Origin: a virus
IMG/VR virus record: IMGVR_UViG_3300005673_000003
Location: 32,001-96,000 of that record
Length of the DNA: 64,000 bases
Strand: one strand, 5' to 3'
Shown: positions 1-64,000 of the stretch, piece after piece
How positions within the stretch are numbered: the first letter of the stretch is position 1
How the letters are laid out: every line of letters starts with the position of its first letter
Translations under genes and position numbers: made by a program
The notes under the pieces: generated by a model
What the model was told of the DNA's origin: nothing
The model's input: only the letters and a program-made list of their open reading frames with translations
Database searches by the model: none

Positions 1-3000
1 TTAAGGCTACTCCCACCGAGCTTACAGCTTGGTTTGTAGAGGCCAGCATTCGAGTCTGACGCCCTGTGACCTCATGCTCTAATTTTGTCAAGGCATTAAG
101 AGCTTGATGAGTATCAGGTGGTTTTACCTCTATTTTTGAAACTGCTGGCGGGAGTAGCTTTGGAGCTTCGATTGGAGAGTTTGCTAATCGAATAATTGAT
201 TGATTATTGACTGGCTTAGCTAAAGCTGGCAGGGTTGGCTCTGAAGGTAGAGCCAGGTTAGGAGTAGGGCGAGGAGTGAGGGATGGGGAGTGGGGAGTAG
301 TAAGTAGCTGAGCAGGAGGCTGCACCGGAGCGGGAGTAGGAACGGGCTTGGCAGTAAGAACATCGGGAGCGTGAGGTACTTCTGTAGAAACTTTAGGAGC
401 TTCCAAGGTTTCTACAACGGTTGCTCTTTTGCCAAACCCAAACTTAGATTTCACGGTTTCCACTGCTTTGGCGGGAGCAGTGGAGATAGAAGAAACTAGA
501 TTTCTAAATTTCTGCTGTATCTGGTCGAGCAGGCTCATAAATCCTTTCCAGGCAGCTTCAGGAGCAGCGAGGACGGAGGCCATGAGAGCGGCGGCAGCGC
601 TGGCAGATGATTCAATGAAGTGGAATACTGCCTGTCCGGTCTTGCCGATGAATTGCAGCGATGCGGCTGGAGCTTTGAAGGTGATTGCGATCGCTCCAAA
701 GGTGCCTCTGATGATGCCTTCTAACCCCTCGAAAACACCTTGCAGTAACTGCGCTGCACCCCGGAAGACTCCGGTTAGGGCATTAGCTACTCCCTGCCCG
801 ATTCGTAAAATGCCGGAGAATGCGAGATGCGCGGCTTCCTGGATGGCACTGAAATCACCTCTGATAGCAGAACCGATGGAAGTAAAGATCTGCACTACTC
901 CCTTTGCAGTCTGCACCAGCCCTTGAATGATTTCATAAATCCCTCGGCCCAGTGATCCGATAATTTGGATCACTCCTCCCAGGACGGTACGCAAGCCCAG
1001 GAAGTTGGTAGCGATCGCCAATACTGTGAGCGCTATCCCTCCCAGGATTAAAAGCATCGGAGAAAAGGCACCCAATGACGCAATCCCGAATAACCCTACC
1101 CCGAACGATAAGCCGCTCATGGTCTTACTGATTCCGTCGAGCGCTCCTGAGAACTTAGCGCTGAATCCGGTTGCCAGCTCGAATACCCCTGATAACCGCT
1201 CCTTGAGCTTGTCGATTAGCGGCTGTACGCCTGTTTCTACCGCTTTGCCGATGGGAGTTAGTTCAGCTTGCTTAATCCCAGCATCCCAGGTTGCTTTGAC
1301 TGCCCCTACCAGTTGCGTGATAGCGGCTTGCACCAGTGGAGCATTAGCCTGAATGGATGCTGCCTGCTGAGCAATCACTTGGGTTACAACCGGGGTCACA
1401 GATTGTTCTGGAATGACTGGAGCAGGCAGTACCGGAGCAGGTAAGCCCGGAATTGTTTGCTGCAAGAATTGATTGATTTGCCCGGTTATCCCTGCCAGGT
1501 CAACGCTGGGGGCTGGGATAGGAGGCATCTCAATTTGGGGGAAGGTAAATTTGGGTGCTTCTGGTGTTCCAGTATTGATGACGGGATTACCGGGAGCAGG
1601 CACCGGAGCGGCTAATGCTGGCGCGAGAGCTGGGGTTTGCTGATTGAAAAATTGATTGATTTTATCGGTGACTCCAGAAAGATCTACTACTGGCACCATT
1701 GCCATGCCAGGGATCTTCCCAGTCAATGGCGCTTGCTCTACTACCTCTGCTAAGGGCTGAGCGACCGCAGTTTTGATCTCTCTTGCATCCTCTTTTTTGC
1801 GCAGGAAGGGAGGGATGATATTTTCAAAACTATCCTTAATGCTATTGGGCACAGCCATCAAAATATCAGTCAGCCAGCCTGCGAAAATCCTCCAAAGAGT
1901 CTTGATTGAATCGATTGCGGCATTAGCGATGCTTGGGAGGATCATGAACGGGAAAGCGATCGCCCTCCCAATCATCTGCCCAACGATTTCGCCTGATGCT
2001 GCCATTTTGGTGAAGGAGGCGATCGCCATTCCAACCGCTTCCCCAATGCCGCCAAATGCCGCTTGCATTGCTCCGGTGAATGGGGATAGAGCTACCGTTG
2101 CCACCTCGATCGCTGGCTTTAACCCCTGGTAAATTCCCTCTGCAATCCCTTTGACTAATCCCCAGACAAATCCCAAGGGAGCAACGATTGCGCTCAGTAC
2201 AGTACCCAGGACATTGATTCCAGGGGTCAGATACTCGATTGCAGCATACAGGCCCAGAATTGCTCCAATCGCTAGCGTGACCGGATTAAAGATCAGCGCC
2301 AGCGCTCCAGTAATAAATCCGGTCACGGTGGTTGCCAGCCCAGTAAAACCTCCCCCCAGAGCGACCAGGGCACCCATTAATCCCTGCTCCCCAATCGCAA
2401 CGGTAACAGTCTGGAAAAATCCAGTCAGGGGGATTAGCCCAGTTCGCATAACGGTGGAAGCGATACCAGCTTCAGCTATCGCTGCTTGCAGTCCAAAGAA
2501 AGCAGCGGCTGCAGTACCTAGAACGACTGCTAGCGAGGCGATTCCAGCGGTCAGAGTTGCAGCAATAGCGATTGAATTTTTGATTGGATCTGGGAGGCTT
2601 AGGAAAGTGCGGATCAGTTGCGAAATAGTATCTACAGTAGTTTTTATTGCAGGATTAAGAGCTTCCATGAATTGAATTTTTAAGCCCTCAATCGCAGAGG
2701 AAAGAGAGCGCATAGAGCCACCGATGCCGGATTCCATGATTCCCGCTTGACGCTTTGCCGCTCCTTCTCCCTGACTGGAAGCAAGAGCATCTCTGGTCAT
2801 GCTTCTAATATCTTTGGTATGGGAGGCCAGGTAAGTTGCAGCGCTCGAACCTTCTGTACCAAAGATAGATTTCATCTTCTGGATTTTCTCGGCTTCCGTA
2901 AGCCCTGCCATACTGCGGTTTAATTCACCGAGTACCACATCAACCGATTTCAGTTTACCTGTGTCATCTACTGTCTCTACTCCCAGCTCTGCCATCGCAC

Positions 3001-4156
3001 TCTTGGCGCGAGTAGTGGGAGCAGCAAGGGAGGTAAAAACTGTTCTTAATGCAGTACCTGCCATACTGCCTTTAATCCCTGCATTCGATAGCAGGGCAGT
3101 CATAGCAGCGGTTTGCTCCAAGGTAGCTCCGTAGCTCTGAGCAGAAACACCCGCATACTTCAGCGTTTCGCCCAAGTCTGCTACTTCAAGCTGACCCGCT
3201 CCGGCAGCGTAGGCTAACACATCCGCGACATGGTTTGCTTTCCCTGCCTGCAACTGGAATTGACCCAAAGTGGAGACGGTAATATCGGTGGCTTGAGCTA
3301 ACCCCAGATTTCCGGCAGCGGCCAGGTTTAGCGTGCCTCCGATCGCAGCCATTTGCTGATCCACCTTGTACCCAGCTTGGGCCAGTAGCACAAAACCGCT
3401 AGCAGCTTCAGAGGCAGAGAATCGAGTTTCCGCGCCCAATTGCTTTGCTTTGGTGCGGATCTTATCCATATTGTCAGCGGTTGCCTGGAGCGGATCCAGA
3501 ACCGCTTTCACTTGCAGCATCTGATCATCGAAGCTCTTGAAGACATTGAAGCTATCAATGCCAGCGCCAATCAGAGGAGCAGCAACTTGCATCCCGGTAT
3601 CAGCAATACTTTGAGCAACCCCTTGCCGACGCTGAGCAATTACGGCAGAGCGTTGATTCTCATGCAAATCAATCTTGTCGCCTGCTATCCGCTGCTCCCG
3701 CTGCAACTGCGCTCTAAATTCGCGCTCCGCTGCTGTATCCCCCTGGATTTGCAACTCCAGCCGCTTCAATTCAGCGATATACTCAGCAACCGATTGCTTA
3801 GCCTGATGGAATGCCTTAGCATCCCCAATGTCTCCAAAATCGATATTTCTAGATTCTGCTCGGAGCGCTCGGAATTCCCCCTTGAGTGGCATCAGAGCTT
3901 TCCCAACAGAAGAAAGCGCGGTTCCAGTATGAGCAATATTGTTCGCTGCCTGCTTAGCGGCAGTCCCTGCTCCCTGGAAGGCAGACTTTAGCCCAGAGCC
4001 TAGATCTGATGATTTGACAATGGTAGCAACCCGCTTTACAGCATCCTCGATATTTTTTAGGCCGCGCTCTGATTTATCCATATTGCTGAGAGCGGCTGCT
4101 CCCAACTCGAAATCGAAGACCGCTTGTAACCCATATCTATCTTGATTGTCAGCCAT
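1..4156 (-). CDS. Phage tail tape measure protein, TP901 family (3' end runs off the window)
   Basis: Absent from the ORF track because there is no stop in the window. ATG at 4156 (MADNQDRYGLQAVFDF...). The minus frame carries the TP901 core (ETRFSASEAASGFVLLAQAG...DLGETLKYAG...NAGIKGSMAGTALR), then Ala/Gly-rich helices and a Pro-rich tail. Confidence 0.93.
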   Translation of the reverse strand, partial: MADNQDRYGLQAVFDFELGAAALSNMDKSERGLKNIEDAVKRVATIVKSSDLGSGLKSAFQGAGTAAKQAANNIAHTGTALSSVGKALMPLKGEFRALRAESRNIDFGDIGDAKAFHQAKQSVAEYIAELKRLELQIQGDTAAEREFRAQLQREQRIAGDKIDLHENQRSAVIAQRRQGVAQSIADTGMQVAAPLIGAGIDSFNVFKSFDDQMLQVKAVLDPLQATADNMDKIRTKAKQLGAETRFSASEAASGFVLLAQAGYKVDQQMAAIGGTLNLAAAGNLGLAQATDITVSTLGQFQLQAGKANHVADVLAYAAGAGQLEVADLGETLKYAGVSAQSYGATLEQTAAMTALLSNAGIKGSMAGTALRTVFTSLAAPTTRAKSAMAELGVETVDDTGKLKSVDVVLGELNRSMAGLTEAEKIQKMKSIFGTEGSSAATYLASHTKDIRSMTRDALASSQGEGAAKRQAGIMESGIGGSMRSLSSAIEGLKIQFMEALNPAIKTTVDTISQLIRTFLSLPDPIKNSIAIAATLTAGIASLAVVLGTAAAAFFGLQAAIAEAGIASTVMRTGLIPLTGFFQTVTVAIGEQGLMGALVALGGGFTGLATTVTGFITGALALIFNPVTLAIGAILGLYAAIEYLTPGINVLGTVLSAIVAPLGFVWGLVKGIAEGIYQGLKPAIEVATVALSPFTGAMQAAFGGIGEAVGMAIASFTKMAASGEIVGQMIGRAIAFPFMILPSIANAAIDSIKTLWRIFAGWLTDILMAVPNSIKDSFENIIPPFLRKKEDAREIKTAVAQPLAEVVEQAPLTGKIPGMAMVPVVDLSGVTDKINQFFNQQTPALAPALAAPVPAPGNPVINTGTPEAPKFTFPQIEMPPIPAPSVDLAGITGQINQFLQQTIPGLPAPVLPAPVIPEQSVTPVVTQVIAQQAASIQANAPLVQAAITQLVGAVKATWDAGIKQAELTPIGKAVETGVQPLIDKLKERLSGVFELATGFSAKFSGALDGISKTMSGLSFGVGLFGIASLGAFSPMLLILGGIALTVLAIATNFLGLRTVLGGVIQIIGSLGRGIYEIIQGLVQTAKGVVQIFTSIGSAIRGDFSAIQEAAHLAFSGILRIGQGVANALTGVFRGAAQLLQGVFEGLEGIIRGTFGAIAITFKAPAASLQFIGKTGQAVFHFIESSASAAAALMASVLAAPEAAWKGFMSLLDQIQQKFRNLVSSISTAPAKAVETVKSKFGFGKRATVVETLEAPKVSTEVPHAPDVLTAKPVPTPAPVQPPAQLLTTPHSPSLTPRPTPNLALPSEPTLPALAKPVNNQSIIRLANSPIEAPKLLPPAVSKIEVKPPDTHQALNALTKLEHEVTGRQTRMLASTNQAVSSVGVAL

Positions 4157-4171
4157 ACTGCCCCAGCACGC

Positions 4172-4210
4172 AAAAAATAAGCACCGCAAAGAGGGTGCTC
4201 CTTGCAGTGC
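4172..4210 (-). terminator. Intrinsic terminator in the leader of the tape measure gene
   Basis: Minus strand GCACTGCAAGGAG-CACC-CTCTTTGCGGTGC (G:U pairs) followed by TTATTTTTT. A TATAAT lies upstream at 4261-4266. Confidence 0.6.
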
Positions 4211-4278
4211 TGGTTCATATCTTAATTTTGTGAGGATTGCACTCCGGCATTCCTGCTCAGATTATATCAAGAGGCTAC

Positions 4279-4533
4279 TCAGCCGCTGACTCTATCGGCG
4301 TTGCTTCTGATGCCGATAGAGTCAATCATGTATTCCTTCCCAGGTTCAAAAAAGGCGAACGCACCAGGATTTAAGAGGCCCATTCGGAGCTGACCGCTGG
4401 GGGTGTACTTAAAGAATGAATCGTTCTCATCGCTGCCGCCTGTTACAGCTTCCAGACGGACTTCTCCATGATTCGGATCGTGAGTACTATGCTCTTTACT
4501 GATACAAACAAACTTTGCTCTAACTACTGTCAT
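4279..4533 (-). CDS. Small conserved phage hypothetical protein (MTVVRAKFVC...)
   Basis: AAGGAG RBS before ATG 4533. The FFKYTPSG motif is typical of small phage proteins. Confidence 0.7.
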   Translation of the reverse strand: MTVVRAKFVCISKEHSTHDPNHGEVRLEAVTGGSDENDSFFKYTPSGQLRMGLLNPGAFAFFEPGKEYMIDSIGIRSNADRVSG

Positions 4534-4559
4534 TTTTAGCTCCTTCGATAATTGATTGA

Positions 4560-4799
4560 TTAAGCTGCTTCCAAAAGGCATTGCAGCGATCGGCCCAACT
4601 CATTCTCAGCTATCTCGAATACTTCGGCAAGCGTCCTCCCAGAACCATCCTCAGAAAGTGATTTAACCCTCTGCATGAAATCATTGAACGCGCTAACCCC
4701 TTCTGGCGGCAAGGAGTAAATGTAGTCGATAAACTCTCCTCCCAATGGGCCGCACTGCTTAATGATTTCTGCTCTTTCTAATGGTTTCATAGGTATCAC
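4560..4799 (-). CDS. Hypothetical protein
   Basis: ORF preceded by the genome-wide motif; protein-like composition. Confidence 0.55.
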   Translation of the reverse strand: MIPMKPLERAEIIKQCGPLGGEFIDYIYSLPPEGVSAFNDFMQRVKSLSEDGSGRTLAEVFEIAENELGRSLQCLLEAA

Positions 4800-4847
4800 C
4801 GATAGCGATAATTGATTGATTTCGAAAGGGGACGCGATCTGCTTTGA

Positions 4848-6689
4848 TTAGTAGCTCCACCTGCGCCTTGGGGAACCCGGCAAGCCGTTAGCTCCGGGCA
4901 CCCCGATAGCGTCCAAGTGTATGAACGAATTTGGAGAAATTGCTACTCCCCCCTCCCATGATTTCGCATAATCCGCATGAATCCGGCTCATTTTTGGGTG
5001 ATAAAAATCCACTGCGCTGCCAGTCGTATGCGGCCCGGACAGGCCAGAACTAGACACCCTAGCATTCTCTCTGGGAGGGCGATACCAGGAAGTGACTTCG
5101 ATTCCTGCACCATATTTCTGCTCGATAGCAATCAGGTTTTGAGCGGCCAGGATGATCCCTTTCATCACCGACTCTGATTCAGGCACCCTTTGCCCATTAC
5201 GGGTTGCATCACCCCATGTCCACTTCCCGCCAGGAACGATCGCATCTTTAAGGTTGACCTGGCCCCACTTCGGCACCTGGATATTTCCGGTTGGATGCGG
5301 AGAGGTTGGCGAGGTAGTCACCACCGTAGCACTTACCATCGCCTTATCATTGGGACTCCAGCCCTGTACTGTTACCGCTCCGTAGCCGCTCTGGAGCTGA
5401 TAGGGCGTTTTCTTGGTGATAGTTGGAGGCCGGATAAAAGCATTCCGGTGCTCCTGCCAAGACAGAACCAATCCGGTTGATTCCCCCTGCCCTGGCCCAA
5501 CCTGTTTGATGGTATTCCCTTCGGCAATGATCACATCGCCTTTAAGTGCAGCCTCCCTGACTGCGGCAGATAGAGCGCTTTGAGACATCGCAATCACGCC
5601 AGCATCCCCCGTTTTATTGCCCTGGGTAGCCGCAATATATTTGAGATCTGGAGTCAGAGCAGTTACCGTATCAAGTACGCCGCTTGTAGGCTGGCCCGAT
5701 TTCCCAAGGGCAGCGTCAGCCGCTTTTTTCTGCTGCTCTAATGCTTTCCCTTGGGTGGTAGAGGTATCAACCGATGATTGCGCTGTAGAAGCTTTGGGAG
5801 GGGTAATAGGGGAGGTGTTAGCATTCTGCCCTCCAGTACCAGAGCCAGCGCTGAACAGGTCAGGGGATGCGCTGCTAATTGATAGATTTCCAGTAGTGGG
5901 AGCCGCGATAGTATTCGCAGGGTTGAAAGTCTGCAAGCTGGCTCCCTGAGCTACTTTAAGGGTGCTCGGATCTGCGCTGGTGAATGAATCCTTATCAACA
6001 GGCTTTTCTCCAGTAGCAACCACGGTGGAAATGGTGGAGTTACCCAAAGTTGCCGAATTATCAACCAATTCCAGGATTACTCCATCGGGAAACTTGCGGC
6101 CCACTCGGTATAGCTTGCCTGAGAATATGGTTTGCACTTTATCGGGTGGGTATCCCAGCTCGATCGCCACATCAGAGCCGATATTAGCGTTGATCCTGCT
6201 CCAGAGCGAACCATCTAAGCTTTGCTCTGTACTTTTACTTTGAGGAGTATTCGCCTGGGTAGTGCTGGCGGCTGGCTTGCCTTCGTCAGGTTTTCCGGTT
6301 TGATTCTGCCCAGCATTATTCGGTAAAGCGGGAGGGATAGCGGCTGGCGGCTGGTTGGTAACAGCTTGAGGATTGTCAGTCGTGCGAGTCTCCCCTGATG
6401 AATCATTTAGCACCACGCATACTTCCGAGTACTGGCGCGTGCGAAGGGAGATGACTGGCTCCCCCAGAAAATCACCCCTCAAATTAGAGAATGATAGGTT
6501 GCCTACTTGGATCCGGAGTAAATAAGTATAACGCCCCTCTTCCCGGTTCTGGGAGGAAGGGCTGGCAGGTTTATTAGCTGTGGTAGCAGTCGATTTTGAT
6601 GCGGCTGCGGCTGATGATTGACTTAAACTGCTTGGCTTTACTGGTTGCGTCGTTGTTGTAGCAGGCTGAGCAGCGACCTTATCAGCCAT
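4848..6689 (-). CDS. Baseplate hub/gpD-like tail protein with C-terminal peptidase M15 domain
   Basis: IELGY...IFSGKLYRV is a gpD-like motif. The C-terminus TSWYRPPRENARV...H...AVDF...FIHLD is the Zn peptidase M15 signature. The gene lies next to the tape measure. Confidence 0.75.
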   Translation of the reverse strand: MADKVAAQPATTTTQPVKPSSLSQSSAAAASKSTATTANKPASPSSQNREEGRYTYLLRIQVGNLSFSNLRGDFLGEPVISLRTRQYSEVCVVLNDSSGETRTTDNPQAVTNQPPAAIPPALPNNAGQNQTGKPDEGKPAASTTQANTPQSKSTEQSLDGSLWSRINANIGSDVAIELGYPPDKVQTIFSGKLYRVGRKFPDGVILELVDNSATLGNSTISTVVATGEKPVDKDSFTSADPSTLKVAQGASLQTFNPANTIAAPTTGNLSISSASPDLFSAGSGTGGQNANTSPITPPKASTAQSSVDTSTTQGKALEQQKKAADAALGKSGQPTSGVLDTVTALTPDLKYIAATQGNKTGDAGVIAMSQSALSAAVREAALKGDVIIAEGNTIKQVGPGQGESTGLVLSWQEHRNAFIRPPTITKKTPYQLQSGYGAVTVQGWSPNDKAMVSATVVTTSPTSPHPTGNIQVPKWGQVNLKDAIVPGGKWTWGDATRNGQRVPESESVMKGIILAAQNLIAIEQKYGAGIEVTSWYRPPRENARVSSSGLSGPHTTGSAVDFYHPKMSRIHADYAKSWEGGVAISPNSFIHLDAIGVPGANGLPGSPRRRWSY

Positions 6690-6719
6690 ACGAGAACTTC
6701 CTAACTCTGCCAGTTCATT

Positions 6720-6884
6720 CTAACTGCCTCTTGGATCTAGATACAATGATGGAGACTTGCCTCTTTTAAGTTCATCCAGCCTGACCAGTTCAGCCATGAG
6801 TATATCTATCTGGCCAGGAGAAAGGGTTTCAAATACTTGCTTGGCAAGGCTGACAGGATTAACTGGCTGAGTTGATTTCGTCAT
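6720..6884 (-). CDS. Small hypothetical protein (54 aa)
   Basis: Read by hand: MTKSTQPVNPVSLAKQVFETLSPGQIDILMAELVRLDELKRGKSPSLYLDPRGS*. Confidence 0.45.
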   Translation of the reverse strand: MTKSTQPVNPVSLAKQVFETLSPGQIDILMAELVRLDELKRGKSPSLYLDPRGS

Positions 6885-6925
6885 CGGATTGGATCTCTAT
6901 GCTAAAAATCAGGAAAAATTAACCG

Positions 6926-7402
6926 ATGGCACTTGACAATAAAGAAGGCGATACCACTGATTTTAATCGAATATTCCGAGAATCGTTCATCTCAGAGGAT
7001 TTACGGTTAAAGATACAAGAATTAGATCCCATTTTACGGGACGCATTCCTGGAGATGGAAAATCAATTGATTTTGTTCTGCGACCGTATCGAAACGCTTG
7101 AATGCGTGACAGATCAGCATCTCAAAGAGGAGCGGGAGCAAACCGAGATTGACATGGAGCGAGTGAGCAAGCGGATTGGCCGGAAAGCGTTAGCCTACAG
7201 CAAACAAGTAGCAGCATTAGCGCTCTCCTTATTTGGTGCAGCGATTTTATGGGGGAATCTTACCGAGGATCAAAAACAGAAGGTTGCAGGCAGCTTCTAC
7301 GAACAAGCCATTGGACAGATAGCCCCTGCCGCCTTCGCGACGATCGCGGGTGCTCTCCTGGTCAATAGCCGAAAAGCCGCAAAGGAGTCGAAGGATGAAT
7401 GA
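6926..7402 (+). CDS. Membrane protein (coiled coil plus 2 TM), possibly holin-like
   Basis: Two hydrophobic segments and a charged C-terminus. The holin call is inference only. Confidence 0.55.
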   Translation: MALDNKEGDTTDFNRIFRESFISEDLRLKIQELDPILRDAFLEMENQLILFCDRIETLECVTDQHLKEEREQTEIDMERVSKRIGRKALAYSKQVAALALSLFGAAILWGNLTEDQKQKVAGSFYEQAIGQIAPAAFATIAGALLVNSRKAAKESKDE

Positions 7403-8153
7403 GCTACTTCTCTGGCTCAGGGATTTAGTTAATTGGTTGCGTGAAGCAGTGGGGGGAGGAGTCTCTAGCACCTTTCACGTTGCAGAACATCTGAAGGGGT
7501 TAGATGGTGAATGCGAGGCTTGGCTAATTGGGACAGAGGAGTATGATTGCGGCATCCCCGGAATGACTGCTTGCTGGTATATTCGCCGGAATAGTGCATC
7601 CAAAGACTTCATTCTTCTGTGCTTCAATATCGCCCAAATTAAGGAGGCTTACAAACCCGCTGGAGATGGCTACCTGCCGGATGAATGGAGACGCAAATTC
7701 GAGGTTAATGCTCGACTACATCTCAAGCTACAAAAGAATGTGGGTGGCTCCCACTTATTTATGGTGTGCTCGGTGCAGCGTGAACCAGCTACCGTTAAAT
7801 TCACAGCAAATCAAGCGATCGAGTATAAATCGATTGATTGTGAATCCTGCTTTTCTGTAGATCTCCAGGGAGCATCGGTTGCCTGGATGGGCGCAAACGG
7901 CAGCGCTATCAAAATCGTTCGAGCAGTTGCAGAGCGAGTGCTGCAAATCCCAGCGATCAACTCCAGAGGATACCTCTGGGAGCAGGTAATTCTTTCGCTG
8001 TCAGATGCGGATGCTCGGCATACATGGTTGACCTGGCTCAATTACTTTTGCCGGGAGTACCGAGCAACCCGGATTGATGCGGAACACATCTTGCAGCCGC
8101 CGATCGGCAAGGCTTACTTCCAGCGTAAGCGTGCTAAGCAGCCCAAAGAATAA
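7395..8153 (+). CDS. Hypothetical protein
   Basis: Start MNELLLW overlaps the upstream stop and is preceded by an AGGAG RBS. Confidence 0.65.
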   Translation: MNELLLWLRDLVNWLREAVGGGVSSTFHVAEHLKGLDGECEAWLIGTEEYDCGIPGMTACWYIRRNSASKDFILLCFNIAQIKEAYKPAGDGYLPDEWRRKFEVNARLHLKLQKNVGGSHLFMVCSVQREPATVKFTANQAIEYKSIDCESCFSVDLQGASVAWMGANGSAIKIVRAVAERVLQIPAINSRGYLWEQVILSLSDADARHTWLTWLNYFCREYRATRIDAEHILQPPIGKAYFQRKRAKQPKE

Positions 8154-8594
8154 TCAATCAATTTCTAGCTCTAGCTTGGGTTCAACTCTTGCGAATCTGG
8201 GATTACCGTCGCGGTTAATGCCATACCAGGATTCTAAACTGCGTCGTCGATACGCTCCGGTCGGCATATCATCCGAGCGGTAAAGCACTTCCCAATCATC
8301 ATCAGAATCGCTCTCGCAATGGGAAACCCTGCCAACTACAATGTAGACTTTCTTCCTTCTATCATTGAGCCAACGGGAGCCGATTGCAGGGAATTCTAGA
8401 TTATCTTTCATGATTAAAAAAATAGGCTGCATGTTGCGTTGCAGCCGGAAACGATCTTGTTGCGTAGTCTTATAAGCCTGATTATATCGCAAACCAAAGG
8501 CTCCAGAAATAATCCCCCATTCTGGAGCCTTTGGAACCCGTGTTGACGAGGTATTGCCCAAATACAGTTTATGGAATGCTCTAAATATCGTCAA
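8154..8594 (-). CDS. DUF1653-like protein (true start probably near 8411)
   Basis: YIVVGRVSHCE...VLYRS...YRRRSLESW pattern. Confidence 0.5.
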   Translation of the reverse strand: MTIFRAFHKLYLGNTSSTRVPKAPEWGIISGAFGLRYNQAYKTTQQDRFRLQRNMQPIFLIMKDNLEFPAIGSRWLNDRRKKVYIVVGRVSHCESDSDDDWEVLYRSDDMPTGAYRRRSLESWYGINRDGNPRFARVEPKLELEID

Positions 8595-8854
8595 GAGCCT
8601 GGATTAGAGTTGTTTCCGTAAACACTGTCAAACCCAGCTTGCCTTGCCGCTGCACATCCCCCCAGATACTTATTGTAAGTGCCAGCAGTATTGGTGCCCC
8701 ACATCGCATCACGAACAGCTAGGGTTCTTAAATAATTGGTTTGGCGATATTGTTGAACGATTTCGCCTGCTAGTTCTCGCCTTGCTCGCTGAACTTGCTG
8801 TAGCTGATCTCCGTACTCTTCGATAATTATTCTTTCTAGGTCGTTTTCTAACAT
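8591..8854 (-). CDS. Hypothetical protein
   Basis: GGAG RBS and a helical-looking sequence; overlaps the tail of the HNH ORF. Confidence 0.55.
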   Translation of the reverse strand: MLENDLERIIIEEYGDQLQQVQRARRELAGEIVQQYRQTNYLRTLAVRDAMWGTNTAGTYNKYLGGCAAARQAGFDSVYGNNSNPGS

Positions 8855-9248
8855 CTCTTTCGCTCCCGGCAGAAATCAATCGATTATTCGATAGCTGCTT
8901 AAATCCTAGCGTAAGTTTGAATATCCATACATCCGTATTATGGTTATTCAATGCTGGATCTACTTTGCAGCGAACCCAAACATCCTTCCGATGGGAACGC
9001 TTATGACAACGTAGGCAGAGCGGGAAAACATCTCTCCCTGGCACTTCGCGGCCAGCGATCGCTCCCCACTCATCCTTGTAGCGAACATGATGAATTTCTG
9101 CGCTCTTACGCTTCAGACAATTGCAGCACTTATTCCCGGTCAACCGATGACTAAACGCTACGATATACCGATAGTTTTTAGCATATCGAGCTTCATAAGC
9201 TAGATCTAAAAGAGTCGATGATAGAGTTGCTTGCGCCACATTAATCAA
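8709..9248 (-). CDS. HNH endonuclease
   Basis: CCNC...EIHHVRY...PLCLRCHKRSH. Confidence 0.8.
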   Translation of the reverse strand: MINVAQATLSSTLLDLAYEARYAKNYRYIVAFSHRLTGNKCCNCLKRKSAEIHHVRYKDEWGAIAGREVPGRDVFPLCLRCHKRSHRKDVWVRCKVDPALNNHNTDVWIFKLTLGFKQLSNNRLISAGSERDVRKRPRKNNYRRVRRSATASSASKARTSRRNRSTISPNQLFKNPSCS

Positions 9249-9463
9249 TCAATTTCTATCGAAGGCTGGCGAGGAGTATTCTCCTGGTTGGGAGCTGGAA
9301 AGTATGAGAATACAATCATCAGCAATACAGTGCTAATCAAAGCGATCGTCACGACGACATCCCAGAGATTCGGCTTCGCTTTTTTCTCCTCGACGGCTTC
9401 CCACTTAACAATGCCGTCTTTGTTGATAGTTACCTTGAATTTTTGCTCTTTTTTCTCCGTCAT
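9245..9463 (-). CDS. Single-pass membrane protein
   Basis: TM segment VVVTIALISTVLLMIVFSYF. Confidence 0.6.
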   Translation of the reverse strand: MTEKKEQKFKVTINKDGIVKWEAVEEKKAKPNLWDVVVTIALISTVLLMIVFSYFPAPNQENTPRQPSIEID

Positions 9464-9471
9464 AATTGCCC

Positions 9472-10107
9472 CTATAAACGATTCAAAATATTAGCCATTG
9501 CCTGCCATTGCCAGGGGTGTTGCTGCATAACCGGATCATTCAAAATCGTCTTAGCGCACGCTTCAGCAAATCCCTCGCCAATCTTCCAGGCTGCATAGCT
9601 GGACATCTTTTTCTCCCAATAGTAAGCTCTGCCAAACTCGCTATTAATCGGCACTCCAGAGGGGCCATGCATTTCTAAATCTAGAACGTGGCAGTACTCG
9701 TGAATAAAGTAAGTGGGAATAATTGCACTCTTAAGGGTATTCGGATAAATCCTGAGTTCGCGTTTCATGGAAATGATAGATAGATACTTCGGAGTAGGAG
9801 GGATGTAGTCATCTATCATTTCGTCTTTAGGATGCAAAACTACTTTATTGACATAGCTTTGCATCTTACGGGGGAGTAGGGAGGTAGCTTGACAGTTCGC
9901 ATCTTTGAACTGCTGGGGAAGCCTGTTATCAAACGCGATGCCGCACTGATAAGTAAAAATCGGCTCAGCATCAGGGAGCGATTGAGCGGGGAGAGAGGGA
10001 GGAGCAGGCATTGCTGATTCCAAAGGATTTTCCATGGATCGGTTAACCTCAAAAGAAGCTAGTCCAGCCAAACAAGCAATGCCTGCAATCACTCCAAACT
10101 CTTTCAT
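9472..10107 (-). CDS. Exported zinc metallopeptidase (HExxH, lethal-factor-like)
   Basis: N-terminal signal/TM; HEYCH followed by SSYA...EGFAEA. Confidence 0.7.
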   Translation of the reverse strand: MKEFGVIAGIACLAGLASFEVNRSMENPLESAMPAPPSLPAQSLPDAEPIFTYQCGIAFDNRLPQQFKDANCQATSLLPRKMQSYVNKVVLHPKDEMIDDYIPPTPKYLSIISMKRELRIYPNTLKSAIIPTYFIHEYCHVLDLEMHGPSGVPINSEFGRAYYWEKKMSSYAAWKIGEGFAEACAKTILNDPVMQQHPWQWQAMANILNRL

Positions 10108-10111
10108 GACA

Positions 10112-12025
10112 CTACGCCTTCAACATTGCTGGCAGATTCTTGAGCAGAAACTCCATATCCTTAACACTGACTTCCAGGCCGGAAAAACCCTGATAAGCCT
10201 TCTGAATTTCTTCAATTTTTGGAGTAGAACCAATATCATGCTGAGCTTGGAGCCAAAGACTTAACGCTTTGTAAGGATCTCCCTTAGCTCCCTTCAGAAA
10301 AGGCGCATAAGGGTCACTACCGCTAGGCTGATTAGACGCTTGAGGCTGGGGAGCATTAATCGATTGATTATTGCTTCGAGGGGGAGTTGGGGGAGCAGTA
10401 GGGGTGAACCAAAAATCCTCTATCTCTTGCTGGGTAAATTCCGGCGAGGTATTCGCAACGGGCTTAGGAGGGGGAGGGGGAGGGGGAGCCTGGGGAACTT
10501 GCTGAGCGGGAACCTCTACCGTCATTTGGCTTGCGGCAGGGGGAGGGGAATCTGGGGGAGCGCTGGCAGATTTCGCAGGGGTAGCAGGAGCGGCAGGGGT
10601 GCCCGGAATGATACTCCCCGTCCAATTGCTCCCAGGCACCCAGTTAAGCCGCAACTCTTCCAGGCCATTAATCGGAGGAGTAGGCAGGTAGCCCATATCG
10701 ACGGGCAGCGAGGTAGCAAATCCGGCTGGCCTACCAACCTGCCGATAGATAGATTGAGCATACTCAGCCGCGCTATCTGGGATAGTGCGAGGAGAGAGTT
10801 TCATTTGAATCTTATCCTGAGTCATTTCAGCACCCATGATGATATGGGCCTGACGTAAAGCCTTCCGCTTGATGCCCATCTCTTCGAGCGTTAGAGTGTG
10901 CATCATTAGCCAGAAATAGATTCCGAACTTTTTAGCTTCTGTTGCCAGTTTATTTAGAGTCTTATTGACCTCCTCCCGCTCGTCGTCATCCAGCTCCTCT
11001 AATTGGTTGGTGAATTCATCAACCCCAACAACAACAGGAGGGTAGTTAATATTATTCTTTTTGCGATACTCAAACAGCTCTCGAACACGCAAAAGAAACT
11101 GATTAAGATCCTTTGCATCGCCTTTGAAAATACCACTTTGAACTGCCTTGGGAACGCTCTGCATTAATGGGATTCCAAGCCAGTTTGATCGAAATTCAGG
11201 AGTCGAGCCATTGCCGTAATGGCTATCGAACACATACAGCACCAAATTAGGCTCAGCAGTAGCCCATTGATAGAGCGCATAATGCGCGGCCACTGTTTTC
11301 CCTTCCTGGGAGTTCGCCGCAAAAACGCAATGCTCTTTGGCGCACTTAGCATACAACTCGTAGGCATCCTTGGGCCGCGCTAGCTCAGCTTGGTAAGCGG
11401 CTACTTCATCAAAGGAGGTCAGGTAATTTTGCTCCGGCATCCCTCCACCTGGCGCGGCTTCTAAAGCGGGTTGCTGATAAGGCAGCTCAAGCAGTCCATG
11501 TAATTGGAATTTTTCAAGGTAGCGAGGCTGCTTATACTCCGGCAGAGTCGAGATATAGCCTGCTAGATTATCCTCTGCGCTAATCATATCCACTGCATCA
11601 TTGAAAGCTTGGTTGTGAGCCAGCTTCTTGGCAAGCGAGATTTGATCTGCTCTCCGTAACTTGGAATGCGTCTCTTCTTGTGTTTGCTGGAGGTAGGAGA
11701 CATAGGAAAATGCGCCAGCGCTAATCGTGCTGGTAGCCAGCAGAAGGAAATTGGCAGCTTTGGGAATATGAAAAATAGGGGTCAGGATTAGTGATGCTCC
11801 GTAAGTGACGATCGCTAATCCTGCCAGCTTCCACATCGCAGAGCGCTGATCAGCAATCGATTGCCGGATAGCGTCAGTTTTAGGATCTCGAATGTAGCCC
11901 GTCTCATCGTAGACCTGATTAGCTCCTGGTATTGGTAGATAAGGATTGCCCTCAAACTGAGTGGAGCGGTAGTAATGGGGATTTTGAATTTCCTGATAGT
12001 AAGGATCGTATCCGTAAGTCATCAC
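10112..12025 (-). CDS. Membrane-anchored FtsK/HerA-superfamily ATPase with Pro-rich C-terminal linker
   Basis: Two N-terminal TMs; Walker A ANSQEGKT; YVFD strand; Walker B VVVGVDE; LATEAKKFGI. Confidence 0.75.
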   Translation of the reverse strand: MMTYGYDPYYQEIQNPHYYRSTQFEGNPYLPIPGANQVYDETGYIRDPKTDAIRQSIADQRSAMWKLAGLAIVTYGASLILTPIFHIPKAANFLLLATSTISAGAFSYVSYLQQTQEETHSKLRRADQISLAKKLAHNQAFNDAVDMISAEDNLAGYISTLPEYKQPRYLEKFQLHGLLELPYQQPALEAAPGGGMPEQNYLTSFDEVAAYQAELARPKDAYELYAKCAKEHCVFAANSQEGKTVAAHYALYQWATAEPNLVLYVFDSHYGNGSTPEFRSNWLGIPLMQSVPKAVQSGIFKGDAKDLNQFLLRVRELFEYRKKNNINYPPVVVGVDEFTNQLEELDDDEREEVNKTLNKLATEAKKFGIYFWLMMHTLTLEEMGIKRKALRQAHIIMGAEMTQDKIQMKLSPRTIPDSAAEYAQSIYRQVGRPAGFATSLPVDMGYLPTPPINGLEELRLNWVPGSNWTGSIIPGTPAAPATPAKSASAPPDSPPPAASQMTVEVPAQQVPQAPPPPPPPKPVANTSPEFTQQEIEDFWFTPTAPPTPPRSNNQSINAPQPQASNQPSGSDPYAPFLKGAKGDPYKALSLWLQAQHDIGSTPKIEEIQKAYQGFSGLEVSVKDMEFLLKNLPAMLKA

Positions 12026-12031
12026 AGCCCC

Positions 12032-12331
12032 CTAACTTGATTGAGAGGCGATATACACCCCGATAGCTACAACGAAACCAAGAGCCATACACCCCAGGAA
12101 ACCAGGGATGCCAGCCGCAATAAAATCGCTCGGTCGGGCACGCACCCCTTTATTAGCCTTCAGTAGCACCATCATGACCAGCGAGAGGGCAAAGAATGCC
12201 AGGAATACGCCAATCAGAATCACATTGGTACCGCCGCTAAACTGCGGGAATGCCCTGGCGATGAATCCGAGCAATGTAACTAAACTAATTCCTGTGAAGA
12301 ATAAGCCCAGGAATGGGAAAGCCTTAACCAT
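12032..12331 (-). CDS. Three-TM membrane protein
   Basis: Three hydrophobic helices; same operon as the ATPase. Confidence 0.75.
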   Translation of the reverse strand: MVKAFPFLGLFFTGISLVTLLGFIARAFPQFSGGTNVILIGVFLAFFALSLVMMVLLKANKGVRARPSDFIAAGIPGFLGCMALGFVVAIGVYIASQSS

Positions 12332-12333
12332 AG

Positions 12334-12837
12334 CTACATTCCTCCATTTGGATCGTAATCATTAATCAGGTAAAGGTTTTGATCAAACGAGTAACTGTAG
12401 CTATCCGTCACCGGATTGTAGGAGTTCGCCATCCGGTTCATTGCGGCCATGTACCCTTGCATATTCTGAGCATTTTGCTCAGAATATGCAAGGGGTTTCT
12501 TGCAACCATTCAGGATGGCTGCAACTCGCTGTTGATGCTGTTGACGGATAGCCTCTGCTCGGCTTACTGCATTTTGCCCCCGTTGTAGTTCAGCCTGGAT
12601 ACTCTCTTGAGTTCCGTCGAACATAGGGTAAGGATACTGGTTGTAGTCGATTGGCTGGGAATCGTCCTCATACTCCCAGTCGATAACCTCTGCGTCAATC
12701 ACGTCGCTATTCTGAAAGGATTGCGATTGCGTTGGCCGCGCCTGCGGCGAGGATGGTACACCCTGAGAATCATCTAAGTCTGGAGGATTGCAGAGGTTTT
12801 TAAGTACACCCAAAAATGAAAGGCTATTCGCGCTCAT
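12334..12837 (-). CDS. Hypothetical Q/Y-rich protein
   Basis: AAGGAG RBS; operon context. Confidence 0.7.
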   Translation of the reverse strand: MSANSLSFLGVLKNLCNPPDLDDSQGVPSSPQARPTQSQSFQNSDVIDAEVIDWEYEDDSQPIDYNQYPYPMFDGTQESIQAELQRGQNAVSRAEAIRQQHQQRVAAILNGCKKPLAYSEQNAQNMQGYMAAMNRMANSYNPVTDSYSYSFDQNLYLINDYDPNGGM

Positions 12838-12903
12838 AATTTAATGCTCCTTGATTGCTTGACCGATTAGAAATTGATTGATTATTGCTGGTACAAGAAG
12901 GGG

Positions 12904-13374
12904 CTACAGGAAGTGATTGAGAGCATCTCCATAGATAGCGTTATAGCCCTCCGCTTTGGCTTGATGACCGCCAAAGACAAAGTTTTGCCGTTGGTAAGAC
13001 CGATTAAATTTCTCCTGATGACCCGCGATCTGATTATTAACTCGCATCATTGCCGCCGCATGGTTCACTTCAATTCCGACTTGCCGAGCAAGCGCATTGG
13101 CTTGCTGAATCCTGGCTTGAGATAAATCCTGCAATAACTCTGCTGTTGCCTGAGATTTCGCTGCATCCTGCATGGCCTGATGGACGCTCTGAGGAGTCGT
13201 GGTATAAGGCAGAGATGCAATACCACCGATTTCACCTAGCCAGGTTGGGGCATTTGCTAATTGCCCAGGATTGTAATTAGGCAAGCCAGTAACTATAGAA
13301 GATCCACTACTCCCACCTACAAGGGAGCTAAACATGCCGCTTACAGTTCTAACAAGATCTAATCCAAAGGCCAT
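12904..13374 (-). CDS. Hypothetical coiled-coil protein
   Basis: AGGAG RBS; A/Q-rich helix. Confidence 0.7.
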   Translation of the reverse strand: MAFGLDLVRTVSGMFSSLVGGSSGSSIVTGLPNYNPGQLANAPTWLGEIGGIASLPYTTTPQSVHQAMQDAAKSQATAELLQDLSQARIQQANALARQVGIEVNHAAAMMRVNNQIAGHQEKFNRSYQRQNFVFGGHQAKAEGYNAIYGDALNHFL

Positions 13375-13405
13375 TACTCTATCTCCTGGTTAAATTTCTA
13401 GATTT

Positions 13406-14143
13406 CTATCGAACTTGAGCGGTATAACCACCGCTGGGGGTGCCTACAGTTTGATAGGGTGCTGTCGGTGGAGGCGCGACTGGTGCTATCGGCTGCTGGC
13501 CGCCATAAGGATCAGGGGTAGTGGGAACCGGAGGTAAGCCAGGAGCGGGAGCCTGGTATGGATATGAAGGCTGAGCAGGCTGACCATAGGGAGGCTGATA
13601 CTGTTGCTGCAATGACTTTGTTGCTTCTTTAGCTGCATCGCCGCACCCAAATAAGCAATTCACCGAAACACTTGGAGGAGGGCGCTTAGCTGCCTCGACT
13701 GCGGCTTGAGCATTAAGCTTGGCAATCTCCATCATTTGATTGGATGGGGATGCACTGGTCAGGTAAGACAAGAACCATGCTCCACCGCACCCCAGAATGA
13801 CAATCCCAGCCAATCCGAACGTCCAGAGCTTCTCTGGAGCATGAACAGGAGTATTTTGAATAGGGCGCGGCTGCAAGCGTTGCTGAGCCATTACCTGCTC
13901 ATAAACGGGCCTGGGCACCATTCCCACTCCAGGCATCTCAACCATCTGCCCTGCCGCTTGTCGCTGCATTAACGCGGCTTGCTGCGCTTGCATCTGACGA
14001 GGATCATACCCAGGAGGCAGAGAAGGTACTTGGGCTATATTCGCTGGATAGCGAGGGGGAGGAGGAGCCTCTTCGTCAGCCAATTGCGGTTGTTGAGGTA
14101 GAGCTGTTTTGAGTTTTTCCAGAATTTCCATTAATTGCTCCAA
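13406..14143 (-). CDS. Pro/Gln-rich single-pass membrane protein
   Basis: Central TM (LWTFGLAGIVILGCGGAWFL) flanked by low-complexity P/Q/Y. Confidence 0.7.
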   Translation of the reverse strand: MEQLMEILEKLKTALPQQPQLADEEAPPPPRYPANIAQVPSLPPGYDPRQMQAQQAALMQRQAAGQMVEMPGVGMVPRPVYEQVMAQQRLQPRPIQNTPVHAPEKLWTFGLAGIVILGCGGAWFLSYLTSASPSNQMMEIAKLNAQAAVEAAKRPPPSVSVNCLFGCGDAAKEATKSLQQQYQPPYGQPAQPSYPYQAPAPGLPPVPTTPDPYGGQQPIAPVAPPPTAPYQTVGTPSGGYTAQVR

Positions 14144-14232
14144 ATACCGAGAGGGCGATCGCGATAATTACCAAAGCTGCAAGAATTTTGTAGAGAGCTG
14201 CCAACCAAGTTGGCTGACCAGGAAATAATCGA

Positions 14233-14835
14233 TCAATTAGTAGGTGCTCCGCCAAAGATTTGGGCAGATAGCTCTTTGCCCCGAGAACGAAAGTGGGTCA
14301 GCCTTGGCTGACTACCTCCCGCTTTATTCATAAATTTGTCTATGGTCAAGTCAGCAGTATTGAGAGCAATGCCTATCAATAAGTCCGAGTAGCCTTCTGC
14401 AAACTCATGACTTCCAGCTAAAAGCTCCTCTTTAATAACCGTGAGTTCTTGATCGACAATTCGAGCAATGTTCCTCATTCCATCCTGATTGCCGCCGCTA
14501 TCTTGCGCGTCTTGAGGTTGATCCCCCAAAGAAACTTCATCCGCTTTAACTAAGCCGCCAGCTTGAGCATCCTCAGCTTGAGGATTGCCAGCATCATCGC
14601 TTTTGCCGCTCTTCTTAGAATTAGATTTTGCTAGTTTGCTTTTGTTAGTCTGCTCCCGCTGATCATTGATTGATTGACCAAGAAGCAGAACATCCTCGTC
14701 ACCATTGATAACCCATCCTGCATCCAAGCATTTCTGGACTAGCTTTTCGTCGGCTTCTACGCCGACATCTGCAAGCTTGGCAATAATGTCTAAAGTGTTC
14801 ATAACCATTCCTTGAGTGCTACTGAGGCGATGCAC
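14233..14835 (-). CDS. Hypothetical protein, first gene of the ATPase operon
   Basis: ORF with likely start near 14808/14802. Confidence 0.7.
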   Translation of the reverse strand: MHRLSSTQGMVMNTLDIIAKLADVGVEADEKLVQKCLDAGWVINGDEDVLLLGQSINDQREQTNKSKLAKSNSKKSGKSDDAGNPQAEDAQAGGLVKADEVSLGDQPQDAQDSGGNQDGMRNIARIVDQELTVIKEELLAGSHEFAEGYSDLLIGIALNTADLTIDKFMNKAGGSQPRLTHFRSRGKELSAQIFGGAPTN

Positions 14836-14911
14836 CCGATTGGGGCACTGAACACACTCTAAACGGTTAAGATAAACCTGTCAACATGACAGGATAAAAA
14901 TATCTCGAAAA

Positions 14912-15220
14912 TCAATCGATTTTCTTGGTTCGCTTCCTGGCTCTCTTCGTCAAATTACCTGTCCGCTCAGCTTCAATCCTCCTGGCGCGGGCTATCTCGT
15001 AGATCTCCCGTTGCTGGGGAGGCATGATGTTATCCTGAGCATCCCAAGCCAAAAAGAGTGCATGAAGGTTATCCAGGTGATTTAGAAGCGACTGGGGAGG
15101 GCTTACTGGGTTTTCCTTCCTGAACCAATGCTGCACCCCATCAACGGTGTAGCCGCCAATCAAGTCAGCCAGCTCAGGGTACGTGAGCCGCCAATGCTCC
15201 TTGAATTCTTTCGGGTGCAT
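14912..15220 (-). CDS. HTH (XRE-like) DNA-binding protein
   Basis: LTYPELADLIGGYTVDGVQHWF; ATG immediately after the GNAT stop. Confidence 0.7.
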   Translation of the reverse strand: MHPKEFKEHWRLTYPELADLIGGYTVDGVQHWFRKENPVSPPQSLLNHLDNLHALFLAWDAQDNIMPPQQREIYEIARARRIEAERTGNLTKRARKRTKKID

Positions 15221-15222
15221 TA

Positions 15223-15936
15223 TTAGCTCAAGCTCCTGAACCGCTTTTGCAGAGCTTGAGGGGAGCAATCCTTAGCTCCATAGAGATCCAAGCCATCGGG
15301 CAGCTTAGAGCCTGGGGTAACTACCTTTAACCCAAATAGCTCCAATGCCTTGCGGCCCATTTCGGTCTGAGCTTGACCGTACATATAGCAGGGATAGGCA
15401 ATGTGCCCCGAATTCCTCCAAGCGCCGATCGCGCATCGCATCAAAGGCCGCGCCAGTCCAGCATTTCTCCACTTCTCGACAATCACAATGCCGCTAAAAT
15501 ACCAATGCTTCGCCCCATATTCGAGGCAATCCCATTCGCTAAACGGGAAGAGATCTTCCTCCCGGATTTCTCCAGCAATAAATTGAGCAGCCTGCTTCTC
15601 GCTCAAGGGATAAATGCCAAGAGATCCAACTATCCGGCCCCCAATTAGCAGGCAGCGGCCAGCGTTAGGGTATTGAGTCCACCATCGCTCAAAGCTCTCA
15701 AACTCAATTGAGTGATCCTGGTAAGCTTCTTTGTCTATCTCCCAAAGTTCCCGGAGCATTGATAGATCTTGTACTGCCGATACTTGGATCAGTGAAGGAG
15801 CGGATACGGTTTTCACTAGCTCTTCGCAGGCTGCATCCCTTGAGGATAGTACACTTGAACTCATTAGACTGACCGGGATATGAATGATTACCTTCATCAC
15901 ACTCGCTTTCGTCTTATCTGTCAATAATTGGGTCAA
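15223..15936 (-). CDS. GNAT-family acetyltransferase
   Basis: YFSGIVIVEKWRNAGLARPLM (motif A) and GRIVGSLGIYP. Confidence 0.7.
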   Translation of the reverse strand: MTQLLTDKTKASVMKVIIHIPVSLMSSSVLSSRDAACEELVKTVSAPSLIQVSAVQDLSMLRELWEIDKEAYQDHSIEFESFERWWTQYPNAGRCLLIGGRIVGSLGIYPLSEKQAAQFIAGEIREEDLFPFSEWDCLEYGAKHWYFSGIVIVEKWRNAGLARPLMRCAIGAWRNSGHIAYPCYMYGQAQTEMGRKALELFGLKVVTPGSKLPDGLDLYGAKDCSPQALQKRFRSLS

Positions 15937-16054
15937 CTATTCTGTCAAAAATATCTTAAGTTTCTGTTTATAGCTACTGACAAATTAAGACATTATTGGT
16001 AGAATCCTGGCATGATTACAGGATAAACCCCATCAATACAAGGGAACTACACCA

Positions 16055-16594
16055 ATGGGAAAAACTATCTACAGCATTGATAACGAATTGCAAATTTGCG
16101 ATTCAGCTTATATCCGAGTCCTCTGCGGATCACCTTCAGACCCAACCTGGGCAAAGTATCGGAGACTGGCAGGAGTGCCCAAAAAGGCTAAGAGAATCAC
16201 TCTGCGGCAAAGCTTCTTACTCTGGACGACTGCCAACCTATACCATAACGGGGAGAGGGGATTGACCCGCTTCAAAGTAGCATCGATCGCGAACGAGTTG
16301 CTCCAGGTACATCCAGAGGTAAGCGACTTGATGACGACGCTAGCCGGAGGGGATGGCATCGAAGGCCGCAATCTAGCGCAGGCTATCTCCAATTTAATCG
16401 GGAAAGAAGTATCAACCAGAACGCTTTACCGGAGGGGATCTGCACTCAGCCTCCCAAAGTTCCAGATGAATAAGCGGTACTCGCTGGAGCAGGTTCGCAG
16501 ATTTGCCGCCTCCTTCCCGGAGCGACAACCCAGACGGAAGCGCGCCCCAAAGAAGCGGCAGGAAAAAGAAGCTCCTGAAGCCAAAAGAGCTTAA
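16055..16594 (+). CDS. Basic putative DNA-binding protein
   Basis: LAQAISNLIGKEVSTRTLYR is HTH-like; K/R-rich; divergent from the GNAT gene. Confidence 0.55.
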   Translation: MGKTIYSIDNELQICDSAYIRVLCGSPSDPTWAKYRRLAGVPKKAKRITLRQSFLLWTTANLYHNGERGLTRFKVASIANELLQVHPEVSDLMTTLAGGDGIEGRNLAQAISNLIGKEVSTRTLYRRGSALSLPKFQMNKRYSLEQVRRFAASFPERQPRRKRAPKKRQEKEAPEAKRA

Positions 16595-16653
16595 CCCTAG
16601 CTCAGCACTTAATCGACTATCAATAATCAATCAATTTCACATCGGAGTCAGAT

Positions 16654-17229
16654 ATGAATCCAATCAAGAGCCTCTTTAAGTTTTTCCTCCAGATAGGCAT
16701 CCTGGGAGGGATTCTGATCGGCATGATGCACATGGTTAGCCAGAGTGACCAGAGACAAGCAGCAAAACTGGCCGCGCAGAGTCAACAATCCCAACAAGAA
16801 GGAAGACAGCAGGAGGGGCAAGGGGGAATAGTTACCGTGGTACCCAGCCCAGGCACTACGGTAACGCAACCTGGCGATAGCCGGATCATTATTCAGGCTA
16901 ATCCTACTCCTACCCCTCAAGCAATCGCGCCATCTCCGGTTGCACCAGCACCTATCCCCACTCCTGCTCCTACTCCTCAATCTCCTGCGCAAGGGATTGG
17001 AACCCCTATCTTCAGTCAACCAAATACATCTGCAGCAAATCAATCGGGCTACCTGCCCAGCCGCTCTCCAATCTCGTTACCCAGCAATCCACAAACCGGG
17101 CAACCCTATCGGCAGAACGGCATGATCTGGATTGTGTCTGGGGGGCAGTCAGGCTGGATCATGGAGGGAGCGATCGCTGCCCCTGCACCCGTAGCACCGC
17201 AGGCGGCTCAGCCCTATCAAGCTCTCTAA
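16654..17229 (+). CDS. Membrane-anchored Pro/Gln-rich exported protein
   Basis: N-terminal TM, PTP/PAP linker, C-terminal segment with SGWI. Confidence 0.7.
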   Translation: MNPIKSLFKFFLQIGILGGILIGMMHMVSQSDQRQAAKLAAQSQQSQQEGRQQEGQGGIVTVVPSPGTTVTQPGDSRIIIQANPTPTPQAIAPSPVAPAPIPTPAPTPQSPAQGIGTPIFSQPNTSAANQSGYLPSRSPISLPSNPQTGQPYRQNGMIWIVSGGQSGWIMEGAIAAPAPVAPQAAQPYQAL

Positions 17230-17310
17230 GCTCTTTTTTAGCTGTTCTAGATTTCTAGAAATCTGAATTTCTAGATTCGCAATAATCAATCAATTCATGG
17301 AGGTAAGAAG

Positions 17311-17643
17311 ATGCTGGGAAGATTGCTGGTGATTTTATTAGCTGTGCCGTTTTTAATCGTCCTGACCGCTGGCGTTGCTGGGGTGTTCAAGGCTGGCAAG
17401 TATGCAGAGGTTGCTAAGGATGCTGGCAACCTCCTAGATAGCATCGGCAGGTTAGATTCTGGCGGCTTGCCAGTATTTGATCAGCCTTACGGGTCGAATC
17501 GGGTTGCAATCCTGCCTAAAGGCTCTCAGGTGCAAGTTAGTGCCTACAAAGAAAACGGGAGGGTATTTATCCAATCTGGCAGCACTTCTGGATGGGTGCA
17601 GGAAAGCGCTCTAACTCCGGTGACTGGCTCATCTCCCCGGTGA
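17311..17643 (+). CDS. Membrane-anchored SH3b domain protein
   Basis: TM, then VFDQP...VAILPKGSQVQV...SGWVQESAL; GGAGG RBS. Confidence 0.7.
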   Translation: MLGRLLVILLAVPFLIVLTAGVAGVFKAGKYAEVAKDAGNLLDSIGRLDSGGLPVFDQPYGSNRVAILPKGSQVQVSAYKENGRVFIQSGSTSGWVQESALTPVTGSSPR

Positions 17644-18109
17644 CGCTTTTTGTCAAAAAATTTCGCTTAAGATAGAGTTGTCACGGCTGAAACCCGCTCT
17701 GGGCTTGGATCTCTATTTTTGACAAACTTAAGACATTTTTGAAAGTCGATAATTGATCGATTATTGCAAAGATGGCTGAAACGCCCAGCCAGAGCGTTAA
17801 TCAATCGATTTTCGAGAGCTAAAAAAGAGGGCAAAAGGGGTTAAGATAAACTTTGCAGAAAATGGCAGTTTGTCACAAGACAGCCCTCAAACACTCTCTG
17901 GGTATGGCCTGCGAGGTTATCTTAAGTGTTTTTCGGATCTGGAAAAACCCCAAAAAACCAGGGGTTTCCTATAAGGGGATCTGGCGATCGGCCAGCGCTG
18001 CCAAACCGAGCTGAGGTTAGCCAGGGCTGCCACGACTCGCAAGAGATACCTCACCAGGATGTCTACCAGGACAACCAAGCATCAATAATCAATCGATTTT
18101 GGAGGATAG

Positions 18110-18424
18110 ATGATCACAGCAAAACGATTGGCTTACTCTCTACTCCAGGCACTTTTACTGCAAGGAGCTAGCGGGGCAGAACTGGATCCAGATGATCCAG
18201 AAACCGATCCAACCAGCCCAAATTATTTAGCCTGGATGTGCCATCAGGTTATCAATGCACCGGAGCATCCAACGGTAGAGGAAAATGAAAAACTACATCG
18301 CTGGATTGGCTGCATTCAGGGAGTACTTATCTCCTCAGGGCAGACAATTGAGGAGCGTCGAGCGATCCTTCAGCATGAACGGGATAGAACCCGGAATATA
18401 GTCAAACCTTTAAGCAGCCAATAA
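18110..18424 (+). CDS. Phage hypothetical protein
   Basis: GGAGG RBS; KLHRWIGCIQGVL motif. Confidence 0.7.
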   Translation: MITAKRLAYSLLQALLLQGASGAELDPDDPETDPTSPNYLAWMCHQVINAPEHPTVEENEKLHRWIGCIQGVLISSGQTIEERRAILQHERDRTRNIVKPLSSQ

Positions 18425-18457
18425 TCAATCGATTTTGAAGGAAGTATCGGAGGAAGT

Positions 18458-19099
18458 ATGGGAGCAGCAAAACAGAAGCGATTAGCCAATAAAGATACTG
18501 GTCGAGCTGCCAGGTATTGCATCTGGTTTTGGCATGACCTTGATCCAGGGGCAGGGAAGTACAACTGGTTCAGCAAGATTATTTTTTATACGAGAACAGA
18601 TAGCGGCGTTTGGAGCGGCGACTTGCAGGCCATCCACGATACCAATATCCGGGCGGTTGGTTGCCTGGGAATCATCACTGCTTTCATGCGGTTCCCCGGC
18701 AACAAGAACTACAGAGAAGCGCTGATAAAAGCATTGGGCCAGGAGAGCTTAAAGCAGCTTGAAGGATTAGCTGCTGATAGGCCCATTGGGAAAACCTTTG
18801 TAATGCAGCTCCGAGGCAGGCTAATCAATATCGATAATGAGAGTTTTGACTCGGTGGGGATCTACCCCTACCTGGAAGGGGTGCCGGACGGAGATGGGAT
18901 CAAAGCTGGGGAATATGCTCTAAATTTAGAGCGATCGCTGGCGCTGGCGACCGAGAGTACCGCTAATAAGGTAAAGCGGATTGATTACGACAAAGAAGCA
19001 GCAAAGCTGGATGAGCTTGGAGATCTTGCTGAAAAGCTGCATCAGATGGGAGTCAGCGCCCCAGTCCCTATCGAGCATCGAATTATGAAGCTTGCGTAA
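18458..19099 (+). CDS. Hypothetical protein
   Basis: GGAGG RBS; MGAAKQKR start. Confidence 0.7.
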   Translation: MGAAKQKRLANKDTGRAARYCIWFWHDLDPGAGKYNWFSKIIFYTRTDSGVWSGDLQAIHDTNIRAVGCLGIITAFMRFPGNKNYREALIKALGQESLKQLEGLAADRPIGKTFVMQLRGRLINIDNESFDSVGIYPYLEGVPDGDGIKAGEYALNLERSLALATESTANKVKRIDYDKEAAKLDELGDLAEKLHQMGVSAPVPIEHRIMKLA

Positions 19100-19176
19100 A
19101 TCAGGTGCCCCTCCCTACCCGTTGAGACATAATAGGGATGTAAGCGCGAATCAATCAATTATCGGAGTAAGCAGCC

Positions 19177-19338
19177 ATGTCTAATCAATACGCTAATCTG
19201 ACCGCTTCTGAGCTGAGAGCCGAATTCGAGCGTTTAACCGCTGTAATGCAAGAGGTTGCTCAGCGGATCTCCAATGACTACAAAGGGTATCTTTCCCCGA
19301 CTGCGGAGCAGATGCATGAAGCTCACACCACCTGCTGA
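19177..19338 (+). CDS. Small protein (53 aa, MSNQYANLTASELRAEFERL...)
   Basis: Motif and GGAG RBS upstream; below the ORF track cutoff. Confidence 0.55.
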   Translation: MSNQYANLTASELRAEFERLTAVMQEVAQRISNDYKGYLSPTAEQMHEAHTTC

Positions 19339-19360
19339 CGCGAGGTGGTGTGAGCTTCAT
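19316..19360. repeat. Perfect 18-bp inverted repeat resembling IS200/IS605 end hairpins
   Basis: ATGAAGCTCACACCACCT-GCTGACGCG-AGGTGGTGTGAGCTTCAT. Confidence 0.7.
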
Positions 19361-19603
19361 TACCAGCATGGAGGCGAGGGGCACCCGTTAAGGTTTTCTC
19401 AATACCAGAATAATTAATCGATTATTGCCCTAAAAATTCTTGTAGTCAGATCCAATCAAAATCAGATACAATCAATTCGCTCGGAGCTTCTAACCAACTC
19501 TAAGCAACGCTGATAACTGTACTTCAAGCCGTAGTCCATCCTGCGGCTTATTTTTGTATTTTTATCCAATTACCCCTCGCTAGAATAGTGGCAAGCAAAT
19601 TTA

Positions 19604-20350
19604 ATGAGGGATAGGGATATGCAGACAATCACAGCAAAAATTGCAACCAAGCTTAAGAGGCGGCCCATCGATTCATCCCAGTTGCAACCCAACGAATTTA
19701 TCTCAGTGCCTGTCGGGAAGAGCTATGGAGTAGATAAAATCTCTCCCATTGAAAACGGGCATTACAAAGTAACTCTGGCAGCTAATAGCGGTACCTTCTT
19801 TGTCTTTGGTGGACATTGGGATGGGATAGCTACCCAGTTAATCTCTAAAAAGCAAGCAGAGATTATCTTCGGGAATCCAATCTACGATAACGAGCTGAAC
19901 GATTTGAATGCCTGCTTAAATCGCTACCAGATCAATACAGCTCTAAGGATGCGGCATTTTATGAGCCAGATTGCCCACGAATCGGGTGGTCTGCGCTGGA
20001 TGAAAGAGCTGGCAGATGGCTGGGATTATGAATGGAGGAGCGACCTGGGAAATAATCGGCCCGGTGATGGCCCCAGATACAAAGGGGCAGGAGTAATTCA
20101 GCTCACCGGACGGGCAAATTACCAGGCATTCAGCAAAGCGATCGGAGATCCCAGGGTTATGGAAGGTTGCGATTATGTTGCCTCCACCTATCCGTTTACC
20201 AGCGCTGGATTTTTCTGGAGCCGGAACAGGTTAAACGATTTGTGTGACTCTAGTGCTTCGGTTGAGCAAATCACCAGAGTCATTAATGGCGGAGTTAACG
20301 GCTTAGACGATCGTATTCACTACTACAACCTGGCCTGCAAGGTTATTTAG
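19604..20350 (+). CDS. Endolysin, glycoside hydrolase family 19
   Basis: FMSQIAHESGGL...E...LGN...GDG.RYKGAGVIQLTGRANY...ITRVINGG.NGLDDR. Confidence 0.92.
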   Translation: MRDRDMQTITAKIATKLKRRPIDSSQLQPNEFISVPVGKSYGVDKISPIENGHYKVTLAANSGTFFVFGGHWDGIATQLISKKQAEIIFGNPIYDNELNDLNACLNRYQINTALRMRHFMSQIAHESGGLRWMKELADGWDYEWRSDLGNNRPGDGPRYKGAGVIQLTGRANYQAFSKAIGDPRVMEGCDYVASTYPFTSAGFFWSRNRLNDLCDSSASVEQITRVINGGVNGLDDRIHYYNLACKVI

Positions 20351-21017
20351 TGCCGTTTCCCTTGAACGCTCTTGTCGGAGGGAGTGAAATCGCTTCCTCC
20401 GTATTCCATCCGCAATTCAACCTAGTTTTAAGCGACTCCCGCCCGATATTGCATCGCTGGTCTTTTAGCCACATCGCAAGGGTTTTAGTCTCTCCCCATG
20501 CGGTTACATACCTGCAAGCCGCTTTATTGTTTTGCTGTGTAACCCAATCAGCCCATCTGCAATTTTCAGGGCAGTAATCTTTTGAGCCATCCTTGCGATC
20601 CAAAGTCAGATTATCCTGATACCCATTCTGCAAAGCCCAATCTCTAAAAGACTCATAGCTTTCGCTCCATTCATCGCAAACCTTAATCCCCTTACCAAAA
20701 TAGTGCCTATTCTTGCCGTCGCGACGATGGTTTTTACACCTATCTTTCATCCCATGCCAAATACTATAAAGCCTGGTATACGTCTCCCCATGCGTTTTAC
20801 TGGGATGCTTCTTTTTGATTGCTTCAACTCTTAAGCACCCGCATGATCTTGTAGGCCGAGCTTTACTACGCAATCTAGATTGTCTAATCACGACTGGATT
20901 AGGATTACCACAATCGCAGGTGCATTCCCATAGGCCATCCTTTTGACCGCCCGGAGAAATGTGAAACCCCAAAAATTTAACAGGGTTCAAACGCCCAATT
21001 TTTGATATCGTGTCCAT
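20343..21017 (-). CDS. HNH-like (AP2-associated family) homing endonuclease
   Basis: WECTCDCGN...SCGC...RLYSIWHGMKDRC...LTLDRKD...YCPENCRWA. Confidence 0.85.
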   Translation of the reverse strand: MDTISKIGRLNPVKFLGFHISPGGQKDGLWECTCDCGNPNPVVIRQSRLRSKARPTRSCGCLRVEAIKKKHPSKTHGETYTRLYSIWHGMKDRCKNHRRDGKNRHYFGKGIKVCDEWSESYESFRDWALQNGYQDNLTLDRKDGSKDYCPENCRWADWVTQQNNKAACRYVTAWGETKTLAMWLKDQRCNIGRESLKTRLNCGWNTEEAISLPPTRAFKGNGTK

Positions 21018-21409
21018 AGTCCCTCAATAGATGAAGCTGTTGATGGATTAGAGACTGCTCGATTAAAAACCACTAAAACCGAGCAGTCTTGCTAGTTCAA
21101 TTGTACTTTATGTATATATGCTGTTATGCATAAAACACAATTAAAAATGGAGTCTATCTAAAAGCATAAAGAAATCGATGCAGCCCATGATTAGGCGCTG
21201 CATCGATATATCGGAGTAAAATCAATCAATTTTAGCAATGCTATCGCAACCTCTTGAAGGCACTTGGCTTATGAGTATCCCAGGCAACCCAAGCTGTCAG
21301 GGCTATCGCTGCCAGTAGCATTATCCATCCTGGGAGCTTGAAGACAGCAAGTATGAGGGCGATAACTGCAATCGATAAATAGACGATGACCATCTGACGG
21401 ATGAGCTTC

Positions 21410-22162
21410 TTAAGCATTACGAACTACCTGCCATTCATGCAGAGTTATTCTATCAGCTCCAATAAACTCCCAGTAGGGCTTCCCTAGCGGCTGGCAGGAT
21501 AACTTAAACTTGCAGAGCCAGCCTTCGCCCCATACCATCGTTTGATAGCCAATGTAGTGAGTTTCTGGATTATTCAATAATTCGCAAGTCCTAAGCAACC
21601 TGGCGACCAGTTCGGTTGATGGCTGCTCCTGCTCTATCTCTATAAGATCACTTGATGGAATCACCTTACCTTTCTTCCCGATTTTGGTTTCATTGGTGCA
21701 GCTATCAAGCTCCTGAATTTGCTGTCTGACATAATCCGGCGTTGCATGATCTTCAGGGGTTACTGCAGTTACTGCGGCGTTCTTGCGGTTATCAAGTATG
21801 CGGTCAGGAATGCGATCGCGGAACGGGTAAACATCCATCACTCGCGTATCTAGCAGGTTAATCAATTCCCAGATGTAGCCGATAGCTGGATTACCTTCAC
21901 CGTAAATAATCACATGCTTGATGCAGCGTGCCATTAGAAGCGCTATCTTCGCCCTGGCTGGCAGTATCTCCCATCCTGGGCAATTAGTCCCGGCATCGAA
22001 AGCAATGCTAAGTAATTCCGATGCATCCTCTGATAACTGCGGCAGCTCATCCCCTTCCTGACAAAAAACGCACAGATCCTTGTACTCGTAATATCCACGT
22101 TTCATGATTTGATTGCTCCTTAAAATCGATTGATTATTGTGATGACTGAACTGTAGATGCAT
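21410..22162 (-). CDS. Hypothetical protein (start probably MKRGYY near 22105)
   Basis: AAGGAG RBS after the motif. Confidence 0.65.
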   Translation of the reverse strand: MHLQFSHHNNQSILRSNQIMKRGYYEYKDLCVFCQEGDELPQLSEDASELLSIAFDAGTNCPGWEILPARAKIALLMARCIKHVIIYGEGNPAIGYIWELINLLDTRVMDVYPFRDRIPDRILDNRKNAAVTAVTPEDHATPDYVRQQIQELDSCTNETKIGKKGKVIPSSDLIEIEQEQPSTELVARLLRTCELLNNPETHYIGYQTMVWGEGWLCKFKLSCQPLGKPYWEFIGADRITLHEWQVVRNA

Positions 22163-22173
22163 CCCTGATAGAG

Positions 22174-22620
22174 CTAGAAGCGGCTGGAAGGATTGCTACC
22201 TCCAGCTAGGTAATCGTAAACCTGAGCAGCAACCGGAGCTGATTGCGGCTCGGTAGACTGCAAGCTAATGCCAGGGAAATCTCTGACTACCTGAATTTCC
22301 TCGACGATACTTCTATCGGTTCCGCCGCTCTTAAATCTGCGGCAAAGTTCAGCCTTGGAAAAGATAGCTTCATCGGCATCTGCTTGCACTACCAAGTACA
22401 GATCTTGAAGCTCTGATTTGCCTACAGATTGCTTCAAATCGTAAGTCCTGATGAAGCCGCCATGAGGATACTCTAGTTCCTTGACTGCTACCACCTCACA
22501 GTAGTAAGTCTCCAGGATTGCGGATGGCCGCATTTCATAGGTAGGGATTCCAAGCTCATGAGTCGGCTCTTGCGGCTGACCAGCTTCGATTTTAGCTCTA
22601 GCTCTGATTCTTAGAATCAT
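22174..22620 (-). CDS. Hypothetical protein
   Basis: GGAG RBS. Confidence 0.65.
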   Translation of the reverse strand: MILRIRARAKIEAGQPQEPTHELGIPTYEMRPSAILETYYCEVVAVKELEYPHGGFIRTYDLKQSVGKSELQDLYLVVQADADEAIFSKAELCRRFKSGGTDRSIVEEIQVVRDFPGISLQSTEPQSAPVAAQVYDYLAGGSNPSSRF

Positions 22621-22652
22621 GATTACTTACTCCGATGAATCGTTTGAGTCGA

Positions 22653-23045
22653 TTATTTACCTTCAAACCGCTCTACGCGATCGTAGTATTGGTTAGCTAC
22701 AAACTCCCTGGCTAATGCTGCTCCGTTATCAACATACTCGACTAGATTCAGCTCTTGCCAAACCTCTCTCGCTTCTACAAGCTCCGAGGGGTCACTCTCT
22801 AACTGACTCCAGAAACCATCCTTAAAAGAGCGCTCCCAATTCCCGCGACACCACAATCCCTTTTCTTTTAGCTTGCCTAGCAGGAATAAACGGGCAGCCT
22901 CGAAATCGTAATCTTTGGGGGGGGAATAAAGGTGGGGGTGGTCATAGCGCTTAAGGTTTGATTGGCTTACATCACTATTATGTCTCGCACTCTTGAAAGG
23001 GGGATCCGTATTTCTACGGATATTTGCAGAAGCCGCAGAAATCAA
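22653..23045 (-). CDS. Hypothetical protein
   Basis: ORF in operon; start uncertain. Confidence 0.5.
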   Translation of the reverse strand: MISAASANIRRNTDPPFKSARHNSDVSQSNLKRYDHPHLYSPPKDYDFEAARLFLLGKLKEKGLWCRGNWERSFKDGFWSQLESDPSELVEAREVWQELNLVEYVDNGAALAREFVANQYYDRVERFEGK

Positions 23046-23050
23046 TCAAT

Positions 23051-23548
23051 TTATAGATCCTTCTTTCGGATTGCTGGGATTCCGGCATACAATCCGTTCG
23101 GAGCGGTGGAGTGGGTAACTACGGCTCCTGCCGCAATCACGCATCCAGAAGCTATCTGCACTCCAGGGAGGATGGCAGCTCCCGCGCATATCCAGCTTCC
23201 CTGCCCAATCACTACAGATTTAAGGATTAAGCCGCCCAGCTTGACTCGGCAAGCGCTGCCGCCAATCTCATGCGAAGTAGTAAGGATCCGGACTCCTGGC
23301 CCCAATCTGGCGCAATCTTCCAGGATGATTGACGCTCCATTATCCAGAAAGCAATCCCGGTTTAGATAGGATTTATGCCCCATGTAAATATTGCTTAAAT
23401 CAGGATGAGCGAAGGTGCAGCGAGGGGAGATATATGCATCTTCTTCCAGATGCATCCCGCCAAATAATCGATAGATTATTGCCCTCTCCTCGCTGGATAA
23501 CAGTTCTGACCCAGCGATCGCGTTAATTAGGAATGATTTGAATTTCAT
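23051..23548 (-). CDS. Left-handed beta-helix (hexapeptide) O-acetyltransferase, Maa/LacA-like
   Basis: LGPGVRILTTSH...VVIGQGSWICAGAAILPGVQIASGCVIAAGAVVT...YAGIPA. Confidence 0.9.
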   Translation of the reverse strand: MKFKSFLINAIAGSELLSSEERAIIYRLFGGMHLEEDAYISPRCTFAHPDLSNIYMGHKSYLNRDCFLDNGASIILEDCARLGPGVRILTTSHEIGGSACRVKLGGLILKSVVIGQGSWICAGAAILPGVQIASGCVIAAGAVVTHSTAPNGLYAGIPAIRKKDL

Positions 23549-23700
23549 AATACTGCCTTAAATCATCAAAAAAGGCTGTAGCAATCATCGCCACAGCCTT
23601 AAACTAGCACCTAGAAGAAATTTGCTTGGAGTATCTAAAACTGGAAGCATAAACCTATCAAAACGGCAAACTTATGCTTCCAGTCACACTCATTTTGACT

Positions 23701-24204
23701 CTAGTTCTCCAACATCACATCATCGTAGTTGATAGTGACCTTGAGCATGGTATCTCCATCTTCGCCATTATCAGCCTTCACATCCAGAGCGGGAAGCTCC
23801 ATTTTGGACGGGAAGCAGCCGAATAACCGAGCGCGAACAGGGGGAAGATCTGAACCAGAATCGTAAGTCCCTGGAGAACCCCGGAAAAGCCGGAAGTAGA
23901 TCAGGGTTGCATCTCGCTTGTATTTGGGGTTAATCCCCTTGTCACCAGAAACGTCTTTGCACATATTGAACCATTCGCTGTAAGCTTGACGGTCTTCATT
24001 ACGTGCAAACTGAATCTCGATAGTGAAATCACCCGCTCTCACCCGACCACCAGGCACCCTGGTTTGGTCTGCAAGGTTAATAACTCCGATTTCCATTGGG
24101 ATGGGATCGCGGGTCAGGTGAATAATTACTTCAGGAAGCCCGTTTACCAAAAAGCGTTGCTTCGCCTTTGGTAAAATATTGCCCTCTAATGTTCTCTTCT
24201 GCAT
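23701..24204 (-). CDS. Probable tail tube protein
   Basis: 167 aa directly downstream of the sheath; KRDATL...LFGCFPSK...TINYD pattern. Confidence 0.75.
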   Translation of the reverse strand: MQKRTLEGNILPKAKQRFLVNGLPEVIIHLTRDPIPMEIGVINLADQTRVPGGRVRAGDFTIEIQFARNEDRQAYSEWFNMCKDVSGDKGINPKYKRDATLIYFRLFRGSPGTYDSGSDLPPVRARLFGCFPSKMELPALDVKADNGEDGDTMLKVTINYDDVMLEN

Positions 24205-24258
24205 TGCTTGAATATCTCCTTTGTTGAGTTTATTGCACCAAGTTATTAGATGCTTTGA

Positions 24259-27200
24259 TTAGTACAGAGAACCAGAGAGGCTATTTCCGTACTGGCTTAC
24301 CAGAATATCCGGGCCTAAGTTGATGCTCAGTTCTTCGATAATTCCGGTTGGGACGTAGCTGATTGCAATTTGCAATTTACCGTTGATGATGTCCACCAGC
24401 CCGATCGACTGATTAGCGTCAGTGATTACGCCAGTACCCACGCTGGGGCCGCTGATCTCAACGGCTTGTTGAAAGCTTAGATACTGGGTGAAAACCCCTT
24501 TGGCATACTCTTTGCGTGCCCATGCATTGAGTACCATGATGATTTGCTCGACCGTGTAAGGCTGAGCAGGCTTAAACATCTGCTCCAGCAACTCCCGCGC
24601 TTCCAGGAATACCCGAACGTAATTGGTCTGAATCCGCCGAATATGCAGAAAATCGTAGAGAGGAGAAATCGAGGTAGCCCGACCACCCCAGACAACGCAA
24701 TTGCCATACATCATTTTGATTGGCTGAATGCCTGCCAGGTTAAGTACCGCTTCATCCTGGGGTTTCACATCAATCGGCAGCTTAATCACTCGCGCCATCA
24801 ACGCATCGACCCCGGCAAAGGGAACATGGTAGCCTTGCGCGACATTACTGCGTGCTGCTTCTCCACCAGCGATTTCACCGCTCAGGGAAATGAATCTTTC
24901 ACCATTTCCGAGAGGGTTACTGATATAGCCATAACTTGGGAAAGCGATTGATTGGAAATCATTGCGGCCCAAGTATTGATTTACGAATACTTCAGCCGTA
25001 GAAGCGCTGTAGTAGTTAGAGGGCACTTCTGCTCGATACTCGAATGCCCGTTGCTCCGCATAGAAGCTGCCAGCTTTCTGGACAACGGAATCAGATACAC
25101 CAGGGGTCATAGTGCGGACTAATCCGAGGTTTTTACCCCACACGGCATTCTCGATGATATTGGCATCAACATCAAAGTATTTCGTGTAGTAGTAAGGAAT
25201 GATTCCTCCAAGATCCCCATCGTATCCCTTGGAAAGGAATTGCGGGAACTGCACCAGGAATCGCTTGCCAACCTGGGTTGCAACTCTGAGATCATAGCCG
25301 CGAGAGACTTCCAGGTATCCGGTTTTCTTGGTTTTAGTCAACGCTGGCAGGTTTGTAGTAAACGCAGATTCCAGCACCAGCGAGGTATTGCTAACAACTG
25401 AGCGAATCTTACGGGCCTGGTTATTAACTGGGTCATACAGGTAATCGCCAGCTTTGAGCGCTGCTTGGAAGTTGGTGGAAGTTCCAGTTACATTTACGCC
25501 AGTAGAGGAGATGGTACCTTGCAAACCAACTGGAGCCTGGTAGCCAGTCACCCGGAAATAGGAGCGTGCTACCTGATAGGGATTCGGGTAGAGTAAATTA
25601 CCCATCGCTCCCGCATAATCAAAATCCCCGACTGTGTATAGGCGGGTCGCAGTTAATGCCAGGACGATACCAGAACCGTTAGCGGGTCGCACATCTGCGG
25701 ACGAATGGGTGGTGTAGGCAGAAGTCCACAGGTTGGTGGTGGTAATCCACTTCTGGTAGTTCATGCTGCCAGTCCGGTAGGCGATATTTTTGCCGTCCGA
25801 ATTGACGTAGGTATCAACAAATAAGCCTTTAGGATCTGACGGATCTAAACTTACGTCAGGAGCCTGATAAACCAGGGAGCCATTAAAGCGGACGTTGATC
25901 GAGAAGTGAGTCGAAGGGTATTTGGTACCCTGCCCAACGTCGATCGATAGCCCAGCATTGCCAACCTGGGGAAGGCTAACCTTAGCGCTCAGTGATTGCT
26001 TGGTAATTTGAGCGTCAGTGAAGTCATAAGAGAAAGCTTTCTCGATTTCGATCGAGGTCGCATCGGTGATTGTCACCACTCGAACCGCATTCCCTGCTCG
26101 ATTGGGATCTACGATGTAGGAAACGCCAGCCTGCAACTCGGTCGTAAACTGGGTAGTTGTCCCAGTTACAGTCAAATTATCTTGCGAGAGCTGAGCAGCA
26201 GTTAGAGCTTCCGTGAAGCCAGAGGTTAGCTTCATGGAGGTTTCGCTGGTGATGCTGGCGATCGTTCGGCCTTGACGTACTCCACCAATCATGGCGTAGA
26301 CGGTTTGACCGACCGCAAGCTCGGTTTGAAATTTGGAGCCGACCGCACCAGTAACCGTGACGTTATCGCGCTCAATGGTAACGCTAGCAGCATCCAAAGC
26401 GAATGGAGCATCCACGGTCATCGTGGTGTCAGAGGTAACGGAGGTGACTACTCGTGCCTCCCCGTTGTAGTAAACGTTATGACCTACTTCAAACTCGGTC
26501 AGGAAGGTAGTTCCAACCCCGGTGATTACACGATCTCGCAGAGTCGCGGTGCCAGTTGCATCGACGGTTAGCTCAAAGCTAGCAGTACCAGTCAGGTTGC
26601 TGTATCGGGTGTAACTGGCAGTACCTGTCAAGGTGGTGGGGCCAGAGACATTATCAGCAATCAAGCTATACTGAGCGGCCAGCGTAAATACCACTTCACC
26701 AGAAACCGGATCGGCTTCGGTGTTGCCAACGATTTCATAGGTCTTGCCAGTATCATTGCTGAATTCAGCAATGCCTCCGACAAACTCATTAGAGAGCGTT
26801 CCGGGAGCTGAGAGGGTAAAGGTATTGATAGTAGCGAAGATGATCGGGCGATAGCTGATTTCATTCGCTTGACCACCCCAGCGGCCTTCATTTGCTGCCT
26901 CGATTTTCAGGCAGTCTGTACCCAAAGAGTTCTTGAGGATGACGGATGATTTTCTTGCTTTGCCGTCCAGGTCTAAGCGCACTAACCAGAGCTGGCCTGC
27001 TCCTCCGCCTGTTTTGTAATAGCCGTCGATCGCATCAGGTAGGAGCTGGCTACCATCCTGGAATAAGTGCCAGGTTTGGTCGCGAGGATCCCCACAAATA
27101 TCTTGATACTCAGCGTAGTTATTAAATGGAATGGGAAGCCCCATTGGGCCACGCTGTAGCACCCCAAACATCATTGTGGTGCCGTATCGGGGATCCTGCA

Positions 27201-27288
27201 TTGCATTGAATCCGGCACGCTCGACCACCCGTACACCGGGAGCACCCTTCGGCACGCCAAATACTCGGACGTTATCTTGAATTGCCAT
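24259..27288 (-). CDS. Contractile tail sheath protein with large inserted repeat domains
   Basis: PGVRVVE...QRGPMGLP N-terminus; LNLAGIQPI...VVWGGRA...FLHIRR C-terminus. Confidence 0.9.
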   Translation of the reverse strand: MAIQDNVRVFGVPKGAPGVRVVERAGFNAMQDPRYGTTMMFGVLQRGPMGLPIPFNNYAEYQDICGDPRDQTWHLFQDGSQLLPDAIDGYYKTGGGAGQLWLVRLDLDGKARKSSVILKNSLGTDCLKIEAANEGRWGGQANEISYRPIIFATINTFTLSAPGTLSNEFVGGIAEFSNDTGKTYEIVGNTEADPVSGEVVFTLAAQYSLIADNVSGPTTLTGTASYTRYSNLTGTASFELTVDATGTATLRDRVITGVGTTFLTEFEVGHNVYYNGEARVVTSVTSDTTMTVDAPFALDAASVTIERDNVTVTGAVGSKFQTELAVGQTVYAMIGGVRQGRTIASITSETSMKLTSGFTEALTAAQLSQDNLTVTGTTTQFTTELQAGVSYIVDPNRAGNAVRVVTITDATSIEIEKAFSYDFTDAQITKQSLSAKVSLPQVGNAGLSIDVGQGTKYPSTHFSINVRFNGSLVYQAPDVSLDPSDPKGLFVDTYVNSDGKNIAYRTGSMNYQKWITTTNLWTSAYTTHSSADVRPANGSGIVLALTATRLYTVGDFDYAGAMGNLLYPNPYQVARSYFRVTGYQAPVGLQGTISSTGVNVTGTSTNFQAALKAGDYLYDPVNNQARKIRSVVSNTSLVLESAFTTNLPALTKTKKTGYLEVSRGYDLRVATQVGKRFLVQFPQFLSKGYDGDLGGIIPYYYTKYFDVDANIIENAVWGKNLGLVRTMTPGVSDSVVQKAGSFYAEQRAFEYRAEVPSNYYSASTAEVFVNQYLGRNDFQSIAFPSYGYISNPLGNGERFISLSGEIAGGEAARSNVAQGYHVPFAGVDALMARVIKLPIDVKPQDEAVLNLAGIQPIKMMYGNCVVWGGRATSISPLYDFLHIRRIQTNYVRVFLEARELLEQMFKPAQPYTVEQIIMVLNAWARKEYAKGVFTQYLSFQQAVEISGPSVGTGVITDANQSIGLVDIINGKLQIAISYVPTGIIEELSINLGPDILVSQYGNSLSGSLY

Positions 27289-27344
27289 TTCTGCCTTCTT
27301 CCTTGAATTAATTGATTGATTAGCGGCTTAGTAGAGTCAGCGGA

Positions 27345-27743
27345 TTAGCTAGCCTCTGCCAGCATGAGCTTCCCGTTGCCTAAAAAGCCTTGTTCACGAA
27401 TGATCAACACCCGCTCGTAAAGCGTGCGTCTCCCTGAGCCTGGAGCGAATTCCGTAATTTGCAAGCCGTTTTCTGCTTCGACTTTGCTTAATCCTTCATG
27501 ATCCAATTCCAGGAGCGGATCATCCGAATCAATCATGATTGCCCCTTTCACCAGTACTTGAGAGTAGGGCAGGGTAGGCAAGTAAGCTTCGATTACTTGC
27601 TGCTCGTCAAGCGTAAATAGCCCGGGTTGCGTCGTGATCCAGAGGTCTGGCGCATCTGGATCTCCGCGCTCTCCCTGGAAATCCTCTGGAATGGGAACCT
27701 GAAGCGGCTCCCGACCGTACCGTAGAGATAGATATTGCTTCAT
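27345..27743 (-). CDS. Hypothetical protein upstream of the sheath
   Basis: Start MKQYLSL with GGGGGA RBS. Confidence 0.65.
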   Translation of the reverse strand: MKQYLSLRYGREPLQVPIPEDFQGERGDPDAPDLWITTQPGLFTLDEQQVIEAYLPTLPYSQVLVKGAIMIDSDDPLLELDHEGLSKVEAENGLQITEFAPGSGRRTLYERVLIIREQGFLGNGKLMLAEAS

Positions 27744-28275
27744 AAAATCCCCCAAAAACGCCAAAAGGAGCCGCCCATAAATGGGTGACTCCCGGTTAAT
27801 CAATCGATTTTCTGCAATGGCTACCTGGCGGCTCTCAAATAAGCCATATCCGAGCGCTGTAAGTAGCATCTGAATTGTAACTTAATCCAATGATTTTTTG
27901 CCAGAAATACTACAAGCCGCTTGCAGGTATTAAAAAAGCCAGGATCTCTCCTGGCTGGTTAATCAATCTGTTTCTCGGTAAGCAATCAAGCAGGCAAATC
28001 AATCAATTCTCTAATGCAACCAGTGTCTAGCTTGGCTTTTTCCGCTTCTAATCGAAGTGCCAGCTAAGCTGCTCCGATGTACCTAAAAAACGGCATTAAA
28101 GAAGAATTTACCAATCGCATGACCATAAAATTAATGTTAACTCAAAGAATCAAGAGCTGCAATCAAGGTTCCCCAGCCCTCTTAAAGGCAGCAATCGCCA
28201 GAATAATTCCAGCGACAAAGCAAAAAGATACTACAGCAAACAGAATCCATCCAAATACGGTTAGCAGGATAGACA

Positions 28276-29364
28276 TTATTTGGTAACTCCTATAAATAAA
28301 GGTTTCATTTGAGCGCTATCCATTCCGATGATATTTTGAGCGATCGCTTCTTGCGGCCTGCCCGGAATGGAAACCAGCGTGAGAGTGAAGGTAGCAGATT
28401 GCAGTTGCCCTGATTCCAAATTATCGCCCAAAGAGCTAGATCGCTCCCAGTCAAGATCCTGGCTGTAGCGAACACCGTAGCGAATACCAAAGGGGGGAGC
28501 ATCAACTGCTCCATACTGATCCACCTTTGAGATGATCGAAGTAGCAATGCTTTCCACATCATCTACCGAATAGCCAACTACAGTTACAGAGAACCGCTGG
28601 TCGAAAGCTCGATTGAAGCTGAGCAGCTTGGATTGACTGGGGGAAATCCGAATAGAATCAACCTCGCTAATCTGATGATGGTTTTCCGTCTCCTGCAATT
28701 GCAGGAGGACACAGGGAATATCCTGCAATTGGTAAAACTCGTTATTACCGATCGAGAGGAAAGGTACTTGGTAGTCAATACCAGCCAGGTATCTCCCGTC
28801 AAATTGAGTTGTATTCCTGCTCAAAACTAAATCAGGATTAATCCCCTCAACTTCATCATCAGGAGCCTCTAGCCAGCGATTTAAGATGATTGGAGGAGTG
28901 CTTAGGAACTGAGCTATCCCAAAATTAAAGAGGTAGCTGAGCGGGTTATTGTAGAGGGAGGAGCACCCAAACTTGATTTCCTTCAGGAGCGGCGAGATAT
29001 TATCCAGCCGTTGCAGCTTTAAGCGAATCTTGAGGGGGAGCTTCCAGGAGGGCAGGCCAGCTCTGATCTGATCTGGAGTATTGTAGGGAGGATTGGCACC
29101 AGTAGGTTGCTGCGCCCAAGCCGAGCCATTCCAGATCCAAGGGGTTCCAGATTGGTCGAGCAGCGCTACAGAAATACCCCTTTCCGAGGGCTGAACCTCA
29201 AATCCAGCATAACTATCGAGCAACTTAGCCTCAAAGGATTGCAGGTCGATCATGCCGGAGTTAGCGCTCCCCCTGAGCCGGATAGTATCGGCATCTCTGA
29301 TTACTCCCTCAAAGCGACTGCATTGCCAGGGCAGGATAGGTAGTGTATGAATCCAGAAGCTCAT
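28276..29364 (-). CDS. Probable tail completion/neck structural protein
   Basis: Lies between the neck and sheath genes; beta-rich C-terminus; ATGA overlap. Confidence 0.55.
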   Translation of the reverse strand: MSFWIHTLPILPWQCSRFEGVIRDADTIRLRGSANSGMIDLQSFEAKLLDSYAGFEVQPSERGISVALLDQSGTPWIWNGSAWAQQPTGANPPYNTPDQIRAGLPSWKLPLKIRLKLQRLDNISPLLKEIKFGCSSLYNNPLSYLFNFGIAQFLSTPPIILNRWLEAPDDEVEGINPDLVLSRNTTQFDGRYLAGIDYQVPFLSIGNNEFYQLQDIPCVLLQLQETENHHQISEVDSIRISPSQSKLLSFNRAFDQRFSVTVVGYSVDDVESIATSIISKVDQYGAVDAPPFGIRYGVRYSQDLDWERSSSLGDNLESGQLQSATFTLTLVSIPGRPQEAIAQNIIGMDSAQMKPLFIGVTK

Positions 29365-29870
29365 AGTTTACCCCTCATGATTTGCTTTAATTTTGCTCGA
29401 CTCCTAGAGCGCACTTGATTCCAGGATTTACGCCAGAAGCGTCTTGCTGGAATGCGAATTACTTTCGTCTTAGGATTCAAGTGGATGCCGCGATAATGCA
29501 GCCACCCGCGCATCTTGTCAGTGACTCGGATAGTTGCGCCCCTGTCTTGCACTTTAGCAATCATGGAGGGCTTCCCGTCAGGAATTCCTACGGTAGAAAT
29601 TGATTGATTTTTGGTGCGATGATGGGTTTTCTGGATATGGTCACGGATGCCTGAACCATCCGGCTCACCCTCATGAGAATAGATTTGATGGGTTGCGGTA
29701 GATAGAAGTGGAGCTGCACCCCTGCCCTGCTTTTCCAGGGTATCTTGCAACGTATCGTACATATCCCTCGCGCTATTCTCTGCCCACCGCTGCCCTGCAA
29801 CCCGCATCCGCTTCATATTCTGGAGCTTAACGAAAAGCATATCGAGTTCTGACTTAACCCTAAAATCCAT
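29361..29870 (-). CDS. Phage virion morphogenesis/neck protein
   Basis: AKVQDRGATIRVTDKMRGWL...IRIPARRF. Confidence 0.75.
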   Translation of the reverse strand: MDFRVKSELDMLFVKLQNMKRMRVAGQRWAENSARDMYDTLQDTLEKQGRGAAPLLSTATHQIYSHEGEPDGSGIRDHIQKTHHRTKNQSISTVGIPDGKPSMIAKVQDRGATIRVTDKMRGWLHYRGIHLNPKTKVIRIPARRFWRKSWNQVRSRSRAKLKQIMRGKL

Positions 29871-29879
29871 GGCTTGCCT

Positions 29880-30434
29880 CTACTTAATTTTTGAAGTCAT
29901 CCCGATTTGATGGGCATAGGCAACCGCGATCGCGTCTGCCGCATCATCAGGTTGAGGGATTTCTGGCAGTCCATAAGTGACCATCACGGCATACTGGACA
30001 TCCTCCTTCTCAGCTCTACCATTGCCAGTCATGCCCTTCTTTACCTGGGACTGGTGCAGGTAGGCAGGAATTAACCCCTTCTGGCCCAGCGACATTTCGA
30101 CGATTCCCAGCGCTTTTAGAACCTTGGCAGCATTGTAATTATCACGGTCAAAAAACGGATGCTCTATGCAAACCGCATCCGGCTTGAAAGTATCGCAGAG
30201 CGTGTAAATATCATTCTGAATCTGCTCTAATCGCTGCCAGGGTGCGACTTTGCGCTTCTCTTTTTTCTTGCCATTGAGTACCGTTACAGTGGCGGGAACA
30301 GTGGCGGGAGTAGTGATCACGCCATACTCTAGGATTCGATTCCCTTGAATAATGCCAAAACCCATTGTTGCGTAGCCCACATCTAATCCCAGAATAATCC
30401 TATTGTCGCCCATATCCTTAAAGCTGTCCTTCAA
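29880..30434 (-). CDS. ruvC: Holliday junction resolvase RuvC
   Basis: ILGLDVG...IEHPFF...QVKKGMTGNGRAEKEDVQ...PDDAADAIAVA. Confidence 0.93.
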   Translation of the reverse strand: MKDSFKDMGDNRIILGLDVGYATMGFGIIQGNRILEYGVITTPATVPATVTVLNGKKKEKRKVAPWQRLEQIQNDIYTLCDTFKPDAVCIEHPFFDRDNYNAAKVLKALGIVEMSLGQKGLIPAYLHQSQVKKGMTGNGRAEKEDVQYAVMVTYGLPEIPQPDDAADAIAVAYAHQIGMTSKIK

Positions 30435-30518
30435 AGCTGTCCTTCGCTTTCTCGAACTGAAAAGGATTGTAGAAGTCTACAATCCCTATACCCCTCTTTT
30501 GAATTAATTGATTGATTT

Positions 30519-31628
30519 TTACTCAGCTTCTATTGGGATGCCTTGAAACTGCTCTCTGGGGTCTACGGCAACCCTAAAATCACTGAGATACAACTCATAC
30601 TTGGTTTCCGCGTGCAGGTTTGCCTTAACCCATAGCTCCAGAAAGCCTCGATTAAGGCTCCCTCTGCGCTCCTGGATAGCATCTTGCACCGCTTCAGGTA
30701 AAACCAGGGTAGGGATAAAGACCAGTGTATCGGGCTTCCAATCCTGGATGATAACGCCAATCGAGTGATCGCTGACGATGCTCACCCGAACTCTCACGTC
30801 GAACATCGTCCGATTTGCATCCAGCTCACTTAAATCCTTAAGGGTCAGCGCTTTCTTAAGCATACTCTCGAAAGCGAGTGACTCGCCGCAGGGAAGCTTT
30901 TTCACGAAGGCATACAGGGAGGATTCTGGATTCTGAAAATCAGGATGAGCCATAGCCGCATACTTTTGCTGGCGATAGCCGTACCAAAAGCGCGAGACTG
31001 TCATAAGAGCTGCTTTCAGCTTGACTACCTCTTCTTGCTGCTCGATTGGAGTGCTAGGGGCGCATGTACCTGCACCAGCAGCGTGATACTGGAAAGCAGC
31101 TCCATGCAATCTTAGGAGGGCAAGGCAAAGCGCGATCGCTGGATTATCCAGATGAAACCCATAGAAGCGTTGATGCTCGCCTGGGTTTTCTGGATCTGGA
31201 TGCTCAAGGATTGCCCAGGTTCCCTGCTTATCTGAATGAATATGCAAAGATAAATCCAATCCGAATAAGTTTTGCCGCTCCCACTCCAGAATCCTCATGC
31301 AGGCATCAAAATTCTGATGCAATTTAGGGATAGGGGAAATTGATTGATTCAGCCAATCTGCGGCCAGGGGAACAGCTACGCTTACTTCTTCTAGAAAACC
31401 GCTGCCAAGCATTCGCTGGATATCATCCGATTGCGGATCTAATAGCCAGCGGCAAACAGGTGCATCTCCAGAGCTGTTCACTCTGGCATACCATCTCCAG
31501 CCAAAGATATCGCGACAAACTAATGCATCTAGCTCTCTGGGGGATTGAATGATTTGAGGTATTTTTTCCATGACTTGAATTTTGCAAAATTGATTGATTA
31601 TTGACTTCAGGGTTTTAGATCGATGCAC
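30519..31628 (-). CDS. Phage ABA-sandwich-like domain protein (start probably near 31571)
   Basis: ELDALVCRDIFGW...IPKL...PAIALCLALL. Confidence 0.55.
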   Translation of the reverse strand: MHRSKTLKSIINQFCKIQVMEKIPQIIQSPRELDALVCRDIFGWRWYARVNSSGDAPVCRWLLDPQSDDIQRMLGSGFLEEVSVAVPLAADWLNQSISPIPKLHQNFDACMRILEWERQNLFGLDLSLHIHSDKQGTWAILEHPDPENPGEHQRFYGFHLDNPAIALCLALLRLHGAAFQYHAAGAGTCAPSTPIEQQEEVVKLKAALMTVSRFWYGYRQQKYAAMAHPDFQNPESSLYAFVKKLPCGESLAFESMLKKALTLKDLSELDANRTMFDVRVRVSIVSDHSIGVIIQDWKPDTLVFIPTLVLPEAVQDAIQERRGSLNRGFLELWVKANLHAETKYELYLSDFRVAVDPREQFQGIPIEAE

Positions 31629-31630
31629 TC

Positions 31631-31927
31631 TTAAGGGGTCAGGATGAAGCTGAGTTCTTTATCTGAGACTGGTTGCCCATACTGAGCCGCAATATCTCGA
31701 AGCTTGATGATTGAGTAAATCATAACCGCTCTATCTACCGGACTCTGACTCCCACTAGCCAGCACTGTAGCCAGAGTAGCCATCCCATTTCGGCAGGCAG
31801 CACCATCAAAATTGAGTCGTTCCATCCGCGCCCCTACTTCCAATAGGAGCGCAGTGTTAGCTAATTCCTGAGAGTAATCGAATTCTTGAGCGGCTTGCAT
31901 AATTCGGATTCCTTTGTTGACAATCAA
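31631..31927 (-). CDS. Hypothetical protein
   Basis: ORF after the motif with AAAGGA RBS. Confidence 0.6.
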   Translation of the reverse strand: MIVNKGIRIMQAAQEFDYSQELANTALLLEVGARMERLNFDGAACRNGMATLATVLASGSQSPVDRAVMIYSIIKLRDIAAQYGQPVSDKELSFILTP

Positions 31928-31981
31928 TTGATTTTAAGGCAGCTATTTAATCAGAGTAGCTGCCAGGTTAATTAGCGGGAA

Positions 31982-33356
31982 GTGAAGTACCCGACGCTCA
32001 TTGCTACGCAATAGAGCGCGGGCTTCTTTGTTCATCGGGACTTGCCTCGGAGAGGGTAGACTTGCGCCTGCCTCCCTTTGGTCTTACAGTCCCTCCCAAA
32101 GCAGAAGCCCCACTTCCTGAGGCCAAAATCCGCAAGCCTTCATTTCTGATATTGATCGCCGCATTGATGTCCCTATCATGCCGTTCTTGGCAGTGAGGAC
32201 AGACAAACGATCGGACTGAGAGATCCATTTTCTCTAGCGTCAACAGTGTGTTTGAGCACAGATGGGAAGACGGGAAGAATCGCCCAATCTCCAGATACAC
32301 CTTGCCTTCAAACTCCGCCTTGTATTTGAGCATGGTACAGAACTGTCCCCAACCGACATCGCTTATTGCCCTGGCTAGGTTGTGGTTCTTGACCATGTTC
32401 TTAACCGCTAGATCTTCCACCACAATTACTTGGTTTTCGTTGACTATCTTGCGGGATAGCTTGTGATGAAAGTCTTCTCTTACTCGTGCAATCTTGCTAT
32501 GCACTTTGGCAACTTTTAACCGCGCCTTGTTGCGATTCTTGCTGCCTTTTTCCCGTCTAGACAGCTTACGCTGCTTCCGTTTTAGGTTGCGTTCATGCTT
32601 TTTGAGGTGGCGAGGGTTTGCGAACTTTGAGCCGTCAGAAGTAATAGCAAAGTCTGTCAATCCCAAATCGATCCCAATTGCCTTTCCCTCGCTGGAAGAT
32701 TCAGGCTTTTCTATGCCGTCATCGACCAGTAGAGAAGCGAAGTATTTCCCGTCTGGGTTCCTGGACACCGTGACAGTTTTTATAGTCCCCTCAATAGGTC
32801 TGTGAATCTTGGCTGTAACTGTTCCCAGCAAACCAGGAAACTTGATTGCAGACTCAGAAATTACTTTGACGTTTTGAGGAAACTGAACCGACTGTCTATA
32901 GTGTTTCGATTTGAAGTTGGGATACTTTGCTCTGCCCTCAAAGAAGTTTTGGAACGCTTGAGATAGATTCAAAACTGATTGCTGCAAGCATTGAGAATAA
33001 CACTCTTTCAGCCATTCATGCTCCGCTTTCAGGATGGGAATCTGTTTCTTCATATTGAAAGCAGAGATTCCCTTGCCTGTCGTCTTGTACGTTTCCGTCA
33101 TGACAGACAAGCAATGATTCCACAGCCATCGAGTACAACCAAAATGCTTGGCTAGCGTGATGGACTGCTCATCGGTGGGATAAATTCTGACCTTGACTGC
33201 TTTCAACATGTCTCTATATTAGCATAAACCCAGCATTGCGATAAAGGCTTATCTGTCACGATTCCTAGATAGTTTGTTCCTTCGCTTCGCTCAGTCACGC
33301 GGCTCTCATCCCGACGCTGACCGTTCCGGTACAGCGCGGGGCTTCCCGCCTAGTAG
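31982..33356 (-). mobile_element. Non-autonomous IS200/IS605-family element (tnpB only)
   Basis: Left-end hairpin GAAGCCCCGCGCTGTACC...CAGCGTCGGG follows TTAG. Right-end hairpin GAAGCCCGCGCTCTATTGCGTAGCAATGAGCGTCGGG ends in TTCAC. No tnpA. Confidence 0.85.
32004..33209 (-). CDS. tnpB: RNA-guided endonuclease TnpB
   Basis: HTH (KVRIYPT), RuvC-I IGIDLG, RuvC-II VEDL, RuvC-III HDRDINAAINI. Confidence 0.96.
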   Translation of the reverse strand: MLKAVKVRIYPTDEQSITLAKHFGCTRWLWNHCLSVMTETYKTTGKGISAFNMKKQIPILKAEHEWLKECYSQCLQQSVLNLSQAFQNFFEGRAKYPNFKSKHYRQSVQFPQNVKVISESAIKFPGLLGTVTAKIHRPIEGTIKTVTVSRNPDGKYFASLLVDDGIEKPESSSEGKAIGIDLGLTDFAITSDGSKFANPRHLKKHERNLKRKQRKLSRREKGSKNRNKARLKVAKVHSKIARVREDFHHKLSRKIVNENQVIVVEDLAVKNMVKNHNLARAISDVGWGQFCTMLKYKAEFEGKVYLEIGRFFPSSHLCSNTLLTLEKMDLSVRSFVCPHCQERHDRDINAAINIRNEGLRILASGSGASALGGTVRPKGGRRKSTLSEASPDEQRSPRSIA

Positions 33357-33755
33357 CTAACGAGATTGAGCAGGGTAACTAGAGGAGGTTATGGGAGCTT
33401 CAGAAGATTGCGACTTAGCGGGAGGCGGGAACAGCAGCAAGAAAATAATGATTGCCGCCAGTCCGCCGCTGAAAACTTTCGACCAAAAGAAGTGAGAATC
33501 AAAAGCTCGATTGAGATTGATAATTTGAATTTGCAAGTCGTTTGCCCGAGCTTGCAGCTCATCATTTTTCATTTTTTGAGCTTCCAGAAACTTCCGAAAA
33601 TCAACGGCTGGCACAAATAAACTTGAGTTATTCGGAGGAGTCCGAGGGGGGTTAGCAGGGTTAGCAGACTGTTCGTAAGCTTGAGCGATCGCGTTTTTAG
33701 TTGCGTCCATTTGAATTACTTCCTTAATACTTTTTTGGTTTTCTACCTGAATCAA
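33357..33755 (-). CDS. Coiled-coil plus TM hypothetical protein
   Basis: C-terminal TM; stop abuts the IS left end. Confidence 0.65.
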   Translation of the reverse strand: MIQVENQKSIKEVIQMDATKNAIAQAYEQSANPANPPRTPPNNSSLFVPAVDFRKFLEAQKMKNDELQARANDLQIQIINLNRAFDSHFFWSKVFSGGLAAIIIFLLLFPPPAKSQSSEAPITSSSYPAQSR

Positions 33756-33763
33756 TCCGTCGC

Positions 33764-34057
33764 TTAATCCAATCCGAGAGCAATACTGGGAACGCGAACA
33801 CCCTTTTGTTCAGCCAGGGATTGACAAGCTCTTGCACCGAAATAGCATTGCATTGAGCCGAAAACATCCTGACCGCCATCCTTGAATACTTCAGCAAAAG
33901 TCATTGCCATCATTGCGTAGGCTCTGCCGCTCAAATTCAAGGCTGCTAAAGTCGCCTTAAATTGCTCTAATTCCTCTGCGCGGGTCTGCAAAACCTCATT
34001 GACTTCGTTCTGGGTAATAGTGTTAGCGATCGCTTGCTCTTGCCGTCCGATAGCCAT
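33764..34057 (-). CDS. Hypothetical early protein
   Basis: Downstream of a conserved TTGACA promoter; AAGGAAGG RBS. Confidence 0.7.
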   Translation of the reverse strand: MAIGRQEQAIANTITQNEVNEVLQTRAEELEQFKATLAALNLSGRAYAMMAMTFAEVFKDGGQDVFGSMQCYFGARACQSLAEQKGVRVPSIALGLD

Positions 34058-34123
34058 ATTGATTGCCTTCCTTTATCGATTGATTACTACTTGAAAAAAG
34101 GAGCCGAATTGCTCGACTCCTTA

Positions 34124-34168
34124 ACTGTAAGCGCTATTCAAGAAAATGTCAACATCTATCAATCTTTT
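34124..34168 (-). promoter_or_regulatory. Conserved sigma70 promoter, copy 1
   Basis: AAAAGATTGATAGATG-TTGACA-17 bp-TACAGT. Confidence 0.8.
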
Positions 34169-34183
34169 GCTGATTAAGTGCCT

Positions 34184-34357
34184 CTATTGAGCTTCTGGCG
34201 GTTGCTCCGGCGGTTGCTCTGATTCTGATTTTTGAGCATTTTGGGAATATCCCAGTAGTTGCCGCTGCTGTTCCATGAGCTGCCTTGCTGCCGTCTGGTC
34301 TTGAGCGGAGCTATTAAAGCGGATAGAAACGGTTCTGCCTCTACGAGATACTTTCAT
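34184..34357 (-). CDS. Small protein (57 aa, MKVSRRGRTVSIRFNSS...)
   Basis: Read by hand; begins at the ATGA next to the IsrB element end. Confidence 0.6.
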   Translation of the reverse strand: MKVSRRGRTVSIRFNSSAQDQTAARQLMEQQRQLLGYSQNAQKSESEQPPEQPPEAQ

Positions 34358-35803
34358 CAAAAATTCTCCGGGACACCCCCATCCTCGCGCAGCAGGTGGG
34401 GGAGGGATAGGAGCGTCATTAAGCGGGGTTCGATGCCCCGTTTAATGACAAGTATTGTGGGCGAGTGACCAGTAACCCCGTTGCGCGGTGGAGTAACTGC
34501 ACTTTAGAAGCCGTAAACTGCCCGATACGCTTCCAATTGAAATCAGACACAGAGACTTGCCGTTCTGTATCTCCACTCACCCACCCGACACTAACCCTGC
34601 CTGCCATTTCCGCTCGTACTAAATCACCCTTCCTGAATCCATGTCGGGTGGTGGTGCCGCCATATTTGCGGCGGACTCCACCCTTTGCCGGAACCATCAG
34701 GTGCAATTGTCTGCGGGAAATGGGCGGGCGGCGAATCACCACAAAGGGGGCGGTTGTGACTCGCACGTCGCCAACCCAATGATGACCACGGGTATTGGCA
34801 GTGTGAAATGATGTATAGCGAACAAACTGACTACAAGCCAGGGCAATCCCGTCAACAGCATGAGTTTCAGGCTTGGCATCACCCTTGCTAGTTTTTTGCT
34901 TTTCCAGATTCAGGTGATTTCTGAGACTGGCAGTTTCCCACCCGTAGAGAGTGGAGGCTGGAGCCAAAGTTGCTAATTGCTCTAGCATCCATTTTTGCCC
35001 CACCATGACCGCACTGAATCCTTTCCCGGAACGGGCGGCTTTGCGGCCAGATGTGAGGTCTACATCGGCCTTAACGTACTCAAAAACAATTTGGCTAATC
35101 GGGAAAACACGACACAATTCTTGTACCGTGCGATATTCCAATTGTCGATTGCTTTTGATGCTGGGCGGGACACCCTTCTGCCGACGATTACTAAATCGCT
35201 TTTGCCGATGAGCGCGTTGATTAAAGGGAAGTTTGCGGTTAATCCGCCTGCCTCTACGTCCACGTCGCATCAGTTTTTGATTGGCTTTGTGTTCCTTTAC
35301 TGTGTCAAATGGCAACAGCAGATGTGCCATGAACAGAGTCGCTTTGGCTGATTGCACAGCAATCCCGCTGTAATGCTTGCCTGGGTCAATGCCAACCACA
35401 ATGGGCTGAGTTTCCTTACCAGAAGGTTCGGCAATCAATTGGACGCAATAGATACCTATGTCATTAAAAAACTCCTTGGCTTTGCCTGTTTTGACCCAAC
35501 GTTTTGCTCTGCTTGCCTTCGTTGGCATCAGGACTTGTCCATCGGGTGCTAGTACGGGAACTCGAACTTGTTGGTTTTCCATGAGAGAGATAATCCCTTA
35601 CGGTTGTTTGCCCCTTTGACCACGCAAATCACAAATGTCTTGCCCTTACGCCCGACTGAGTAAACAGTCTTACAACTAGCCCGGATTCGGGGGGTGTCCG
35701 GTAGTGTATGTCGTGATTGCGCTCTTTGGCCTATTCAACGCTTACGGTGTGGGTCTTACTCCCCTCACTCCCCCACCTCGCCTAAGCAGGTGGGGTTGTT
35801 GAA
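34358..35803 (-). mobile_element. IS200/IS605-family OMEGA element carrying IsrB and omegaRNA
   Basis: Begins TTCAACAACCCCACCT...AGGTGGGG. Ends CCCCACCTGCTGCGCGAGGATGGGG...GGAGAATTTTG, followed by ATGA. Confidence 0.85.
34419..35582 (-). CDS. isrB: IsrB (IscB-family RRXRR protein lacking HNH; RNA-guided nickase)
   Basis: PLMP-like VLMPT, RuvC-I GIDPG, bridge helix RRGRR, RuvC-II E (VFEYV), RuvC-III HAVDG; no CxxC/HNH insert. Confidence 0.88.
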
Positions 35804-35825
35804 ACTTTTCTCCTGTTACGATTAC
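35590..35825 (-). ncRNA. Putative omegaRNA (5' guide from flank plus scaffold)
   Basis: About 220 nt of structured noncoding sequence between the element end and the isrB start, the canonical omegaRNA position. Boundaries are approximate. Confidence 0.75.
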
Positions 35826-36357
35826 GATTGCGTTTACCGCCCTCCGTAGCCCGATTGTTCATCCAGCGAATGAATTGCTGAGGATTTCCGTAGGTCAGCC
35901 GATTGCGGCCATTTCCAGCCAGCCTCCAACCGCCTTTGGTGGGATACAGATCAACTCGAAGACCTTTGTAATTGATGATGAGGTGCGCTCCGTTATTTTT
36001 GGAGACGTAGCCGATACTAGCGGCTTTCAAAGCGTTTACGAATACCTCATTCCTGGATTCCCTATTGAGCTTCACATCGGCATCATGGGCACGCCAGTAC
36101 TCCGAGCTACCAGGCTCCAGAAGCTCTATTGGGGGAGAAGTATTGGGGAATAAAATTTCGTTGACCGAAATCTCATCCTTCATGCTCTGGTAGGCTTCTA
36201 GCGCTTTATCCTTATTGGTGTAAGCCAGCTCATCGAGCGGTAGAGTATGCCCTGGAATGTGAATAGTGATGAGCCAGAACCCATCCTCCGGTTGGAGCAA
36301 GATCACCCGATAGCGGCCTGCAGCACGCTCCCTGACTGGCTGAATTGCAACTACCAT
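35782..36357 (-). CDS. Hypothetical protein; last 6 residues supplied by the IsrB element
   Basis: GGAG RBS; ends KV-STTPPA* inside the IS end. Confidence 0.7.
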   Translation of the reverse strand: MVVAIQPVRERAAGRYRVILLQPEDGFWLITIHIPGHTLPLDELAYTNKDKALEAYQSMKDEISVNEILFPNTSPPIELLEPGSSEYWRAHDADVKLNRESRNEVFVNALKAASIGYVSKNNGAHLIINYKGLRVDLYPTKGGWRLAGNGRNRLTYGNPQQFIRWMNNRATEGGKRNRNRNRRKVSTTPPA

Positions 36358-36440
36358 GCTCCCTCTCCGAATACCTTTAATTTCACGATGTACCTACCTT
36401 CGATAATCGATTGATTTTTGCTTTGCCTCTGATTCAATCC

Positions 36441-39400
36441 CTAGTAGTTCACTACATACCCTGACGGCTTTTTATCAATCACGACGATTTTGGTTTTCAC
36501 CCCAGTCCGCCGCTCACTGGAGTTAAACGCTCCATCCTCCACTTCGTAAATAGCCGCGCATCTGCGACTACCCAAATACTCCAGCCATTCTCTAAACTGA
36601 GTTGGTTTAGCCTCCTTTCTGTACGTGAAGTTATTGCACATAATGGCAACCAATCGGCCATCCCATCGCAACATCTCTGTTGCCGCTAGGATGTGATCAA
36701 TATCTCCGAACTCGCCATACTCTTTGCCCCAAGGAGGATTCATGACGATCCGATCGTACTGGCATCGGAAATTTGGATCCTTAGCAGCGGCCAGGGCATC
36801 GTCATGAACCGGATCATAGCCCTTGAATTTAAGGATCTCTCTTAAGCTGGGAGCAATCTCGATGACATCGGGCCATACCCCTGCAAATTTATGAATAGCA
36901 TCTGCGATATGGCCGCTGCCAGCTTCCGGCTCTAGCACCCGATGTCCGGGCTGTATTTGAGCTAGCTTGATAATATATTCAGCCAATTTATCAGGAGTGG
37001 GGAAGTAGCCAGCAGGAGGGCGGCTGATTAATCCATTTTTAAGCTCCCGGATCCGGCGATCGGCTATCTCCTGCTCCGACTCGGATTCGATTAAAGGCTT
37101 GAATAAATTGATTAATTTTTCAAGCTCTTGCATGGAGTTAACCTTGAGCTGCTTGAGGATATTGCGAGACTCGTCATGGCTCGACCAGTGGCGATCGTGA
37201 ATGTTAAAGATGCCAGCATAGTAGCCTTTGTAGTCGCTCCGATGAAATCTATCGACCTGCTTAATCAGCCATTCAACCTGCTTCTTCGTCGAGATATTGA
37301 ACAGCGCCATGTCGGGGACCGTATCGGTTTCATGCATATCTGCCAGTCTATTTAGAGCGGATTGCACTTTCTTCATCGCCCATCCGTCAGCGGCAACAGA
37401 TGCGGCCATTCGAGCTTTTCGGTGAGTATTGGTAGATCTAGGAGCCAGCTTCTGCCGAATGGTATATTCCATGCTTGCGGCTATATCCCGAAACTTGGCT
37501 GCACGCTCCTCGCTAATCCGGCTCAGATTGCCCTGCTTCACAGAAGCGGGTTTCTGCTTCAACGCTTCTATCTGCTCTTTTAATTGATTGATTTCTGATT
37601 CAGCTTCACCAGCATCAACCGAGATATTGACGGTAACGGATTCACCAGCGCTCATCGTTTTAGGTGCGGGAGCAGGCTTAGAAGAGGGCTGATTATCCTT
37701 CCAGGCATCTGCAACCGATTCATGGAAATATCTGAACGCTGCACCCCGAACATTTAGCACGCCAGCCTCCCCATCGGCGTAGAGCATTTCTGGGTTATCA
37801 GAAAACTCATTCACATCAATTTCTTGAAACAGATCTGGCCGCGCTTTGAAAACATCTCTCAACCATTCGGGCTGAATCTCATCAACCCATTCGGCAGGCA
37901 GATTGTAAGGGGTTGCGGGAGGAACTGAGCCATAGCCAAAAATATCCTCATATCTGCACTCCTGGTAGCCGTTGGCAATATTGGATCTTTTTGCGTTAGA
38001 TGCAAATTTAAGAACTTCCTCGGTACTTTCAAAGTGCTGGGAGCTTTTAGTTCCGGTAGTTCCAATCTGACCCCAATGATAAAAAGCTACTCGACGATAC
38101 TCGTCAAGCTTAAAGCCGCAGAATTCACCGGATGAATTTTTGTAGTATTTCCAATCGACAGGATGAGCGGTGGATGCTGGGGAGTTCTCAGGCTCCCCGA
38201 ACAACTTTTTTGCGGGAACCTCCACGTAGCCTTTAGATAGCTTTTCTCGCGCCTTCTCAATAGCGTAGGCAGTGGCTATGTTGATACCGCCCATTGCCTT
38301 AACTTGCCGTTGCCCTGATGTCCCTACCCTGCCCCAATGCAGATGCAGCTCTCTTTCGCCAGCTTTGTAACCCCAGAACTTATGCGAATTCTCGGAAGGG
38401 TTTTCATACTCAAAATAACGCCAGCCAGCTACATCCTCCGCACCGGAAGGCTTGCCGGGATTATGAGCAGGCTTTGCAACCTCGAAAACCGATACAGTCA
38501 TCGATAGCAATTCTTCTCTAGGGAGCCGCGATAAATCCATCGCAAACCCTTCAGTGCCGGGATTATGGGAAGCCTGCCAGGTAGCGACGATTAATTCATC
38601 AATTCCCCGTCTTCCGCTTGTATTGGAGCGATAGGGAGCGAATCCGCACTCAGCCAGCAGTAGATTTAAGTCAGACTTGGGTTTAAGGTTAACGAAATCA
38701 ATCTCGACTTTATCCCCTCTGATATGCGCTGCAACGCCTTCTTGTGGCTTGGGAGGCTCTACTACCTCGACGGGGGTTTCTGGAGCTTCTACCTGCTGTT
38801 TTAGGAGGATGGTAGAAAGATCTGGAATGGGCACAAATTGAGCGGGAGCTTCCTGCTCTTGGGTTTGGGGTGCTGCCGCTGCCTTGGGGCTAAAGAATTC
38901 TTGCTTCAGCAGATTAGCGAATTCGATCGCTGCCGGGGTTGCTTTGGTGTACCAGATATTTTGCCGTCTGGAATAGCTGAATCCGGCACTCTTGACCAGC
39001 TCCAAAATATCATCAGAAGGCTTGCTGGAGAATCGCAACTCGATCCCACCCTTAGCCTCGTTATGCGTGATCTCCATCTCGATTTCCCCAGGAGCGGGAG
39101 ATGCAGTTTGGACTTGAGGTTTATCAGCCTTGTAGAAGCTATGCTGAGCTAAGCATTCGCGAGGAAGCTCATTGGGATATTTCCGATGGCACTCCCAGTA
39201 TTGCCTATGGCCTTCCAGATTTCCAGACTCATAAGAGTAGGAGTAGGATACTTCCCCCTTCCATTCGTGGCGATGCTCTTTCAAGTAAACTTCCGCTTCA
39301 TCGTAGTATTTATAATTTGCCTGCTTAGCAAGCTCTAGACCCTTCTCGTAAGCCTGCTTGGAATAATTGCGATGACAGAATACATAATCAGCTCCCCAGC

Positions 39401-39653
39401 TTACCTCCTCACCCTTGTAATGGCTGGTGTGATAGGTTTTCAGATCTTGCTGCCCATCGAAGCTAGCACCCTGGAATGGGTCAACGATCGCCTCGACCTC
39501 TTTCGCGGTAGGCCCATCCTCCCAGGAGACATCGATACTGGAGCCGCCGCTATAGGACTTGGAGCGGACAGAGAACTTGCAGTCCGGGAACTTCTCTTTT
39601 AGCGCTTCTCGAATAAGTTTTGCTGTATCTGTAAGGCTGATAGAACGGGCCAT
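36441..39653 (-). CDS. Polyvalent protein: LPD29-like domain, two WGR domains, N6-adenine methyltransferase
   Basis: N-terminus FPDCKFSVRS..YSGGSSIDVSWEDGP; KFW...HWGRVGTSGQ...KLSKGY and HWGQIGTTG...NGY; YFPTP, VLEPEAGSG, IVMNPPW. Confidence 0.8.
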   Translation of the reverse strand: MARSISLTDTAKLIREALKEKFPDCKFSVRSKSYSGGSSIDVSWEDGPTAKEVEAIVDPFQGASFDGQQDLKTYHTSHYKGEEVSWGADYVFCHRNYSKQAYEKGLELAKQANYKYYDEAEVYLKEHRHEWKGEVSYSYSYESGNLEGHRQYWECHRKYPNELPRECLAQHSFYKADKPQVQTASPAPGEIEMEITHNEAKGGIELRFSSKPSDDILELVKSAGFSYSRRQNIWYTKATPAAIEFANLLKQEFFSPKAAAAPQTQEQEAPAQFVPIPDLSTILLKQQVEAPETPVEVVEPPKPQEGVAAHIRGDKVEIDFVNLKPKSDLNLLLAECGFAPYRSNTSGRRGIDELIVATWQASHNPGTEGFAMDLSRLPREELLSMTVSVFEVAKPAHNPGKPSGAEDVAGWRYFEYENPSENSHKFWGYKAGERELHLHWGRVGTSGQRQVKAMGGINIATAYAIEKAREKLSKGYVEVPAKKLFGEPENSPASTAHPVDWKYYKNSSGEFCGFKLDEYRRVAFYHWGQIGTTGTKSSQHFESTEEVLKFASNAKRSNIANGYQECRYEDIFGYGSVPPATPYNLPAEWVDEIQPEWLRDVFKARPDLFQEIDVNEFSDNPEMLYADGEAGVLNVRGAAFRYFHESVADAWKDNQPSSKPAPAPKTMSAGESVTVNISVDAGEAESEINQLKEQIEALKQKPASVKQGNLSRISEERAAKFRDIAASMEYTIRQKLAPRSTNTHRKARMAASVAADGWAMKKVQSALNRLADMHETDTVPDMALFNISTKKQVEWLIKQVDRFHRSDYKGYYAGIFNIHDRHWSSHDESRNILKQLKVNSMQELEKLINLFKPLIESESEQEIADRRIRELKNGLISRPPAGYFPTPDKLAEYIIKLAQIQPGHRVLEPEAGSGHIADAIHKFAGVWPDVIEIAPSLREILKFKGYDPVHDDALAAAKDPNFRCQYDRIVMNPPWGKEYGEFGDIDHILAATEMLRWDGRLVAIMCNNFTYRKEAKPTQFREWLEYLGSRRCAAIYEVEDGAFNSSERRTGVKTKIVVIDKKPSGYVVNY

Positions 39654-39698
39654 AGGAACTCTCTGACGTTAATTGATTGATTGCTACTTACATTTTTA

Positions 39699-39745
39699 AT
39701 TGTAATTAAAAAGATTGATAAATGTCAACATCTATCAATCTTTTT
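39699..39745 (-). promoter_or_regulatory. Conserved sigma70 promoter, copy 2, with an inverted repeat around -35
   Basis: TTGACA-18-TACAAT; AAAAAGATTGATA...TATCAATCTTTTT inverted repeat flanks the -35 box. Confidence 0.8.
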
Positions 39746-39768
39746 CTTTTATTTCTTTGTAAGGCTTG

Positions 39769-40509
39769 CTATTGCTGGGATTCCAGCGCTTTTAGACCTG
39801 CAGCAATGATTCGCCGGATCAGCCTGCTATCGCGCTCTGATGGACGAGAGCGGAGCTTGCGAATTGATTGATAAAACTCCTCTGGCAAGCGAATCTCGTA
39901 ATTCTCGGAGAAATAAGCTTTAGGAGGCATCACCTCTTCTGGATTTTCAGTTAAAGCCTTTGCCCCAGCTTCGACGACAAATCGAACTGCTTCCGGCTTC
40001 CATCGGCTTGAATCTCCCCAAGCAATGTGAGTAGGCCGAAATTTCTTTATCCGCTCCCACTCGCTTTCAGGCAACCGAAATGATACAGGCCGCTCTCTGG
40101 GTTCGCACTGAATCACCTCCAGGTGATTCGGCGCAATGCAGAGTTGATTCATGCAAAGCGTTCGGCTTTGCTCCTCTGCCTCCAGCTCTCGCCCCAGCTT
40201 TTTAGACAGTACGAAGCGGCGAACGGAATAGGTGCGCTTCGCATTGCGAAATACTGGCAACCCAAAATTATTGACAGCTCCACCCCAGATCATGCAGCCA
40301 CCCTCTAATGGAGGGGAGCTATCAGGAGCAGGCTGAGGGACGATTCGGCCAACCTCCTGCCAGCCAGCTAGAATATCCTCAAGCGATCGGTTCGCATAAT
40401 CCTGATTATTTGGCAACCGGATCATCTTGGATCTATCGGCTCCAGGCTCTTTTTTCCTCTTCTTTTTGGTCTTCCGCTTCAAAATACGTCCGTTGTGTGA
40501 TGTCAGCAT
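39769..40509 (-). CDS. Degenerate HNH-like domain fused to two RHH-like repeats
   Basis: CMIWGGA...LCMNQLCIAPNHL; VSFRLPESEWERIKK and YEIRLPEEFYQSIRK. Confidence 0.6.
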   Translation of the reverse strand: MLTSHNGRILKRKTKKKRKKEPGADRSKMIRLPNNQDYANRSLEDILAGWQEVGRIVPQPAPDSSPPLEGGCMIWGGAVNNFGLPVFRNAKRTYSVRRFVLSKKLGRELEAEEQSRTLCMNQLCIAPNHLEVIQCEPRERPVSFRLPESEWERIKKFRPTHIAWGDSSRWKPEAVRFVVEAGAKALTENPEEVMPPKAYFSENYEIRLPEEFYQSIRKLRSRPSERDSRLIRRIIAAGLKALESQQ

Positions 40510-40649
40510 ATATCAATCATTCTACCCTGTGTAACTACTAAAACCTTATACAAGTGAGGGCTGCAAGGATATGCGGATAAAACGCCTGTTCTAAAATCGA
40601 TTGATTTTAGGAGTCCGAGCTAGGGGTTAACCGGACTCCTAAAACCCTC

Positions 40650-42317
40650 TTAGATTGCGAATAGCTCCGAAACTTGCTCATCGGCTGATAAGCTTCCCAG
40701 CGAAGGAATTGTGATGATGTTTTCCGGCTTGATAAACCGCTTCAGGACTCCTGTATCAGCACTACCGATCGCCAGAGCGTAAACTTCAAAGCAGAGATGC
40801 TTCTGCTTTTTATTGAACTCTTCCAGCCAGGAATCGTATAAGGGAGCCTCCCCATCGGTAATCAGAAGGATATCAGCTCCTTTGTACTGCGAATACTTCT
40901 CGATGCACTCAACTGCTGAATCAAGGGGACGCATAAAGTTGGTGCCGCCATTGGAGAAGTAACCCATAGCAGACAGCATCCGGCCCAGATCTTTCTCTTT
41001 GGGGGCAAAGTCATCAATCCGCTTGACACAGGTATCGAATTGAATCAAGCGGAAATGACGCTTCTGCTTCTGCGCCAATCCCAGCATCGCCAAGCAAAGA
41101 GCCTTAGCTTCCATATTCGGGGTGCCTTCCATAGAGCCTGAAACGTCATCCAGGACAACCAGTGGGCCTCTGCCTAGTTTTTCCTTGCCGCCCATTTTGT
41201 ACTGAGTCAGGGAATGCTCGACCAAATCTTTTTTGAAGAGCTTGCGAGTCTTGGGCATGTGGAACTGGAGTAATTCGGCAGGGACGATCCGAGAAAGATC
41301 ATCTCCTTGCTCCAAGCTCTTGATTTCGCGAGGAACATTAATACTCTTTGACTCAGATTTCTTAGCAGCAATCTTTTTCAAGCGGCCAGCTTTTTTCAAG
41401 ATGCCCTTTAGCTTGCCGCTCCGCTGGATTTTACCAGCCAGGGATTGCAATTCATCCGAATTGCCGATGAACTGATCCTGCCCTTCCTCCAGGCCGTACC
41501 CAAGAGCAGCGAACATTTCTTGTGTCTCCTGGACGGATTCAGAAGCTTCTGCAAGCGCGAGGGAGATAGCACCTGCCAGCATTTCTTGCTGATCTTGCGG
41601 CATATCCTCCTGACTCATTGCACCTGACCCCTGACCCTGGCCCGGTTGACCTTGCTGACCCTGCTCTGATTCATCCCCCTCGCCCTCGCCAGAGCCGATC
41701 AAATCTTCCAAGGTCATTTCCATTGCTTCGTCCCGCAATATCTCTTCGCCTGCTTTCTGAGCATCCTGATTAGAATCGGCATTAAACATATTTTGTGTCC
41801 ATTTCTGGATAAAGCGGACGGCTTCCATGCCCTCTGCGGTCAATCGCTGAATGTCCGCTTTATCCTCCGGTCGCTTACGCCTCACCAGGGGCACTACTTG
41901 ACGGCGCAATTCATTCGGATTCTGCAGCGGCTGAGGAGGGGTAGCCAGCCGCTTAGCTAGAGATTGGATAAACACGTTTGCAGCCATCCCAGCTAGGAAA
42001 GCTTTGCCTTCCACCTGCTCTTGCAGCTCTTTGAAATCCTGGCTATCAGTCAGCTCATCATGGAGAATCTTTGCCCATTGAGCTTCCGGCTTAATCTTAG
42101 CTTCCGGCAAGCGGGTGCCCTCTTCCTCGGTTGTGTACGAGCTTTCATCTGCCGAGTAGAAGCGATGGAAAACTTCCGCTGCAAACTGGGGAAAGCTGTA
42201 AATCTTCTCAGAACCAATCTGGATGTACTGATCGCAATCCTGATCCTTGCGGCGAAATCTATAAAATTGACTCTTATCCCAGTAGGGGAGCTGATAAACC
42301 AGGGATTCTTCAAACAT
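40650..42317 (-). CDS. VWA (ViaA/CoxE-like) domain protein
   Basis: MIDAS DVSGSM...GGTNF...LITDG. Confidence 0.9.
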   Translation of the reverse strand: MFEESLVYQLPYWDKSQFYRFRRKDQDCDQYIQIGSEKIYSFPQFAAEVFHRFYSADESSYTTEEEGTRLPEAKIKPEAQWAKILHDELTDSQDFKELQEQVEGKAFLAGMAANVFIQSLAKRLATPPQPLQNPNELRRQVVPLVRRKRPEDKADIQRLTAEGMEAVRFIQKWTQNMFNADSNQDAQKAGEEILRDEAMEMTLEDLIGSGEGEGDESEQGQQGQPGQGQGSGAMSQEDMPQDQQEMLAGAISLALAEASESVQETQEMFAALGYGLEEGQDQFIGNSDELQSLAGKIQRSGKLKGILKKAGRLKKIAAKKSESKSINVPREIKSLEQGDDLSRIVPAELLQFHMPKTRKLFKKDLVEHSLTQYKMGGKEKLGRGPLVVLDDVSGSMEGTPNMEAKALCLAMLGLAQKQKRHFRLIQFDTCVKRIDDFAPKEKDLGRMLSAMGYFSNGGTNFMRPLDSAVECIEKYSQYKGADILLITDGEAPLYDSWLEEFNKKQKHLCFEVYALAIGSADTGVLKRFIKPENIITIPSLGSLSADEQVSELFAI

Positions 42318-42357
42318 AACGCCTTACTCCGATAATCGATTGATTTGCTTACTTACT

Positions 42358-42403
42358 AAGGTATGCGATCCACCCTAAAATGTCAACATCTATCAATCTT
42401 TTT
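42358..42403 (-). promoter_or_regulatory. Conserved sigma70 promoter, copy 3
   Basis: AAAAAGATTGATAGATG-TTGACA-17-TACCTT. Confidence 0.75.
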
Positions 42404-42496
42404 ACCTAAAAAGCAGGAAAGCCCGGAGGGGTATACCTTCCGGGCATTGTCTCGTAAGCACAATCAATCATGGAGCGAGACAAACTTGATTCCCGA

Positions 42497-43747
42497 TTAC
42501 GCTAGCTCAATCTCGGAGAGCTTGGCGATTACTTCCTTTTGATGGATCTGGGAAATACTGCTGTAAACCTTGTGAGCTGTCTTGCTCCGAGAGGATTCTT
42601 TGGGAGCGTTTTTCATGACAACTTCCAAGTCTGCCAATATTTCAGAAAGCTTACTATTGGCAGCATGAAGCGCGAATTTCAATTTAACTGTCGAGCCGGC
42701 GGAAGCGGAATTTTTCAGATTAGCGACTACTTGAGCCGCTGTCTTCGCCATCTCTTCTAACTCTTTATTCTTGTCGTCGAGAATCGCTTTGATAGCTTTT
42801 TCTACTTTGGGCTTCTCTTCTAAAGTTGACCAATAAACCGCTTTGAGGATTTCGATATGATCCTCAATCACAACGTCGCTACCGTGGAGCAGCGCATAGG
42901 CTTGCAGGATTCGCATGATTTGACTGACGCAGACACGATCGCTTTGCCGGATTCCCTCATCTTGCAGCCTGCGCTCCAGATCATCGAGCAAGTCAATGAT
43001 ATGCTCCCCAACCTTGACGGTTTTAACCATTGCCTGGTACTGCTCCAATTCCTCGATTGTGAATCGCTCTTTGATTTCGGGAGTCTTTTCCAGTCCCGCC
43101 GTCCGCATACGGAGCTTTTTCTTACTGCGAGGAGAAACATAATCAACCCAGTAGCGTAAAGGAATTCTGTTCCAGAACGCTTGCAGACGGCTATCCTCGT
43201 CGTCATCCGGCAATTCGTTTGACAGCCCGAACATCGAAACCAGGGGAGCGTTAACGACGCTCTTACCGTTAACCACTTGCTTATCCAGGATTAAGCCCAG
43301 GAGTAGGTTTAGAGATGCGCTATTGCACTTGAAAATTTCATCTAAAACCGCCAGATGCACATCGGCCAGCTTGCCATCCAGGTCGCGACAGGTTTCATTA
43401 TTCTCCAGCGCTCCCAGGTCAATCGAGCCTAGCAGCTCATCTGCGCGAGTATCAGCACCCAAGAGATAGTAAAAACTCTTCCCGGTAAAGGCTGAGATTA
43501 AATCGCGGCTCATCTCGGTCTTACCAGTACCAGGAGCACCTCCGGCAAACAAGTTATATCCGGTCAGCAGAGCAACCAGCATCCCCTTAGACAAATCCTC
43601 TCTTTCCAGCCATTTAGCAGAGAGCTGATTTGCTAGGTTCAGCAGACGAGCAGGGTTAGGGATATTCAGATCAGCGGAAACCGCTTCTAGCTCAGCAGAT
43701 TCTGCTTTGATTGCTTTGCCATTCAGGGTTGCTTTAACAGTAGCCAT
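42497..43747 (-). CDS. MoxR/RavA-like AAA+ ATPase
   Basis: GAPGTGKT, LDEIFK, SNELP, SDR. Confidence 0.9.
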   Translation of the reverse strand: MATVKATLNGKAIKAESAELEAVSADLNIPNPARLLNLANQLSAKWLEREDLSKGMLVALLTGYNLFAGGAPGTGKTEMSRDLISAFTGKSFYYLLGADTRADELLGSIDLGALENNETCRDLDGKLADVHLAVLDEIFKCNSASLNLLLGLILDKQVVNGKSVVNAPLVSMFGLSNELPDDDEDSRLQAFWNRIPLRYWVDYVSPRSKKKLRMRTAGLEKTPEIKERFTIEELEQYQAMVKTVKVGEHIIDLLDDLERRLQDEGIRQSDRVCVSQIMRILQAYALLHGSDVVIEDHIEILKAVYWSTLEEKPKVEKAIKAILDDKNKELEEMAKTAAQVVANLKNSASAGSTVKLKFALHAANSKLSEILADLEVVMKNAPKESSRSKTAHKVYSSISQIHQKEVIAKLSEIELA

Positions 43748-43957
43748 AACGCTCTTCTCCGTTAATTGATTGATTGCTGCTTACATTCAATATACTAAGC
43801 CTATATTTACCGTATGGCAAGGGTTTTGGTAAAAATAATTTTGTTGATTGATAGGAGCTTACATTATCAGGGTTTTGCGGGATATTGCATAAAAAAAGAG
43901 GGTGTATCGTGGCACCCTCCATAAATCAATCAATAAGCTGTCGTTATGAAATCCGAT

Positions 43958-44314
43958 TTAATCCATAGGCACTCCGTTTCTAGATAGAAAACCTTTGATC
44001 AGCTCCCCTACTACATCAGACATCTGTTTTTCATGCTGGATGCAGTAGATTTTCAGAGCCTGATGGAGCGATCGCTGGACGTACACCCCACCAAGGTTGA
44101 TGTAGTCTGGGTTTCGATGCTTTGCAGCCTGCTCCCCCTGCCCCTTATAAAGCACTTTAGGAGAGCCTTGCTGCTCGGTAGGTGATTTCCCCTTACCTTT
44201 CCCCTTAGCGCTGCTTTTGGCTGGGCTGATGGAGGCAACGGGAGGAGGGGAAGGCTCTGGTAGCTCCGGCTCTGGAGATGCTTTTTTCTGAAATAAATTT
44301 TTGAGCTTTGACAT
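43958..44314 (-). CDS. ParG-like ribbon-helix-helix partition protein
   Basis: Disordered N-terminus, then NPDY..LGGVYVQRSLHQALKIYC...MSDVVGELI; directly downstream of parA. Confidence 0.75.
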   Translation of the reverse strand: MSKLKNLFQKKASPEPELPEPSPPPVASISPAKSSAKGKGKGKSPTEQQGSPKVLYKGQGEQAAKHRNPDYINLGGVYVQRSLHQALKIYCIQHEKQMSDVVGELIKGFLSRNGVPMD

Positions 44315-44353
44315 GGTATTCCCTGAGATGAAGATTTTTAGATTTCTAGAATT

Positions 44354-45052
44354 CTATCGCTTAAGAGACTCCAGGAGTTCACTGCCAACCCATTCGTAGT
44401 AAATCCAGGCAACTTGGCCCGACTTACCGAGCAGGTTTAAGCTTTTCCCTTCCAGCGCTGCCCGTTGGTGGATGGCCCGTTGCAGCCTGGTATGAGCTGA
44501 GAAGATGGGAATATCTTCTTCCCGGAATGACTCTAAAATCTCAATCGTCAGGGAGCTGGCCCAAATTGATTGATTCTTGAACTCGCCAGCTTGCTTCTGG
44601 ACTCTGCCGGGAGGAGTTGCTTGGGTCAGGAGGATTCGATAATTCTTGATACCCCGGTCATTCATATACCGAGCCTGGGATAAGGCTACACCCAAATCGA
44701 GCGCATCGGGCTTGGTTGGCACTACGAGCAGAGAAGAGTTCTCAGCGAGTGCGGTCAGATCTTCCGCGTCGGGTCGAGCAGGGGTATCAATCACGATGAA
44801 TTCGTATTCATCCATATCACCCGGATCATCGGCATCCACTACCTTGAAGGGGTACAGATCTGCCCCTCCTCGCTCTACCCAATCCAGTGCTGAGCGGTTT
44901 TGATCTCCATCAATCAGGAGAGTGCTTCCGATCTCTCCCAGATAGGTAGCCAGATGAATTGCTGTGGTAGTTTTTCCGACTCCTCCCTTAAAAGCTGCCA
45001 GGGAGATGATTTGCGGCTCTTTTGCCTTTCCTCGCTTCCTTGATTTCGCCAT
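44354..45052 (-). CDS. parA: ParA family partition ATPase (type Ib, no N-terminal HTH)
   Basis: KGGVGKTT, LLIDGD, IVIDTP. Confidence 0.92.
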   Translation of the reverse strand: MAKSRKRGKAKEPQIISLAAFKGGVGKTTTAIHLATYLGEIGSTLLIDGDQNRSALDWVERGGADLYPFKVVDADDPGDMDEYEFIVIDTPARPDAEDLTALAENSSLLVVPTKPDALDLGVALSQARYMNDRGIKNYRILLTQATPPGRVQKQAGEFKNQSIWASSLTIEILESFREEDIPIFSAHTRLQRAIHQRAALEGKSLNLLGKSGQVAWIYYEWVGSELLESLKR

Positions 45053-45074
45053 ATTGCCACCTTGATAATCGATT

Positions 45075-45120
45075 GATTTTAGATTTTTAGATTTTGCAAT
45101 TTCTAGATTTCTAGATTTTA
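45075..45120. repeat. Octamer (ATTTYTAG) array upstream of parA; putative centromere/operator
   Basis: TTTTAGATTTTTAGATTTTGCAATTTCTAGATTTCTAGATTTTA. Similar arrays at 44332, 46547, 49617, 17245 and 13393. Confidence 0.7.
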
Positions 45121-45130
45121 CAGCAAGCTA

Positions 45131-45988
45131 TCAAGATTTCTCCTTTCTTGCCATGAGCATCACGGCAGCATCCGCGCTAACCTTATGAAGCGCGGCTTTA
45201 ACGGAAAGCCCTCGCAGATGCCAGCGAAGAGCGCTAGCTATGGTTCTCCGGCGATCATCGTCGGTACTAATACCCTTAGTTTCAGGTTTGGATTCAATGC
45301 TCTCGTAAATGTTAGCGACTTGCCCCCTGATAAAATCGACTGTTGTAATTGGCAGCAATTTGCATAATGAGTCGAGCGAAAGCCTTGAGAACCGATCCCT
45401 ACCATCTGGCACCTTAAGATTCTCCCAATCCTTAAATTTGAAGGCAGGGGCACCCATACTAGCCGCTGCGTTAGCGATCTCTATTTGCTTCTTGAACTCG
45501 ACATTCTCAAGCGGATTGAGGTCGAACAGGGTTTCGCTTAAGTTGGGAGCTGGCTTGCTAATATCGGCAGCCGCTTCCCAAGCATCCCTCGCAAGGTTGT
45601 ACAAATCCGTATACGAAAAACCAAGAGCGGCAATTGCATCATAGGATTCCCCAGGAGGAGCAAAGTCAATGCCTGGAAATTGATTAATTATCGACCAAAG
45701 CTCTTGATAGAATGCTCCCTTCGATGCTGCCAGCTCTTTCAGAATAAAAAAATGAACATTCTCGAACGGGCAATAAACCATCGGCTGCACTTTGCCTGAC
45801 AGCTCCAAGCACTTATTCAATCCTGCCCGAAGCCCACGGAGGCAAACGTAGTTAAGGGGAGCCTTTCGATCGTCAAACTTAAATTCAACCGCTTCCAATT
45901 TGGAGCCATCATCTAAATAGATGTGGGCCAGCCCGACTGCTGTATCTACACGAGCTAAGCCAACGAAAAACACCTTAGGCCGCTGCAT
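45131..45988 (-). CDS. RNase HI-family homologue, catalytic residues apparently lost
   Basis: RNase H-like N-terminus (GLRAGLNKCLEL) plus C-terminal GRDRFS...ALRWHLRGL...HKV, which I recall from cyanobacterial RNase HI-family proteins. Confidence 0.55.
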   Translation of the reverse strand: MQRPKVFFVGLARVDTAVGLAHIYLDDGSKLEAVEFKFDDRKAPLNYVCLRGLRAGLNKCLELSGKVQPMVYCPFENVHFFILKELAASKGAFYQELWSIINQFPGIDFAPPGESYDAIAALGFSYTDLYNLARDAWEAAADISKPAPNLSETLFDLNPLENVEFKKQIEIANAAASMGAPAFKFKDWENLKVPDGRDRFSRLSLDSLCKLLPITTVDFIRGQVANIYESIESKPETKGISTDDDRRRTIASALRWHLRGLSVKAALHKVSADAAVMLMARKEKS

Positions 45989-46535
45989 CTTTGCCCTCCT
46001 CTTGCTCCTGCTCTTGCCATGATTCCATCAACTGCTTTTCTATCTGCTCCCAACCAGGAAGCTTGCGAATGTCCAGCTTCAAAGCGCTGTAAATTGCCGG
46101 ATCAAGTAATACTCCAACCTCCCAGCGATTCTCAAAATGCTGGACAGCGTAGCTATGCCCGTCTCCAAAAATTCCGTGAGGGATAACTTTCAATTCTTCC
46201 TCAGTCCATCCTGCCAGCTCTGCATAGCAACGCAACCGGAAATCGACAGAATAAAACACATCGTCGTCATCGTAAATTTTAATCCAGCAGTGGGGAAACT
46301 CGATGTACTGCAGCGTGCCAGATTCATCCTCGCGGCTGAGGATAGCGCTCCCCCAACAGATAAGGGTAGGGATACCCAATAGCTCTAGATCATGGGCTAC
46401 CAACCGGGAGCAGCCATCGCACTCAGTTGGAGATTGATCAGCACTTCGCAGGTAGGCTTCCAGGGTTTGACGCGATAGCTTACCCCCACCAAAAGTCGCG
46501 TTCAGCATCCATTCCGGCTCAAATCCACTTTCCAT
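45975..46535 (-). CDS. Transglutaminase-like (Cys-His-Asp) protein
   Basis: ECDGCSR...PHCWI...VDFR. Confidence 0.5.
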   Translation of the reverse strand: MESGFEPEWMLNATFGGGKLSRQTLEAYLRSADQSPTECDGCSRLVAHDLELLGIPTLICWGSAILSREDESGTLQYIEFPHCWIKIYDDDDVFYSVDFRLRCYAELAGWTEEELKVIPHGIFGDGHSYAVQHFENRWEVGVLLDPAIYSALKLDIRKLPGWEQIEKQLMESWQEQEQEEGKDAAA

Positions 46536-46623
46536 AACTCCACGTCCTAGAAATCTAAAAATCTAAAAATCTGAAAATAAAGGGGGAAAGCGTTATCCCC
46601 CTCTTAATCAATCAATTCGCAAC

Positions 46624-48003
46624 TTAGAAGCCAGCGAGGGCAACATCATCTAGCTCAATCTCTGCAGCGGCTTCCGGCTCCATGTCAAGCTCTTCCTCTT
46701 CTGTAGGCTCTTCAGTTTCCTCAACTTCTGGATGGGGAGCGGGAGCTGGAGGAGCGGGAGCCTCTTCCTCGGCCTCCTCTTCAGCCTCCTCTTCCTTGAT
46801 TTCTGGGGTGGGGGGAGCGGGAACCTCTTCGGGTGCATCCATTCCGACCAGGGAGAGTAGCTTAGAGGCAGTGCCCTTAAGGATACCGGAGTAAGAGCGT
46901 GCTTCAATCCGCAACTCTTTGAGGAGGCAATCTTTCTCCTCGCCATCCTCCATTGCAGCCATCGTATCAATGCGTTGCTTAAGGTCTTTCAGGCGGTCTT
47001 CCAGCGAGGATACGCCGCACCATTTTGACAATTCAGCATTAGCGGCAGTAGGCTCTTGAATCCAATCTTGATCTAATAGCTCTTCCTGGATTTTATCAAG
47101 CCGTACTTGCAGTTCCCCTTTATCTTTGGGGTAGGAGGGGAACTGGGGGCTAAATTCCAGCGCTTTATCTGCCAGGGAGCGCACCGGATCTCCAATCTGC
47201 CCACCACCGGACATCTCATCGAATAGCTCGACTAACCCCTGGATGCTCGACCAGGAATTCGCTAGGTGGGGAACCGTTTTTTCATCGGGAGCGGCAGGGT
47301 CAAAATCTCGGAGGCGATTGAAGAAAAGCGCGATCGCCTTGGAGAGTTTAGCGGAAGTTTTGGGGAGATCTTCCTGCATCGTCTTGCGAATTTGACCCAT
47401 CCAGAACTGTAATTCTGGAGACATTTTGGCAATTTCTGTGATCGAGGGAACCCGGATCGGCCCCTCCTTAAGATTGAGCTTGAAATTCTCGCGAATCTGG
47501 TCATTAGTAGGGAATTCCAGGGAGTACTTGTAAAAATCCTCCATCGCATCTGCTTGCGTCAAGATTGCCTGCAGCCGACCGTCATAAATTTGATGTGCTT
47601 CTTCTGCGCTATCGAGCAATTCTTGGATCAGCTCCTCTTGGAGCTTCATCAACTCTTCCCAGCCAGCATCAAAATCAGCTTTGAATCGAGCAGGAAACCA
47701 CCAGCGGTTATCTCCTGCGCTAATCATCTGGCACTTGCGCTGCAAGGTATCGAAGGCATTCCCCAACTTGGTGCCAGCTTCCCGAATCCCCCACTTCTTA
47801 GAGCCTTTCATTACCTGGAAAACAGGCAACGTAAATTTAGCGTCCGCTCCGTTACTCTTAAGGGTAGCCATTAGACCGGGAGCAGCCAGCTTCTCATTCT
47901 TCAAGGAGACGTAACCTTTACCTACAGACTGAGTAACGACCACAAAGTAGCTACCTTCAGGAGCACCATTAGCAGGGACGAGATCAGGAGTATTGCTGGT
48001 CAT
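46624..48003 (-). CDS. DUF3150-like helical protein with acidic tail
   Basis: RWWFP...FPTNDQIRENFK pattern; E/A/P-rich C-terminus; start MTSNT at 48003. Confidence 0.5.
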   Translation of the reverse strand: MTSNTPDLVPANGAPEGSYFVVVTQSVGKGYVSLKNEKLAAPGLMATLKSNGADAKFTLPVFQVMKGSKKWGIREAGTKLGNAFDTLQRKCQMISAGDNRWWFPARFKADFDAGWEELMKLQEELIQELLDSAEEAHQIYDGRLQAILTQADAMEDFYKYSLEFPTNDQIRENFKLNLKEGPIRVPSITEIAKMSPELQFWMGQIRKTMQEDLPKTSAKLSKAIALFFNRLRDFDPAAPDEKTVPHLANSWSSIQGLVELFDEMSGGGQIGDPVRSLADKALEFSPQFPSYPKDKGELQVRLDKIQEELLDQDWIQEPTAANAELSKWCGVSSLEDRLKDLKQRIDTMAAMEDGEEKDCLLKELRIEARSYSGILKGTASKLLSLVGMDAPEEVPAPPTPEIKEEEAEEEAEEEAPAPPAPAPHPEVEETEEPTEEEELDMEPEAAAEIELDDVALAGF

Positions 48004-48042
48004 GATTGCCTTCCGCTTACCGATAATTGATTGATTAATCCA

Positions 48043-48090
48043 ATAGTAGCGGCCCACCCCAAAAATGTCAACAACTATCAATCAATTATT
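48043..48090 (-). promoter_or_regulatory. Conserved sigma70 promoter, copy 4
   Basis: AATTGATTGATAGTTG-TTGACA-17-TACTAT. Confidence 0.78.
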
Positions 48091-48196
48091 TTAGATCCCC
48101 GCGAATCCCCCATTATGTAAGGAAAAATAAAGCCTGCAGGATAGGAGCCTGCAGGCTAGAAGGAAGTATCTCTTAAGTACTATTGTACTTGGAGGA

Positions 48197-48442
48197 CTAT
48201 CCAACCTTACCTTTCTCCCGCTCCTCCTTACGTTGCCGCCGAAATTCCCGAAAATCCTCCCAAGCTCCATAATTTGAGACAGCCGCCTTAAAGCGCTTAA
48301 CCCACCGAGCCATAGCCTCTTCCCAGACGTAAGAAGCGAGGAGCGCTAAGTAGCCGATAACTACTACAAGAGCAGCTAAGCCGATTGTATATAGAACATA
48401 GGCTGAAATAAACTGACAGAATTCAAAGTATGATTGCAGCAT
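48197..48442 (-). CDS. Small membrane protein
   Basis: TM plus basic tail. Confidence 0.6.
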   Translation of the reverse strand: MLQSYFEFCQFISAYVLYTIGLAALVVVIGYLALLASYVWEEAMARWVKRFKAAVSNYGAWEDFREFRRQRKEEREKGKVG

Positions 48443-48655
48443 TTTCCCTCTTAATCAATCAATTATTCATCGAGCCATGCTTTGCATCGCCAAGCAGCGC
48501 TAATGATTGCGTGCCCAAGCTCCGGGCTGGGGGCAGAGTAGACTCTAAAGATTCGCTCCAGCATTGCAAAAACCTGTGAATTTGAGATGGGGAGCGCTGG
48601 CTGGTTAGCGTCCAGGTAGGAGCTAAGGACGATCGTTGAAGCGTAGAAATCAATT

Positions 48656-49108
48656 TCAGCAGGAGATTGCGGCATCCTCTTCCTCCTCCTCGTCCTCATC
48701 CTCTTCTTCTGCTGGGAAGGAGTACTTGCGCTCCTTCTGCTCGGAAGCATCGTAAACGGGCTGACTCCATCCCTGCACGATAAACTCTTTGGCTCCTGCT
48801 TCCGATGGATCGGACTGGAAAACCAGCAACCGGAGTTTGTAATCTCCGTTGACAATATCGTATTCCCCATTCTGGTCATACCGTTGAGCGAAAATCTCAG
48901 CCGCTAATCTAGGCTCAGTTGCGTAAACCTTGGATTCCCAATCACCCTGAGAATGATCTTCGATTTGAGCATTCTTATCGCCAGGGTAGCTCTCGTCGAT
49001 TCGCTCCAGAACCTTCACTCGGTAGGCTATGCAATTATGAGTTCCCGACCATCCAAGCCAAGCAAATTTATCGCAACGGGAGCAGCGATCGTAAGTGGCA
49101 GCCATCAA
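48656..49108 (-). CDS. Hypothetical protein with N-terminal CxxC and acidic tail
   Basis: GGAGG RBS; overlaps the upstream stop. Confidence 0.65.
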   Translation of the reverse strand: MMAATYDRCSRCDKFAWLGWSGTHNCIAYRVKVLERIDESYPGDKNAQIEDHSQGDWESKVYATEPRLAAEIFAQRYDQNGEYDIVNGDYKLRLLVFQSDPSEAGAKEFIVQGWSQPVYDASEQKERKYSFPAEEEDEDEEEEEDAAISC

Positions 49109-49590
49109 GCCAACCCTCCATCGACCAGATTCCAGATAGCGTTGTACTGCTCAGGGGTGAGCGTCATTTTTGCGGCCTGGATGAATCGCTGATTTCGCTC
49201 CTTCGCTTTTGATAATGCGGTGCAGACTACTCTAATATGCAATCCCTTAATCGCTCTAGCCTTGGTAAGCCGGAGAAAATAATCAGTATCAGCTCTTTCT
49301 CCCGTATCGTACTTTTTCGCTGCCGCTGCCGCATACTTAGCGTTTATCAGCGTCAGCTCTGCATCTAGGATGAGCTTCAAATCTTTGAGAGTATCGAGCG
49401 GCAGATTATCCAGATCTTCCTGAGTGAAAACTCCCATTACTGTTTCAATGGTTAGAGCTGCCTTAACTTCGCCTCGCCGCTCAGCCTGAATCTCTTCTAC
49501 CGAAAGATGCGTTGGCTTACTGGGAATTCGGGGATTGGGCGAAATTGTGGGTAAAGTTGGCCGCTGTAGAGCCTGGGATTGATTTTGCAT
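49105..49590 (-). CDS. Hypothetical protein
   Basis: GGAGG RBS. Confidence 0.7.
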   Translation of the reverse strand: MQNQSQALQRPTLPTISPNPRIPSKPTHLSVEEIQAERRGEVKAALTIETVMGVFTQEDLDNLPLDTLKDLKLILDAELTLINAKYAAAAAKKYDTGERADTDYFLRLTKARAIKGLHIRVVCTALSKAKERNQRFIQAAKMTLTPEQYNAIWNLVDGGLA

Positions 49591-49651
49591 TATTCCTCCA
49601 GCTAATTAATTGATTGATTTTTAGAAATCTAAATTTCCAGATTTCTAATTT

Positions 49652-50677
49652 TTAGAATCCAGCTTCAGGATCTCCTGATAGCGCGGCTTCGGTTTGCTCT
49701 AAATAAGCAAGGAATTCATAGAGCTGGGTATCGTTTAAGTTTTTCCGGGTTGTGGTGTTAAATCGATTTTTTAGCTCCTGCTTAGCTCTTGATGTGGGCC
49801 AGCCAAGACGGTCTAGAGCATCATCGATCAATCGCATCATTTCGTCGCGACCATCAATATCGATAAGCTCTGAATCATCCTCGTCATCATCAACGCTATC
49901 GAAACCATAAACGCCTTTGATCGGGACATCCTCTGCTTCCGCCGCTGGCTCTGGAATCTCATTACCGGAGATAGGGAAGCTGCCGCCACCAAACTTGCCG
50001 CCGAAATAGCCGCGCATCCACTCAGCGGATGGCTCCAGAGACAGCAGAGACTTAACCATGTCTACCACTTTGCCATCATCCATCTTGCGCTTCACTGGGC
50101 CAGGGGAGCGGCGAAGGACGATGGGTATTTGATGCAGTCCCACCCTAGCTTGCTGACTCAATTTGACCAGCGATTGCAGATTCTTCTTTAATCGCTTTGC
50201 ATCCTCCCAGGAGGTTGAAGTGCTGATCAAGGCACCAACTATGTCATCATCTAGTAGCTCCTTGACGACGATCGAGAGCTGTAGAGCTGGCTTGCAATCC
50301 CTACATTTCTTGCCGGATGCGATGCAAGGCTTAGACTCTCTGCTGTAACTGCCTTCTGGAGTGCGCCAGAGGTAGATCTGGGAGCCGTTGCAAAGCTTGT
50401 GAACAGTCTTCCCTTTCTGGGATTTCATGGTTGATTGGAAATTCTCAGCGATCGTCGAGAATGCCAGGTATCCCCTGATTACGGTTGGCTTCTGTCCATA
50501 GTGCTGCTCAAAAGCTTGCTGCACTTCCGGGAGCTTGGTCTTCAGTCGGAAATAATCCAAGTCTCGGCCAACGTTGTCGCCTTTGGGTGCCCCTTTCGCC
50601 AGGTATCCAAGGACGGGCAGGGAGAACGATTCGAGATCATCAAGATCATCAGTTAATCCAGTAATTCCATTCATCAT
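49652..50677 (-). CDS. Phage recombination-related protein (gp3/RDF-like family)
   Basis: LGYLAKG...DLDYFR...YG.KP...CNG...C...CKP..L...STSW pattern. Confidence 0.6.
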   Translation of the reverse strand: MMNGITGLTDDLDDLESFSLPVLGYLAKGAPKGDNVGRDLDYFRLKTKLPEVQQAFEQHYGQKPTVIRGYLAFSTIAENFQSTMKSQKGKTVHKLCNGSQIYLWRTPEGSYSRESKPCIASGKKCRDCKPALQLSIVVKELLDDDIVGALISTSTSWEDAKRLKKNLQSLVKLSQQARVGLHQIPIVLRRSPGPVKRKMDDGKVVDMVKSLLSLEPSAEWMRGYFGGKFGGGSFPISGNEIPEPAAEAEDVPIKGVYGFDSVDDDEDDSELIDIDGRDEMMRLIDDALDRLGWPTSRAKQELKNRFNTTTRKNLNDTQLYEFLAYLEQTEAALSGDPEAGF

Positions 50678-50680
50678 GAT

Positions 50681-51064
50681 TTAATCCTCCACATCCGCGC
50701 CCATGTACTGCTGTTTTGTTTTCACGGTTTTCCGCCTTGCCTGGAGGAGGATTGGTTCCGCTTGATTGCGAATCTCCTGGCGCGATAAAGCGAACATCTG
50801 ACTCAGAACCTCTTGTGGATTCTCGCCAGGTATCAAGTCATACCAGAGGGAAACCTCCACCGTTAGGGAATTCCAGTTCCCAAGATCAAACTTGCGGCCC
50901 AGCTTTGTAGAGATCATTTTTAATCCCTCAATATCTCCGGTATCAGCAGAGGCAGAGGGAGGCTGAATTTGAGGTGATTGAGTATCCTCAGAGGGTGCAA
51001 TGGGAAGCGTATCAGTTCCCTCAGTATTCCCTGAAACAGATACCTCTTTATTCTTAATCGGCAT
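50681..51064 (-). CDS. Phage hypothetical protein
   Basis: RKFDLGNWNS motif. Confidence 0.65.
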   Translation of the reverse strand: MPIKNKEVSVSGNTEGTDTLPIAPSEDTQSPQIQPPSASADTGDIEGLKMISTKLGRKFDLGNWNSLTVEVSLWYDLIPGENPQEVLSQMFALSRQEIRNQAEPILLQARRKTVKTKQQYMGADVED

Positions 51065-51109
51065 AAACTAAACAACTCCCAAATTGATTGATTATTGCGC
51101 TGAAGGTAG

Positions 51110-51481
51110 CTACCAGGATGGTGCTGCCATTAGTTTAATGTGAGCCTGGTAGCTCCGCTGATTTTTCTGATGCCGTTCAATTAGCCAGCTCTCCGCTTTA
51201 TCCAGCGAGGTGAATCGCTCCTCCTTGTGAGCACCAACCAGTGATACGGCAATCCATACCCCTCTGAATTGCCGGATTACTCCGACTCTGACTTCAGATT
51301 CCGGGCTATTTTCAGCCGAAAACCAAAGGGTGTGGAAGGTTGCCAGAATATCTTGCGTCTGCACCTTTCGATACCCAGCTTTTTCGGTTACAAAAATGTT
51401 GCCAGAAGCATTGCTAGAAACAATTGAGCCTTGCTCTTCGGTGCCAATGCTAACCAGGGGAGCAATATTTGGTTTATCCAT
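51110..51481 (-). CDS. Hypothetical early protein
   Basis: First gene after promoter copy 5. Confidence 0.65.
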   Translation of the reverse strand: MDKPNIAPLVSIGTEEQGSIVSSNASGNIFVTEKAGYRKVQTQDILATFHTLWFSAENSPESEVRVGVIRQFRGVWIAVSLVGAHKEERFTSLDKAESWLIERHQKNQRSYQAHIKLMAAPSW

Positions 51482-51519
51482 AATCTAAAACCGCTAACGA
51501 ATAATTGATTGATAGCTCC

Positions 51520-51565
51520 AATATAGTCAGCTCAAAATAAAATGTCAACATCTATCAATCTTTTT
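51520..51565 (-). promoter_or_regulatory. Conserved sigma70 promoter, copy 5
   Basis: AAAAAGATTGATAGATG-TTGACA-17-TATATT. Confidence 0.8.
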
Positions 51566-51664
51566 CTTATGGCTTATACTTACAGAAGCGCTATCCCAGT
51601 CTCACTGGTGGTTTGCGCGATCTACCTGATAATCGATCAATTAATCGCCCAATTAATCATCGCT

Positions 51665-52390
51665 ATGCAGAAATCAACTCTAAAAGCTCCTGAGACTCGC
51701 GCTAACGTATTGCATTCCAGTGCAAGCAATGAACACTACACTCCTACTTTGATTGCCCAGAAAAGCAGGAATATCTTGGGAGGGATTGAATTGGATCCGT
51801 GTAGTTGCAAGCTGGCAAACGAAATAATCCGAGCGGAGCAGTACTACTCGTTAGAAGAGGGAATAGACGGGCTGCAGCAATCCTGGAAAAGCCGCTCCCT
51901 ACTGCTGAATCCCAGAGGAGGGCAGATCAGGGATCGGGAGTTTATCAAGCGCTATGGCACATCATCATCGATCGCGGCCTGGGGTAATGAGCTGAAGCGG
52001 CGATGGGAGGTTGGAGAAGTTCAGCAAGCCATCTTCATTGGATTCCAACTTAGTGTCCTGCGGCTATGCCCTGGTTTTCTGTCATTGCCATTTTGCGTCC
52101 CCAGAGAGCGGCTTTGCTTCTGGACAACACCGCACGCTCTGCGACAAGCAGAAGCAGCGAAGCGGAAGCCGGATTTACAATTTGTGGAGCGATGGATCCT
52201 TGAGTGCATCGATAAAGGCGAGTGTATCGACTCTGAGCATGGGTTTCTGGTGCCATCCCATTCGCCCAGTCACGATAATGTGATCATCTTTTTCCCGCCT
52301 AAAAAAGATGGAAGGGAGGAAGCCCTTGCAAACTTCGCGGCAGAGTTTGCGGATGTTGGAGAGATCGCCAATCTGAGATTCTGGAGATAG
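51665..52390 (+). CDS. Phage Dam-like N6-adenine methyltransferase, variant motif IV
   Basis: SNEHYTP...IELDPCS...DGLQQSW...LNPRG (the canonical motif is NPPY). Confidence 0.7.
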   Translation: MQKSTLKAPETRANVLHSSASNEHYTPTLIAQKSRNILGGIELDPCSCKLANEIIRAEQYYSLEEGIDGLQQSWKSRSLLLNPRGGQIRDREFIKRYGTSSSIAAWGNELKRRWEVGEVQQAIFIGFQLSVLRLCPGFLSLPFCVPRERLCFWTTPHALRQAEAAKRKPDLQFVERWILECIDKGECIDSEHGFLVPSHSPSHDNVIIFFPPKKDGREEALANFAAEFADVGEIANLRFWR

Positions 52391-52456
52391 ATCCAAAAAA
52401 ATGCAGCCCCGATAGATTTCTATCGGGGCTAGATGATTGGGTGCAATGCAACGAGC

Positions 52457-52801
52457 TTAAGCGGGAATCAGATCCAGGCCAGCTTCTAAGTCCATCAACT
52501 CCATCTTGCTTCTAAAATATCGCTTAGCCTCTGGTGGCAATGCTGCTTCGAGGGTCAGTAAAGCCTTGCCCATTAGATCGTTGGTGCCCTGCAAATAGCG
52601 GTTTATTTGATCTGGGCCTACGTATTTATAGCGATCGGGATAGCGCCGCTCCAAGTGGAGAGTGCGCTCACTAATGTAAGCCTGGTAAATACCAAAGAAG
52701 TTCAAAGTCTCCCGGTAAATCGTGCGGTGAGACGAATTCTGCTTCGTTTTTTTCGAGCGCATTTTTTTCATATTAGCCATAGTTGAAAAACCCATCATCA
52801 T
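52457..52801 (-). CDS. XRE-like regulator (repressor candidate)
   Basis: QINRYLQG...LEAALPPEAKRYF; divergent from an HTH gene. Confidence 0.55.
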   Translation of the reverse strand: MMMGFSTMANMKKMRSKKTKQNSSHRTIYRETLNFFGIYQAYISERTLHLERRYPDRYKYVGPDQINRYLQGTNDLMGKALLTLEAALPPEAKRYFRSKMELMDLEAGLDLIPA

Positions 52802-53120
52802 CTTGCCATCGATTCTAACAAAATTGGAGTTTTTTACAATGTCATTTACAAAAGTTTACACGCTGAAGAGAGTTAATGGAGGCTGAATATTACGCCAGTA
52901 GCAAATAACACATCCCAGCCGTCTGCCGTGAAACTTTGCAAACAATTTACAGTAGAAGGAGGTTTTTTGCGCTCCAAAGATTTATCCTGTAAAGGGTTAT
53001 ACATCCCTATTCGATCAAAAATATCCGCCAAAAGAGGTAGATATTTTACGATAGGGGAGAAGTCGTGCATTCCCTTAGCTGCTAGCTCGTCTGTCTTTCT
53101 TAGCTTTTTAAGTTTTAACA

Positions 53121-53564
53121 ATGAGTAACTTACCTGAAAATCAAGTTCATCTAGAAGCAGGGCATTCGGATTCTAAATTGGCACAATCCGAATCATCGCA
53201 AGCAGAGGAACCTGAGCCGATTACAAAACCCTCACTAGAAGATTTCATGCTCCTCGCGTTAACAGATCTAGAGGGTCTGACCGGAGTTGATTCCTCCGAT
53301 TGGAGTCGCTGGTTCAACGGTGCTTTACTATCGGAGCGCATTTTAATCAAAGCCGCAGAACCCCTTGGATTAACCGCTGGGCAACTTCTAGACTTCATCT
53401 CTCGCAGGCGTGAAGCTACGCTCGGCCTGCGAAAAGCTGGGAGGAAATTCACCCCAAAAGAAATGCAACTGGTAATCAATCGGCAATCAAAAAAGGGCCA
53501 GGGCGGAACAGGAAATTCAGGAGGCAAGTCTAAAGCTTCCAGCCTGGAATCCGTTTGCGCCTAA
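53121..53564 (+). CDS. HTH regulator (Cro-like candidate)
   Basis: LTDLEGLTGVDSSDWSRWFNG. Confidence 0.65.
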   Translation: MSNLPENQVHLEAGHSDSKLAQSESSQAEEPEPITKPSLEDFMLLALTDLEGLTGVDSSDWSRWFNGALLSERILIKAAEPLGLTAGQLLDFISRRREATLGLRKAGRKFTPKEMQLVINRQSKKGQGGTGNSGGKSKASSLESVCA

Positions 53565-54266
53565 ATAAAAATGGGAGGGGTGAACCCCTCCCAGCAATAA
53601 TCAATCAATTAATCGTCGGAAAGGCAGAGCGGAATCAACTTCTACGTAACGAGAAGAAGTTATCAAAGCCCGTCTTTTAGACTCTTAACTTCCCTCACTA
53701 TATACAAGATCCAGAGAGGCTTGCAACTCGCTCTACGGGCCGCTTGTAGCAAGATCCAATGTCATGATGACAGGTTACGCTGTATAAAATATTGCAAGCT
53801 GTACGGATGCGGCTTGCAAGTAAAGGGCTAGGGGTGGATCAAAAAATAAAAAGAAAGATCCCTTTGCTAAAAATTTGGATCAGGCTACAATCTTGATCGG
53901 TAAAGCCTGGGTGAGCGGCTATCTGGCCTAAAAATTAATCAATTTTTGACCCCCAAATAGCAAATCACCCCCAGAGTTAGCCGCTCTGGAGGTTTTATTA
54001 GTCAAATTTATTTTTCCTAACCATTCAAACAAAAGCACTCAAGGAGAACTTCGATTGAATTTCAGTCGTATGATAACCATCCCTCTCAGGAGGTTTCAGC
54101 TCGTATGATAACACTACGCGCTAGAGATTGCCATAGGGCAGGCAATATTTTTTCTAATGGGAGCAGCCGTTGGTACCAGGGGTATCAGCGGTTTTGTCGT
54201 GCGTTTGCGGCTTTCAATAATCAATCAATAATCAATCAATAATCATCGGAACCGGAGTAGGTTTAT

Positions 54267-54614
54267 ATGTTTGCGAGTTCGTGTTTTAGTTTTCCGGCAG
54301 GCGATAGATGCCTGACTATCCGGGAAAGCTTAGTCAAAATTTGCGATGGAAATGCGTGCGCTGCCGCGATCGTGCAGCTGCTTAATGAAGTCGAGGCTTA
54401 TTCTCGAATCGCGGAAGGCCAGGGGAAGCCTGCCTGCTATATGGCATCCAGCGATATAGCTGATCAATTGTTTTTTACCTGGCATCAGGTAACGATTTCA
54501 GACGCAATCCGCTTTTTAGAAGAGAAGGGATTTGTAGAAACCGATTACAATACAGCCTCGCTGGTTGTGAAATCCGTCAATCAAGCCCTGGAAGCATTGG
54601 GAGGCGAGTCATGA
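54267..54614 (+). CDS. Short wHTH paralogue of the initiator N-terminus
   Basis: SCFSFP...ICDGNACAAAI...I.DAIRFLEEKGF matches the next ORF. Confidence 0.7.
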   Translation: MFASSCFSFPAGDRCLTIRESLVKICDGNACAAAIVQLLNEVEAYSRIAEGQGKPACYMASSDIADQLFFTWHQVTISDAIRFLEEKGFVETDYNTASLVVKSVNQALEALGGES

Positions 54615-56044
54615 CGCACGCTAATACCGTCCAGAGGACTAGCTGCATTAGGTTCCCCAAAAATGATCCTTTCGCGATAATCAGAAACTGCTTAAGGGTT
54701 ATCTGTGATGAGAATGGATGCGCGGCTGCAATCCTAAACAATCTTATATCTTGGCATGACAGCAAGTTAAGCTATCTACCTCAAGCAAAACAGAAAAACC
54801 GTGTAGCAGAGATGCATGGAGATGAGGGCACCCAGGATACATCTCTGCTTGTGTACCTTACAGAGCAGGATTTAATCGATGCAGGTATCAGGGAATGGAA
54901 GAAGGATTCAATCAGGAAGGCTATCAAAATCCTGGTGGAAAAAGGCTATGCATCCATTCACAGTAATCCCAACCCCAGATACAGCTTCGATAAAACTCGA
55001 TATTTCTTGCTACATCCAGAACCTGTTCAAAAAGCTCTGGATGAATTCGAGTATGGAGAGCCGGAACCCGATGAGCCAAAAACCGATGATCGGCGGTCGG
55101 AAAAACAATATCGAGAGGTTGGGGAAGCCAAAACCCTTGATACGGGAGAATTTGAAGCGGATCAGCTAGGTCAAGAAGCGGAAAACCAGCAATCGAAAGC
55201 GGAAATCCGCTCACGACAATCGGGGAATCAATCGTCGCAATCGGAAAACGAATTATATACAAAGATCCATTCCTTAGATCCTTGCTTAGATCCCTCTCCC
55301 CCCTTTAATCCCCCCAACGGGGAGAATGGGGAGGGAGGTGCTTCGCAACCGGATCAAGAATCCGAACCGGAACAGCCAGCAATCATTCCTCCTCTTGCTG
55401 CGATTCCGGATCAGCAAGAATCTGGCACACAACCAGAAGGCTCTATACCGGACAAATATTCCGCTGCCGCCGATTTTGTTTTTGAGGAGAAATTTGCTCC
55501 TGATGCAAAGTGGTGGCCCGTCCATGAGGCTCCCTGGAGAAAAGATTTGATCAACTTCAAGGACTCCATGATCCAGGCTTTCCTTACGGTGCATCCCCGA
55601 AATTCAAGCGATTGGTACTGGTTAGAGAACGGCAGTCCGAATGTATGGCAGGTTGAATCCAAGCTCCAGAAATTGGAGGGAGGCGCAAGGATGCTGACTC
55701 TGGATGGCACTTCCCTGGATGCACGCGCTAAACTCCTCAAGCTTTGGGAGATAGCTCAGCAAATCGAAAACGGGGAACTGCAGGTAGCTAGCACTGGGCA
55801 GGCATCCAAGCAGCTCCTGCCAGTCGATGAATACGAACGGATTAAGCAGCAAGCGATCGCCCAATCAGAACAGCGGCTGCAGGAGACGGAAGCTCTGGTT
55901 AATCAAGCTAAGCCAATCAAGCCAGCCGCAGAGCTGCCAGCAGCATCGCAATTAGATCCAATCCAGCAAGCGAGGATTGCTAGAACGCAAGCTGCAACCG
56001 TAGATCGCTCTCGTGCCACGCTCAGAAAGCGAATTGCAATCTAA
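54611..56044 (+). CDS. Replication initiator (wHTH, lambda O-like architecture)
   Basis: N-terminal wHTH (IRKAIKILVEKGY...DKTRYF), internal 21-bp repeats, directly upstream of DnaB. Confidence 0.75.
   Translation: MTHANTVQRTSCIRFPKNDPFAIIRNCLRVICDENGCAAAILNNLISWHDSKLSYLPQAKQKNRVAEMHGDEGTQDTSLLVYLTEQDLIDAGIREWKKDSIRKAIKILVEKGYASIHSNPNPRYSFDKTRYFLLHPEPVQKALDEFEYGEPEPDEPKTDDRRSEKQYREVGEAKTLDTGEFEADQLGQEAENQQSKAEIRSRQSGNQSSQSENELYTKIHSLDPCLDPSPPFNPPNGENGEGGASQPDQESEPEQPAIIPPLAAIPDQQESGTQPEGSIPDKYSAAADFVFEEKFAPDAKWWPVHEAPWRKDLINFKDSMIQAFLTVHPRNSSDWYWLENGSPNVWQVESKLQKLEGGARMLTLDGTSLDARAKLLKLWEIAQQIENGELQVASTGQASKQLLPVDEYERIKQQAIAQSEQRLQETEALVNQAKPIKPAAELPAASQLDPIQQARIARTQAATVDRSRATLRKRIAI
55155..55259 (+). 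repeat. Five 21-bp periodic iteron-like units inside the initiator gene
   Basis: AA(G/T)CGG at 55155, 55176, 55197, 55218 and 55239. Confidence 0.65.
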
Positions 56045-56095
56045 TTCCCGCAACGATTTCAAGCAATAAATCAATCAATTATTCGGAGAAGTAAC

Positions 56096-57490
56096 ATGGA
56101 TTCTGCAAAGTTTAATTCTGGAAAAAACTCTGGAGCTGGAACGCTGGTCAGCCTGCAAGGTGGGAGCCGCCCTCAATCGCTGCATGACGAGGAAGGGGAA
56201 GCCTTCGTGATTGGGGCTATCCTGCTAGATCCTGACCGGGTGTATGACGTTTTTGAGCAGATTCCCCACCCAGAGGCGTTTTACTCGGAGTCCCATCGCA
56301 CTATTTATGCTGCTCAGCTTAAGTTAGCAATGGACGGGAGCCTGCCAGATCTGCCAGCGGTCGCTACCCAACTGAAGAAGAGTGGGGAGCTAGAGCAGGT
56401 AGGAGGCCGCGCTTTCTTGGCAGAGTTGATGGATGGCTGTCTATCCAGCGCTGGAGTAGAGATAGCGGCAGGGGGAGTGCAAGAGTTCTTTGTACGCCGC
56501 AAATTACGCGCTATAAGCTTCGATAATGGCAAGTTGGCAGAAGACCTCACAATCCCGATCGCGCAAGTCCTAGAGCGTTCAGAACAGGCTCTGTACGGTG
56601 TAGATTCTGGGGTGGTGGATGACTGCTTAAAATCCCCTCAAGAATTAGCTTCGACTTTGAGGCTAGTCTATGCAACCGGAAAATCGCCTGGGATGGCCTC
56701 TGGCTTCCTCGACTACGATGCCCTGACCGGAGGATGGTTCCCTGGGCAGCTCAATATCGTGGCCGCTCCTACGGGCCTTGGGAAATCTCAATTCGTGATT
56801 GCCTCAGCCATCAACTTTGCCCGGAAGCATAACCTGCCCTGCTTCATCTTTTCGTGCGAAATGACTGCTGAGGAAGTGGGTCACCGCATCGTTGCAAACC
56901 TATCGACGATTGATAGTGATTTACTGATTCAGTGCAAACCCCTGTCTCCTGCAGATGCTGCAAAGCGCGATCGCGCAGTAGATCAACTAGAAAATCATCT
57001 ACCAATCTACGTTTTTGAGATGGCATCTCCATCGGTCGGATTAATCCGGCAGGTGTTGCGGCGTGCCAGTATGCAATATGGAAAACTGGGCCTGGTTATT
57101 CTGGATTACCTGCAACTGGCAGGCAACGAAGAGGGCGAAAGAAGCGGCACCCGAGCAGAGGAGCTAGATAAAATCGCTAGAGCCTGCAAAGGTGCAGCAA
57201 TCCAATTCAAAGTCCCGTTTATTGCAGTTTCCCAAGTTAAACGAGCGGTAGCTGACCGCCAGAATAAGCGGCCCCAGGTCAGCGACTTGAAGGAATCGGG
57301 AGCGCTGGAGAACCATGCTAACCGGATCATCATGCTCCATAACGATTACTACTATGACCCTCAGAATGCAGTTGATAAGGGGTTAATTGAAGTCATCGTA
57401 GCCAAGAATCGTAACGGCAAAAAAGGTGATTGCAAGATGATTTTCTTGCCAGAGTTCAGTCAGTTCCTAGACATATCCAAGTCTTATTAG
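56096..57490 (+). CDS. dnaB: Replicative DNA helicase DnaB
   Basis: AAPTGLGKS, FSCEM, LDYLQL, SQVKR...RPQVSDLKESG, IVAKNRNG. Confidence 0.95.
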   Translation: MDSAKFNSGKNSGAGTLVSLQGGSRPQSLHDEEGEAFVIGAILLDPDRVYDVFEQIPHPEAFYSESHRTIYAAQLKLAMDGSLPDLPAVATQLKKSGELEQVGGRAFLAELMDGCLSSAGVEIAAGGVQEFFVRRKLRAISFDNGKLAEDLTIPIAQVLERSEQALYGVDSGVVDDCLKSPQELASTLRLVYATGKSPGMASGFLDYDALTGGWFPGQLNIVAAPTGLGKSQFVIASAINFARKHNLPCFIFSCEMTAEEVGHRIVANLSTIDSDLLIQCKPLSPADAAKRDRAVDQLENHLPIYVFEMASPSVGLIRQVLRRASMQYGKLGLVILDYLQLAGNEEGERSGTRAEELDKIARACKGAAIQFKVPFIAVSQVKRAVADRQNKRPQVSDLKESGALENHANRIIMLHNDYYYDPQNAVDKGLIEVIVAKNRNGKKGDCKMIFLPEFSQFLDISKSY

Positions 57491-57666
57491 AGTCTGCTTG
57501 CGAGATTCTTGCATGATTGGGTATTGCTTTACACTTACTGAATCAGCATCCAATCAGCTTGAATTCAGGGTCATCCTAAAGACTGATTTTCCCAGGGTGC
57601 TTTTATGCTGTGCCCTTTGCAACACGGCAATAATCGATCAATTATTAACTATTGAATTGGCGAATT

Positions 57667-57810
57667 ATCAGATCAAGATAAGATCAAACCTCTTTCCAAC
57701 AAAGGATCAAAATAAGATCGAGATGGGATCAAAATAGGATCTAGCTCAGATCTTGATAAGATCTAGACCATTTTCAAAATAGGATCTATTATCTAGATTG
57801 ATAGATAATT
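57667..57810. repeat. GATC array phased at 11 bp
   Basis: GATC-aaaataa-GATC-gagatgg-GATC-aaaatag-GATC-tagctca-GATC-ttgataa-GATC, plus flanking copies. Confidence 0.75.
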
Positions 57811-57888
57811 ACTTTTTGGAGGTTTGAGGATAGGGTTTTTCTAACTTGCATCTGTTGACCGTAATCCATAGCTTCGAGGGATTAAAAG

Positions 57889-58518
57889 ATGCTGTACACT
57901 GCTTCTTGGAAAAAGGGAAAAGATTACATTCACGGCCAAGCTTATTCGATCAGCCTAAAGGCTCCTCGAAATCTCGATTTTCCGATTGAGCACTTAGATT
58001 TTTTTAAGCCCACTCAAGGACTGCTGGATTTCTGGTATCAATCAGATAAATCCGAGCAGGCATGGCAGGAATACGAATCCCGATATTGGAAGCTAATCTT
58101 AGCTCCAGAGCGGAAAAATCCAATCATGTCCTGGCTCAATAGTTTGCCGCCGCAAAAAGATTGTACGCTCTGCTGTTTTGAGGTTAGTAATCGCTACTGT
58201 CACCGACGCTTAGTAGAGCTAATCATCAGAAAATATCGGCCAGAGCTATGGGTGGGTGACAGTATCCGCGCTACTCTGGAGATTGGCGATAGGGTAGAGC
58301 ATAAACTGTTGCCTCAGAAAGGGATTGGAACCGTTCTTGACCGGATGGCAACATTAGCTTATGTAATCTGGGATGATCTACCTCTTGGGGCTGTTCGCTC
58401 GGTTGTTCATCCAGTTAAAAGTGGGAATTACTACAACCAGATAGGCAATCCGTTACCCTACCCAGGCAACCTTTTGCGGCGAATCGAGGAAAGCAATAAT
58501 CAATCGATTAAAGGATAG
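57889..58518 (+). CDS. DUF488-family protein
   Basis: MLYTAS...SIS..AP...TLCCFE....CHRRLV. Confidence 0.75.
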   Translation: MLYTASWKKGKDYIHGQAYSISLKAPRNLDFPIEHLDFFKPTQGLLDFWYQSDKSEQAWQEYESRYWKLILAPERKNPIMSWLNSLPPQKDCTLCCFEVSNRYCHRRLVELIIRKYRPELWVGDSIRATLEIGDRVEHKLLPQKGIGTVLDRMATLAYVIWDDLPLGAVRSVVHPVKSGNYYNQIGNPLPYPGNLLRRIEESNNQSIKG

Positions 58519-58524
58519 TAGGCA

Positions 58525-59400
58525 ATGAGCGAAAAAACCGCGATCCAATGGGCGAGGCACACATACAATCACTGGATTGGGTGCGCTAAAATCTCTGAGG
58601 CTTGCAGCGATTGCTACGCAATCAACTCAACCCCTGTGCGAGTATTTGGTATCCAGTGGGGAACAGGGAAGCCTCGCTATTTAACAAGCGAGGAAAACCG
58701 GAAAAAGCCCTTAACTTGGAACCGAGTAGCTGAAGGGGTGGAGGAGCCAGTTCGAGTTTTTGGAAATAGCTTGAACGATTGGCTTGACGAGGAGGTTGAT
58801 CCTTGCTGGTTAAGCCAATACCTTATGCTCATCCATCGCTGCCGGAATTTAATCTGGATGCTCTTATCTAAAAGGCCGGAGAATTGGAGAGATAGGATCG
58901 AAAAGGCTCTTAGATGCCTGGAGGCTGAAAAGGATGATCCAGAAAAAGAAACCGAGCATCATGCTGGCACGATCGCTATGTTAAAACGCTGGCTGCAAGG
59001 CACCGCTCCGGGGCATATCTGGGTAGGTTCTACCACCGAGAATCAGCGCTGGGCAGATGAGCGGATCCCGGCATTAATGCAAATTCCAGCCGCTATCCGC
59101 TTTCTGTCTGTAGAGCCGATGTACGGGCCGTTGCAGATTCAAAGCTACCTAAAAACTGGATTGATCCATTGGGTGATCTGTGGAGGCGAGTCGAAGCAGA
59201 AGCGGAGCGAGGCTCAACCCTTTATCATTGGTGATGCTCAAAGTTTGATGAGCCAGTGCCGAGATGCTGGGGTGAGCTTCTTCTTCAAGCAATTCGGCTC
59301 CAATCCGATTGGCTTGGATTACAAGCTGAAGGATAAAAAAGGCGGCAATATCGTTGAATTCCCGGAGGAATTCCAGGTGCAGGAATTCCCAATTAGCTGA
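58525..59400 (+). CDS. DUF5131 / phage Gp37-Gp68 family protein
   Basis: TAIQW...GCAKISEACSDCYA...LSKRP...RFLSVEP...WVICGGES...FFFKQ. Confidence 0.92.
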   Translation: MSEKTAIQWARHTYNHWIGCAKISEACSDCYAINSTPVRVFGIQWGTGKPRYLTSEENRKKPLTWNRVAEGVEEPVRVFGNSLNDWLDEEVDPCWLSQYLMLIHRCRNLIWMLLSKRPENWRDRIEKALRCLEAEKDDPEKETEHHAGTIAMLKRWLQGTAPGHIWVGSTTENQRWADERIPALMQIPAAIRFLSVEPMYGPLQIQSYLKTGLIHWVICGGESKQKRSEAQPFIIGDAQSLMSQCRDAGVSFFFKQFGSNPIGLDYKLKDKKGGNIVEFPEEFQVQEFPIS

Positions 59401-59421
59401 ATAATTGATTGATTTTTGAGA

Positions 59422-59835
59422 TCACGGTTGAGGAGTTTGCCAAAGCACTTTCCCGACCGTGATTTTTGTATCTTTGGTGATTGGCGTGTAGGGTGATCCG
59501 ATTTGCACCTGCAAGGTTGCTGTAGGGTAGCCTGTTTTCTGGTCAATATCCTTCAGTGCTGAATCTAATTTGCTGGCTGGGTCAGAGGGCTTGGATAGCA
59601 GTTTTGTGGTATCGGTAAATGTTGCCAACCATCTCCCTTCGGTTGCAGGAGGCACCGGAGCAATGTAGGTGCATACTACCGGAGGGCAGTAGGTTTTAGA
59701 TTTCGAGTTATCCACCACCGAGGCTCTTACGACTGTATCTGCTCCTACAAGCTGCCCATTGTAAGCAACCCGGATCTTTGGGGTGAACGGCTCCCCAGCG
59801 GCCAGCTCTGGCCTATCGACAGGTTTGAATGTCAT
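59422..59835 (-). CDS. Probable virion structural protein (Ig-like)
   Basis: Beta-rich; last gene of a coupled operon. Confidence 0.5.
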   Translation of the reverse strand: MTFKPVDRPELAAGEPFTPKIRVAYNGQLVGADTVVRASVVDNSKSKTYCPPVVCTYIAPVPPATEGRWLATFTDTTKLLSKPSDPASKLDSALKDIDQKTGYPTATLQVQIGSPYTPITKDTKITVGKVLWQTPQP

Positions 59836-60328
59836 GCGGATCTACCTCTGTACTGTCCTCTAAAACTTCAATCTCAAGCTGAGCTGACTCGATCTCTACG
59901 CTAACCTGATTCGGTAGATACTCCAGCTCAATTTCTGGAGCATCAAATTCTATACCAGCTTCTGCCAAGCTAAATTCCAGTGCTGGCTCGATCGCCTTAT
60001 CCAGCACTACCTCAAAATCATTTTCAGTTGCGACAATCAATTCCTCCTCCTCCTCAAATTCCAGCAATACCTCTGGGGCCGGATCAAACTCAAGCGCGAC
60101 TCCTACCGGAATGAATTCCAAGCTCATTACATCCTGCTCAATCCATACCCCAGGCAGGGATACCTCAAAAATCAGCTCTACAGCGCTCGGAGGGTCGAGG
60201 GTGATAGAAATGCAATCCGGCGTAATAGGAATCCGTCTGGGGAGCAGCAACCCGCGAGTAGCTCTCGCTACTGGCCCCAGCGTTACTCCCCTGGTCGCTC
60301 TTGAGAATGGAGTTCCTTGCCTAATCAT
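59813..60328 (-). CDS. Very acidic hypothetical protein with alternating E/hydrophobic repeats
   Basis: ATRG x2, then (L/I)EF repeats; ATGA overlap. Confidence 0.6.
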   Translation of the reverse strand: MIRQGTPFSRATRGVTLGPVARATRGLLLPRRIPITPDCISITLDPPSAVELIFEVSLPGVWIEQDVMSLEFIPVGVALEFDPAPEVLLEFEEEEELIVATENDFEVVLDKAIEPALEFSLAEAGIEFDAPEIELEYLPNQVSVEIESAQLEIEVLEDSTEVDPHDIQTCR

Positions 60329-60927
60329 CTGGAATTCATCCAGCTACAGAACTGCCCAACCATTTCCCTGTCTAGCATTCCAATCGCCGCATCATTTCTT
60401 AGCATTAAAAGTGCAGAAGCGGGAGTAAGCGGCTGAGCGTATGGACGCTCCCCTACCATTGCGTCAAACATATCAGCCAAGATCAAACACCAATGTTTTG
60501 ATTGCCATTCTAGAGCTTTGCAAAATTCAGGAGGGTAGCCATGCTCATTGCCCTCGTTTTCTATACCTAAAGGCAGGCGGCAATGATGGGAGCGCACCAG
60601 CTCAACAACTTCTGGCTGATTATAGAAATGCAGAAGTAGCAGGTAGCCTTCATCTGGATGAGAGCGAATCTCAAGTAAATCTCGCTCCGTCAAGAAGTCT
60701 TTGATCTTCCAATCCAGATCCCGGTTCATGCAAAGCAACTGGCCGAAATCGTGCAGAATCCCAGCTTCAAACAATGCTCTTTGATCTTCGACTGATAAGC
60801 CGATATGCTTAGCGAAAGCTGCCGCAATCTTGGAAACCCTGCAACAATGAAACCATTTCCACGGACTCCAGCGAAGGAGCTGATATTCTGCAATATCTGA
60901 TACTTCCCGAAAAGAAAGAAGTGTCAT
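60325..60927 (-). CDS. Stand-alone HD-GYP phosphodiesterase
   Basis: HCCRV, LHDFG, HPDEG, HH, GYP, ADMFDAM..ERPY. Confidence 0.88.
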   Translation of the reverse strand: MTLLSFREVSDIAEYQLLRWSPWKWFHCCRVSKIAAAFAKHIGLSVEDQRALFEAGILHDFGQLLCMNRDLDWKIKDFLTERDLLEIRSHPDEGYLLLLHFYNQPEVVELVRSHHCRLPLGIENEGNEHGYPPEFCKALEWQSKHWCLILADMFDAMVGERPYAQPLTPASALLMLRNDAAIGMLDREMVGQFCSWMNSR

Positions 60928-61949
60928 GGTAGGTCGCTCCGGGTAATAGTTGTTTGCATCCCGTCTGATGAAATATTTACCAATAATCGCTTACTCCCTG
61001 CAATCTGCTGAGATTCGTCAGCTATCAGAGATACGCCTGCTTTCATTCCCATGAGCGTGTAAATATCATCCAATTGCATCCCAAGCTGAGAGGCGATGAT
61101 CGCGCTTACGACATTGGCTGGATTCTGCGGAGCTATTACCACTCCTCCCCCAGTAAAAGAAAATTGACTCGAAAATTGATTGATTTCTGATTGTATTATT
61201 CCAATCTGAATGAGAGTAGTATCGACGCTTGAATCGATCAGGCTAATCTGAGTGCTAATCGTTGCTACCTGAGCGATAACGGTAGTGATCATAGAATGAG
61301 CCGATTGAATCTCTGATAAGGCATCGTTTAGGGTTGTTCGATCATTACTATCGAAGCTATTGCTGGCTTGATCTCCTATGTCTGCCATCAATTTGCCAGC
61401 AGTGCCAGCCCCGGTAAACCCAGATGTAGAGCTACTCCAAACAGAATCGGCGATCGCTTGATTTCCGGCTGTCGATAAAGATCTGCCAGAATATCCCCAG
61501 ACTTGCTCCGGCGTTACTCCCCCTCCTCCTCCTTGATTGACAAGGTACGAGGTTTGAATATCTGAAAATTGCGGCTCGATGATGACTGGATTTGATAGCC
61601 CATTTAACTCGTAAATCGGCAAGCCAGCATCTTCCCCGAAGAGATTTGCTCCGCTGAACCGGATGACGTGATGATAATCGGCAGGGACTATCCTCCAATT
61701 CATCCCATTTTGATTCTGCAAGTAAATATCTGCTGTTGCATAGACCTGATTCCCCAAGAGATCGACAAATCGCCTTCCTCCTCCAGACTGCCGGAAAGGG
61801 AATCGATATTTCAGATTATCGGATTCCCCCCACCAAATTTCTCCAGCACTCCACAAATCTCTCAATACATCATAAGTGGCGATTATCGGACTCCCCGGCA
61901 ACGCCTGCTCTGTAATTGTTCGAGTGGGGCCATCAAAAATAAACGGCAT
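60924..61949 (-). CDS. Probable virion structural (tail/fibre-associated) protein
   Basis: FDGPTRTI N-terminus, VW repeats, coiled coil. Confidence 0.55.
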   Translation of the reverse strand: MPFIFDGPTRTITEQALPGSPIIATYDVLRDLWSAGEIWWGESDNLKYRFPFRQSGGGRRFVDLLGNQVYATADIYLQNQNGMNWRIVPADYHHVIRFSGANLFGEDAGLPIYELNGLSNPVIIEPQFSDIQTSYLVNQGGGGGVTPEQVWGYSGRSLSTAGNQAIADSVWSSSTSGFTGAGTAGKLMADIGDQASNSFDSNDRTTLNDALSEIQSAHSMITTVIAQVATISTQISLIDSSVDTTLIQIGIIQSEINQFSSQFSFTGGGVVIAPQNPANVVSAIIASQLGMQLDDIYTLMGMKAGVSLIADESQQIAGSKRLLVNISSDGMQTTITRSDLP

Positions 61950-63568
61950 TAAGCAGCGGCTCTAAATGCGGTGGTTTCCTGTCCTCGAAGCTGGAAGATT
62001 TGAGTCGTGTTGTTATTGATAACAAAAGCATACTCCTGCGGTAGGAGCTGGCCTGGAGCTGATAGAGTCACGATGATTGGAATCGCTGTGTTTGCTGGGT
62101 GGTTAAATTGATTAAATGTCTCAAAGGCAACCGCGAACGACAAGCTAGTATCTCCTGTGATCGTGCCCTCGATTGCCGCGCCAGCGGAATCAAGAATGGA
62201 CGTAATTCCATCAGTATTAAACACCGAGGCGAGATATACAGCAAATTTCGCTGTCCCGGTCAGGTATGGAGCAACCAGGAATTGCAAAGTGAATGCCGCA
62301 ACCCTTGCAAATTTGCGGCCAACCCCTATTGAATCGATAAAGGTGGAATCGTTACGCTCGGAAGCTGGCAGGCCATCGGTGTAACCTCGATACGTTACGT
62401 CAGAGGTACCGATAAACGTGCTGATAGCTGGAGAATGCCCGCCCAGAAGCGTTCCAGAGCCAGCATCAATATCAGTTGCTTGCTGTCTAACCAGCCAGTT
62501 TAATTTGGTGTGAACTTCTTCCTTAGTTGCCCCAGTCCGAGCAATAATCGCATCAAAATCATAGCTATTGCTTTCAATCGTTCGAGCTGCAACCGGAGAA
62601 TGCCGTGTATACGTGATGCTGGTGTAAGGCGCACTAGAAGAGATTGTTGCATCAGAAACCTTTACCGACCCGTCCGCATTCGCTAACACCAAGTCTAATT
62701 GGTCGTTCATGAACAGGGTGTATTTTTTGGCGGTCAGGCTCCCTGTATCCGGCTGCTCAATAAACAGATTGTAGTAGACAACCGTTCGACCCGGCTCTGC
62801 CAGCTTTGCTACGAAGTAACTCCGGCGATCGATGCTGTTCGGCACATCGCGAATCAATACCAATTGATTGATGTACCCCTGCGTTACGAAATCTGCAATC
62901 GTTCCACCCGCAGTTTGCCAGAACCTGGCTTGCCCGGTTCCGGCATAAAAAGCGGGAGAGTTGACGTTCATGTACTCCCTTTCGAGAGCATTTGATTCAC
63001 CATTTCTGACGATTACTGCCCCATCCCTAAGCGCGTTAATTGTATCCTCGTCATGAAGATCCCAGCCGTCAACAAGTTCAATCGTTTCAGCGTCAGGTCT
63101 TCGTTCTGTATACGGGAAAGGATAGGAATCGTAATCGCCAGAATCCCAGAGCGTTTGTAGTTCCGATGTTAATGCGATTTGAGCAACCCCATCTACAAAG
63201 TCGAGTCCAGAGGTTGCAACGAATTGGATCGTCTTTTTAAGCCTTTGGATTGTGCAAGCAAAAGAGGCTCCAGCCGCTTGCGTCGTTAGCACTGCCCCTG
63301 AATTGCTAGGAGAAAAACTGGATATGGTAATTGCTCCCGCTGCAACTGTATCGATCGTGGCGTATCCATTATTCGGGTTAGTCGGATTGGCGAATCGAAT
63401 AATAATTCGATCTCCAACCTCAAAGCCTTTGCTGATAAACTCGTTTGCTGAATCGGAGATAGTACTTGTTGCTGAGTTAATGCTAATCGTCGTTCTCTGA
63501 GTTAGTTCGACGATATTTAATTTTAGGTTGCTGGTATTTAATCCAGACTGATTAGTTATCTTCGGCAT
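61949..63568 (-). CDS. Probable virion structural protein
   Basis: T/S/A/G beta-rich; FISKGFEVGDRIII...NNG motif. Confidence 0.6.
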   Translation of the reverse strand: MPKITNQSGLNTSNLKLNIVELTQRTTISINSATSTISDSANEFISKGFEVGDRIIIRFANPTNPNNGYATIDTVAAGAITISSFSPSNSGAVLTTQAAGASFACTIQRLKKTIQFVATSGLDFVDGVAQIALTSELQTLWDSGDYDSYPFPYTERRPDAETIELVDGWDLHDEDTINALRDGAVIVRNGESNALEREYMNVNSPAFYAGTGQARFWQTAGGTIADFVTQGYINQLVLIRDVPNSIDRRSYFVAKLAEPGRTVVYYNLFIEQPDTGSLTAKKYTLFMNDQLDLVLANADGSVKVSDATISSSAPYTSITYTRHSPVAARTIESNSYDFDAIIARTGATKEEVHTKLNWLVRQQATDIDAGSGTLLGGHSPAISTFIGTSDVTYRGYTDGLPASERNDSTFIDSIGVGRKFARVAAFTLQFLVAPYLTGTAKFAVYLASVFNTDGITSILDSAGAAIEGTITGDTSLSFAVAFETFNQFNHPANTAIPIIVTLSAPGQLLPQEYAFVINNNTTQIFQLRGQETTAFRAAA

Positions 63569-63770
63569 TATCAGTAACCTCCTTCGATAAAATTAGTGAC
63601 ATTGACGTTCCTGAAACTCTTATTAACCCGTCCTCGATAGAAATTTGAGTTGGTACAAATCCAGTGATTTTACCTCCTCTCCTCAAGATCAAAAAACGGT
63701 GAATCATCGGATCTTCGCAGATTGCTCCATTTGCTAGATCGTTTGTTGAGCGAATGACGATATACTTCAT
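63552..63770 (-). CDS. Small hypothetical protein
   Basis: ATGA overlap with the upstream gene; GAGG RBS. Confidence 0.55.
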   Translation of the reverse strand: MKYIVIRSTNDLANGAICEDPMIHRFLILRRGGKITGFVPTQISIEDGLIRVSGTSMSLILSKEVTDNAEDN

Positions 63771-64000
63771 ACCTCGCTCCTCCAAGCTGTTGACTCTGGC
63801 TGCTCAACGCTAATAAACTGATCTACGCTTCTCAGTAAAAAAGACCTGTTTCGATAGGGTTGATACCCTTCTTTGTTGATTAAAATATCAACTTTTTGAT
63901 CGTAGCCAGGGTAAGGATAAGAATAGCTTTCGGTTGTACCAGTGCTTGATACCTTGTAGATAACTGTGGATACTCCAGATAAGCGTATTGTAAGCTCAGA
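63767..64000 (-). CDS. 3' end of a probable structural gene (partial)
   Basis: Open minus frame ...SELTIRLSGVSTVIYKVSSTG...WRSEV*. Confidence 0.6.
   Translation of the reverse strand, partial: SELTIRLSGVSTVIYKVSSTGTTESYSYPYPGYDQKVDILINKEGYQPYRNRSFLLRSVDQFISVEQPESTAWRSEV

Follow-up and report, generated by a model that had tools for sequence, protein, structure and literature searches.

What is the function of a 12-letter word that recurs about once per 1.4 kb (~690 per Mb) along a phage genome? The array considered here consists of about 100 exact copies of such a word in a complete 149-kb phage of filamentous cyanobacteria (record IMGVR_UViG_3300005673_000003). The window is a 64,000-nt stretch of that record, positions 32,001 to 96,000.

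Form, number and lineage of the word

The pattern AATYRATYRATT has 59 exact matches in the window, from 194-205 to 61174-61185, and 121 in the whole 148.7-kb virus record; 100 dinucleotide shuffles of the window gave 0.18 on average and at most 1. The array described by the first-pass annotation (about 55 exact matches, far above chance) is thereby confirmed, and its interpretation as a whole is partly supported. The term palindromic, used there, applies only to the IUPAC pattern: the directional word AATCAATC[A/G]ATT or its complement accounts for 46 of the 59 matches, and true palindromes are limited to two, at 7061 and 31922. The directional word occurs 103 times in 148.7 kb (0.02 expected), as 71 copies of one exact 12-mer and 32 having A9G as the sole difference, and its core xATxxATxxATx is nearly invariant. 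The sense strand has no G (except G at position 9) and zero stop codons in all frames, and the 45 nt 3' of the word are less structured than average (-5.7 vs. -7.7 kcal/mol). Flanks are unrelated (26% identity), a shared flank being found in just one pair, and the copies are therefore not fragments of a larger repeat. Their spacing is rather even (gap CV 0.80 vs. 0.99 for random placement). Copies and variants in the window are the following.

194..205, -, copy in giant tape-measure ORF, sense
1467..1478, -, copy in tape-measure ORF, sense
1650..1661, -, copy in tape-measure ORF, sense
4550..4561, -, leader copy; SD +4 nt, start +16 nt (84-aa ORF)
4810..4821, -, inter-ORF copy; ATG +19 nt, strong SD absent
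7061..7072, no strand, true palindromic variant, inter-ORF
7828..7839, -, antisense copy in ORF 7350-8153(+)
8152..8163, +, copy at convergent junction, giving both genes' stop codons (minus-strand gene: I-D-stop)
8874..8885, +, antisense copy in ORF 8709-9248(-)
9243..9254, +, copy over I-D-stop end of ORF 9245-9463 (minus strand)
10358..10369, -, copy in 637-aa ORF, sense, NQSI
12872..12883, -, leader copy, SD +19 nt (167-aa ORF)
14227..14238, no strand, variant AATCGATCAATT at end of ORF 14233-14835(-)
14910..14921, +, antisense copy giving I-D-stop end of ORF 14912-15268(-)
16625..16636, +, leader copy, SD +7 nt (191-aa ORF)
17284..17295, +, leader copy, SD +3 nt (110-aa ORF)
17751..17762, no strand, inter-ORF variant
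17799..17810, +, inter-ORF copy without nearby start
18087..18098, +, leader copy, SD +2 nt (104-aa ORF)
18423..18434, +, leader copy over upstream stop codon, SD +14 nt (213-aa ORF)
19149..19160, +, leader copy after promoter-like unit 19126..19145, SD +3 nt
19412..19423, no strand, inter-ORF variant
21220..21231, +, antisense copy between two minus-strand genes
22124..22135, -, leader copy, SD +2 nt (231-aa ORF)
23040..23051, +, antisense copy in 5-nt gap of two minus-strand genes
27306..27321, -, two overlapping copies (27306, 27310), 21 nt 5' of 1009-aa tail-fibre gene
27798..27809, +, antisense copy in ORF 27345-27869(-)
27997..28008, +, copy in divergent intergenic region
29598..29609, -, copy in ORF 29361-29870, sense, NQSI
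30502..30517, -, two overlapping copies 5' of ORF 29880-30434
31338..31349, -, copy in ORF 30519-31628, sense
31588..31599, -, copy close to 5' end of ORF 30519-31628, sense
31922..31933, no strand, true palindromic variant at edge of ORF 31631-31927, last before TnpB/IsrB stretch
36405..36416, -, first copy past insertions, then AAGG and GTG start
37106..37117, no strand, variant in 1070-aa ORF
37582..37593, -, copy in 1070-aa ORF, sense
39671..39682, -, leader copy 16 nt past -10 box of promoter 39728-39699 (within 39699..39740); ATG +17 nt (1070-aa ORF)
40595..40606, -, copy directly 3' of strong hairpin, no nearby start
42334..42345, -, leader copy behind promoter 42358..42398; SD +3 nt (555-aa VWA ORF)
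43764..43775, -, leader copy behind TATATT-N3-TGTAAGC; SD +3 nt (MoxR ATPase)
44564..44575, -, copy in ParA, sense, NQSI
45067..45078, -, leader copy of ParA, SD +3 nt
45678..45689, no strand, variant in 285-aa ORF
46606..46617, +, antisense copy between 485-aa gene's stop and its terminator-like hairpin
48025..48036, -, copy 6 nt past -10 box of promoter 48071-48043 (within 48043..48083), ~+1 of transcript; SD +12 nt (459-aa ORF)
48453..48464, +, antisense copy between two minus-strand genes
49604..49619, -, two overlapping copies; SD +8 nt (161-aa ORF)
51082..51093, -, leader copy, SD +2 nt (127-aa ORF)
51631..51642, no strand, variant in ORF 51542-52390(+)
53599..53610, +, copy 6 nt past GC-rich hairpin ending 147-aa XRE-like gene
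53933..53944, no strand, variant in 670-nt non-coding stretch
54219..54241, +, two tandem 11/12 copies, then GGAG and ATG at 54267
56069..56080, +, leader copy of DnaB, SD +4 nt
57632..57643, no strand, variant in small ORF
58498..58509, +, copy in last codons of DUF488 gene (NQSI), also leader of DUF5131 gene, SD +1 nt
59403..59414, -, copy at convergent junction
61174..61185, -, copy in ORF 60924-61949, sense

The word is a private feature of this phage lineage. In the 57 genomes analysed from the likely host family there are 1-3 sites per Mb (1-34 sites per 3-9 Mb), and the phage is ~400-fold denser. In a Leptolyngbyaceae MAG, ~19 of 34 sites are on 34 kb of contigs encoding homologues of the phage, and in a Timaviella chromosome contig 13 of 15 sites fall within a 55-kb region that encodes phage homologues and is flanked by housekeeping genes. 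Two related phages, one of them integrated in the Timaviella chromosome, have sister variants AATCAATTRATT, some of which occupy the corresponding gene starts. A word position 5' of the tail-fibre orthologue is common to three phages (-33, -31, -31), and the relatives have the word and a T-run adjoining ATG, with no SD. The description of the word as backbone-specific and under selection is borne out by the sparse host genomes, by its confinement to phage-derived DNA in two relatives and by the codon shuffles described below. As had also been observed, it avoids the insertions: zero exact copies occur from 31933 to 36405, a stretch with TnpB (OrfB_IS605 plus TNB) and an RRXRR/IsrB-like gene, where one 11/12 copy is present behind a phage-type promoter (~34075-34090).

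Placement at genes and promoters

Relative to local gene direction, 85 directional copies run along it and 12 are opposed. In intervals between co-directional genes the ratio is 50 with the genes to 7 against, and inside ORFs 35 sense to 5 antisense. Orientation switches with each small gene island, which indicates that the word tracks transcription and not replication or packaging; this pattern gives the suggested translocase or packaging cue no support. Intergenic DNA makes up 11% of the genome, yet holds about half of the copies. Of the 103 copies, 44 have an SD and an ORF start (ORF of at least 50 aa) no more than 24 nt 3' of them, compared with 2.5% for random positions. In leader copies the SD lies 1-8 nt 3' of the word (1-5 nt in most), and the upstream stop 1-59 nt 5' of it. 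Ten copies had been listed as preceding ribosome-binding sites. All are on the sense strand, and nine (4550, 16625, 17284, 18087, 27310, 42334, 43764, 49608, and 56069) have GGAG/AAGG plus a start codon 2-8 nt after them; the tenth, at 39671, has ATG 17 nt downstream and no recognised SD. Copies without a nearby start to serve are those at operon ends and after hairpins, the 12 antisense ones, and ~25 in ORFs.

Two sigma-70-type promoter families precede the word, which follows the -10 box by 6-16 nt and would thus be transcribed, not itself be the promoter. Family 1 has ~10 copies of GATTGATAGAT-TTGACA-N17-TAnnnT and family 2 ~5 copies of GACATAAT-N5-TGTAAGC; these ~15 host-type promoters put the word at +1 to +22 of the transcript. 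An inverted 9/12 cousin of the word adjoins each -35 box, so that the promoter is bracketed. Promoters in the window include the following.

19126..19145, +, promoter-like GACATAAT-N5-TGTAAGC, putting the 19149 copy within ~20 nt of the transcript 5' end
34154..34164, -, GATTGATAGAT element adjoining TTGACA -35 box (promoter family member); leader with 11/12 copy
39699..39740, -, promoter GATTGATAGAT, TTGACA, 18 nt, TACAAT (11/12 to consensus)
42358..42398, -, promoter, GATTGATAGAT-TTGACA family
48043..48083, -, promoter GATTGATAGTT, TTGACA, 17 nt, TACTAT
51520..51560, -, promoter GATTGATAGAT, TTGACA, 17 nt, TATATT; 11/12 copy begins ~6 nt later

The 35 sense copies inside ORFs compare with 1.6 in synonymous-codon shuffles (maximum 6), a ~20-fold excess. 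The 12.8-kb tape-measure gene has 9 directional copies, in two reading frames, and the word occurs in Pro/Ala-rich linkers of the protein. In the DpdA gene the sequence after an internal copy is homologous to a true gene leader, the cassette being fused in frame with its leader kept, which suggests that fusion of cassettes left some ORF copies behind as relics. Two coding effects had been recognised correctly: NQSI is encoded in the tape-measure gene, the 637-aa ORF, ParA, ORF 29361-29870, and the DUF488 gene, and the minus-strand ORFs ending at 8154, 9245 (72 aa) and 14912 stop with I-D-stop within the word.

Candidate functions

The phage encodes ParA and a ribbon-helix-helix protein, and no integrase or recombinase was found in it; it is probably a temperate, ParA-partitioned plasmid. 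Among Cluster A mycobacteriophages, parABS members similarly combine a partition system with the absence of an integrase (PMC6550527). In a Pfam search of 111 small proteins, a ribbon-helix-helix protein alone has a match at E below 0.001; for an XRE-like HTH the match is weak (E 0.006, score under the family cut-off). No sigma factor, T7-type polymerase or NusG was detected in the phage (polymerase search without positive control), which points to dependence on host RNA polymerase.

Together the copies may form a polar array on which a DNA-binding regulator encoded by the phage docks, comparable to Cluster A operators and stoperators, a reading with nearly an even chance of being right. It builds on the observed copy number, exactness, polarity, placement relative to promoters and starts, selection in ORFs, lineage restriction, and temperate relatives. 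A protein reader, its recognition of double-stranded DNA and a block of transcription on binding are our inferences. Against this reading, the searches for a reader gave just the ribbon-helix-helix protein and the weak HTH match, with neither an L5 gp71 homologue nor a tyrosine-recombinase fold. About a quarter of the copies are in ORFs, in contrast to the exact sites of L5, almost every one of which is intergenic, and the G-less, stop-free sense strand and weakly structured downstream 45 nt would suit an RNA-level role.

Such a role is the chief alternative, doubtful rather than far-fetched: as an mRNA-leader element AAUCAAUC[A/G]AUU 5' of the SD, the word would be bound by an RNA-binding factor of phage or host origin that enhances or lowers translation, or cut by an endoribonuclease so that polycistronic RNA is divided into translatable units, in the manner of Cluster K mycobacteriophage start-associated sequences (SAS) or T4 RegA/RegB targets. 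The strict sense-strand orientation, the fixed distance to the SD in the 44 start-proximal copies with free distance to the upstream stop, the inability of the G-less word to fold, and the SD-less leaders of the relatives are all consistent with it. The 3' end plus flank, R-A-U-U-W, also fits the cyanobacterial RNase E rule, adenine at -4/-3 and uridine at +2 (PMC8682795), and the DpdA gene would explain some ORF copies as fused-cassette relics. However, the antisense, operon-end and post-hairpin copies and the ~25 in ORFs serve no start, yet are exact and strongly selected, and general A/U-rich enhancers need no 12/12 match. Spacing fails to discriminate between DNA and RNA roles, since proven DNA-level stoperators hug start codons equally: in L5, used as control, 11 of 17 intergenic or edge stoperators are at most 18 nt from the next start codon or overlap it, and their distance to the upstream stop varies as in the phage here. 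The search for RNA-binding domains in the phage gave none, and complementarity to the first 900 nt of 16S rRNA of the MAG G006, in which a related phage is present, extends to just 6-7 nt.

Three further explanations are less likely. A module-boundary linker, i.e., an identical short sequence used for gene or domain swaps by short-homology or site-specific recombination, would account for words bordering many "SD plus ORF" units on the 5' side, in tape-measure linkers and at the DpdA fusion, but is very unlikely: 12 bases make a short substrate for homologous recombination, searches of the phage gave no recombinase, different variants in relatives would block exchange, and placement at +1 to +22 of promoters is unexplained. 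With a shared flank in only one pair of copies, mosaic joints at the word are also absent from the genome. Many AT-rich, co-oriented copies directly 5' of genes recall a late promoter element for a phage-modified or phage-encoded polymerase, such as the T4 late TATAAATA box or T7-type promoters. This is most improbable, as a 1-5-nt gap to the SD would start transcripts in or past the SD, the word lies 3' of consensus sigma-70 promoters, the phage has no detected sigma factor or single-subunit polymerase (the latter searched without positive control), and nine directional copies in one ORF would yield useless transcripts. Hardly to be expected, too, is a HIP1-like signature or self-mark (methylase/repair bias, the phage's 7-deazaguanine DNA-modification system) or a polar KOPS- or Chi-like cue, read by a translocase, a packaging motor or a recombination nuclease. 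Dense, even spacing in coding and non-coding DNA, variable positions that are Y-R steps, and phage-encoded GTP cyclohydrolase I and QueC agree with it; the non-palindromic form, the intergenic concentration, the fixed position relative to the SD, and orientation flips by gene island disagree. The target motifs of known phage DpdA proteins measure 2-3 nt, which also counts against it, and nothing favours the modification site proposed earlier. HIP1 (GCGATCGC) shares with the word high iteration, occurrence in coding and non-coding DNA and cyanobacteria-associated genomes. It is, however, a true 8-bp palindrome, host-wide, with no known polarity or gene-start preference, and is separately present in the phage (68 copies); the view of the word as its counterpart is not supported.

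Relation to known phage repeats

The array most resembles the stoperators of Cluster A phages, arrays of docking sites through which certain temperate phages shut down all of their genome, but in a new phage lineage without the known reader protein. [quoted passage not shown] Bxb1 and L5 have one stoperator per 1.5-2.2 kb (PMC3029335; PMC9283540), and the density here, earlier thought to exceed by far that of typical repressor operators, matches it. Host phylum and phage lineage are unrelated, and a homologue of L5 gp71 was not found in the phage, which is therefore not a Cluster A family member. It has three to four times more copies per genome, its ORF copies are kept against synonymous drift, the word is AT-rich with a period-4 core, and binding and silencing are putative.

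Cluster K SAS (PMC3203893; PMC12699233) are asymmetric 13-bp words, in one orientation, a few nt before starts; the host genome lacks them, and they are kept ahead of unrelated genes in different subclusters. The same holds for the 12-bp word here. SAS contain the SD core, whereas the word is upstream of a separate SD; they number 7-19 per genome in the non-structural arm only and are nearly never in ORFs (6/125), whereas the word is genome-wide, including structural genes, and frequent in ORFs. SPBRE of SPbeta, a large temperate phage, is also a phage-private repeat in promoter regions, bound by MrpR/YopR, one master repressor keeping lysogeny (PMC10516654). It has ~10 copies, all in promoter regions, and a reader with a tyrosine-recombinase fold, which was not detectable in the phage here.

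A site for an element-encoded global repressor, one of the options raised in the first-pass annotation, is thus the best explanation at present, though tentatively held. In the regulator reading, a single DNA-binding protein encoded by the phage would recognise AATCAATC[A/G]ATT sequence-specifically. Where a copy lies at +1 to +22 of a host-type promoter, it would serve as an operator; copies along operons, mostly before ribosome sites and some in long genes, would serve as one-way roadblocks to host RNA polymerase. With roadblocks spread through operons, a single protein could silence or switch the whole 149-kb genome during prophage persistence. Word and reader would co-evolve and set immunity specificity, for which sister words such as AATCAATTRATT in relatives would be expected.

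Form, number and placement of the word

The commonest 12-mer of the phage genome is a directional word. The pattern AATYRATYRATT has 59 matches in the window against 0.18 in shuffles, which bears out the excess first counted by eye, and 121 matches in the whole record, spread evenly. The first-pass annotation had called the motif palindromic; its matches are instead directional, with the oriented consensus AATCAATC[A/G]ATT, weak W flanks, and information that is gone beyond ~4 nt on either side. There are 103 directional copies in 148.7 kb, 71 of them exactly AATCAATCAATT and 32 with G at position 9 as the sole change, and 27 more copies have one mismatch at another position. Positions 2–3, 6–7 and 10–11 (AT, AT, AT) are nearly invariant. 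The array is real and strongly selected. Likeness between the flanks of different copies is at the random level (26%), the sole exception being one duplicated pair in the DpdA region, so the unit under selection is the bare 12-mer and a larger repeat or MITE is ruled out. In a hairpin test the 45 nt located 5' of the copies were no more prone to fold than control windows (5–6 copies follow a strong hairpin); the word thus does not belong to a terminator or stem-loop unit. Searching the literature for the 12-mers returned unrelated matches only.

Word copies run with the genes in 85 cases and against them in 12, the counts being 50 and 7 between same-direction genes, and 35 and 5 inside ORFs. 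Orientation switches wherever genes switch, for example in the plus-strand island at 16–20 kb, and thus tracks transcription rather than replication or packaging. Read in the sense direction, the word is free of stop codons in all frames, and its reverse has TGA in two, which explains part of the bias within ORFs and none of the bias between genes. Intergenic DNA makes up 11% of the record and holds 63 of the 121 matches. A Shine-Dalgarno sequence (SD; GGAG or similar) and the start of an ORF 50 aa or longer follow within 24 nt in 44 of the 103 directional copies, as compared with 2.5% of random positions, in agreement with the copies already seen before ribosome sites. The gap from word to SD is mostly 1–8 nt and the start codon lies 11–23 nt past the word, while the upstream stop codon may overlap the word or lie as far as 59 nt from it; the word is therefore anchored to the downstream start. 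Three genes do end in I-D-stop, as had been read.

Other copies have no start codon to serve. Some 25 sense copies sit genuinely inside ORFs, and the tape-measure gene alone has nine directional internal copies, which encode NQSI(I) in one frame (the NQSI readings noted earlier were correct) and INQF or INRL in another. Sense copies in ORFs number 35 against 1.6 (maximum 6) after synonymous-codon shuffling, so that the enrichment persists under a codon-preserving control, and of the 38 places at which the peptide would permit the word, 34 have it. The remaining copies are found at operon ends, behind hairpins, at convergent junctions and in antisense. An SD-like reading of 'AAGAGGG' was tried for the antisense copies at 46606 and 48453, with reversed copies as markers of genes expressed in lysogeny; this idea was dropped, the 46606 'AAGAGGG' being the stem of a terminator-like hairpin and not an SD. 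In a DpdA gene one internal copy is followed by the homologue of a true leader (a word copy shortly 5' of SD and start codon), hence some internal copies are relics of in-frame fused cassettes. The pair concerned is:

Genome 122248 and 123389: the only pair of copies with homologous flanks

The internal copy of this pair lies in a 439-aa ORF and is followed by the homologue of the neighbouring gene's leader and ATG. A cassette was thus fused in frame here and kept its leader.

Copies are preceded by two families of sigma-70-type promoters, and the majority of copies lie away from promoters. Family 1 (~10 members) has GATTGATAGAT abutting TTGACA, a 17–18-nt spacer and a TAnnnT box, and its near-identical members share an A-tract. 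The GATTGATAGAT-TTGACA promoters are the three best promoter-like sites in the region scanned. Family 2 (~5 members) has the promoter-like form GACATAAT-N5-TGTAAGC with no clear -35 box.

Promoters preceding word copies
Window 34154–34164, minus strand: family 1 promoter
Window 39699–39740, minus strand: family 1 promoter
Window 42358–42398, minus strand: family 1 promoter
Window 48043–48083, minus strand: family 1 promoter
Window 51520–51560, minus strand: family 1 promoter
Genome 105208, 107968, 110808 and 134112: further family 1 promoters
Window 19126–19145: family 2 site
Window 22965–22971, minus strand: family 2 site
Genome 4674: family 2 site
Genome 119558, minus strand: family 2 site
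Genome 119700: family 2 site

Two family 1 promoters overlap as a perfect inverted repeat at 39713–39750, and GTAAGC recurs between SD and start codon in several genes. At ~15 promoters the word starts 6–16 nt past the -10 box and so covers roughly +1 to +22 of the RNA; being part of the transcript, it is not itself a promoter. GATTGATAGAT is a cousin of the word in inverted orientation, with 9 of 12 positions alike and the AT-AT-AT core intact. Each family 1 promoter thus lies between a reversed cousin on one side and a forward copy on the other, ~60 bp apart.

The phage and its relatives

The virus record is a single one of 148,728 bp (G+C 48.6%), of which the window covers bases 32001–96000; it is placed by IMG/VR in the class with direct terminal repeats and rated 100% complete by CheckV. 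Genome positions 1–150 are identical to 148579–148728, the first and last 150 bases, and these ends may be a terminal repeat, or else an overlap left by assembly if the genome is circular or permuted. The record also contains 68 copies of HIP1 (GCGATCGC), the word characteristic of cyanobacteria. Annotated proteins include portal, DnaG primase, DnaB helicase, tail proteins, MoxR, VWA proteins, QueC and an intein-bearing GTP cyclohydrolase I; integrase, resolvase, sigma-70 factor and NusG were not found in the phage.

Features of the phage genome
Genome 124824–126491: GTP cyclohydrolase I split by an intein with a LAGLIDADG domain (QueC is elsewhere in the genome)
Window 2–4189, genome 23344–36189, minus strand: tape-measure ORF of 4281 aa with Pro/Ala-rich linkers
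Window 43958–45052, minus strand: ParA-type ATPase adjoining a 118-aa ribbon-helix-helix (RHH) protein
Window 32004–33209 and 34419–35582: TnpB and RRXRR (IsrB/IscB-like) gene
Window 53565–54266: non-coding stretch of 670 nt, 5' of replication genes (477-aa ORF, DnaB)

The genes for GTP cyclohydrolase I, QueC and DpdA suggest 7-deazaguanine modification of the DNA. A tape-measure relative of 4798 aa occurs in a JGI metagenome, and proteins of 4281 and 4798 aa would imply extremely long tails. The ParA-RHH module, together with the lack of an integrase in a complete genome, suggests upkeep as a plasmid prophage. The TnpB gene (OrfB_IS605 plus TNB) and the RRXRR/IsrB-like gene are inserted at window 32–36 kb and hold no exact copy of the word, as the first-pass annotation had observed; the nearest TnpB relatives (88–94% identical) are from Leptolyngbya JSC-1, Thermostichus, Elainellales and other filamentous cyanobacteria. 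Between the two genes lies a native phage segment with its own promoter and two small genes. They look like two insertions, not one. The non-coding stretch at 53565–54266, which could be an origin or control region, has a GC-rich hairpin at its beginning and two tandem near-copies of the word at its end.

The word is private to the phage lineage. Five genomes picked via the TnpB match have 1–8 copies each, and 57 genomes from the family of the host-like MAGs have 1–34 AATCAATYRATT sites per 3–9 Mb. The density is thus ~1–3 per Mb in these 57 likely-host-family genomes vs. ~690 per Mb in the phage, which upholds the earlier view of a signal specific to the element. The two richest of the 57 are the two with phage relatives. 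In the Leptolyngbyaceae MAG (G006), ~19 of 34 sites are on seven short contigs (34 kb), whose proteins are 35–63% identical to the phage tape-measure, tail-fibre, portal, DnaB and others. In the other (G055), a 520-kb Timaviella chromosome contig, matching a Timaviella obliquedivisa contig found via the portal protein, has 13 of its 15 sites between 307 and 362 kb and encodes homologues of the phage from ~287 to 362 kb (G055:C28:287000-362000). Housekeeping genes (PBP1, RsmB, ScpA, UbiA-type) at 200–215 kb and 440–455 kb lie around the phage-like stretch, so this relative is chromosomally integrated and the lineage at least partly temperate. HIP1 density in the integrated relative is the same as in its flanks, ~2 per kb, and 0.46 per kb in the free phage; the integrated relative looks like a long resident of its host.

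The relatives carry the sister words AATCAATTAATT and AATCAATTGATT, often G/C-flanked or followed by a T-run abutting ATG. The word is found 5' of the orthologous 1009-aa tail-fibre gene in three phages (at -33, -31 and -31, one mismatch being present in the third); before other genes, gain or loss has made the three differ. More distant portal relatives (39–43% identical) have no word. A 24-kb megablast query found no match among phage and plasmid records, IMG/VR searches with DnaB and portal gave no relatives, and an IMG/VR pattern scan (word, SD and ATG) gave, among the matches listed, single chance-level ones only.

Comparison with known word arrays

Stoperators, the repressor docking sites of Cluster A mycobacteriophages, are asymmetric 13-bp sites (24 in L5, 34 in Bxb1) located in promoters and short intergenic spaces and oriented one way relative to transcription; a monomeric repressor bound to them blocks both initiation and elongation, and their consensus varies among heteroimmune relatives (PMC9283540, PMC3029335, PMC6550527). 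The present array is alike in being an asymmetric word with more than 20 copies genome-wide and one main orientation to transcription. Cluster A sites lie mainly in short intergenic spaces, with operator copies at early promoters; here half of the copies are in the intergenic 11% of the genome and ~15 promoters carry one, and, unlike in L5, a quarter of sites are truly in ORFs. In Cluster A the sites are read by a monomer of the gp71 type, which has an HTH at its N-terminus and a 'stoperator' domain; phmmer and tblastn find no homologue of it in this phage. With a non-homologous reader and that share of sites in ORFs, the array is not a member of the Cluster A family.

Start-associated sequences (SAS) of Cluster K are asymmetric 13-bp words 3–7 bp before start codons, of unknown function (PMC3203893, PMC12699233). 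They hold the SD core, serve non-structural genes only and are virtually absent from ORFs, whereas the word has no SD of its own, is followed by a separate GGAG/AAGG 1–8 nt on, and occurs before and inside tail, portal-region and tape-measure genes. SPBRE of SPbeta is bound by the master repressor MrpR (PMC10516654), a reader of tyrosine-recombinase fold with sites in promoter regions only; neither trait was found here, and PF00589 (tyrosine recombinase) had no match in the complete record. Among these systems, it is a stoperator/operator array that the present one would most resemble in action.

Possible roles and the search for a reader

Tentatively ranked first, with something approaching an even chance, is a role as polar DNA docking sites. 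A phage-encoded regulator would bind the copies, with silencing of the genome and lysogeny both presumed. Copies without a start codon, in ORFs, at operon ends and in antisense, put this reading first, and it is also favoured by the operator-like position at ~15 promoters with the inverted cousin 5' of the -35 box, by the temperate relatives, and by the ParA-RHH module without integrase, which parallels parABS Cluster A members. An mRNA-leader element, ranked second and rather unlikely, seemed to be favoured by the tight anchoring to the SD. However, L5 stoperators, proven to act at the DNA level, also sit close to start codons: 11 of 17 intergenic or edge stoperators either overlap the start codon that follows or are no more than 18 nt away from it, at varying distance from the upstream stop. 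Anchoring therefore does not separate the DNA from the RNA reading. Complementarity of the word to 16S rRNA is 6–7 nt only (first 900 nt compared). It is also conceivable, but unlikely, that a new kind of phage factor recognises the word in the transcript itself or in the non-template strand of the transcription bubble; such a factor would tag phage messages from end to end, both at the ribosome site of each cistron and at intervals within very long genes.

Other readings are weak. A promoter for a phage polymerase would have to be reconciled with a word lying downstream of sigma-70-type promoters, and no T7-type RNA polymerase was found in the phage, in a search run without a positive control. 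A recombination linker would suit the fused cassette in the DpdA region, but flanks are shared at no other pair of copies. Modification, translocase or HIP1-like cues, all proposed in the first-pass annotation, are also weak. Chi and KOPS follow replication or packaging and are shared with the host, whereas the word changes orientation with each gene island and is absent from host genomes as an array, which speaks against a translocase or packaging cue. HIP1 is a true palindrome, host-wide and without polarity; the word is directional, polar, linked to gene starts and rare in the host family, and so cannot be called its counterpart.

A sequence-specific reader is needed, since a general A/U-rich effect would not keep 12 of 12 positions at 100 sites. 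No reader was named by Pfam (~140 proteins), PHROGs (10) or PDB sequence searches, in which three candidates had no solved-structure relatives; Pfam annotates almost none of the 111 small phage proteins. Candidate readers are the 147-aa XRE-like ORF (53121–53564), the RHH protein linked to ParA (43958–44314) and ORFs that lack annotation yet are conserved in the relatives. Searches for L5 gp71 by phmmer and tblastn found no homologue (best E 0.19), and the weakest match, a 186-aa ORF at 45975–46535, was rejected as enzyme-like, with conserved Cys/His residues, and not a repressor.

Genome-wide one-way regulatory word arrays are understood so far in actinobacteriophages (stoperators) and SPbeta alone. 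The literature search turned up no description of one from cyanobacterial phages, and the present array seems to be the first known from such a lineage. It is an extreme case, with ~100 exact copies, coding sequence used in several frames, and sister words in an integrated relative. Word density offers a practical marker for fragments of this lineage in cyanobacterial MAGs. If the word is a transcript tag, its purposes may include shielding from host RNases, polymerase-ribosome coupling in a Rho-less host, or distinction of phage from host RNA, and it would be a genome-wide RNA-level 'self' tag without described counterpart. If the array is stoperator-like, whole-genome polar silencing would have evolved independently here, in a phage and host of a very different kind and through a reader without homology to the known one, and the 12-mer would give cyanobacterial synthetic biology a control element that is compact, orthogonal and dependent on orientation.

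Follow-up and report, generated by a model that had tools for sequence, protein, structure and literature searches.

A candidate membrane DNA-motor cassette in phages and plasmids of filamentous cyanobacteria

The DNA analysed here, which we call the window, is a stretch of 64,000 nucleotides from a viral replicon. The source replicon is a 148,728-bp tailed-phage genome with direct terminal repeats, rated 100% complete; it is the complete tailed virus of a cyanobacterium. It encodes its own TerL and portal, as well as a 4281-aa tape measure. Given this TerL and portal, the ATPase discussed below is not the packaging motor. No integrase or resolvase gave a Pfam match on the replicon, which does have a ParA with iterated repeats, and the phage may therefore persist as a plasmid. 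The cassette that concerns us spans window positions 8709-16594 and consists of a leftward operon and a divergent HTH gene (Table 1). All the genes listed in the original prediction for this region are found where it had placed them.

Table 1. Genes and repeats of the cassette and its rightward neighbourhood, in window coordinates
Feature	Position	Strand	Basis and remarks
HNH endonuclease, 179 aa	8709..9248	-	Pfam HNH E = 1.6e-3, 19 bits; last gene of the leftward string
Single-TM protein, 72 aa	9245..9463	-	Hydropathy; not conserved in related loci
HExxH protein, 211 aa, N-terminal hydrophobic segment	9472..10107	-	Sequence; candidate exported metallopeptidase
Membrane-anchored ATPase, 637 aa	10112..12025	-	TM hairpin, Walker A/B, profile and fold
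3-TM protein, 99 aa	12032..12331	-	Hydropathy; conserved partner immediately upstream of the ATPase
Q-rich protein, 167 aa	12334..12837	-	Variable filler between two conserved partners
Soluble, mostly helical protein, 156 aa	12904..13374	-	The ATPase's most widely co-conserved partner
P/Q-rich 1-TM protein, 245 aa, 29% P+Q, TM central	13406..14143	-	Hydropathy
Acidic low-complexity protein, 200 aa	14233..14835	-	Homologue in L004 only
Small protein with basic tail, 118 aa, possibly DNA-binding	14912..15268	-	No Pfam match
Weak GNAT-like protein, 237 aa, first leftward gene	15223..15936	-	Acetyltransf_1 E = 3e-4, 21.4 bits
Three direct repeats 12 bp apart, TCTGTCAA-like	15917..15952	.	Tandem Repeats Finder; divergent intergenic region, candidate operator
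HTH-type protein with basic tail, 179 aa	16055..16594	+	Divergent from the cassette; candidate regulator
P/Q-rich protein, 191 aa, N-terminal TM, 28% P+Q	16654..17229	+	No homologues in related loci
SH3b-looking protein, 110 aa, N-terminal TM	17311..17643	+	No homologues in related loci
GH19 endolysin	19604-20350	+	phrog_181 at 4e-43; ends the co-directional string

The largest gene of the operon had been read as a 2-TM ATPase of the FtsK/HerA type, and both profile and fold comparisons uphold this. In an AF2 model (pLDDT 80), the N-terminus forms a TM hairpin at about residues 64-110, followed by a stalk helix that extends to residue 158. One FtsK/HerA-type RecA domain occupies residues 218-465, with a Walker A GKT (K242), a Walker B VVVGVDEF (D335/E336) and an invariant R320; K242 and D335/E336 are nearly invariant among 70 sequences. 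A disordered, Pro-rich linker (467-570) leads to a C-terminal three-helix, HTH-like domain (573-635). The protein is a membrane-anchored P-loop protein of the FtsK/HerA superfamily with a single ATPase domain.

Its family is small and uncharacterised (phrog_38189, which matches the ATPase at 2e-12). Compared with the PDB, the family profile finds HerA (2e-15), EssC (7e-14), TcpA (3e-7) and FtsK (5e-7). The top Foldseek structures are the FtsK motor, TcpA and STIV2 B204 (probability 1.00), and one row is a SIR2/HerA complex. EssC/EccC and HerA are the strongest profile matches, both among solved structures and in a library of 1.8 billion proteins. The original prediction had named TraB, TcpA, VirD4 and FtsK as the motors to compare; the ATPase groups with HerA, EssC, TcpA and FtsK, and meets TrwB/VirD4 at the P-loop only. 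A Pfam search of the 637-aa protein matched no family. FtsK_SpoIIIE (PF01580) found neither the ATPase nor, at E <= 1, anything in a six-frame scan of the genome; weak matches to it occur in only 6 of the 70 relatives (best 8.5e-5), and to DUF87 in only 4. Since the nearest relatives include the protein-translocating EssC/EccC and defence-type HerA, membership of the superfamily does not fix the substrate of the ATPase.

For the last ~60 residues a winged, gamma-like domain had been put forward as the structure that would favour DNA transfer. The domain does fold confidently (pLDDT 84) into an HTH-like three-helix bundle, but the beta wing is absent and the fold matches are weak. Almost all of its VIA structural neighbours are HTH or winged-helix DNA-binding domains, but with Z <= 5.4, and Foldseek on this domain returned nothing at E < 2.8. 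Hence the model gives a weak indication of an HTH-like fold.

The core of the cassette is made up of the ~150-aa protein, the 3-TM protein and the ATPase. It is carried by contigs of temperate phages, by lytic myophages of Nostoc/Anabaena, by Nostoc megaplasmids and by a prophage of Phormidium. Gene order is conserved across six loci of metagenomic or genomic origin, and likewise in pNPUN02 and two lytic myophages, Elbi and YongM. Homologues of the 99-aa 3-TM protein lie immediately 5' of the ATPase gene in the related loci L002, L003, L004, L012, L013 and L014, and a 91-95-aa multi-TM protein holds this position in Elbi, YongM and pNPUN02. For the 156-aa protein, jackhmmer finds matches in L002, L003, L004, L012 and L014 and in the lytic phages Elbi and YongM, and pairwise comparison with a 146-aa protein of pNPUN02 gives E = 2e-4; searches of Pfam, the PDB and the Atlas gave no match for it. 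The candidate regulator, for which Pfam and the PDB also gave no match, has homologues divergent from the cassette in L002, L003, L004 and L014.

The remaining genes are less constant. The original description of the leftward P/Q-rich, 3-TM and small TM proteins holds (29% P+Q, three TM helices and one TM helix, respectively). No sequence homologue of the 245-aa P/Q-rich protein was detected in related loci; a ~100-aa 1-TM protein occupies its slot in Elbi, YongM and pNPUN02. Neither the 167-aa Q-rich protein, which has no family match, nor the 237-aa GNAT-like protein has a homologue in related loci. Homologues of the 118-aa protein lie close to the cassette of L012 and L013, where they are on the other strand. 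An exported HExxH peptidase had also been predicted: a HEYCH motif and an N-terminal hydrophobic segment are present, but the peptidase assignment is weak (Peptidase_M90 E = 0.097). This 211-aa protein has no homologue in related loci. In L012 a DUF922 protein lies one gene further downstream of the ATPase, a position comparable, not identical, to that of the HExxH protein, and the two have no detectable homology.

The HNH nuclease is a recurrent component that the original prediction had not tied to the module. In four of seven loci it comes directly after the ATPase or forms one protein with it: the homologues in L004 and L014 begin at the ATPase stop codon, and the ATPase of P0023/L012 has an HNH domain fused to its C-terminus. 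The adjacency in the window, L004 and L014 and the fusion in P0023 tie the motor to DNA. Since many HNH genes are selfish homing elements, the adjacency could be incidental.

A tblastn search of 50,697 phage records gave matches in Nostocales phages only, and one of 72,556 plasmids gave matches in Nostoc plasmids only. The synteny looked for on other cyanobacterial plasmids does exist, the same core being present on four Nostoc megaplasmids, e.g. pNPUN02. Cassette-bearing Nostoc plasmids are typed by MOB-suite as conjugative (MOBV and MPF_T), and pNPUN02 has no T4SS genes within ~8 kb on one side of the cassette and 58 kb on the other. Phormidium tenue carries a prophage copy. Within a sample of 401 cyanobacterial genomes, all 14 with a family match are HetR_C-positive, compared to 101 of 401 overall (p = 2e-9), an association confounded by shared ancestry and genome size. 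These 14 genomes are all of 5.1-8.9 Mb, and several of the 14 matches span the ATPase core only. In this sample, the family is confined to HetR-positive, i.e. filament-type, cyanobacterial genomes.

Temperate relatives have the cassette immediately upstream of HNH and terminase. In lytic myophages it adjoins replication genes, at a fixed place across the whole lineage. Its occurrence in strictly lytic phages means that its role is not tied to a plasmid-like lifestyle. The ORFs called 'DNA translocase FtsK' in myophages N-1, A-1, A-1(L), Elbi, YongM and Dfl-JY23 are true, distant members of the family (21-23% identity). These Nostocales ORFs have the TM hairpin too, together with a ~150-aa partner and, just 5' of the ORF, a multi-TM protein of 91 aa, but they are ~525 aa long, lack the long Pro-rich linker and adjoin helicase and polymerase genes. 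YongM ORF73 has been called 'essential' from bioinformatics only (PMC11356776).

The rightward operon had been regarded as part of the same module. Its HTH gene is indeed conserved with the cassette, but its P/Q-rich and SH3b-like genes are not. The C-terminus of the latter looks like SH3b when its sequence is read, but Pfam gave no match. Since these two genes lead into the GH19 endolysin, they look like a lysis or envelope set, and the 191-aa and 110-aa proteins probably belong with the downstream lysis genes. We also abandon the suggestion that octamer arrays or a 12-mer serve the module as loading sites, as both are genome-wide motifs. There is indeed an octamer array at 17245-17277 (8 bp x 4.1 copies, Tandem Repeats Finder), but its octamers are members of a TAGATTTY family dispersed over the genome, with the largest array upstream of parA; the 12-mer AATCAATCGATT has 32 occurrences across the genome. 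Beside the ATPase gene, Tandem Repeats Finder found no clt-like repeat array.

The lack of VirB4 and relaxase noticed in the window extends to the whole 148,728-bp replicon, with no T4SS, VirD4 or relaxase located elsewhere on it. The VirB4-class and relaxase models PF03135 (CagE_TrbE_VirB), PF12846 (AAA_10) and PF03432 (Relaxase) were all unmatched on the complete replicon, PF03432 being the one relaxase family covered by the scan. PF02534 (T4SS-DNA_transf) had no match in the genome either.

How does this compare with known systems? The best conjugation-related match is TcpA of Clostridium perfringens pCW3 (PDB 6o1w-6o1z), which, like the ATPase, has two N-terminal TM helices followed by one FtsK-type domain, in ~500 aa. 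The similarity (profile 31.8 bits and 3e-7 against the PDB; fold 6e-5) is confined to ~150 residues around Walker A and B, whereas the cyanobacterial-element family has a stalk, a Pro-rich linker and a C-terminal helical domain of its own. TcpA acts together with the relaxase TcpM, a VirB4 (TcpF) and proteins like VirB6 and VirB8, all of which are missing from the phage replicon.

Streptomyces TraB (pIJ101, pSVH1) is an FtsK-like membrane-associated motor with a C-terminal DNA-reading domain that acts without a relaxase or T4SS (PMC4447253). The TraB/Spd system and the cassette share a single motor, small membrane-protein genes, a divergent regulator and residence on elements of a multicellular filamentous host. 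However, TraB passes Pfam models of the FtsK_SpoIIIE type and the cassette ATPase does not, and no homology to SpdA, SpdB or KilB is seen. The TraB system has an 8-bp clt array by the gene and a winged C-terminal domain; no such array adjoins the cassette ATPase gene, and the modelled C-terminal domain, with its HTH-like but weak fold matches, lacks a wing. Its carriers, unlike those of the Streptomyces system, include tailed phages. We reject a close TraB homologue: the family HMM scores 16.9 bits over ~150 residues of pIJ101 Tra (hhalign probability 91%).

Two other classes are near by sequence profile. EssC/EccC likewise have two TM helices and a stalk ahead of the ATPase, but they contain three FtsK-like domains and export WXG100-type proteins. 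A type VII ATPase was rejected, the model having one ATPase domain and the true EssC-like proteins in the match list showing two to three FtsK_SpoIIIE stretches. HerA is soluble and has a HAS-barrel; a HerA helicase was rejected too, as the N-terminus of the ATPase is a TM hairpin and a long helix. With one ATPase domain following two N-terminal TM helices, the protein has the layout of the DNA-handling TcpA and TraB, not that of the three-domain T7SS ATPases, which counts in favour of a DNA motor.

We would give an even chance to the hypothesis that the region is a conserved membrane DNA-motor cassette of filamentous-cyanobacterial mobile elements, working as follows. The motor, made of an N-in TM hairpin, a ~50-aa stalk, a RecA core, the Pro-rich linker and a small HTH-like domain, would be anchored in the cytoplasmic membrane. 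Its partners would be the 3-TM protein, the 1-TM protein and the ~150-aa helical protein; often it would be coupled to the HNH nuclease, and the divergently transcribed HTH protein would control the cassette. It may oligomerise as its relatives do. Its substrate would be DNA: the motor would translocate the DNA of the element at the cytoplasmic membrane or through it, and the small membrane proteins would be its partners there.

What would such a motor be for? By analogy with TraB/Spd, we tentatively rank first a virion-independent spread between the cells of a filament, doubtful as it is. More doubtful is the specific form of this idea, in which a relaxase-free single motor would pump phage or plasmid dsDNA out of an infected or carrier cell into neighbour cells via filament septa, as a cyanobacterial counterpart of TraB/Spd conjugation and intramycelial spreading.

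Exclusion or destruction of incoming DNA would be the second-ranked purpose. A membrane motor and an HNH nuclease would seize and cut the DNA of an incoming rival phage or plasmid, protecting the resident element by superinfection exclusion or inter-element defence. The best PDB profile matches are HerA-type ATPases, several of the matched entries being anti-phage defence complexes, and SIR2/HerA stands among the Foldseek rows; HNH adjoins the ATPase or is fused to it; and a competition function would fit a cassette that lytic phages, temperate phages and plasmids all carry. We nevertheless hold such a role to be unlikely. No PADLOC-DB 2.0 defence model matched any of ten cassette proteins at E <= 0.01, the HAS-barrel of HerA is missing from the model, and the fixed site by replication genes in lytic myophages, together with the fixed order across elements, looks core rather than accessory.

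The ATPase could instead power a T7SS-like export or insertion of the P/Q-rich proteins and the metallopeptidase, for envelope remodelling or lysis. EssC/EccC are among the closest known sequences, the 99-aa 3-TM protein has the size of a holin, two loci encode an HExxH or DUF922 protein downstream of the ATPase, and the GH19 endolysin is 4 kb away. Lysis cassettes often sit just upstream of HNH and terminase, which is where the temperate relatives have this cassette. However, T7SS ATPases have three ATPase domains and not one, the peptidases are non-homologous between loci and absent from most, and the HNH link points to DNA. Lytic myophages have the cassette among replication genes, and megaplasmids, which do not lyse cells, carry it as well. 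A holin-endolysin cassette as such was rejected: there is no conserved wall hydrolase inside, the HExxH protein has no homologue in related loci and the endolysin lies outside. Taken together, we find an export or lysis role rather improbable.

There is little likelihood, in our judgement, that the ATPase is a membrane-tethered motor for segregation or replication anchoring, clearing or positioning copies of the element at the septum in the manner of FtsK/SpoIIIE with no intercellular movement of DNA. The FtsK-type fold, the ParA with its iterated repeats and the proximity to replication genes in lytic relatives are consistent with it, but a gamma-type winged helix is lacking, and the dedicated small membrane partners and the restriction to filamentous hosts would be left unexplained. 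Moreover, the host's own FtsK is already available; to our knowledge, every cyanobacterium has one. Least probable is a VirD4/TrwB/TraG-type coupling protein (T4CP) feeding a T4SS and relaxase whose genes lie in the chromosome of the host or in another plasmid of the same cell, which would suit the two-TM-plus-ATPase architecture and the conjugative typing of the Nostoc plasmids, but the TrwB match (E = 2e-3) covers the P-loop only, the model has no all-alpha domain, T4SS-DNA_transf, VirB4 and relaxase are unmatched on the complete phage replicon, the ~8 kb on one side and 58 kb on the other of the cassette on pNPUN02 hold no T4SS genes, and lytic phages carry the cassette too.

Should the cassette indeed move DNA, it would represent the first transfer apparatus of the FtsK type outside actinomycetes that does without a T4SS, and the first on tailed phages. 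It would then bear on the spread of phages and plasmids in multicellular cyanobacteria, among them the bloom-forming and the symbiotic Nostocales. Tractable carriers are at hand in Anabaena PCC 7120 with A-1(L), Elbi or N-1, and in Nostoc punctiforme with pNPUN02. Even if its role is in exclusion or in remodelling the envelope, the cassette is among very few gene sets common to the lytic phages, temperate phages and megaplasmids of one type of host.

The genes lie as the original prediction laid them out, in a leftward and a rightward operon, and all of their reading frames are confirmed (see the table). We use the term cassette for the leftward gene string around the 637-aa ATPase together with the divergent HTH gene. 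When the cassette and rightward proteins were searched with Pfam, NCBIfam and PADLOC, only a weak GNAT and a weak HNH match were obtained, plus marginal matches at chance level. Their sole PHROGs match was that of the ATPase to phrog_38189, a group whose function is unannotated. The partners of the ATPase that were queried gave no family, PDB or Atlas match (the PDB profile search covered the 156-aa and 179-aa proteins, the Atlas search the 156-aa protein).

Genes and repeats of the phage (window coordinates unless marked)
Feature	Position	Direction	Remark
HNH protein	8709-9248	leftward	weak match, E 1.6e-3
One-TM protein	9245-9463	leftward	
Protein with hydrophobic N-terminus and HEYCH	9472-10107	leftward	
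ATPase	10112-12025	leftward	
3-TM protein	12032-12331	leftward	
ORF	12334-12837	leftward	
156-aa protein	12904-13374	leftward	
P/Q-rich protein	13406-14143	leftward	29% P+Q, one TM
ORF	14233-14835	leftward	
ORF	14912-15268	leftward	
Weak GNAT	15223-15936	leftward	GNAT match, E 3e-4
HTH-like protein	16055-16594	rightward	basic tail
N-terminal TM protein	16654-17229	rightward	28% P+Q
N-terminal TM protein	17311-17643	rightward	SH3b-looking, without Pfam support
Wall hydrolase 1	4848-6689		613 aa, C-terminal M15 peptidase; adjoins tape measure
Wall hydrolase 2, GH19 endolysin	19604-20350		phrog_181, 4e-43
Wall hydrolase 3, two-domain endolysin	L009 (another piece of the phage genome) 4339-5994		551 aa
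Tandem 8-bp TAGATTTY repeats	45080-45119, 44330-44355, 46550-46565, 13394-13410, 17245-17277		

The ATPase has only six close relatives among 5.8 billion proteins. When 1.8 billion cluster representatives were searched with a profile, 185 proteins were recovered, typically of about 500 aa, and a scan of IMG/VR with family patterns gave no confirmed relative. K242 and R320 are invariant in an alignment of 70 sequences, and G241, D335 and E336 are nearly so. As a single sequence the ATPase finds no match in the PDB; the family profile alone gave matches. With the 70 aligned sequences as profile, the solved structures matched were HerA (2e-15), EssC/EccC (about 1e-13), TcpA (3e-7) and FtsK (5e-7), while the match to TrwB was limited to the P-loop (2e-3). 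The AlphaFold model (pLDDT 80) begins with a TM hairpin that has an outer loop of three residues. From there a long helical stalk leads to the RecA core, which is compact and spans about 250 residues; a Pro-rich linker, modeled as disordered, then joins the core to a small C-terminal domain made of helices. Foldseek neighbours of the core are the FtsK motor, TcpA and the STIV2 B204 packaging NTPase. Compared with reference proteins from plasmid records, the family HMM scored 31.8 bits with TcpA and 16.9 bits with TraB of pIJ101, and gave no score with the VirB4-type TcpF. Because of these profile, Foldseek and HMM matches, the protein is a member of the FtsK/HerA superfamily, and calling it FtsK-like was correct. 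Membership of Pfam FtsK_SpoIIIE, of TraB and of VirD4 is ruled out. It is not a T7SS ATPase, having one ATPase domain versus three, nor is it HerA, since it is without a HAS-barrel.

A gamma-like winged helix at the C-terminus had been named as a feature that would support DNA transfer. Folded alone, the C-terminal domain (pLDDT 84) is a bundle of three to four helices without beta strands, and a gamma-type wing is not present in the model. Foldseek found nothing significant, with no match below E = 2.8. In an exhaustive structural comparison its neighbours were almost all HTH or winged-helix DNA-binding domains (CENP-B, Topo VI-A, MarR-type, CadC, ArgR, OmpR/PhoB, MCM WH, LexA and ScpB), at a best Z of 5.4, and values up to this one are common for small helical domains according to the comparison tool. 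The expected fold is thus only partly recovered: the neighbours are weakly HTH-like and the wing is missing. Given the low Z and the lack of a significant Foldseek match, a DNA-binding HTH is no more than a plausible reading of the modeled domain.

Iterated searches of six loci that carry relatives of the ATPase (L002, L003, L004, L012, L013 and L014) place the 3-TM protein directly upstream of it in every case. Five of the six loci also have the 156-aa protein, and the 179-aa HTH protein is placed divergently in four. The relatives' contigs are rich in HIP1, with the exception of L013. The presence on them of genes for integrase, Rad52, repressor, terminase, portal or Mu-F marks them as temperate tailed phages. 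The L012 contig, at 145 kb, is about as large as this phage, and L014 is a prophage region in the filamentous cyanobacterium Phormidium tenue FACHB-886. The six-frame match of the family profile in that strain (L015 / L014 9416-10930) reads through one TGA, so that this copy may be decaying or may contain a sequence error; the stop-free L014 frame that we used begins about 70 codons downstream of the start of that match.

A tblastn search of 50,697 phage records gave six matches only (N1, A1, A-1(L), Elbi, YongM and Dfl-JY23), all of them phages of Nostocales hosts. The homologue in Elbi and YongM, about 525 aa long, has helicase and polymerase genes as neighbours. A multi-TM protein of 91 aa comes before it, and a few genes upstream are a 1-TM protein and a protein homologous to the 156-aa one. 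We found no paper in the literature on this ATPase family in cyanobacteria; ORF73 of YongM has been annotated 'DNA translocase FtsK' and picked as 'essential' by comparison only (PMC11356776). Among 72,556 plasmids, matches were confined to four Nostoc megaplasmids. One of them, pNPUN02 of Nostoc punctiforme, encodes a protein of 513 aa whose alignment with the family runs over the full length and takes in the C-terminal domain (hhalign 7e-41); it is preceded by a TM protein of 95 aa and a protein related to the 156-aa one. Hence the core of the cassette does recur on a cyanobacterial plasmid, where synteny had been proposed as a check.

The parent record is 148,728 bp long, has direct terminal repeats of 150 bp and is rated 100% complete. 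HIP1 (GCGATCGC), whose enrichment is a hallmark of cyanobacterial DNA, occurs in 20 copies versus 1.3 expected. The window's DNA was found in four DNA runs only, all from one bioreactor-sludge metagenome study, and no RNA run is listed among the sequencing runs containing it. The replicon is a tailed phage. Outside the window it encodes a gpA-type large terminase and a portal of its own, which rules out the ATPase as the packaging motor. The tape measure is encoded on the minus strand by one uninterrupted frame of 4281 codons (genome 23344-36189, the N-terminal part being window 2-4189) and matches PhageMin_Tail at 5.6e-48. To our knowledge this is among the longest tape measures, and the tail would be exceptionally long if its length scales with the tape measure as in other siphophages. 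Immediately upstream of the tape-measure gene lie two small frames (genome 36279-36799) that may encode tail assembly chaperones.

The phage genome also encodes ParA, DnaB and primase, as well as a Gp3-like recombination directionality factor (window 49652-50677), and has no Pfam match to a tyrosine integrase or serine recombinase. With this gene content the element could be a phage-plasmid, or else a phage that is strictly lytic. Several other genes can be mentioned. Window 36441-39653, 40650-42317 and 42497-43747 encode an LPD29+WGR protein of 1070 aa along with a MoxR-type AAA ATPase and its VWA partner. On pNPUN02 (L029 30690-33328) a WGR protein likewise lies beside an AAA ATPase, along with DUF2997 and DUF1257, which points to a common gene pool of this phage and Nostoc megaplasmids. 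A TnpB gene (OrfB_IS605 / Cas12f-like TNB) and an RRXRR protein are found at window 32004-33209 and 34419-35582, and L012 too has an RRXRR protein near its cassette. A TGT-like protein fused to DUF6884 (L005 10309-11664, with the same genome coordinates) and a GTP cyclohydrolase-domain protein (L008 12824-14491, genome 124824-126491) suggest, from their domains, that the phage may make a 7-deazaguanine-type DNA modification.

All named hosts of the family, Nostoc, Anabaena, Dolichospermum and Phormidium, are filamentous. The family was also sought in 401 evenly sampled cyanobacterial genomes, of which 14 match at E <= 1e-15, several of them across the ATPase core only, and all 14 are genomes of 5.1-8.9 Mb. 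HetR is largely confined to filamentous forms, and its hood domain (HetR_C) was chosen as their marker. Of the 401 genomes 101 have it, among them every one of the 14 (hypergeometric p = 2e-9, by a test that ignores shared ancestry and with genome size as a confounder).

What, then, might the cassette do? Its ATPase has one FtsK-type domain behind a TM hairpin and ends in an HTH-like tail; a nuclease, dedicated small membrane proteins and a divergently transcribed regulator go with it. Among members of the superfamily, those that handle DNA (TcpA, TraB) come nearest in anatomy, and for this reason we favor, with middling confidence, a membrane DNA motor. Among its possible purposes we place movement from cell to cell along the filament first, as a tentative suggestion of low probability.

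The nuclease partner bears on the substrate of such a motor. In the window the HNH gene lies two genes downstream of the ATPase. Its homologues in L004 and L014 start at the ATPase stop codon; the longer HNH frames that overlap the 3' end of the ATPase there are longest-frame artefacts. In P0023, the ATPase of L012 (8001-9842), an HNH domain is fused in frame to the C-terminus (Pfam HNH, residues 561-603), and the P0023 cluster is found on nine contigs. Altogether an HNH is adjacent to, near or fused to the ATPase in four of seven loci (the window, L004, L014 and L012). HNH genes can be selfish insertions, and so the link is only suggestive of a DNA substrate. Beside this nuclease stands a second reading, in which the cassette would exclude or destroy incoming DNA; we consider it unlikely.

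A role in protein export or in support of lysis is improbable. The phage has three wall hydrolases, and one of them ends the gene string into which the two anchored proteins of the rightward operon lead. These two are read as part of a lysis or envelope set, not as analogues of Spd. Of the rightward genes only the first, encoding the HTH protein, is conserved with the cassette. The proposal that the rightward operon belongs to the module is thus supported for this gene and not supported for the P/Q-rich and SH3b-looking ones.

For a membrane DNA motor, two motifs had been proposed as loading sites. The near-palindromic 12-mer AATCAATCGATT occurs in 32 copies genome-wide versus about 0.02 expected (in the window at, for example, 8874, 17799, 18087, 18423 and 45067). 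For parA and for three genes of the rightward string (starting near 17853, 18110 and 18458, each behind an exact copy) its position is immediately 5' of the Shine-Dalgarno sequence. With such numbers and such positions it is rejected as a loading site; it is probably a phage-specific promoter, operator or translational signal. The octamers (TTTCTAGA/TAGATTTY) were rejected as sites specific to the module, their largest array (window 45080-45119) lying immediately upstream of the ParA gene (44354-45052, minus strand). TAGATTTY occurs in 30 copies versus 9.7 expected, with four clusters versus 0.03. Iterated repeats of this kind are typical of partition or operator sites, and the array upstream of parA looks like a candidate type-Ib partition centromere or operator. 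Both motifs are genome-wide and neither is specific to the cassette. No repeat array follows the ATPase gene, either in the window or on pNPUN02. Three repeats spaced 12 bp (15917-15952) in the divergent promoter region would be a better candidate operator for the HTH protein than either motif. That the cassette serves septal segregation is very doubtful.

Least credible of all is a coupling protein serving a type IV secretion system encoded elsewhere: the lack of VirB4 and relaxase, seen earlier in the window, extends to the whole replicon, which has no match to VirB4 (PF03135), AAA_10, Relaxase (PF03432) or T4SS-DNA_transf and so, by these models, no VirD4-like ATPase with such a system and relaxase at another place, and no T4SS genes are found on pNPUN02 within about 8 kb to one side of its cassette and 58 kb to the other, some 66 kb in all.

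Whatever the function of the membrane DNA motor that we favor, the carriage of the cassette by strictly lytic myophages argues against a role tied to plasmid life alone. Spread, exclusion or the handling of the genome during infection would each agree with it.

Follow-up and report, generated by a model that had tools for sequence, protein, structure and literature searches.

The window analysed here, a 64,000-nucleotide stretch of a phage record from IMG/VR (IMGVR_UViG_3300005673_000003, positions 32,001 to 96,000), carries a mobile element between two open reading frames (ORFs), all of them on the same strand (Table 1). Judged from its sequence, the element is a non-autonomous IS200/IS605-type IsrB-omegaRNA transposon. 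The phage record, 148.7 kb in length, contains it once. A search for the Y1 (HUH) transposase TnpA gave no PF01797 match anywhere in this record, hence the classification as non-autonomous. According to Meers et al. (10.1101/2023.03.14.532601), most IscB/IsrB elements are likewise non-autonomous.

Table 1. Features of the IsrB element and its surroundings in the window.
Feature	Position	Strand	Basis
Whole mobile element, 1,446 bp	34358..35803	(-)	ends placed from alignment with 35 relatives and a relative's true empty site
isrB, 387 aa, intact	34419..35582	(-)	Pfam RRXRR, 8DMB match, phrog_32617
omegaRNA scaffold, conserved TTCAAC to IsrB start	35583..35803	(-)	position and covariation
First subterminal hairpin (CCCCACCT ... 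AGGTGGGG)	35771..35795	(-)	sequence; direct-repeat partner at the other end
Second subterminal hairpin (CCCCCACCT ... AGGATGGGGG), TAM-proximal end	34376..34402	(-)	sequence and end repeat
GGAG, separated by 8 nt from the downstream ATG: candidate Shine-Dalgarno or CTCC pairing partner	34366..34369	(-)	sequence
ATGA target-adjacent motif (TAM); its ATG opens the 57-aa ORF and, once the site is rebuilt, its TGA closes the upstream gene	34354..34357	(-)	alignment and TAM literature
Upstream ORF, 191 aa	35782..36357	(-)	native part to 35804; last six codons and stop from the element
Downstream 57-aa ORF, ORFan	34184..34357	(-)	JGI pipeline gene call
Candidate omegaRNA guide flank, about 16-23 nt	35804..35826	(-)	position relative to the scaffold; inferred for the window copy
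Promoter-like site TTGACA-18-TACAAT	39699..39728	(-)	sole strong one upstream on the same strand

In a Pfam search the encoded protein matched RRXRR alone (E 4e-44), with no HNH domain, and it also matched phrog_32617 (E 3e-165). Against DtIsrB of Desulfovirgula thermocuniculi (PDB 8DMB) it aligned continuously over residues 5-370 (E 4e-51) at about 40% identity, a full-length match, while IscB structures were matched over the N-terminal ~120-180 residues only. The alignment to 8DMB revealed that the split RuvC catalytic residues shared with DtIsrB are kept in GIDPG (D), IVFEYV (E) and ETHAVDG (H and D). A PLMP-type N-terminal domain is present, the VLMPT of the window protein being aligned with PLMPT of DtIsrB (shared LMPT motif). 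The Arg323 and Gln326 with which the TI domain of DtIsrB reads the TAM are kept in the window motif KRIGQF. DtIsrB nicks the non-target strand and uses an NTGA/TTGA TAM (PMC9581776), and RNA-guided nicking of the non-target strand is predicted for the window IsrB.

The omegaRNA-side end of the element opens at a family-conserved TTCA(A/C). Like hairpin sequences lie in direct orientation at both element ends (34373-34401 and 35767-35795), and there are no terminal inverted repeats. The stems of the first hairpin (35795-35788 and 35778-35771) correspond to family helix columns 9-13/42-46; the second hairpin is conserved in the copies of ESFC-1 and Jaaginema. Positions 34366-34380 at the far end are complementary to omegaRNA positions 35690-35704 over 15 nt; our guess is that the G-rich and C-rich arms common to the hairpins account for it. 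RNAalifold analysis of 23 relatives yielded 49 base pairs, and compensatory changes occur at 41 of these. Of the 49 consensus pairs, 40 are retained in the window copy, which is below most relatives and is explained in part by a bulge-induced misalignment. No Rfam family was found at E 1 or better in the 30-40 kb region, HEARO (RF02033) missing the window omegaRNA, and the assignment of the scaffold therefore rests on position and covariation. The scaffold extends for about 220 nt before the ORF begins, compared with 284 nt for the DtIsrB omegaRNA.

The far end stops directly before ATGA (positions +1 to +4) in 35/35 aligned relatives, whose element ends were set by a hairpin-anchored rule. 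A natural empty site was available for one of them: L063 equals L025 minus the element, base for base and with no target-site duplication, and this empty site is an ATGA stop/start overlap too. By analogy with these relatives, the window element would end where Table 1 places it and would have inserted without a target-site duplication. Probes for an empty allele of the phage (a 22-nt sequence of the junction and 24 nt of the 57-aa gene) found none in viral and metagenome contigs, a search that possibly left the phage's own records outside. The three records that contain the locus are identical and all have the element. The sequence-only reading had pointed out that an ATGA flank fits characterised TAMs, and this agrees both with the conserved TAM-reading Arg and Gln and with the NTGA/NTG motifs published for IsrB, Crocosphaera IsrB included (PMC9581776). 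An apparent overlap of the IsrB stop with the host ATG in some relatives was discarded, the extensions in L008 and L025 being a tblastn reading past an earlier stop. In the description of HEARO by Weinberg et al. in 2009, integration reportedly adjoins ATGA or GTGA.

Excision of the element in silico joins ...AACAGGAGAAAAGT, which ends at 35804, to ATGAAAGTA, which starts at 34357. In the rebuilt junction (...AGGAGAAAAGT followed by ATGAAAGTA) the upstream ORF ends in ...R-R-K-V-TGA and the ATG of the 57-codon ORF overlaps this stop as ATGA, with a native AGGAG 6 nt before the ATG. A Shine-Dalgarno core precedes 26 of the 46 long ORFs here, against a background of 10%. When the window minus the element was scanned, 5 of 530 ATGA sites were at once the stop of an ORF with 100 codons or more and the start of one with 57 or more, so that the chance of a random ATGA resembling the window junction is about 1%. 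With the native AGGAG and so few comparable sites, the stop/start overlap that had been read from the sequence is plausible. In the occupied site the upstream ORF reads GTT TCA ACA ACC CCA CCT GCT TAG; as had been noted before, the first hairpin supplies an in-frame TAG (35784-35782, within the hairpin loop) and the protein gains STTPPA. The codon score of this ORF is 0.173, compared with an in-frame mean of 0.177. Exhaustive HMMER searches gave weak homologues only, at about residues 85-150, and no informative Pfam domain was detected in the protein. Relatives of the flanking genes were not found by a pattern search of viral contigs, and a search for both in 5.8 billion proteins returned the query alone.

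Two features of this reconstruction can be read differently, the position of the break and the nature of the downstream ORF. If the boundary lay 3 nt further in, the TAM would be TTGA, the host sequence TTGATGAAAG and the junction AAA GTT TGA TG, a one-base TGATG overlap. TTTTTTG ATGA, which contains TTGA, is read by the window, L055, L057 and L058; DtIsrB prefers TTGA at 60 C (PMC9581776), and in a more distant subgroup of the same family the ends precede TTGAA. It is only through the relatives that this boundary can be excluded, since the window's own end contains TTGA 3 nt upstream. Several of them lack TTGA, ATGA being preceded by TTC in L056, by TCG in L014, L008 and L017 and by CCC in L031, and in the exact empty site L063 the break falls immediately 5' of ATGA. 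We regard the shifted boundary as very improbable. The 57-codon ORF, for its part, may not be a gene. In that case the element would have hit an ATGA whose TGA closed the 191-aa gene, where a transcription unit comes to its 3' end, and the "rescued" start would be accidental. The 57-aa product lacks homologues as well as PHROG and Pfam matches, its codon score (0.059 per codon) is ~1.5 sd under the in-frame mean of 0.177, 10 of 35 family sites lie away from ORFs, and the next promoter-like site on the same strand (34152-34124) follows directly after the ORF. However, its frame scores highest of the three, ~2.3 sd above the off-frame mean, the rebuilt site has AGGAG 6 nt 5' of it, ATGA overlaps recur at four further gene pairs of the window, and the ORF was predicted by JGI gene calling. 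An accidental start is accordingly judged unlikely, and a true stop/start overlap directly at ATGA is the reading used below.

The sequence-only reading had proposed that such elements target ATGA overlaps at translationally coupled junctions. A survey of 34 independent cyanobacterial insertions, with a cut-off of at least 80 codons for ORFs, did not bear this out. In 24 of the 34 the insertion sits on an ATG that opens an ORF (background 15%, p 5e-13), and in 20 of the 34 this is the ORF's first start codon (background 3.9%, p 5e-20); stop/start overlaps occur in the window, L025 and L047 only. The proposal is supported in part, the general rule being the start codon and not the ATGA overlap. 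Downstream Pfam domains (LarC, GalK, DapB, thioredoxin, CobA, response regulator) begin at profile position 1-2 and at residues 2-14 of the protein. The genes with such an insertion at their start include housekeeping genes such as dapB, galK, trx, cobA and a nif gene. In the cultured phage Ma-LMM01, the annotated start of gp170 directly follows the end of a similar element.

The element's far end reads GGAGAATTTTTG, immediately followed by ATG. The GGAG that the earlier reading had taken as a new Shine-Dalgarno sequence before the downstream gene is indeed present; the spacer is 8 nt and not 7, as one T had been dropped. GGAG ends are also found in L055-58, L006, L016 and L035/36 and are absent from most relatives. 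A Shine-Dalgarno core occurs at 7 of 35 element ends, scattered over the IsrB tree, and a built-in ribosome-binding site as a feature of the family is not upheld. The second proposed device, a built-in stop, is better founded: in the overlap frame a stop appears at codon 6-7 in 24/35 elements. These stops are located in A-rich hairpin loops, however, and may for this reason be a by-product.

Two further explanations concern what these end features and the start-codon excess mean. The terminal GGAG may have a structural role instead of binding ribosomes. It would then be kept at the transposon end for pairing with the likewise conserved CTCC in the CTCCTATCCCTCCCC motif, as the 3' arm of a stem around the end hairpin that forms either in RNA or in single-stranded DNA. 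In predicted folds of L057, L016 and L006, (A)CUCCU or GUUCCU pairs with AGGAGU or AGGAAU across the hairpin, with one apparent compensatory change (C/G to U/A). Most relatives have no GGAG and carry a small GGGTTT/AAACCC hairpin there instead, the GGAG ends are scattered over the tree, and those of L035 and L036 lie at sites without an ORF. Yet the fold of the window copy itself shows no pairing between GGAG and CUCC, and in every GGAG-bearing copy the distance between GGAG and ATG is 5-8 nt, the range expected for a Shine-Dalgarno sequence. The two roles are not exclusive, and we give the purely structural one somewhat less than an even chance. Coming nearer to even odds is an origin of the start-codon excess by survivorship: elements would insert at any ATGA, insertions within genes would be purged, and neither the early stop nor the T-rich or GGAG tail would be an adaptation. 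The TAM is only 4 nt long, 10 of 35 sites are away from ORFs, the observed jump, into phage Mic1, disrupted a gene at an internal ATGA (PMC11237433), and the early stops in A-rich loops (UAAA/UGAA) are maybe structural. Survivorship alone would, however, predict many intergenic ATGAs unrelated to ORFs, yet 20/34 insertions are at the very first start codon, and the one frame relevant to overlaps retains its stop at codon 6-7 although the loop sequences vary. Moreover, survivorship concerns the cause; the start-codon pattern holds regardless.

The window IsrB belongs to the same cyanobacterial clade as CwIsrB (Crocosphaera watsonii) and DsIsrB (Dolichospermum) (PMC9581776), whose published TAM is NTG (Hirano et al. 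2022, PMC9581776), and protein identity to the Crocosphaera loci L004, L005 and L007 is 64-66%. The omegaRNA architecture, the end hairpins and an ATGA directly at the flank are common to all of them. Unlike CwIsrB and DsIsrB, the window copy is phage-borne, falls on a separate branch together with L002 and has the GGAG tail in place of ...CATATTTTACG. Entry of cyanobacterial IsrB elements into cyanophage genomes at ATGA has precedents. A Microcystis element (host orf2067) jumped into gp49 of phage Mic1 at ATGA (PMC11237433), and resident IsrB is present in the phages Ma-LMM01 and MaMV (PMC11237433); Ma-LMM01 gp171 shares 64% identity with the window IsrB. Whereas the Mic1 event inactivated a gene at an internal ATGA, the window and Ma-LMM01 events are at a gene junction. 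For IscB/omegaRNA insertion sequences of Geobacillus stearothermophilus, Meers et al. (10.1101/2023.03.14.532601) describe a "restorative homing" model. These elements resemble the window copy in being non-autonomous, with the guide outside the omegaRNA-proximal end (RE) and the TAM at the other end; they differ in an HNH-bearing IscB and a different TAM. External transcription is needed, and a bias towards co-orientation with the upstream gene is reported (same source). Exact placement on a start codon finds no mention in the passages of that preprint covered here (10.1101/2023.03.14.532601).

Taken as a whole, the locus is best explained by an IsrB-omegaRNA element that moved into a cyanophage and landed 5' of an ATGA stop/start overlap, a reading to which we assign a probability of roughly three in four. 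We infer that a host TnpA, acting in trans, presumably moved the element. The landing point would have been directly 5' of the ATGA that served a 184-codon gene as its TGA stop and the 57-codon gene as its ATG, a motif probably read by the transposition machinery as well as by the IsrB nickase and doubling as the start codon. The upstream gene would have lost its stop and been closed seven codons later by the TAG in the hairpin loop, at the cost of six additional residues. The downstream ATG would have been severed from its native AGGAG and would now lie 8 nt after the element-borne GGAG, a putative translational rescue. The guide is encoded outside the transposon and is thus transcribed from outside, according to Meers et al. 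(bioRxiv 10.1101/2023.03.14.532601). Read-through from the upstream gene cluster, the likely source being the promoter-like site listed in Table 1, would therefore give an omegaRNA that carries the flank ...TAACAGGAGAAAAGT as guide at its 5' end. The guide predicted in the sequence-only reading agrees in position with the guide location of IscB/IsrB elements, and the flank contains the native AGGAG of the downstream gene (35814-35810). With this guide, IsrB could nick the rebuilt empty junction beside ATGA and so favour re-copying of the element.

As ATGA serves both as recognition motif and as start codon, such elements would end up in front of ORFs and on the same strand, and they would persist at these sites because no ORF is broken. 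It is tempting to go further and regard the ATG-A motif as an adaptation that brings the element to start codons, where it gains a transcribed strand, leaves the downstream ORF intact and provides a quick stop upstream. Some lineages, including phage-borne ones, would add a Shine-Dalgarno sequence that keeps genes dependent on it translated, and a guide directed against the empty junction would allow homing during phage co-infection. This extension is doubtful, and we offer it tentatively.

The window element itself is ordinary, and the start-codon habit is largely anticipated for a known family. What is added is a quantitative point: for about 60-70% of the surviving insertions of this clade, the insertion point coincides exactly with a host gene's first ATG. 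The habit applies to the cyanobacterial and cyanophage IsrB clade, in which a 4-nt motif doubles as start codon. Such placement would account for two recognised puzzles, how the externally encoded guide of IscB/IsrB elements gets transcribed and how these elements persist in gene-dense genomes. For annotation, it means that downstream genes keep their true start, and upstream genes may bear short element-derived tails.

The elements related to the one under study were delimited by comparison. Prokaryotes, searched with each species represented by one genome, contributed 57 loci, and a viral contig added another; the 57 were all from cyanobacteria, and none exceeded 66% protein identity to the IsrB of the window. 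On the omegaRNA side, the similar sequence opens with a conserved TTCA(A/C) preceded by a variable base; in the window this start is at 35803. At the other end, 35/35 alignable copies halt directly before ATGA, between 34358 and 34357 in the window. Of the four copies nearest in DNA, which are mostly degraded, the filamentous cyanobacterium ESFC-1 carries three and Jaaginema one; they have ...GGAGTTTTTT(G/C) followed by ATGAAA in common and diverge only beyond. Without its element, a Nodularia locus (L025) has the same bases across the junction as its orthologue in Anabaena sp. CCY 0017 (L063), ...TTAATAGATAC joined to ATGAGCCGC..., without duplication and with ATGA retained once. This natural empty site settles the boundary rule. 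A second orthologous pair (L055/L066) is compatible with it, but diverged near the junction. Thus, the family-conserved ends and the empty site show that the sequence-only reading placed the element correctly, at 34358-35803. Two ESFC-1 copies, L055:1281-2057 (777 bp) and L056:1278-1925 (648 bp), are internal deletions of the same element lineage with both ends kept; they still lie exactly on start codons, of a PfkB kinase and of an unknown ORF of 479+ aa. In Scytonema sp. HK-05, one copy (L035) has an internal stop in the IsrB frame at about codon 128 and a second (L036), with the same ends, has one in-frame stop; neither lies at an ORF.

The 387-aa protein matched RRXRR alone in Pfam (E 4e-44), which found no HNH domain, and its residues 5-370 align with DtIsrB (PDB 8DMB; E 4e-51). 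Conservation extends to the LMPT motif, to KRIGQF and to the residues of RuvC (GIDPG, FEYV, ETHAVDG); the Arg and Gln of KRIGQF are the counterparts of the residues through which DtIsrB reads G3 and A4 of the target-adjacent motif (TAM; PMC9581776). The omegaRNA region, 221 nt from 35803 to the start codon, could be aligned with that of 22 relatives. Their consensus fold has 49 pairs, 41 of them with compensatory changes; the window keeps 40/49, and some of the missing pairs reflect an alignment displaced by a single-base bulge. Rfam did not recognize this RNA. As in IS200/IS605 elements, the same G/C hairpin stands in direct orientation at both ends. A 15-nt stretch of the far end (34366-34380, GGGGGTGTCCCGGAG) is 87% complementary to an internal omegaRNA hairpin (35690-35704, CTACCGGACACCCCC). 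The element is single-copy and, since the phage carries no Y1 transposase, non-autonomous; it recurs base for base in two other JGI assemblies of this phage. It is a well-preserved member of a known family, residing in a phage.

The phage record (148,728 bp, direct terminal repeats; the window is its positions 32001-96000) has every gene surrounding the element on the minus strand. Its sole TnpB gene lies about 1 kb downstream on the same strand, placing two different OMEGA-type elements within 4 kb.

Features around the IsrB element (window positions)
Feature	Length	Position	Strand	Domains or remarks
Polyvalent protein	1,070 aa		minus	LPD29, two WGR domains, methyltransferase
Upstream ORF	191 aa	36357..35782	minus	
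IsrB ORF	387 aa	35582..34419	minus	
Downstream ORF	57 aa	34357..34184	minus	
Two more small ORFs			minus	
TnpB gene	401 aa	32004-33209	minus	HTH_OrfB_IS605, OrfB_IS605, Cas12f1-like TNB domains

Removal of the element gives ...AAC AGG AGA AAA GT/A TGA AAG... (slash, junction). The upstream ORF then ends ...NRRKV-TGA, the 57-codon ORF begins at the overlapping ATG, and AGGAG lies 6 nt upstream of this ATG. Once the element is taken out, the window has 530 ATGA sites, and just 5 of them combine the end of an ORF of 100 codons or more with the start of one of 57 or more, so that a random ATGA resembles a stop/start overlap about 1% of the time. The remaining four are ordinary gene pairs; the phage thus uses such overlaps. 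A Shine-Dalgarno (SD) core at -16 to -5 was found in 26 of the 46 long ORFs of the window, against a 10% background. The case is weakest at the 57-aa ORF: neither a homologue nor a family match was found, and although its frame is the best of three by codon score, its value of 0.059 per codon (in-frame mean 0.177, sd 0.078; off-frame mean -0.34) does not convincingly mark it as coding.

With the element in place, the upstream ORF reads GTT TCA ACA ACC CCA CCT GCT TAG, retaining Val and gaining STTPPA, and the new TAG falls inside the first hairpin loop. At an overlap, loss of the stop is possible in a single entry frame, and 24/35 elements close that frame at codon 6-7, within the loop of the first hairpin (median codons to stop in the three frames: 7, 4 and 18). 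The pattern behind the proposed built-in stop stands and is suggestive of one. A-rich hairpin loops may, however, account for such early stops; the stop-bearing loops differ in sequence (UAAAAG, UGAAAG, UUCUAG, CUUAGG).

The insertion puts 1.45 kb between the downstream ATG and its native AGGAG, and the GGAG of the element tail lies 8 nt upstream of this ATG, not 7 as first read, one T having been dropped. A built-in ribosome-binding site as a general feature was not borne out: an SD core occurs within the last 16 nt of 7/35 elements (window, L006, L016, L035/36, L055/56), and L057 and L058, outside these seven, have the same GGAG tail. Copies with GGAG or an SD core lie dispersed over the IsrB tree; the terminus of most elements is a small GGGTTT/AAACCC hairpin with a T-run, and only 4/25 cyanobacterial target genes have an SD. 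In predicted RNA folds of L057, L016 and L006, a conserved CUCC immediately 5' of the end hairpin is the partner of GGAG, and one change there looks compensatory; the predicted fold of the window lacks this pairing. GGAG may thus be structural, an SD, or both.

Empty sites were rebuilt for 34 independent cyanobacterial insertions and compared with 693 further ATGA sites from those flanks. The flanking ATG opens at least 80 codons at 24/34 sites (background 15%, p 5e-13), and at 20/34 it is, in addition, the earliest start codon downstream of an in-frame stop (3.9%, p 5e-20). Pfam profiles align from position 1 or 2 at residue 2-14 in LarC, GalK, response regulator, DapB, thioredoxin and CobA proteins, and ABC-ATPase, nitrogenase-type, PfkB, cyclophilin and M48 proteins likewise begin at element-flanking ATGs. 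This confirms that these ORFs start at true N-termini. In the cultured Microcystis phage Ma-LMM01, whose IsrB is 64% identical to that of the window, the element ends ...CCCATTTTTTCG directly before the annotated ATG of gp170. Upstream of its resident omegaRNA (NC_008562, L067:1177-1290) parts of the 5' end of the omegaRNA stand in three tandem copies (GTC(G/A)CTAACCC...), beginning 1-2 nt past the gp172 stop; these may have been left behind by recurrent insertion or excision, or be stacked ends. Sites at stop/start overlaps form a minority: besides the window, they were found only at L025 (ATGA, confirmed by the empty site) and L047 (TAATG, its TAA split by the insertion). Hence the proposed targeting of ATGA overlaps held for the start codon but not for the overlap: the rule is 'start codon', with ATGA overlaps a subset.

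Strong promoter-like sites on the minus strand occur only at 39728-39699 and at 34152-34124, the latter past the 57-aa ORF. Read-through from the upstream cluster would carry transcription over the flank and yield an omegaRNA with the flank as guide, and IsrB could then nick the empty junction beside ATGA. Already described in 10.1101/2023.03.14.532601 are guides from outside the element and a shared orientation with the genes upstream; the work argues that IscB/IsrB guide transcription from outside the element is necessary. IsrB with omegaRNA and NTGA/NTG TAMs, including the Crocosphaera and Dolichospermum enzymes (PMC9581776), and an IsrB jump from Microcystis to a phage at ATGA (PMC11237433) are likewise published. 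In the literature library searched, no paper was found to quantify start-codon occupancy. Taken as a whole, what the sequence-only reading observed was confirmed and its interpretation partly supported. The start-codon habit of the family is clear, statistically strong and largely anticipated. Within this IsrB family, a more distant subgroup (L021, L023, L029, L030, L033, L037-L041) has its end in front of TTGAA, not ATGA, and could be a contrast group for the start-codon idea.
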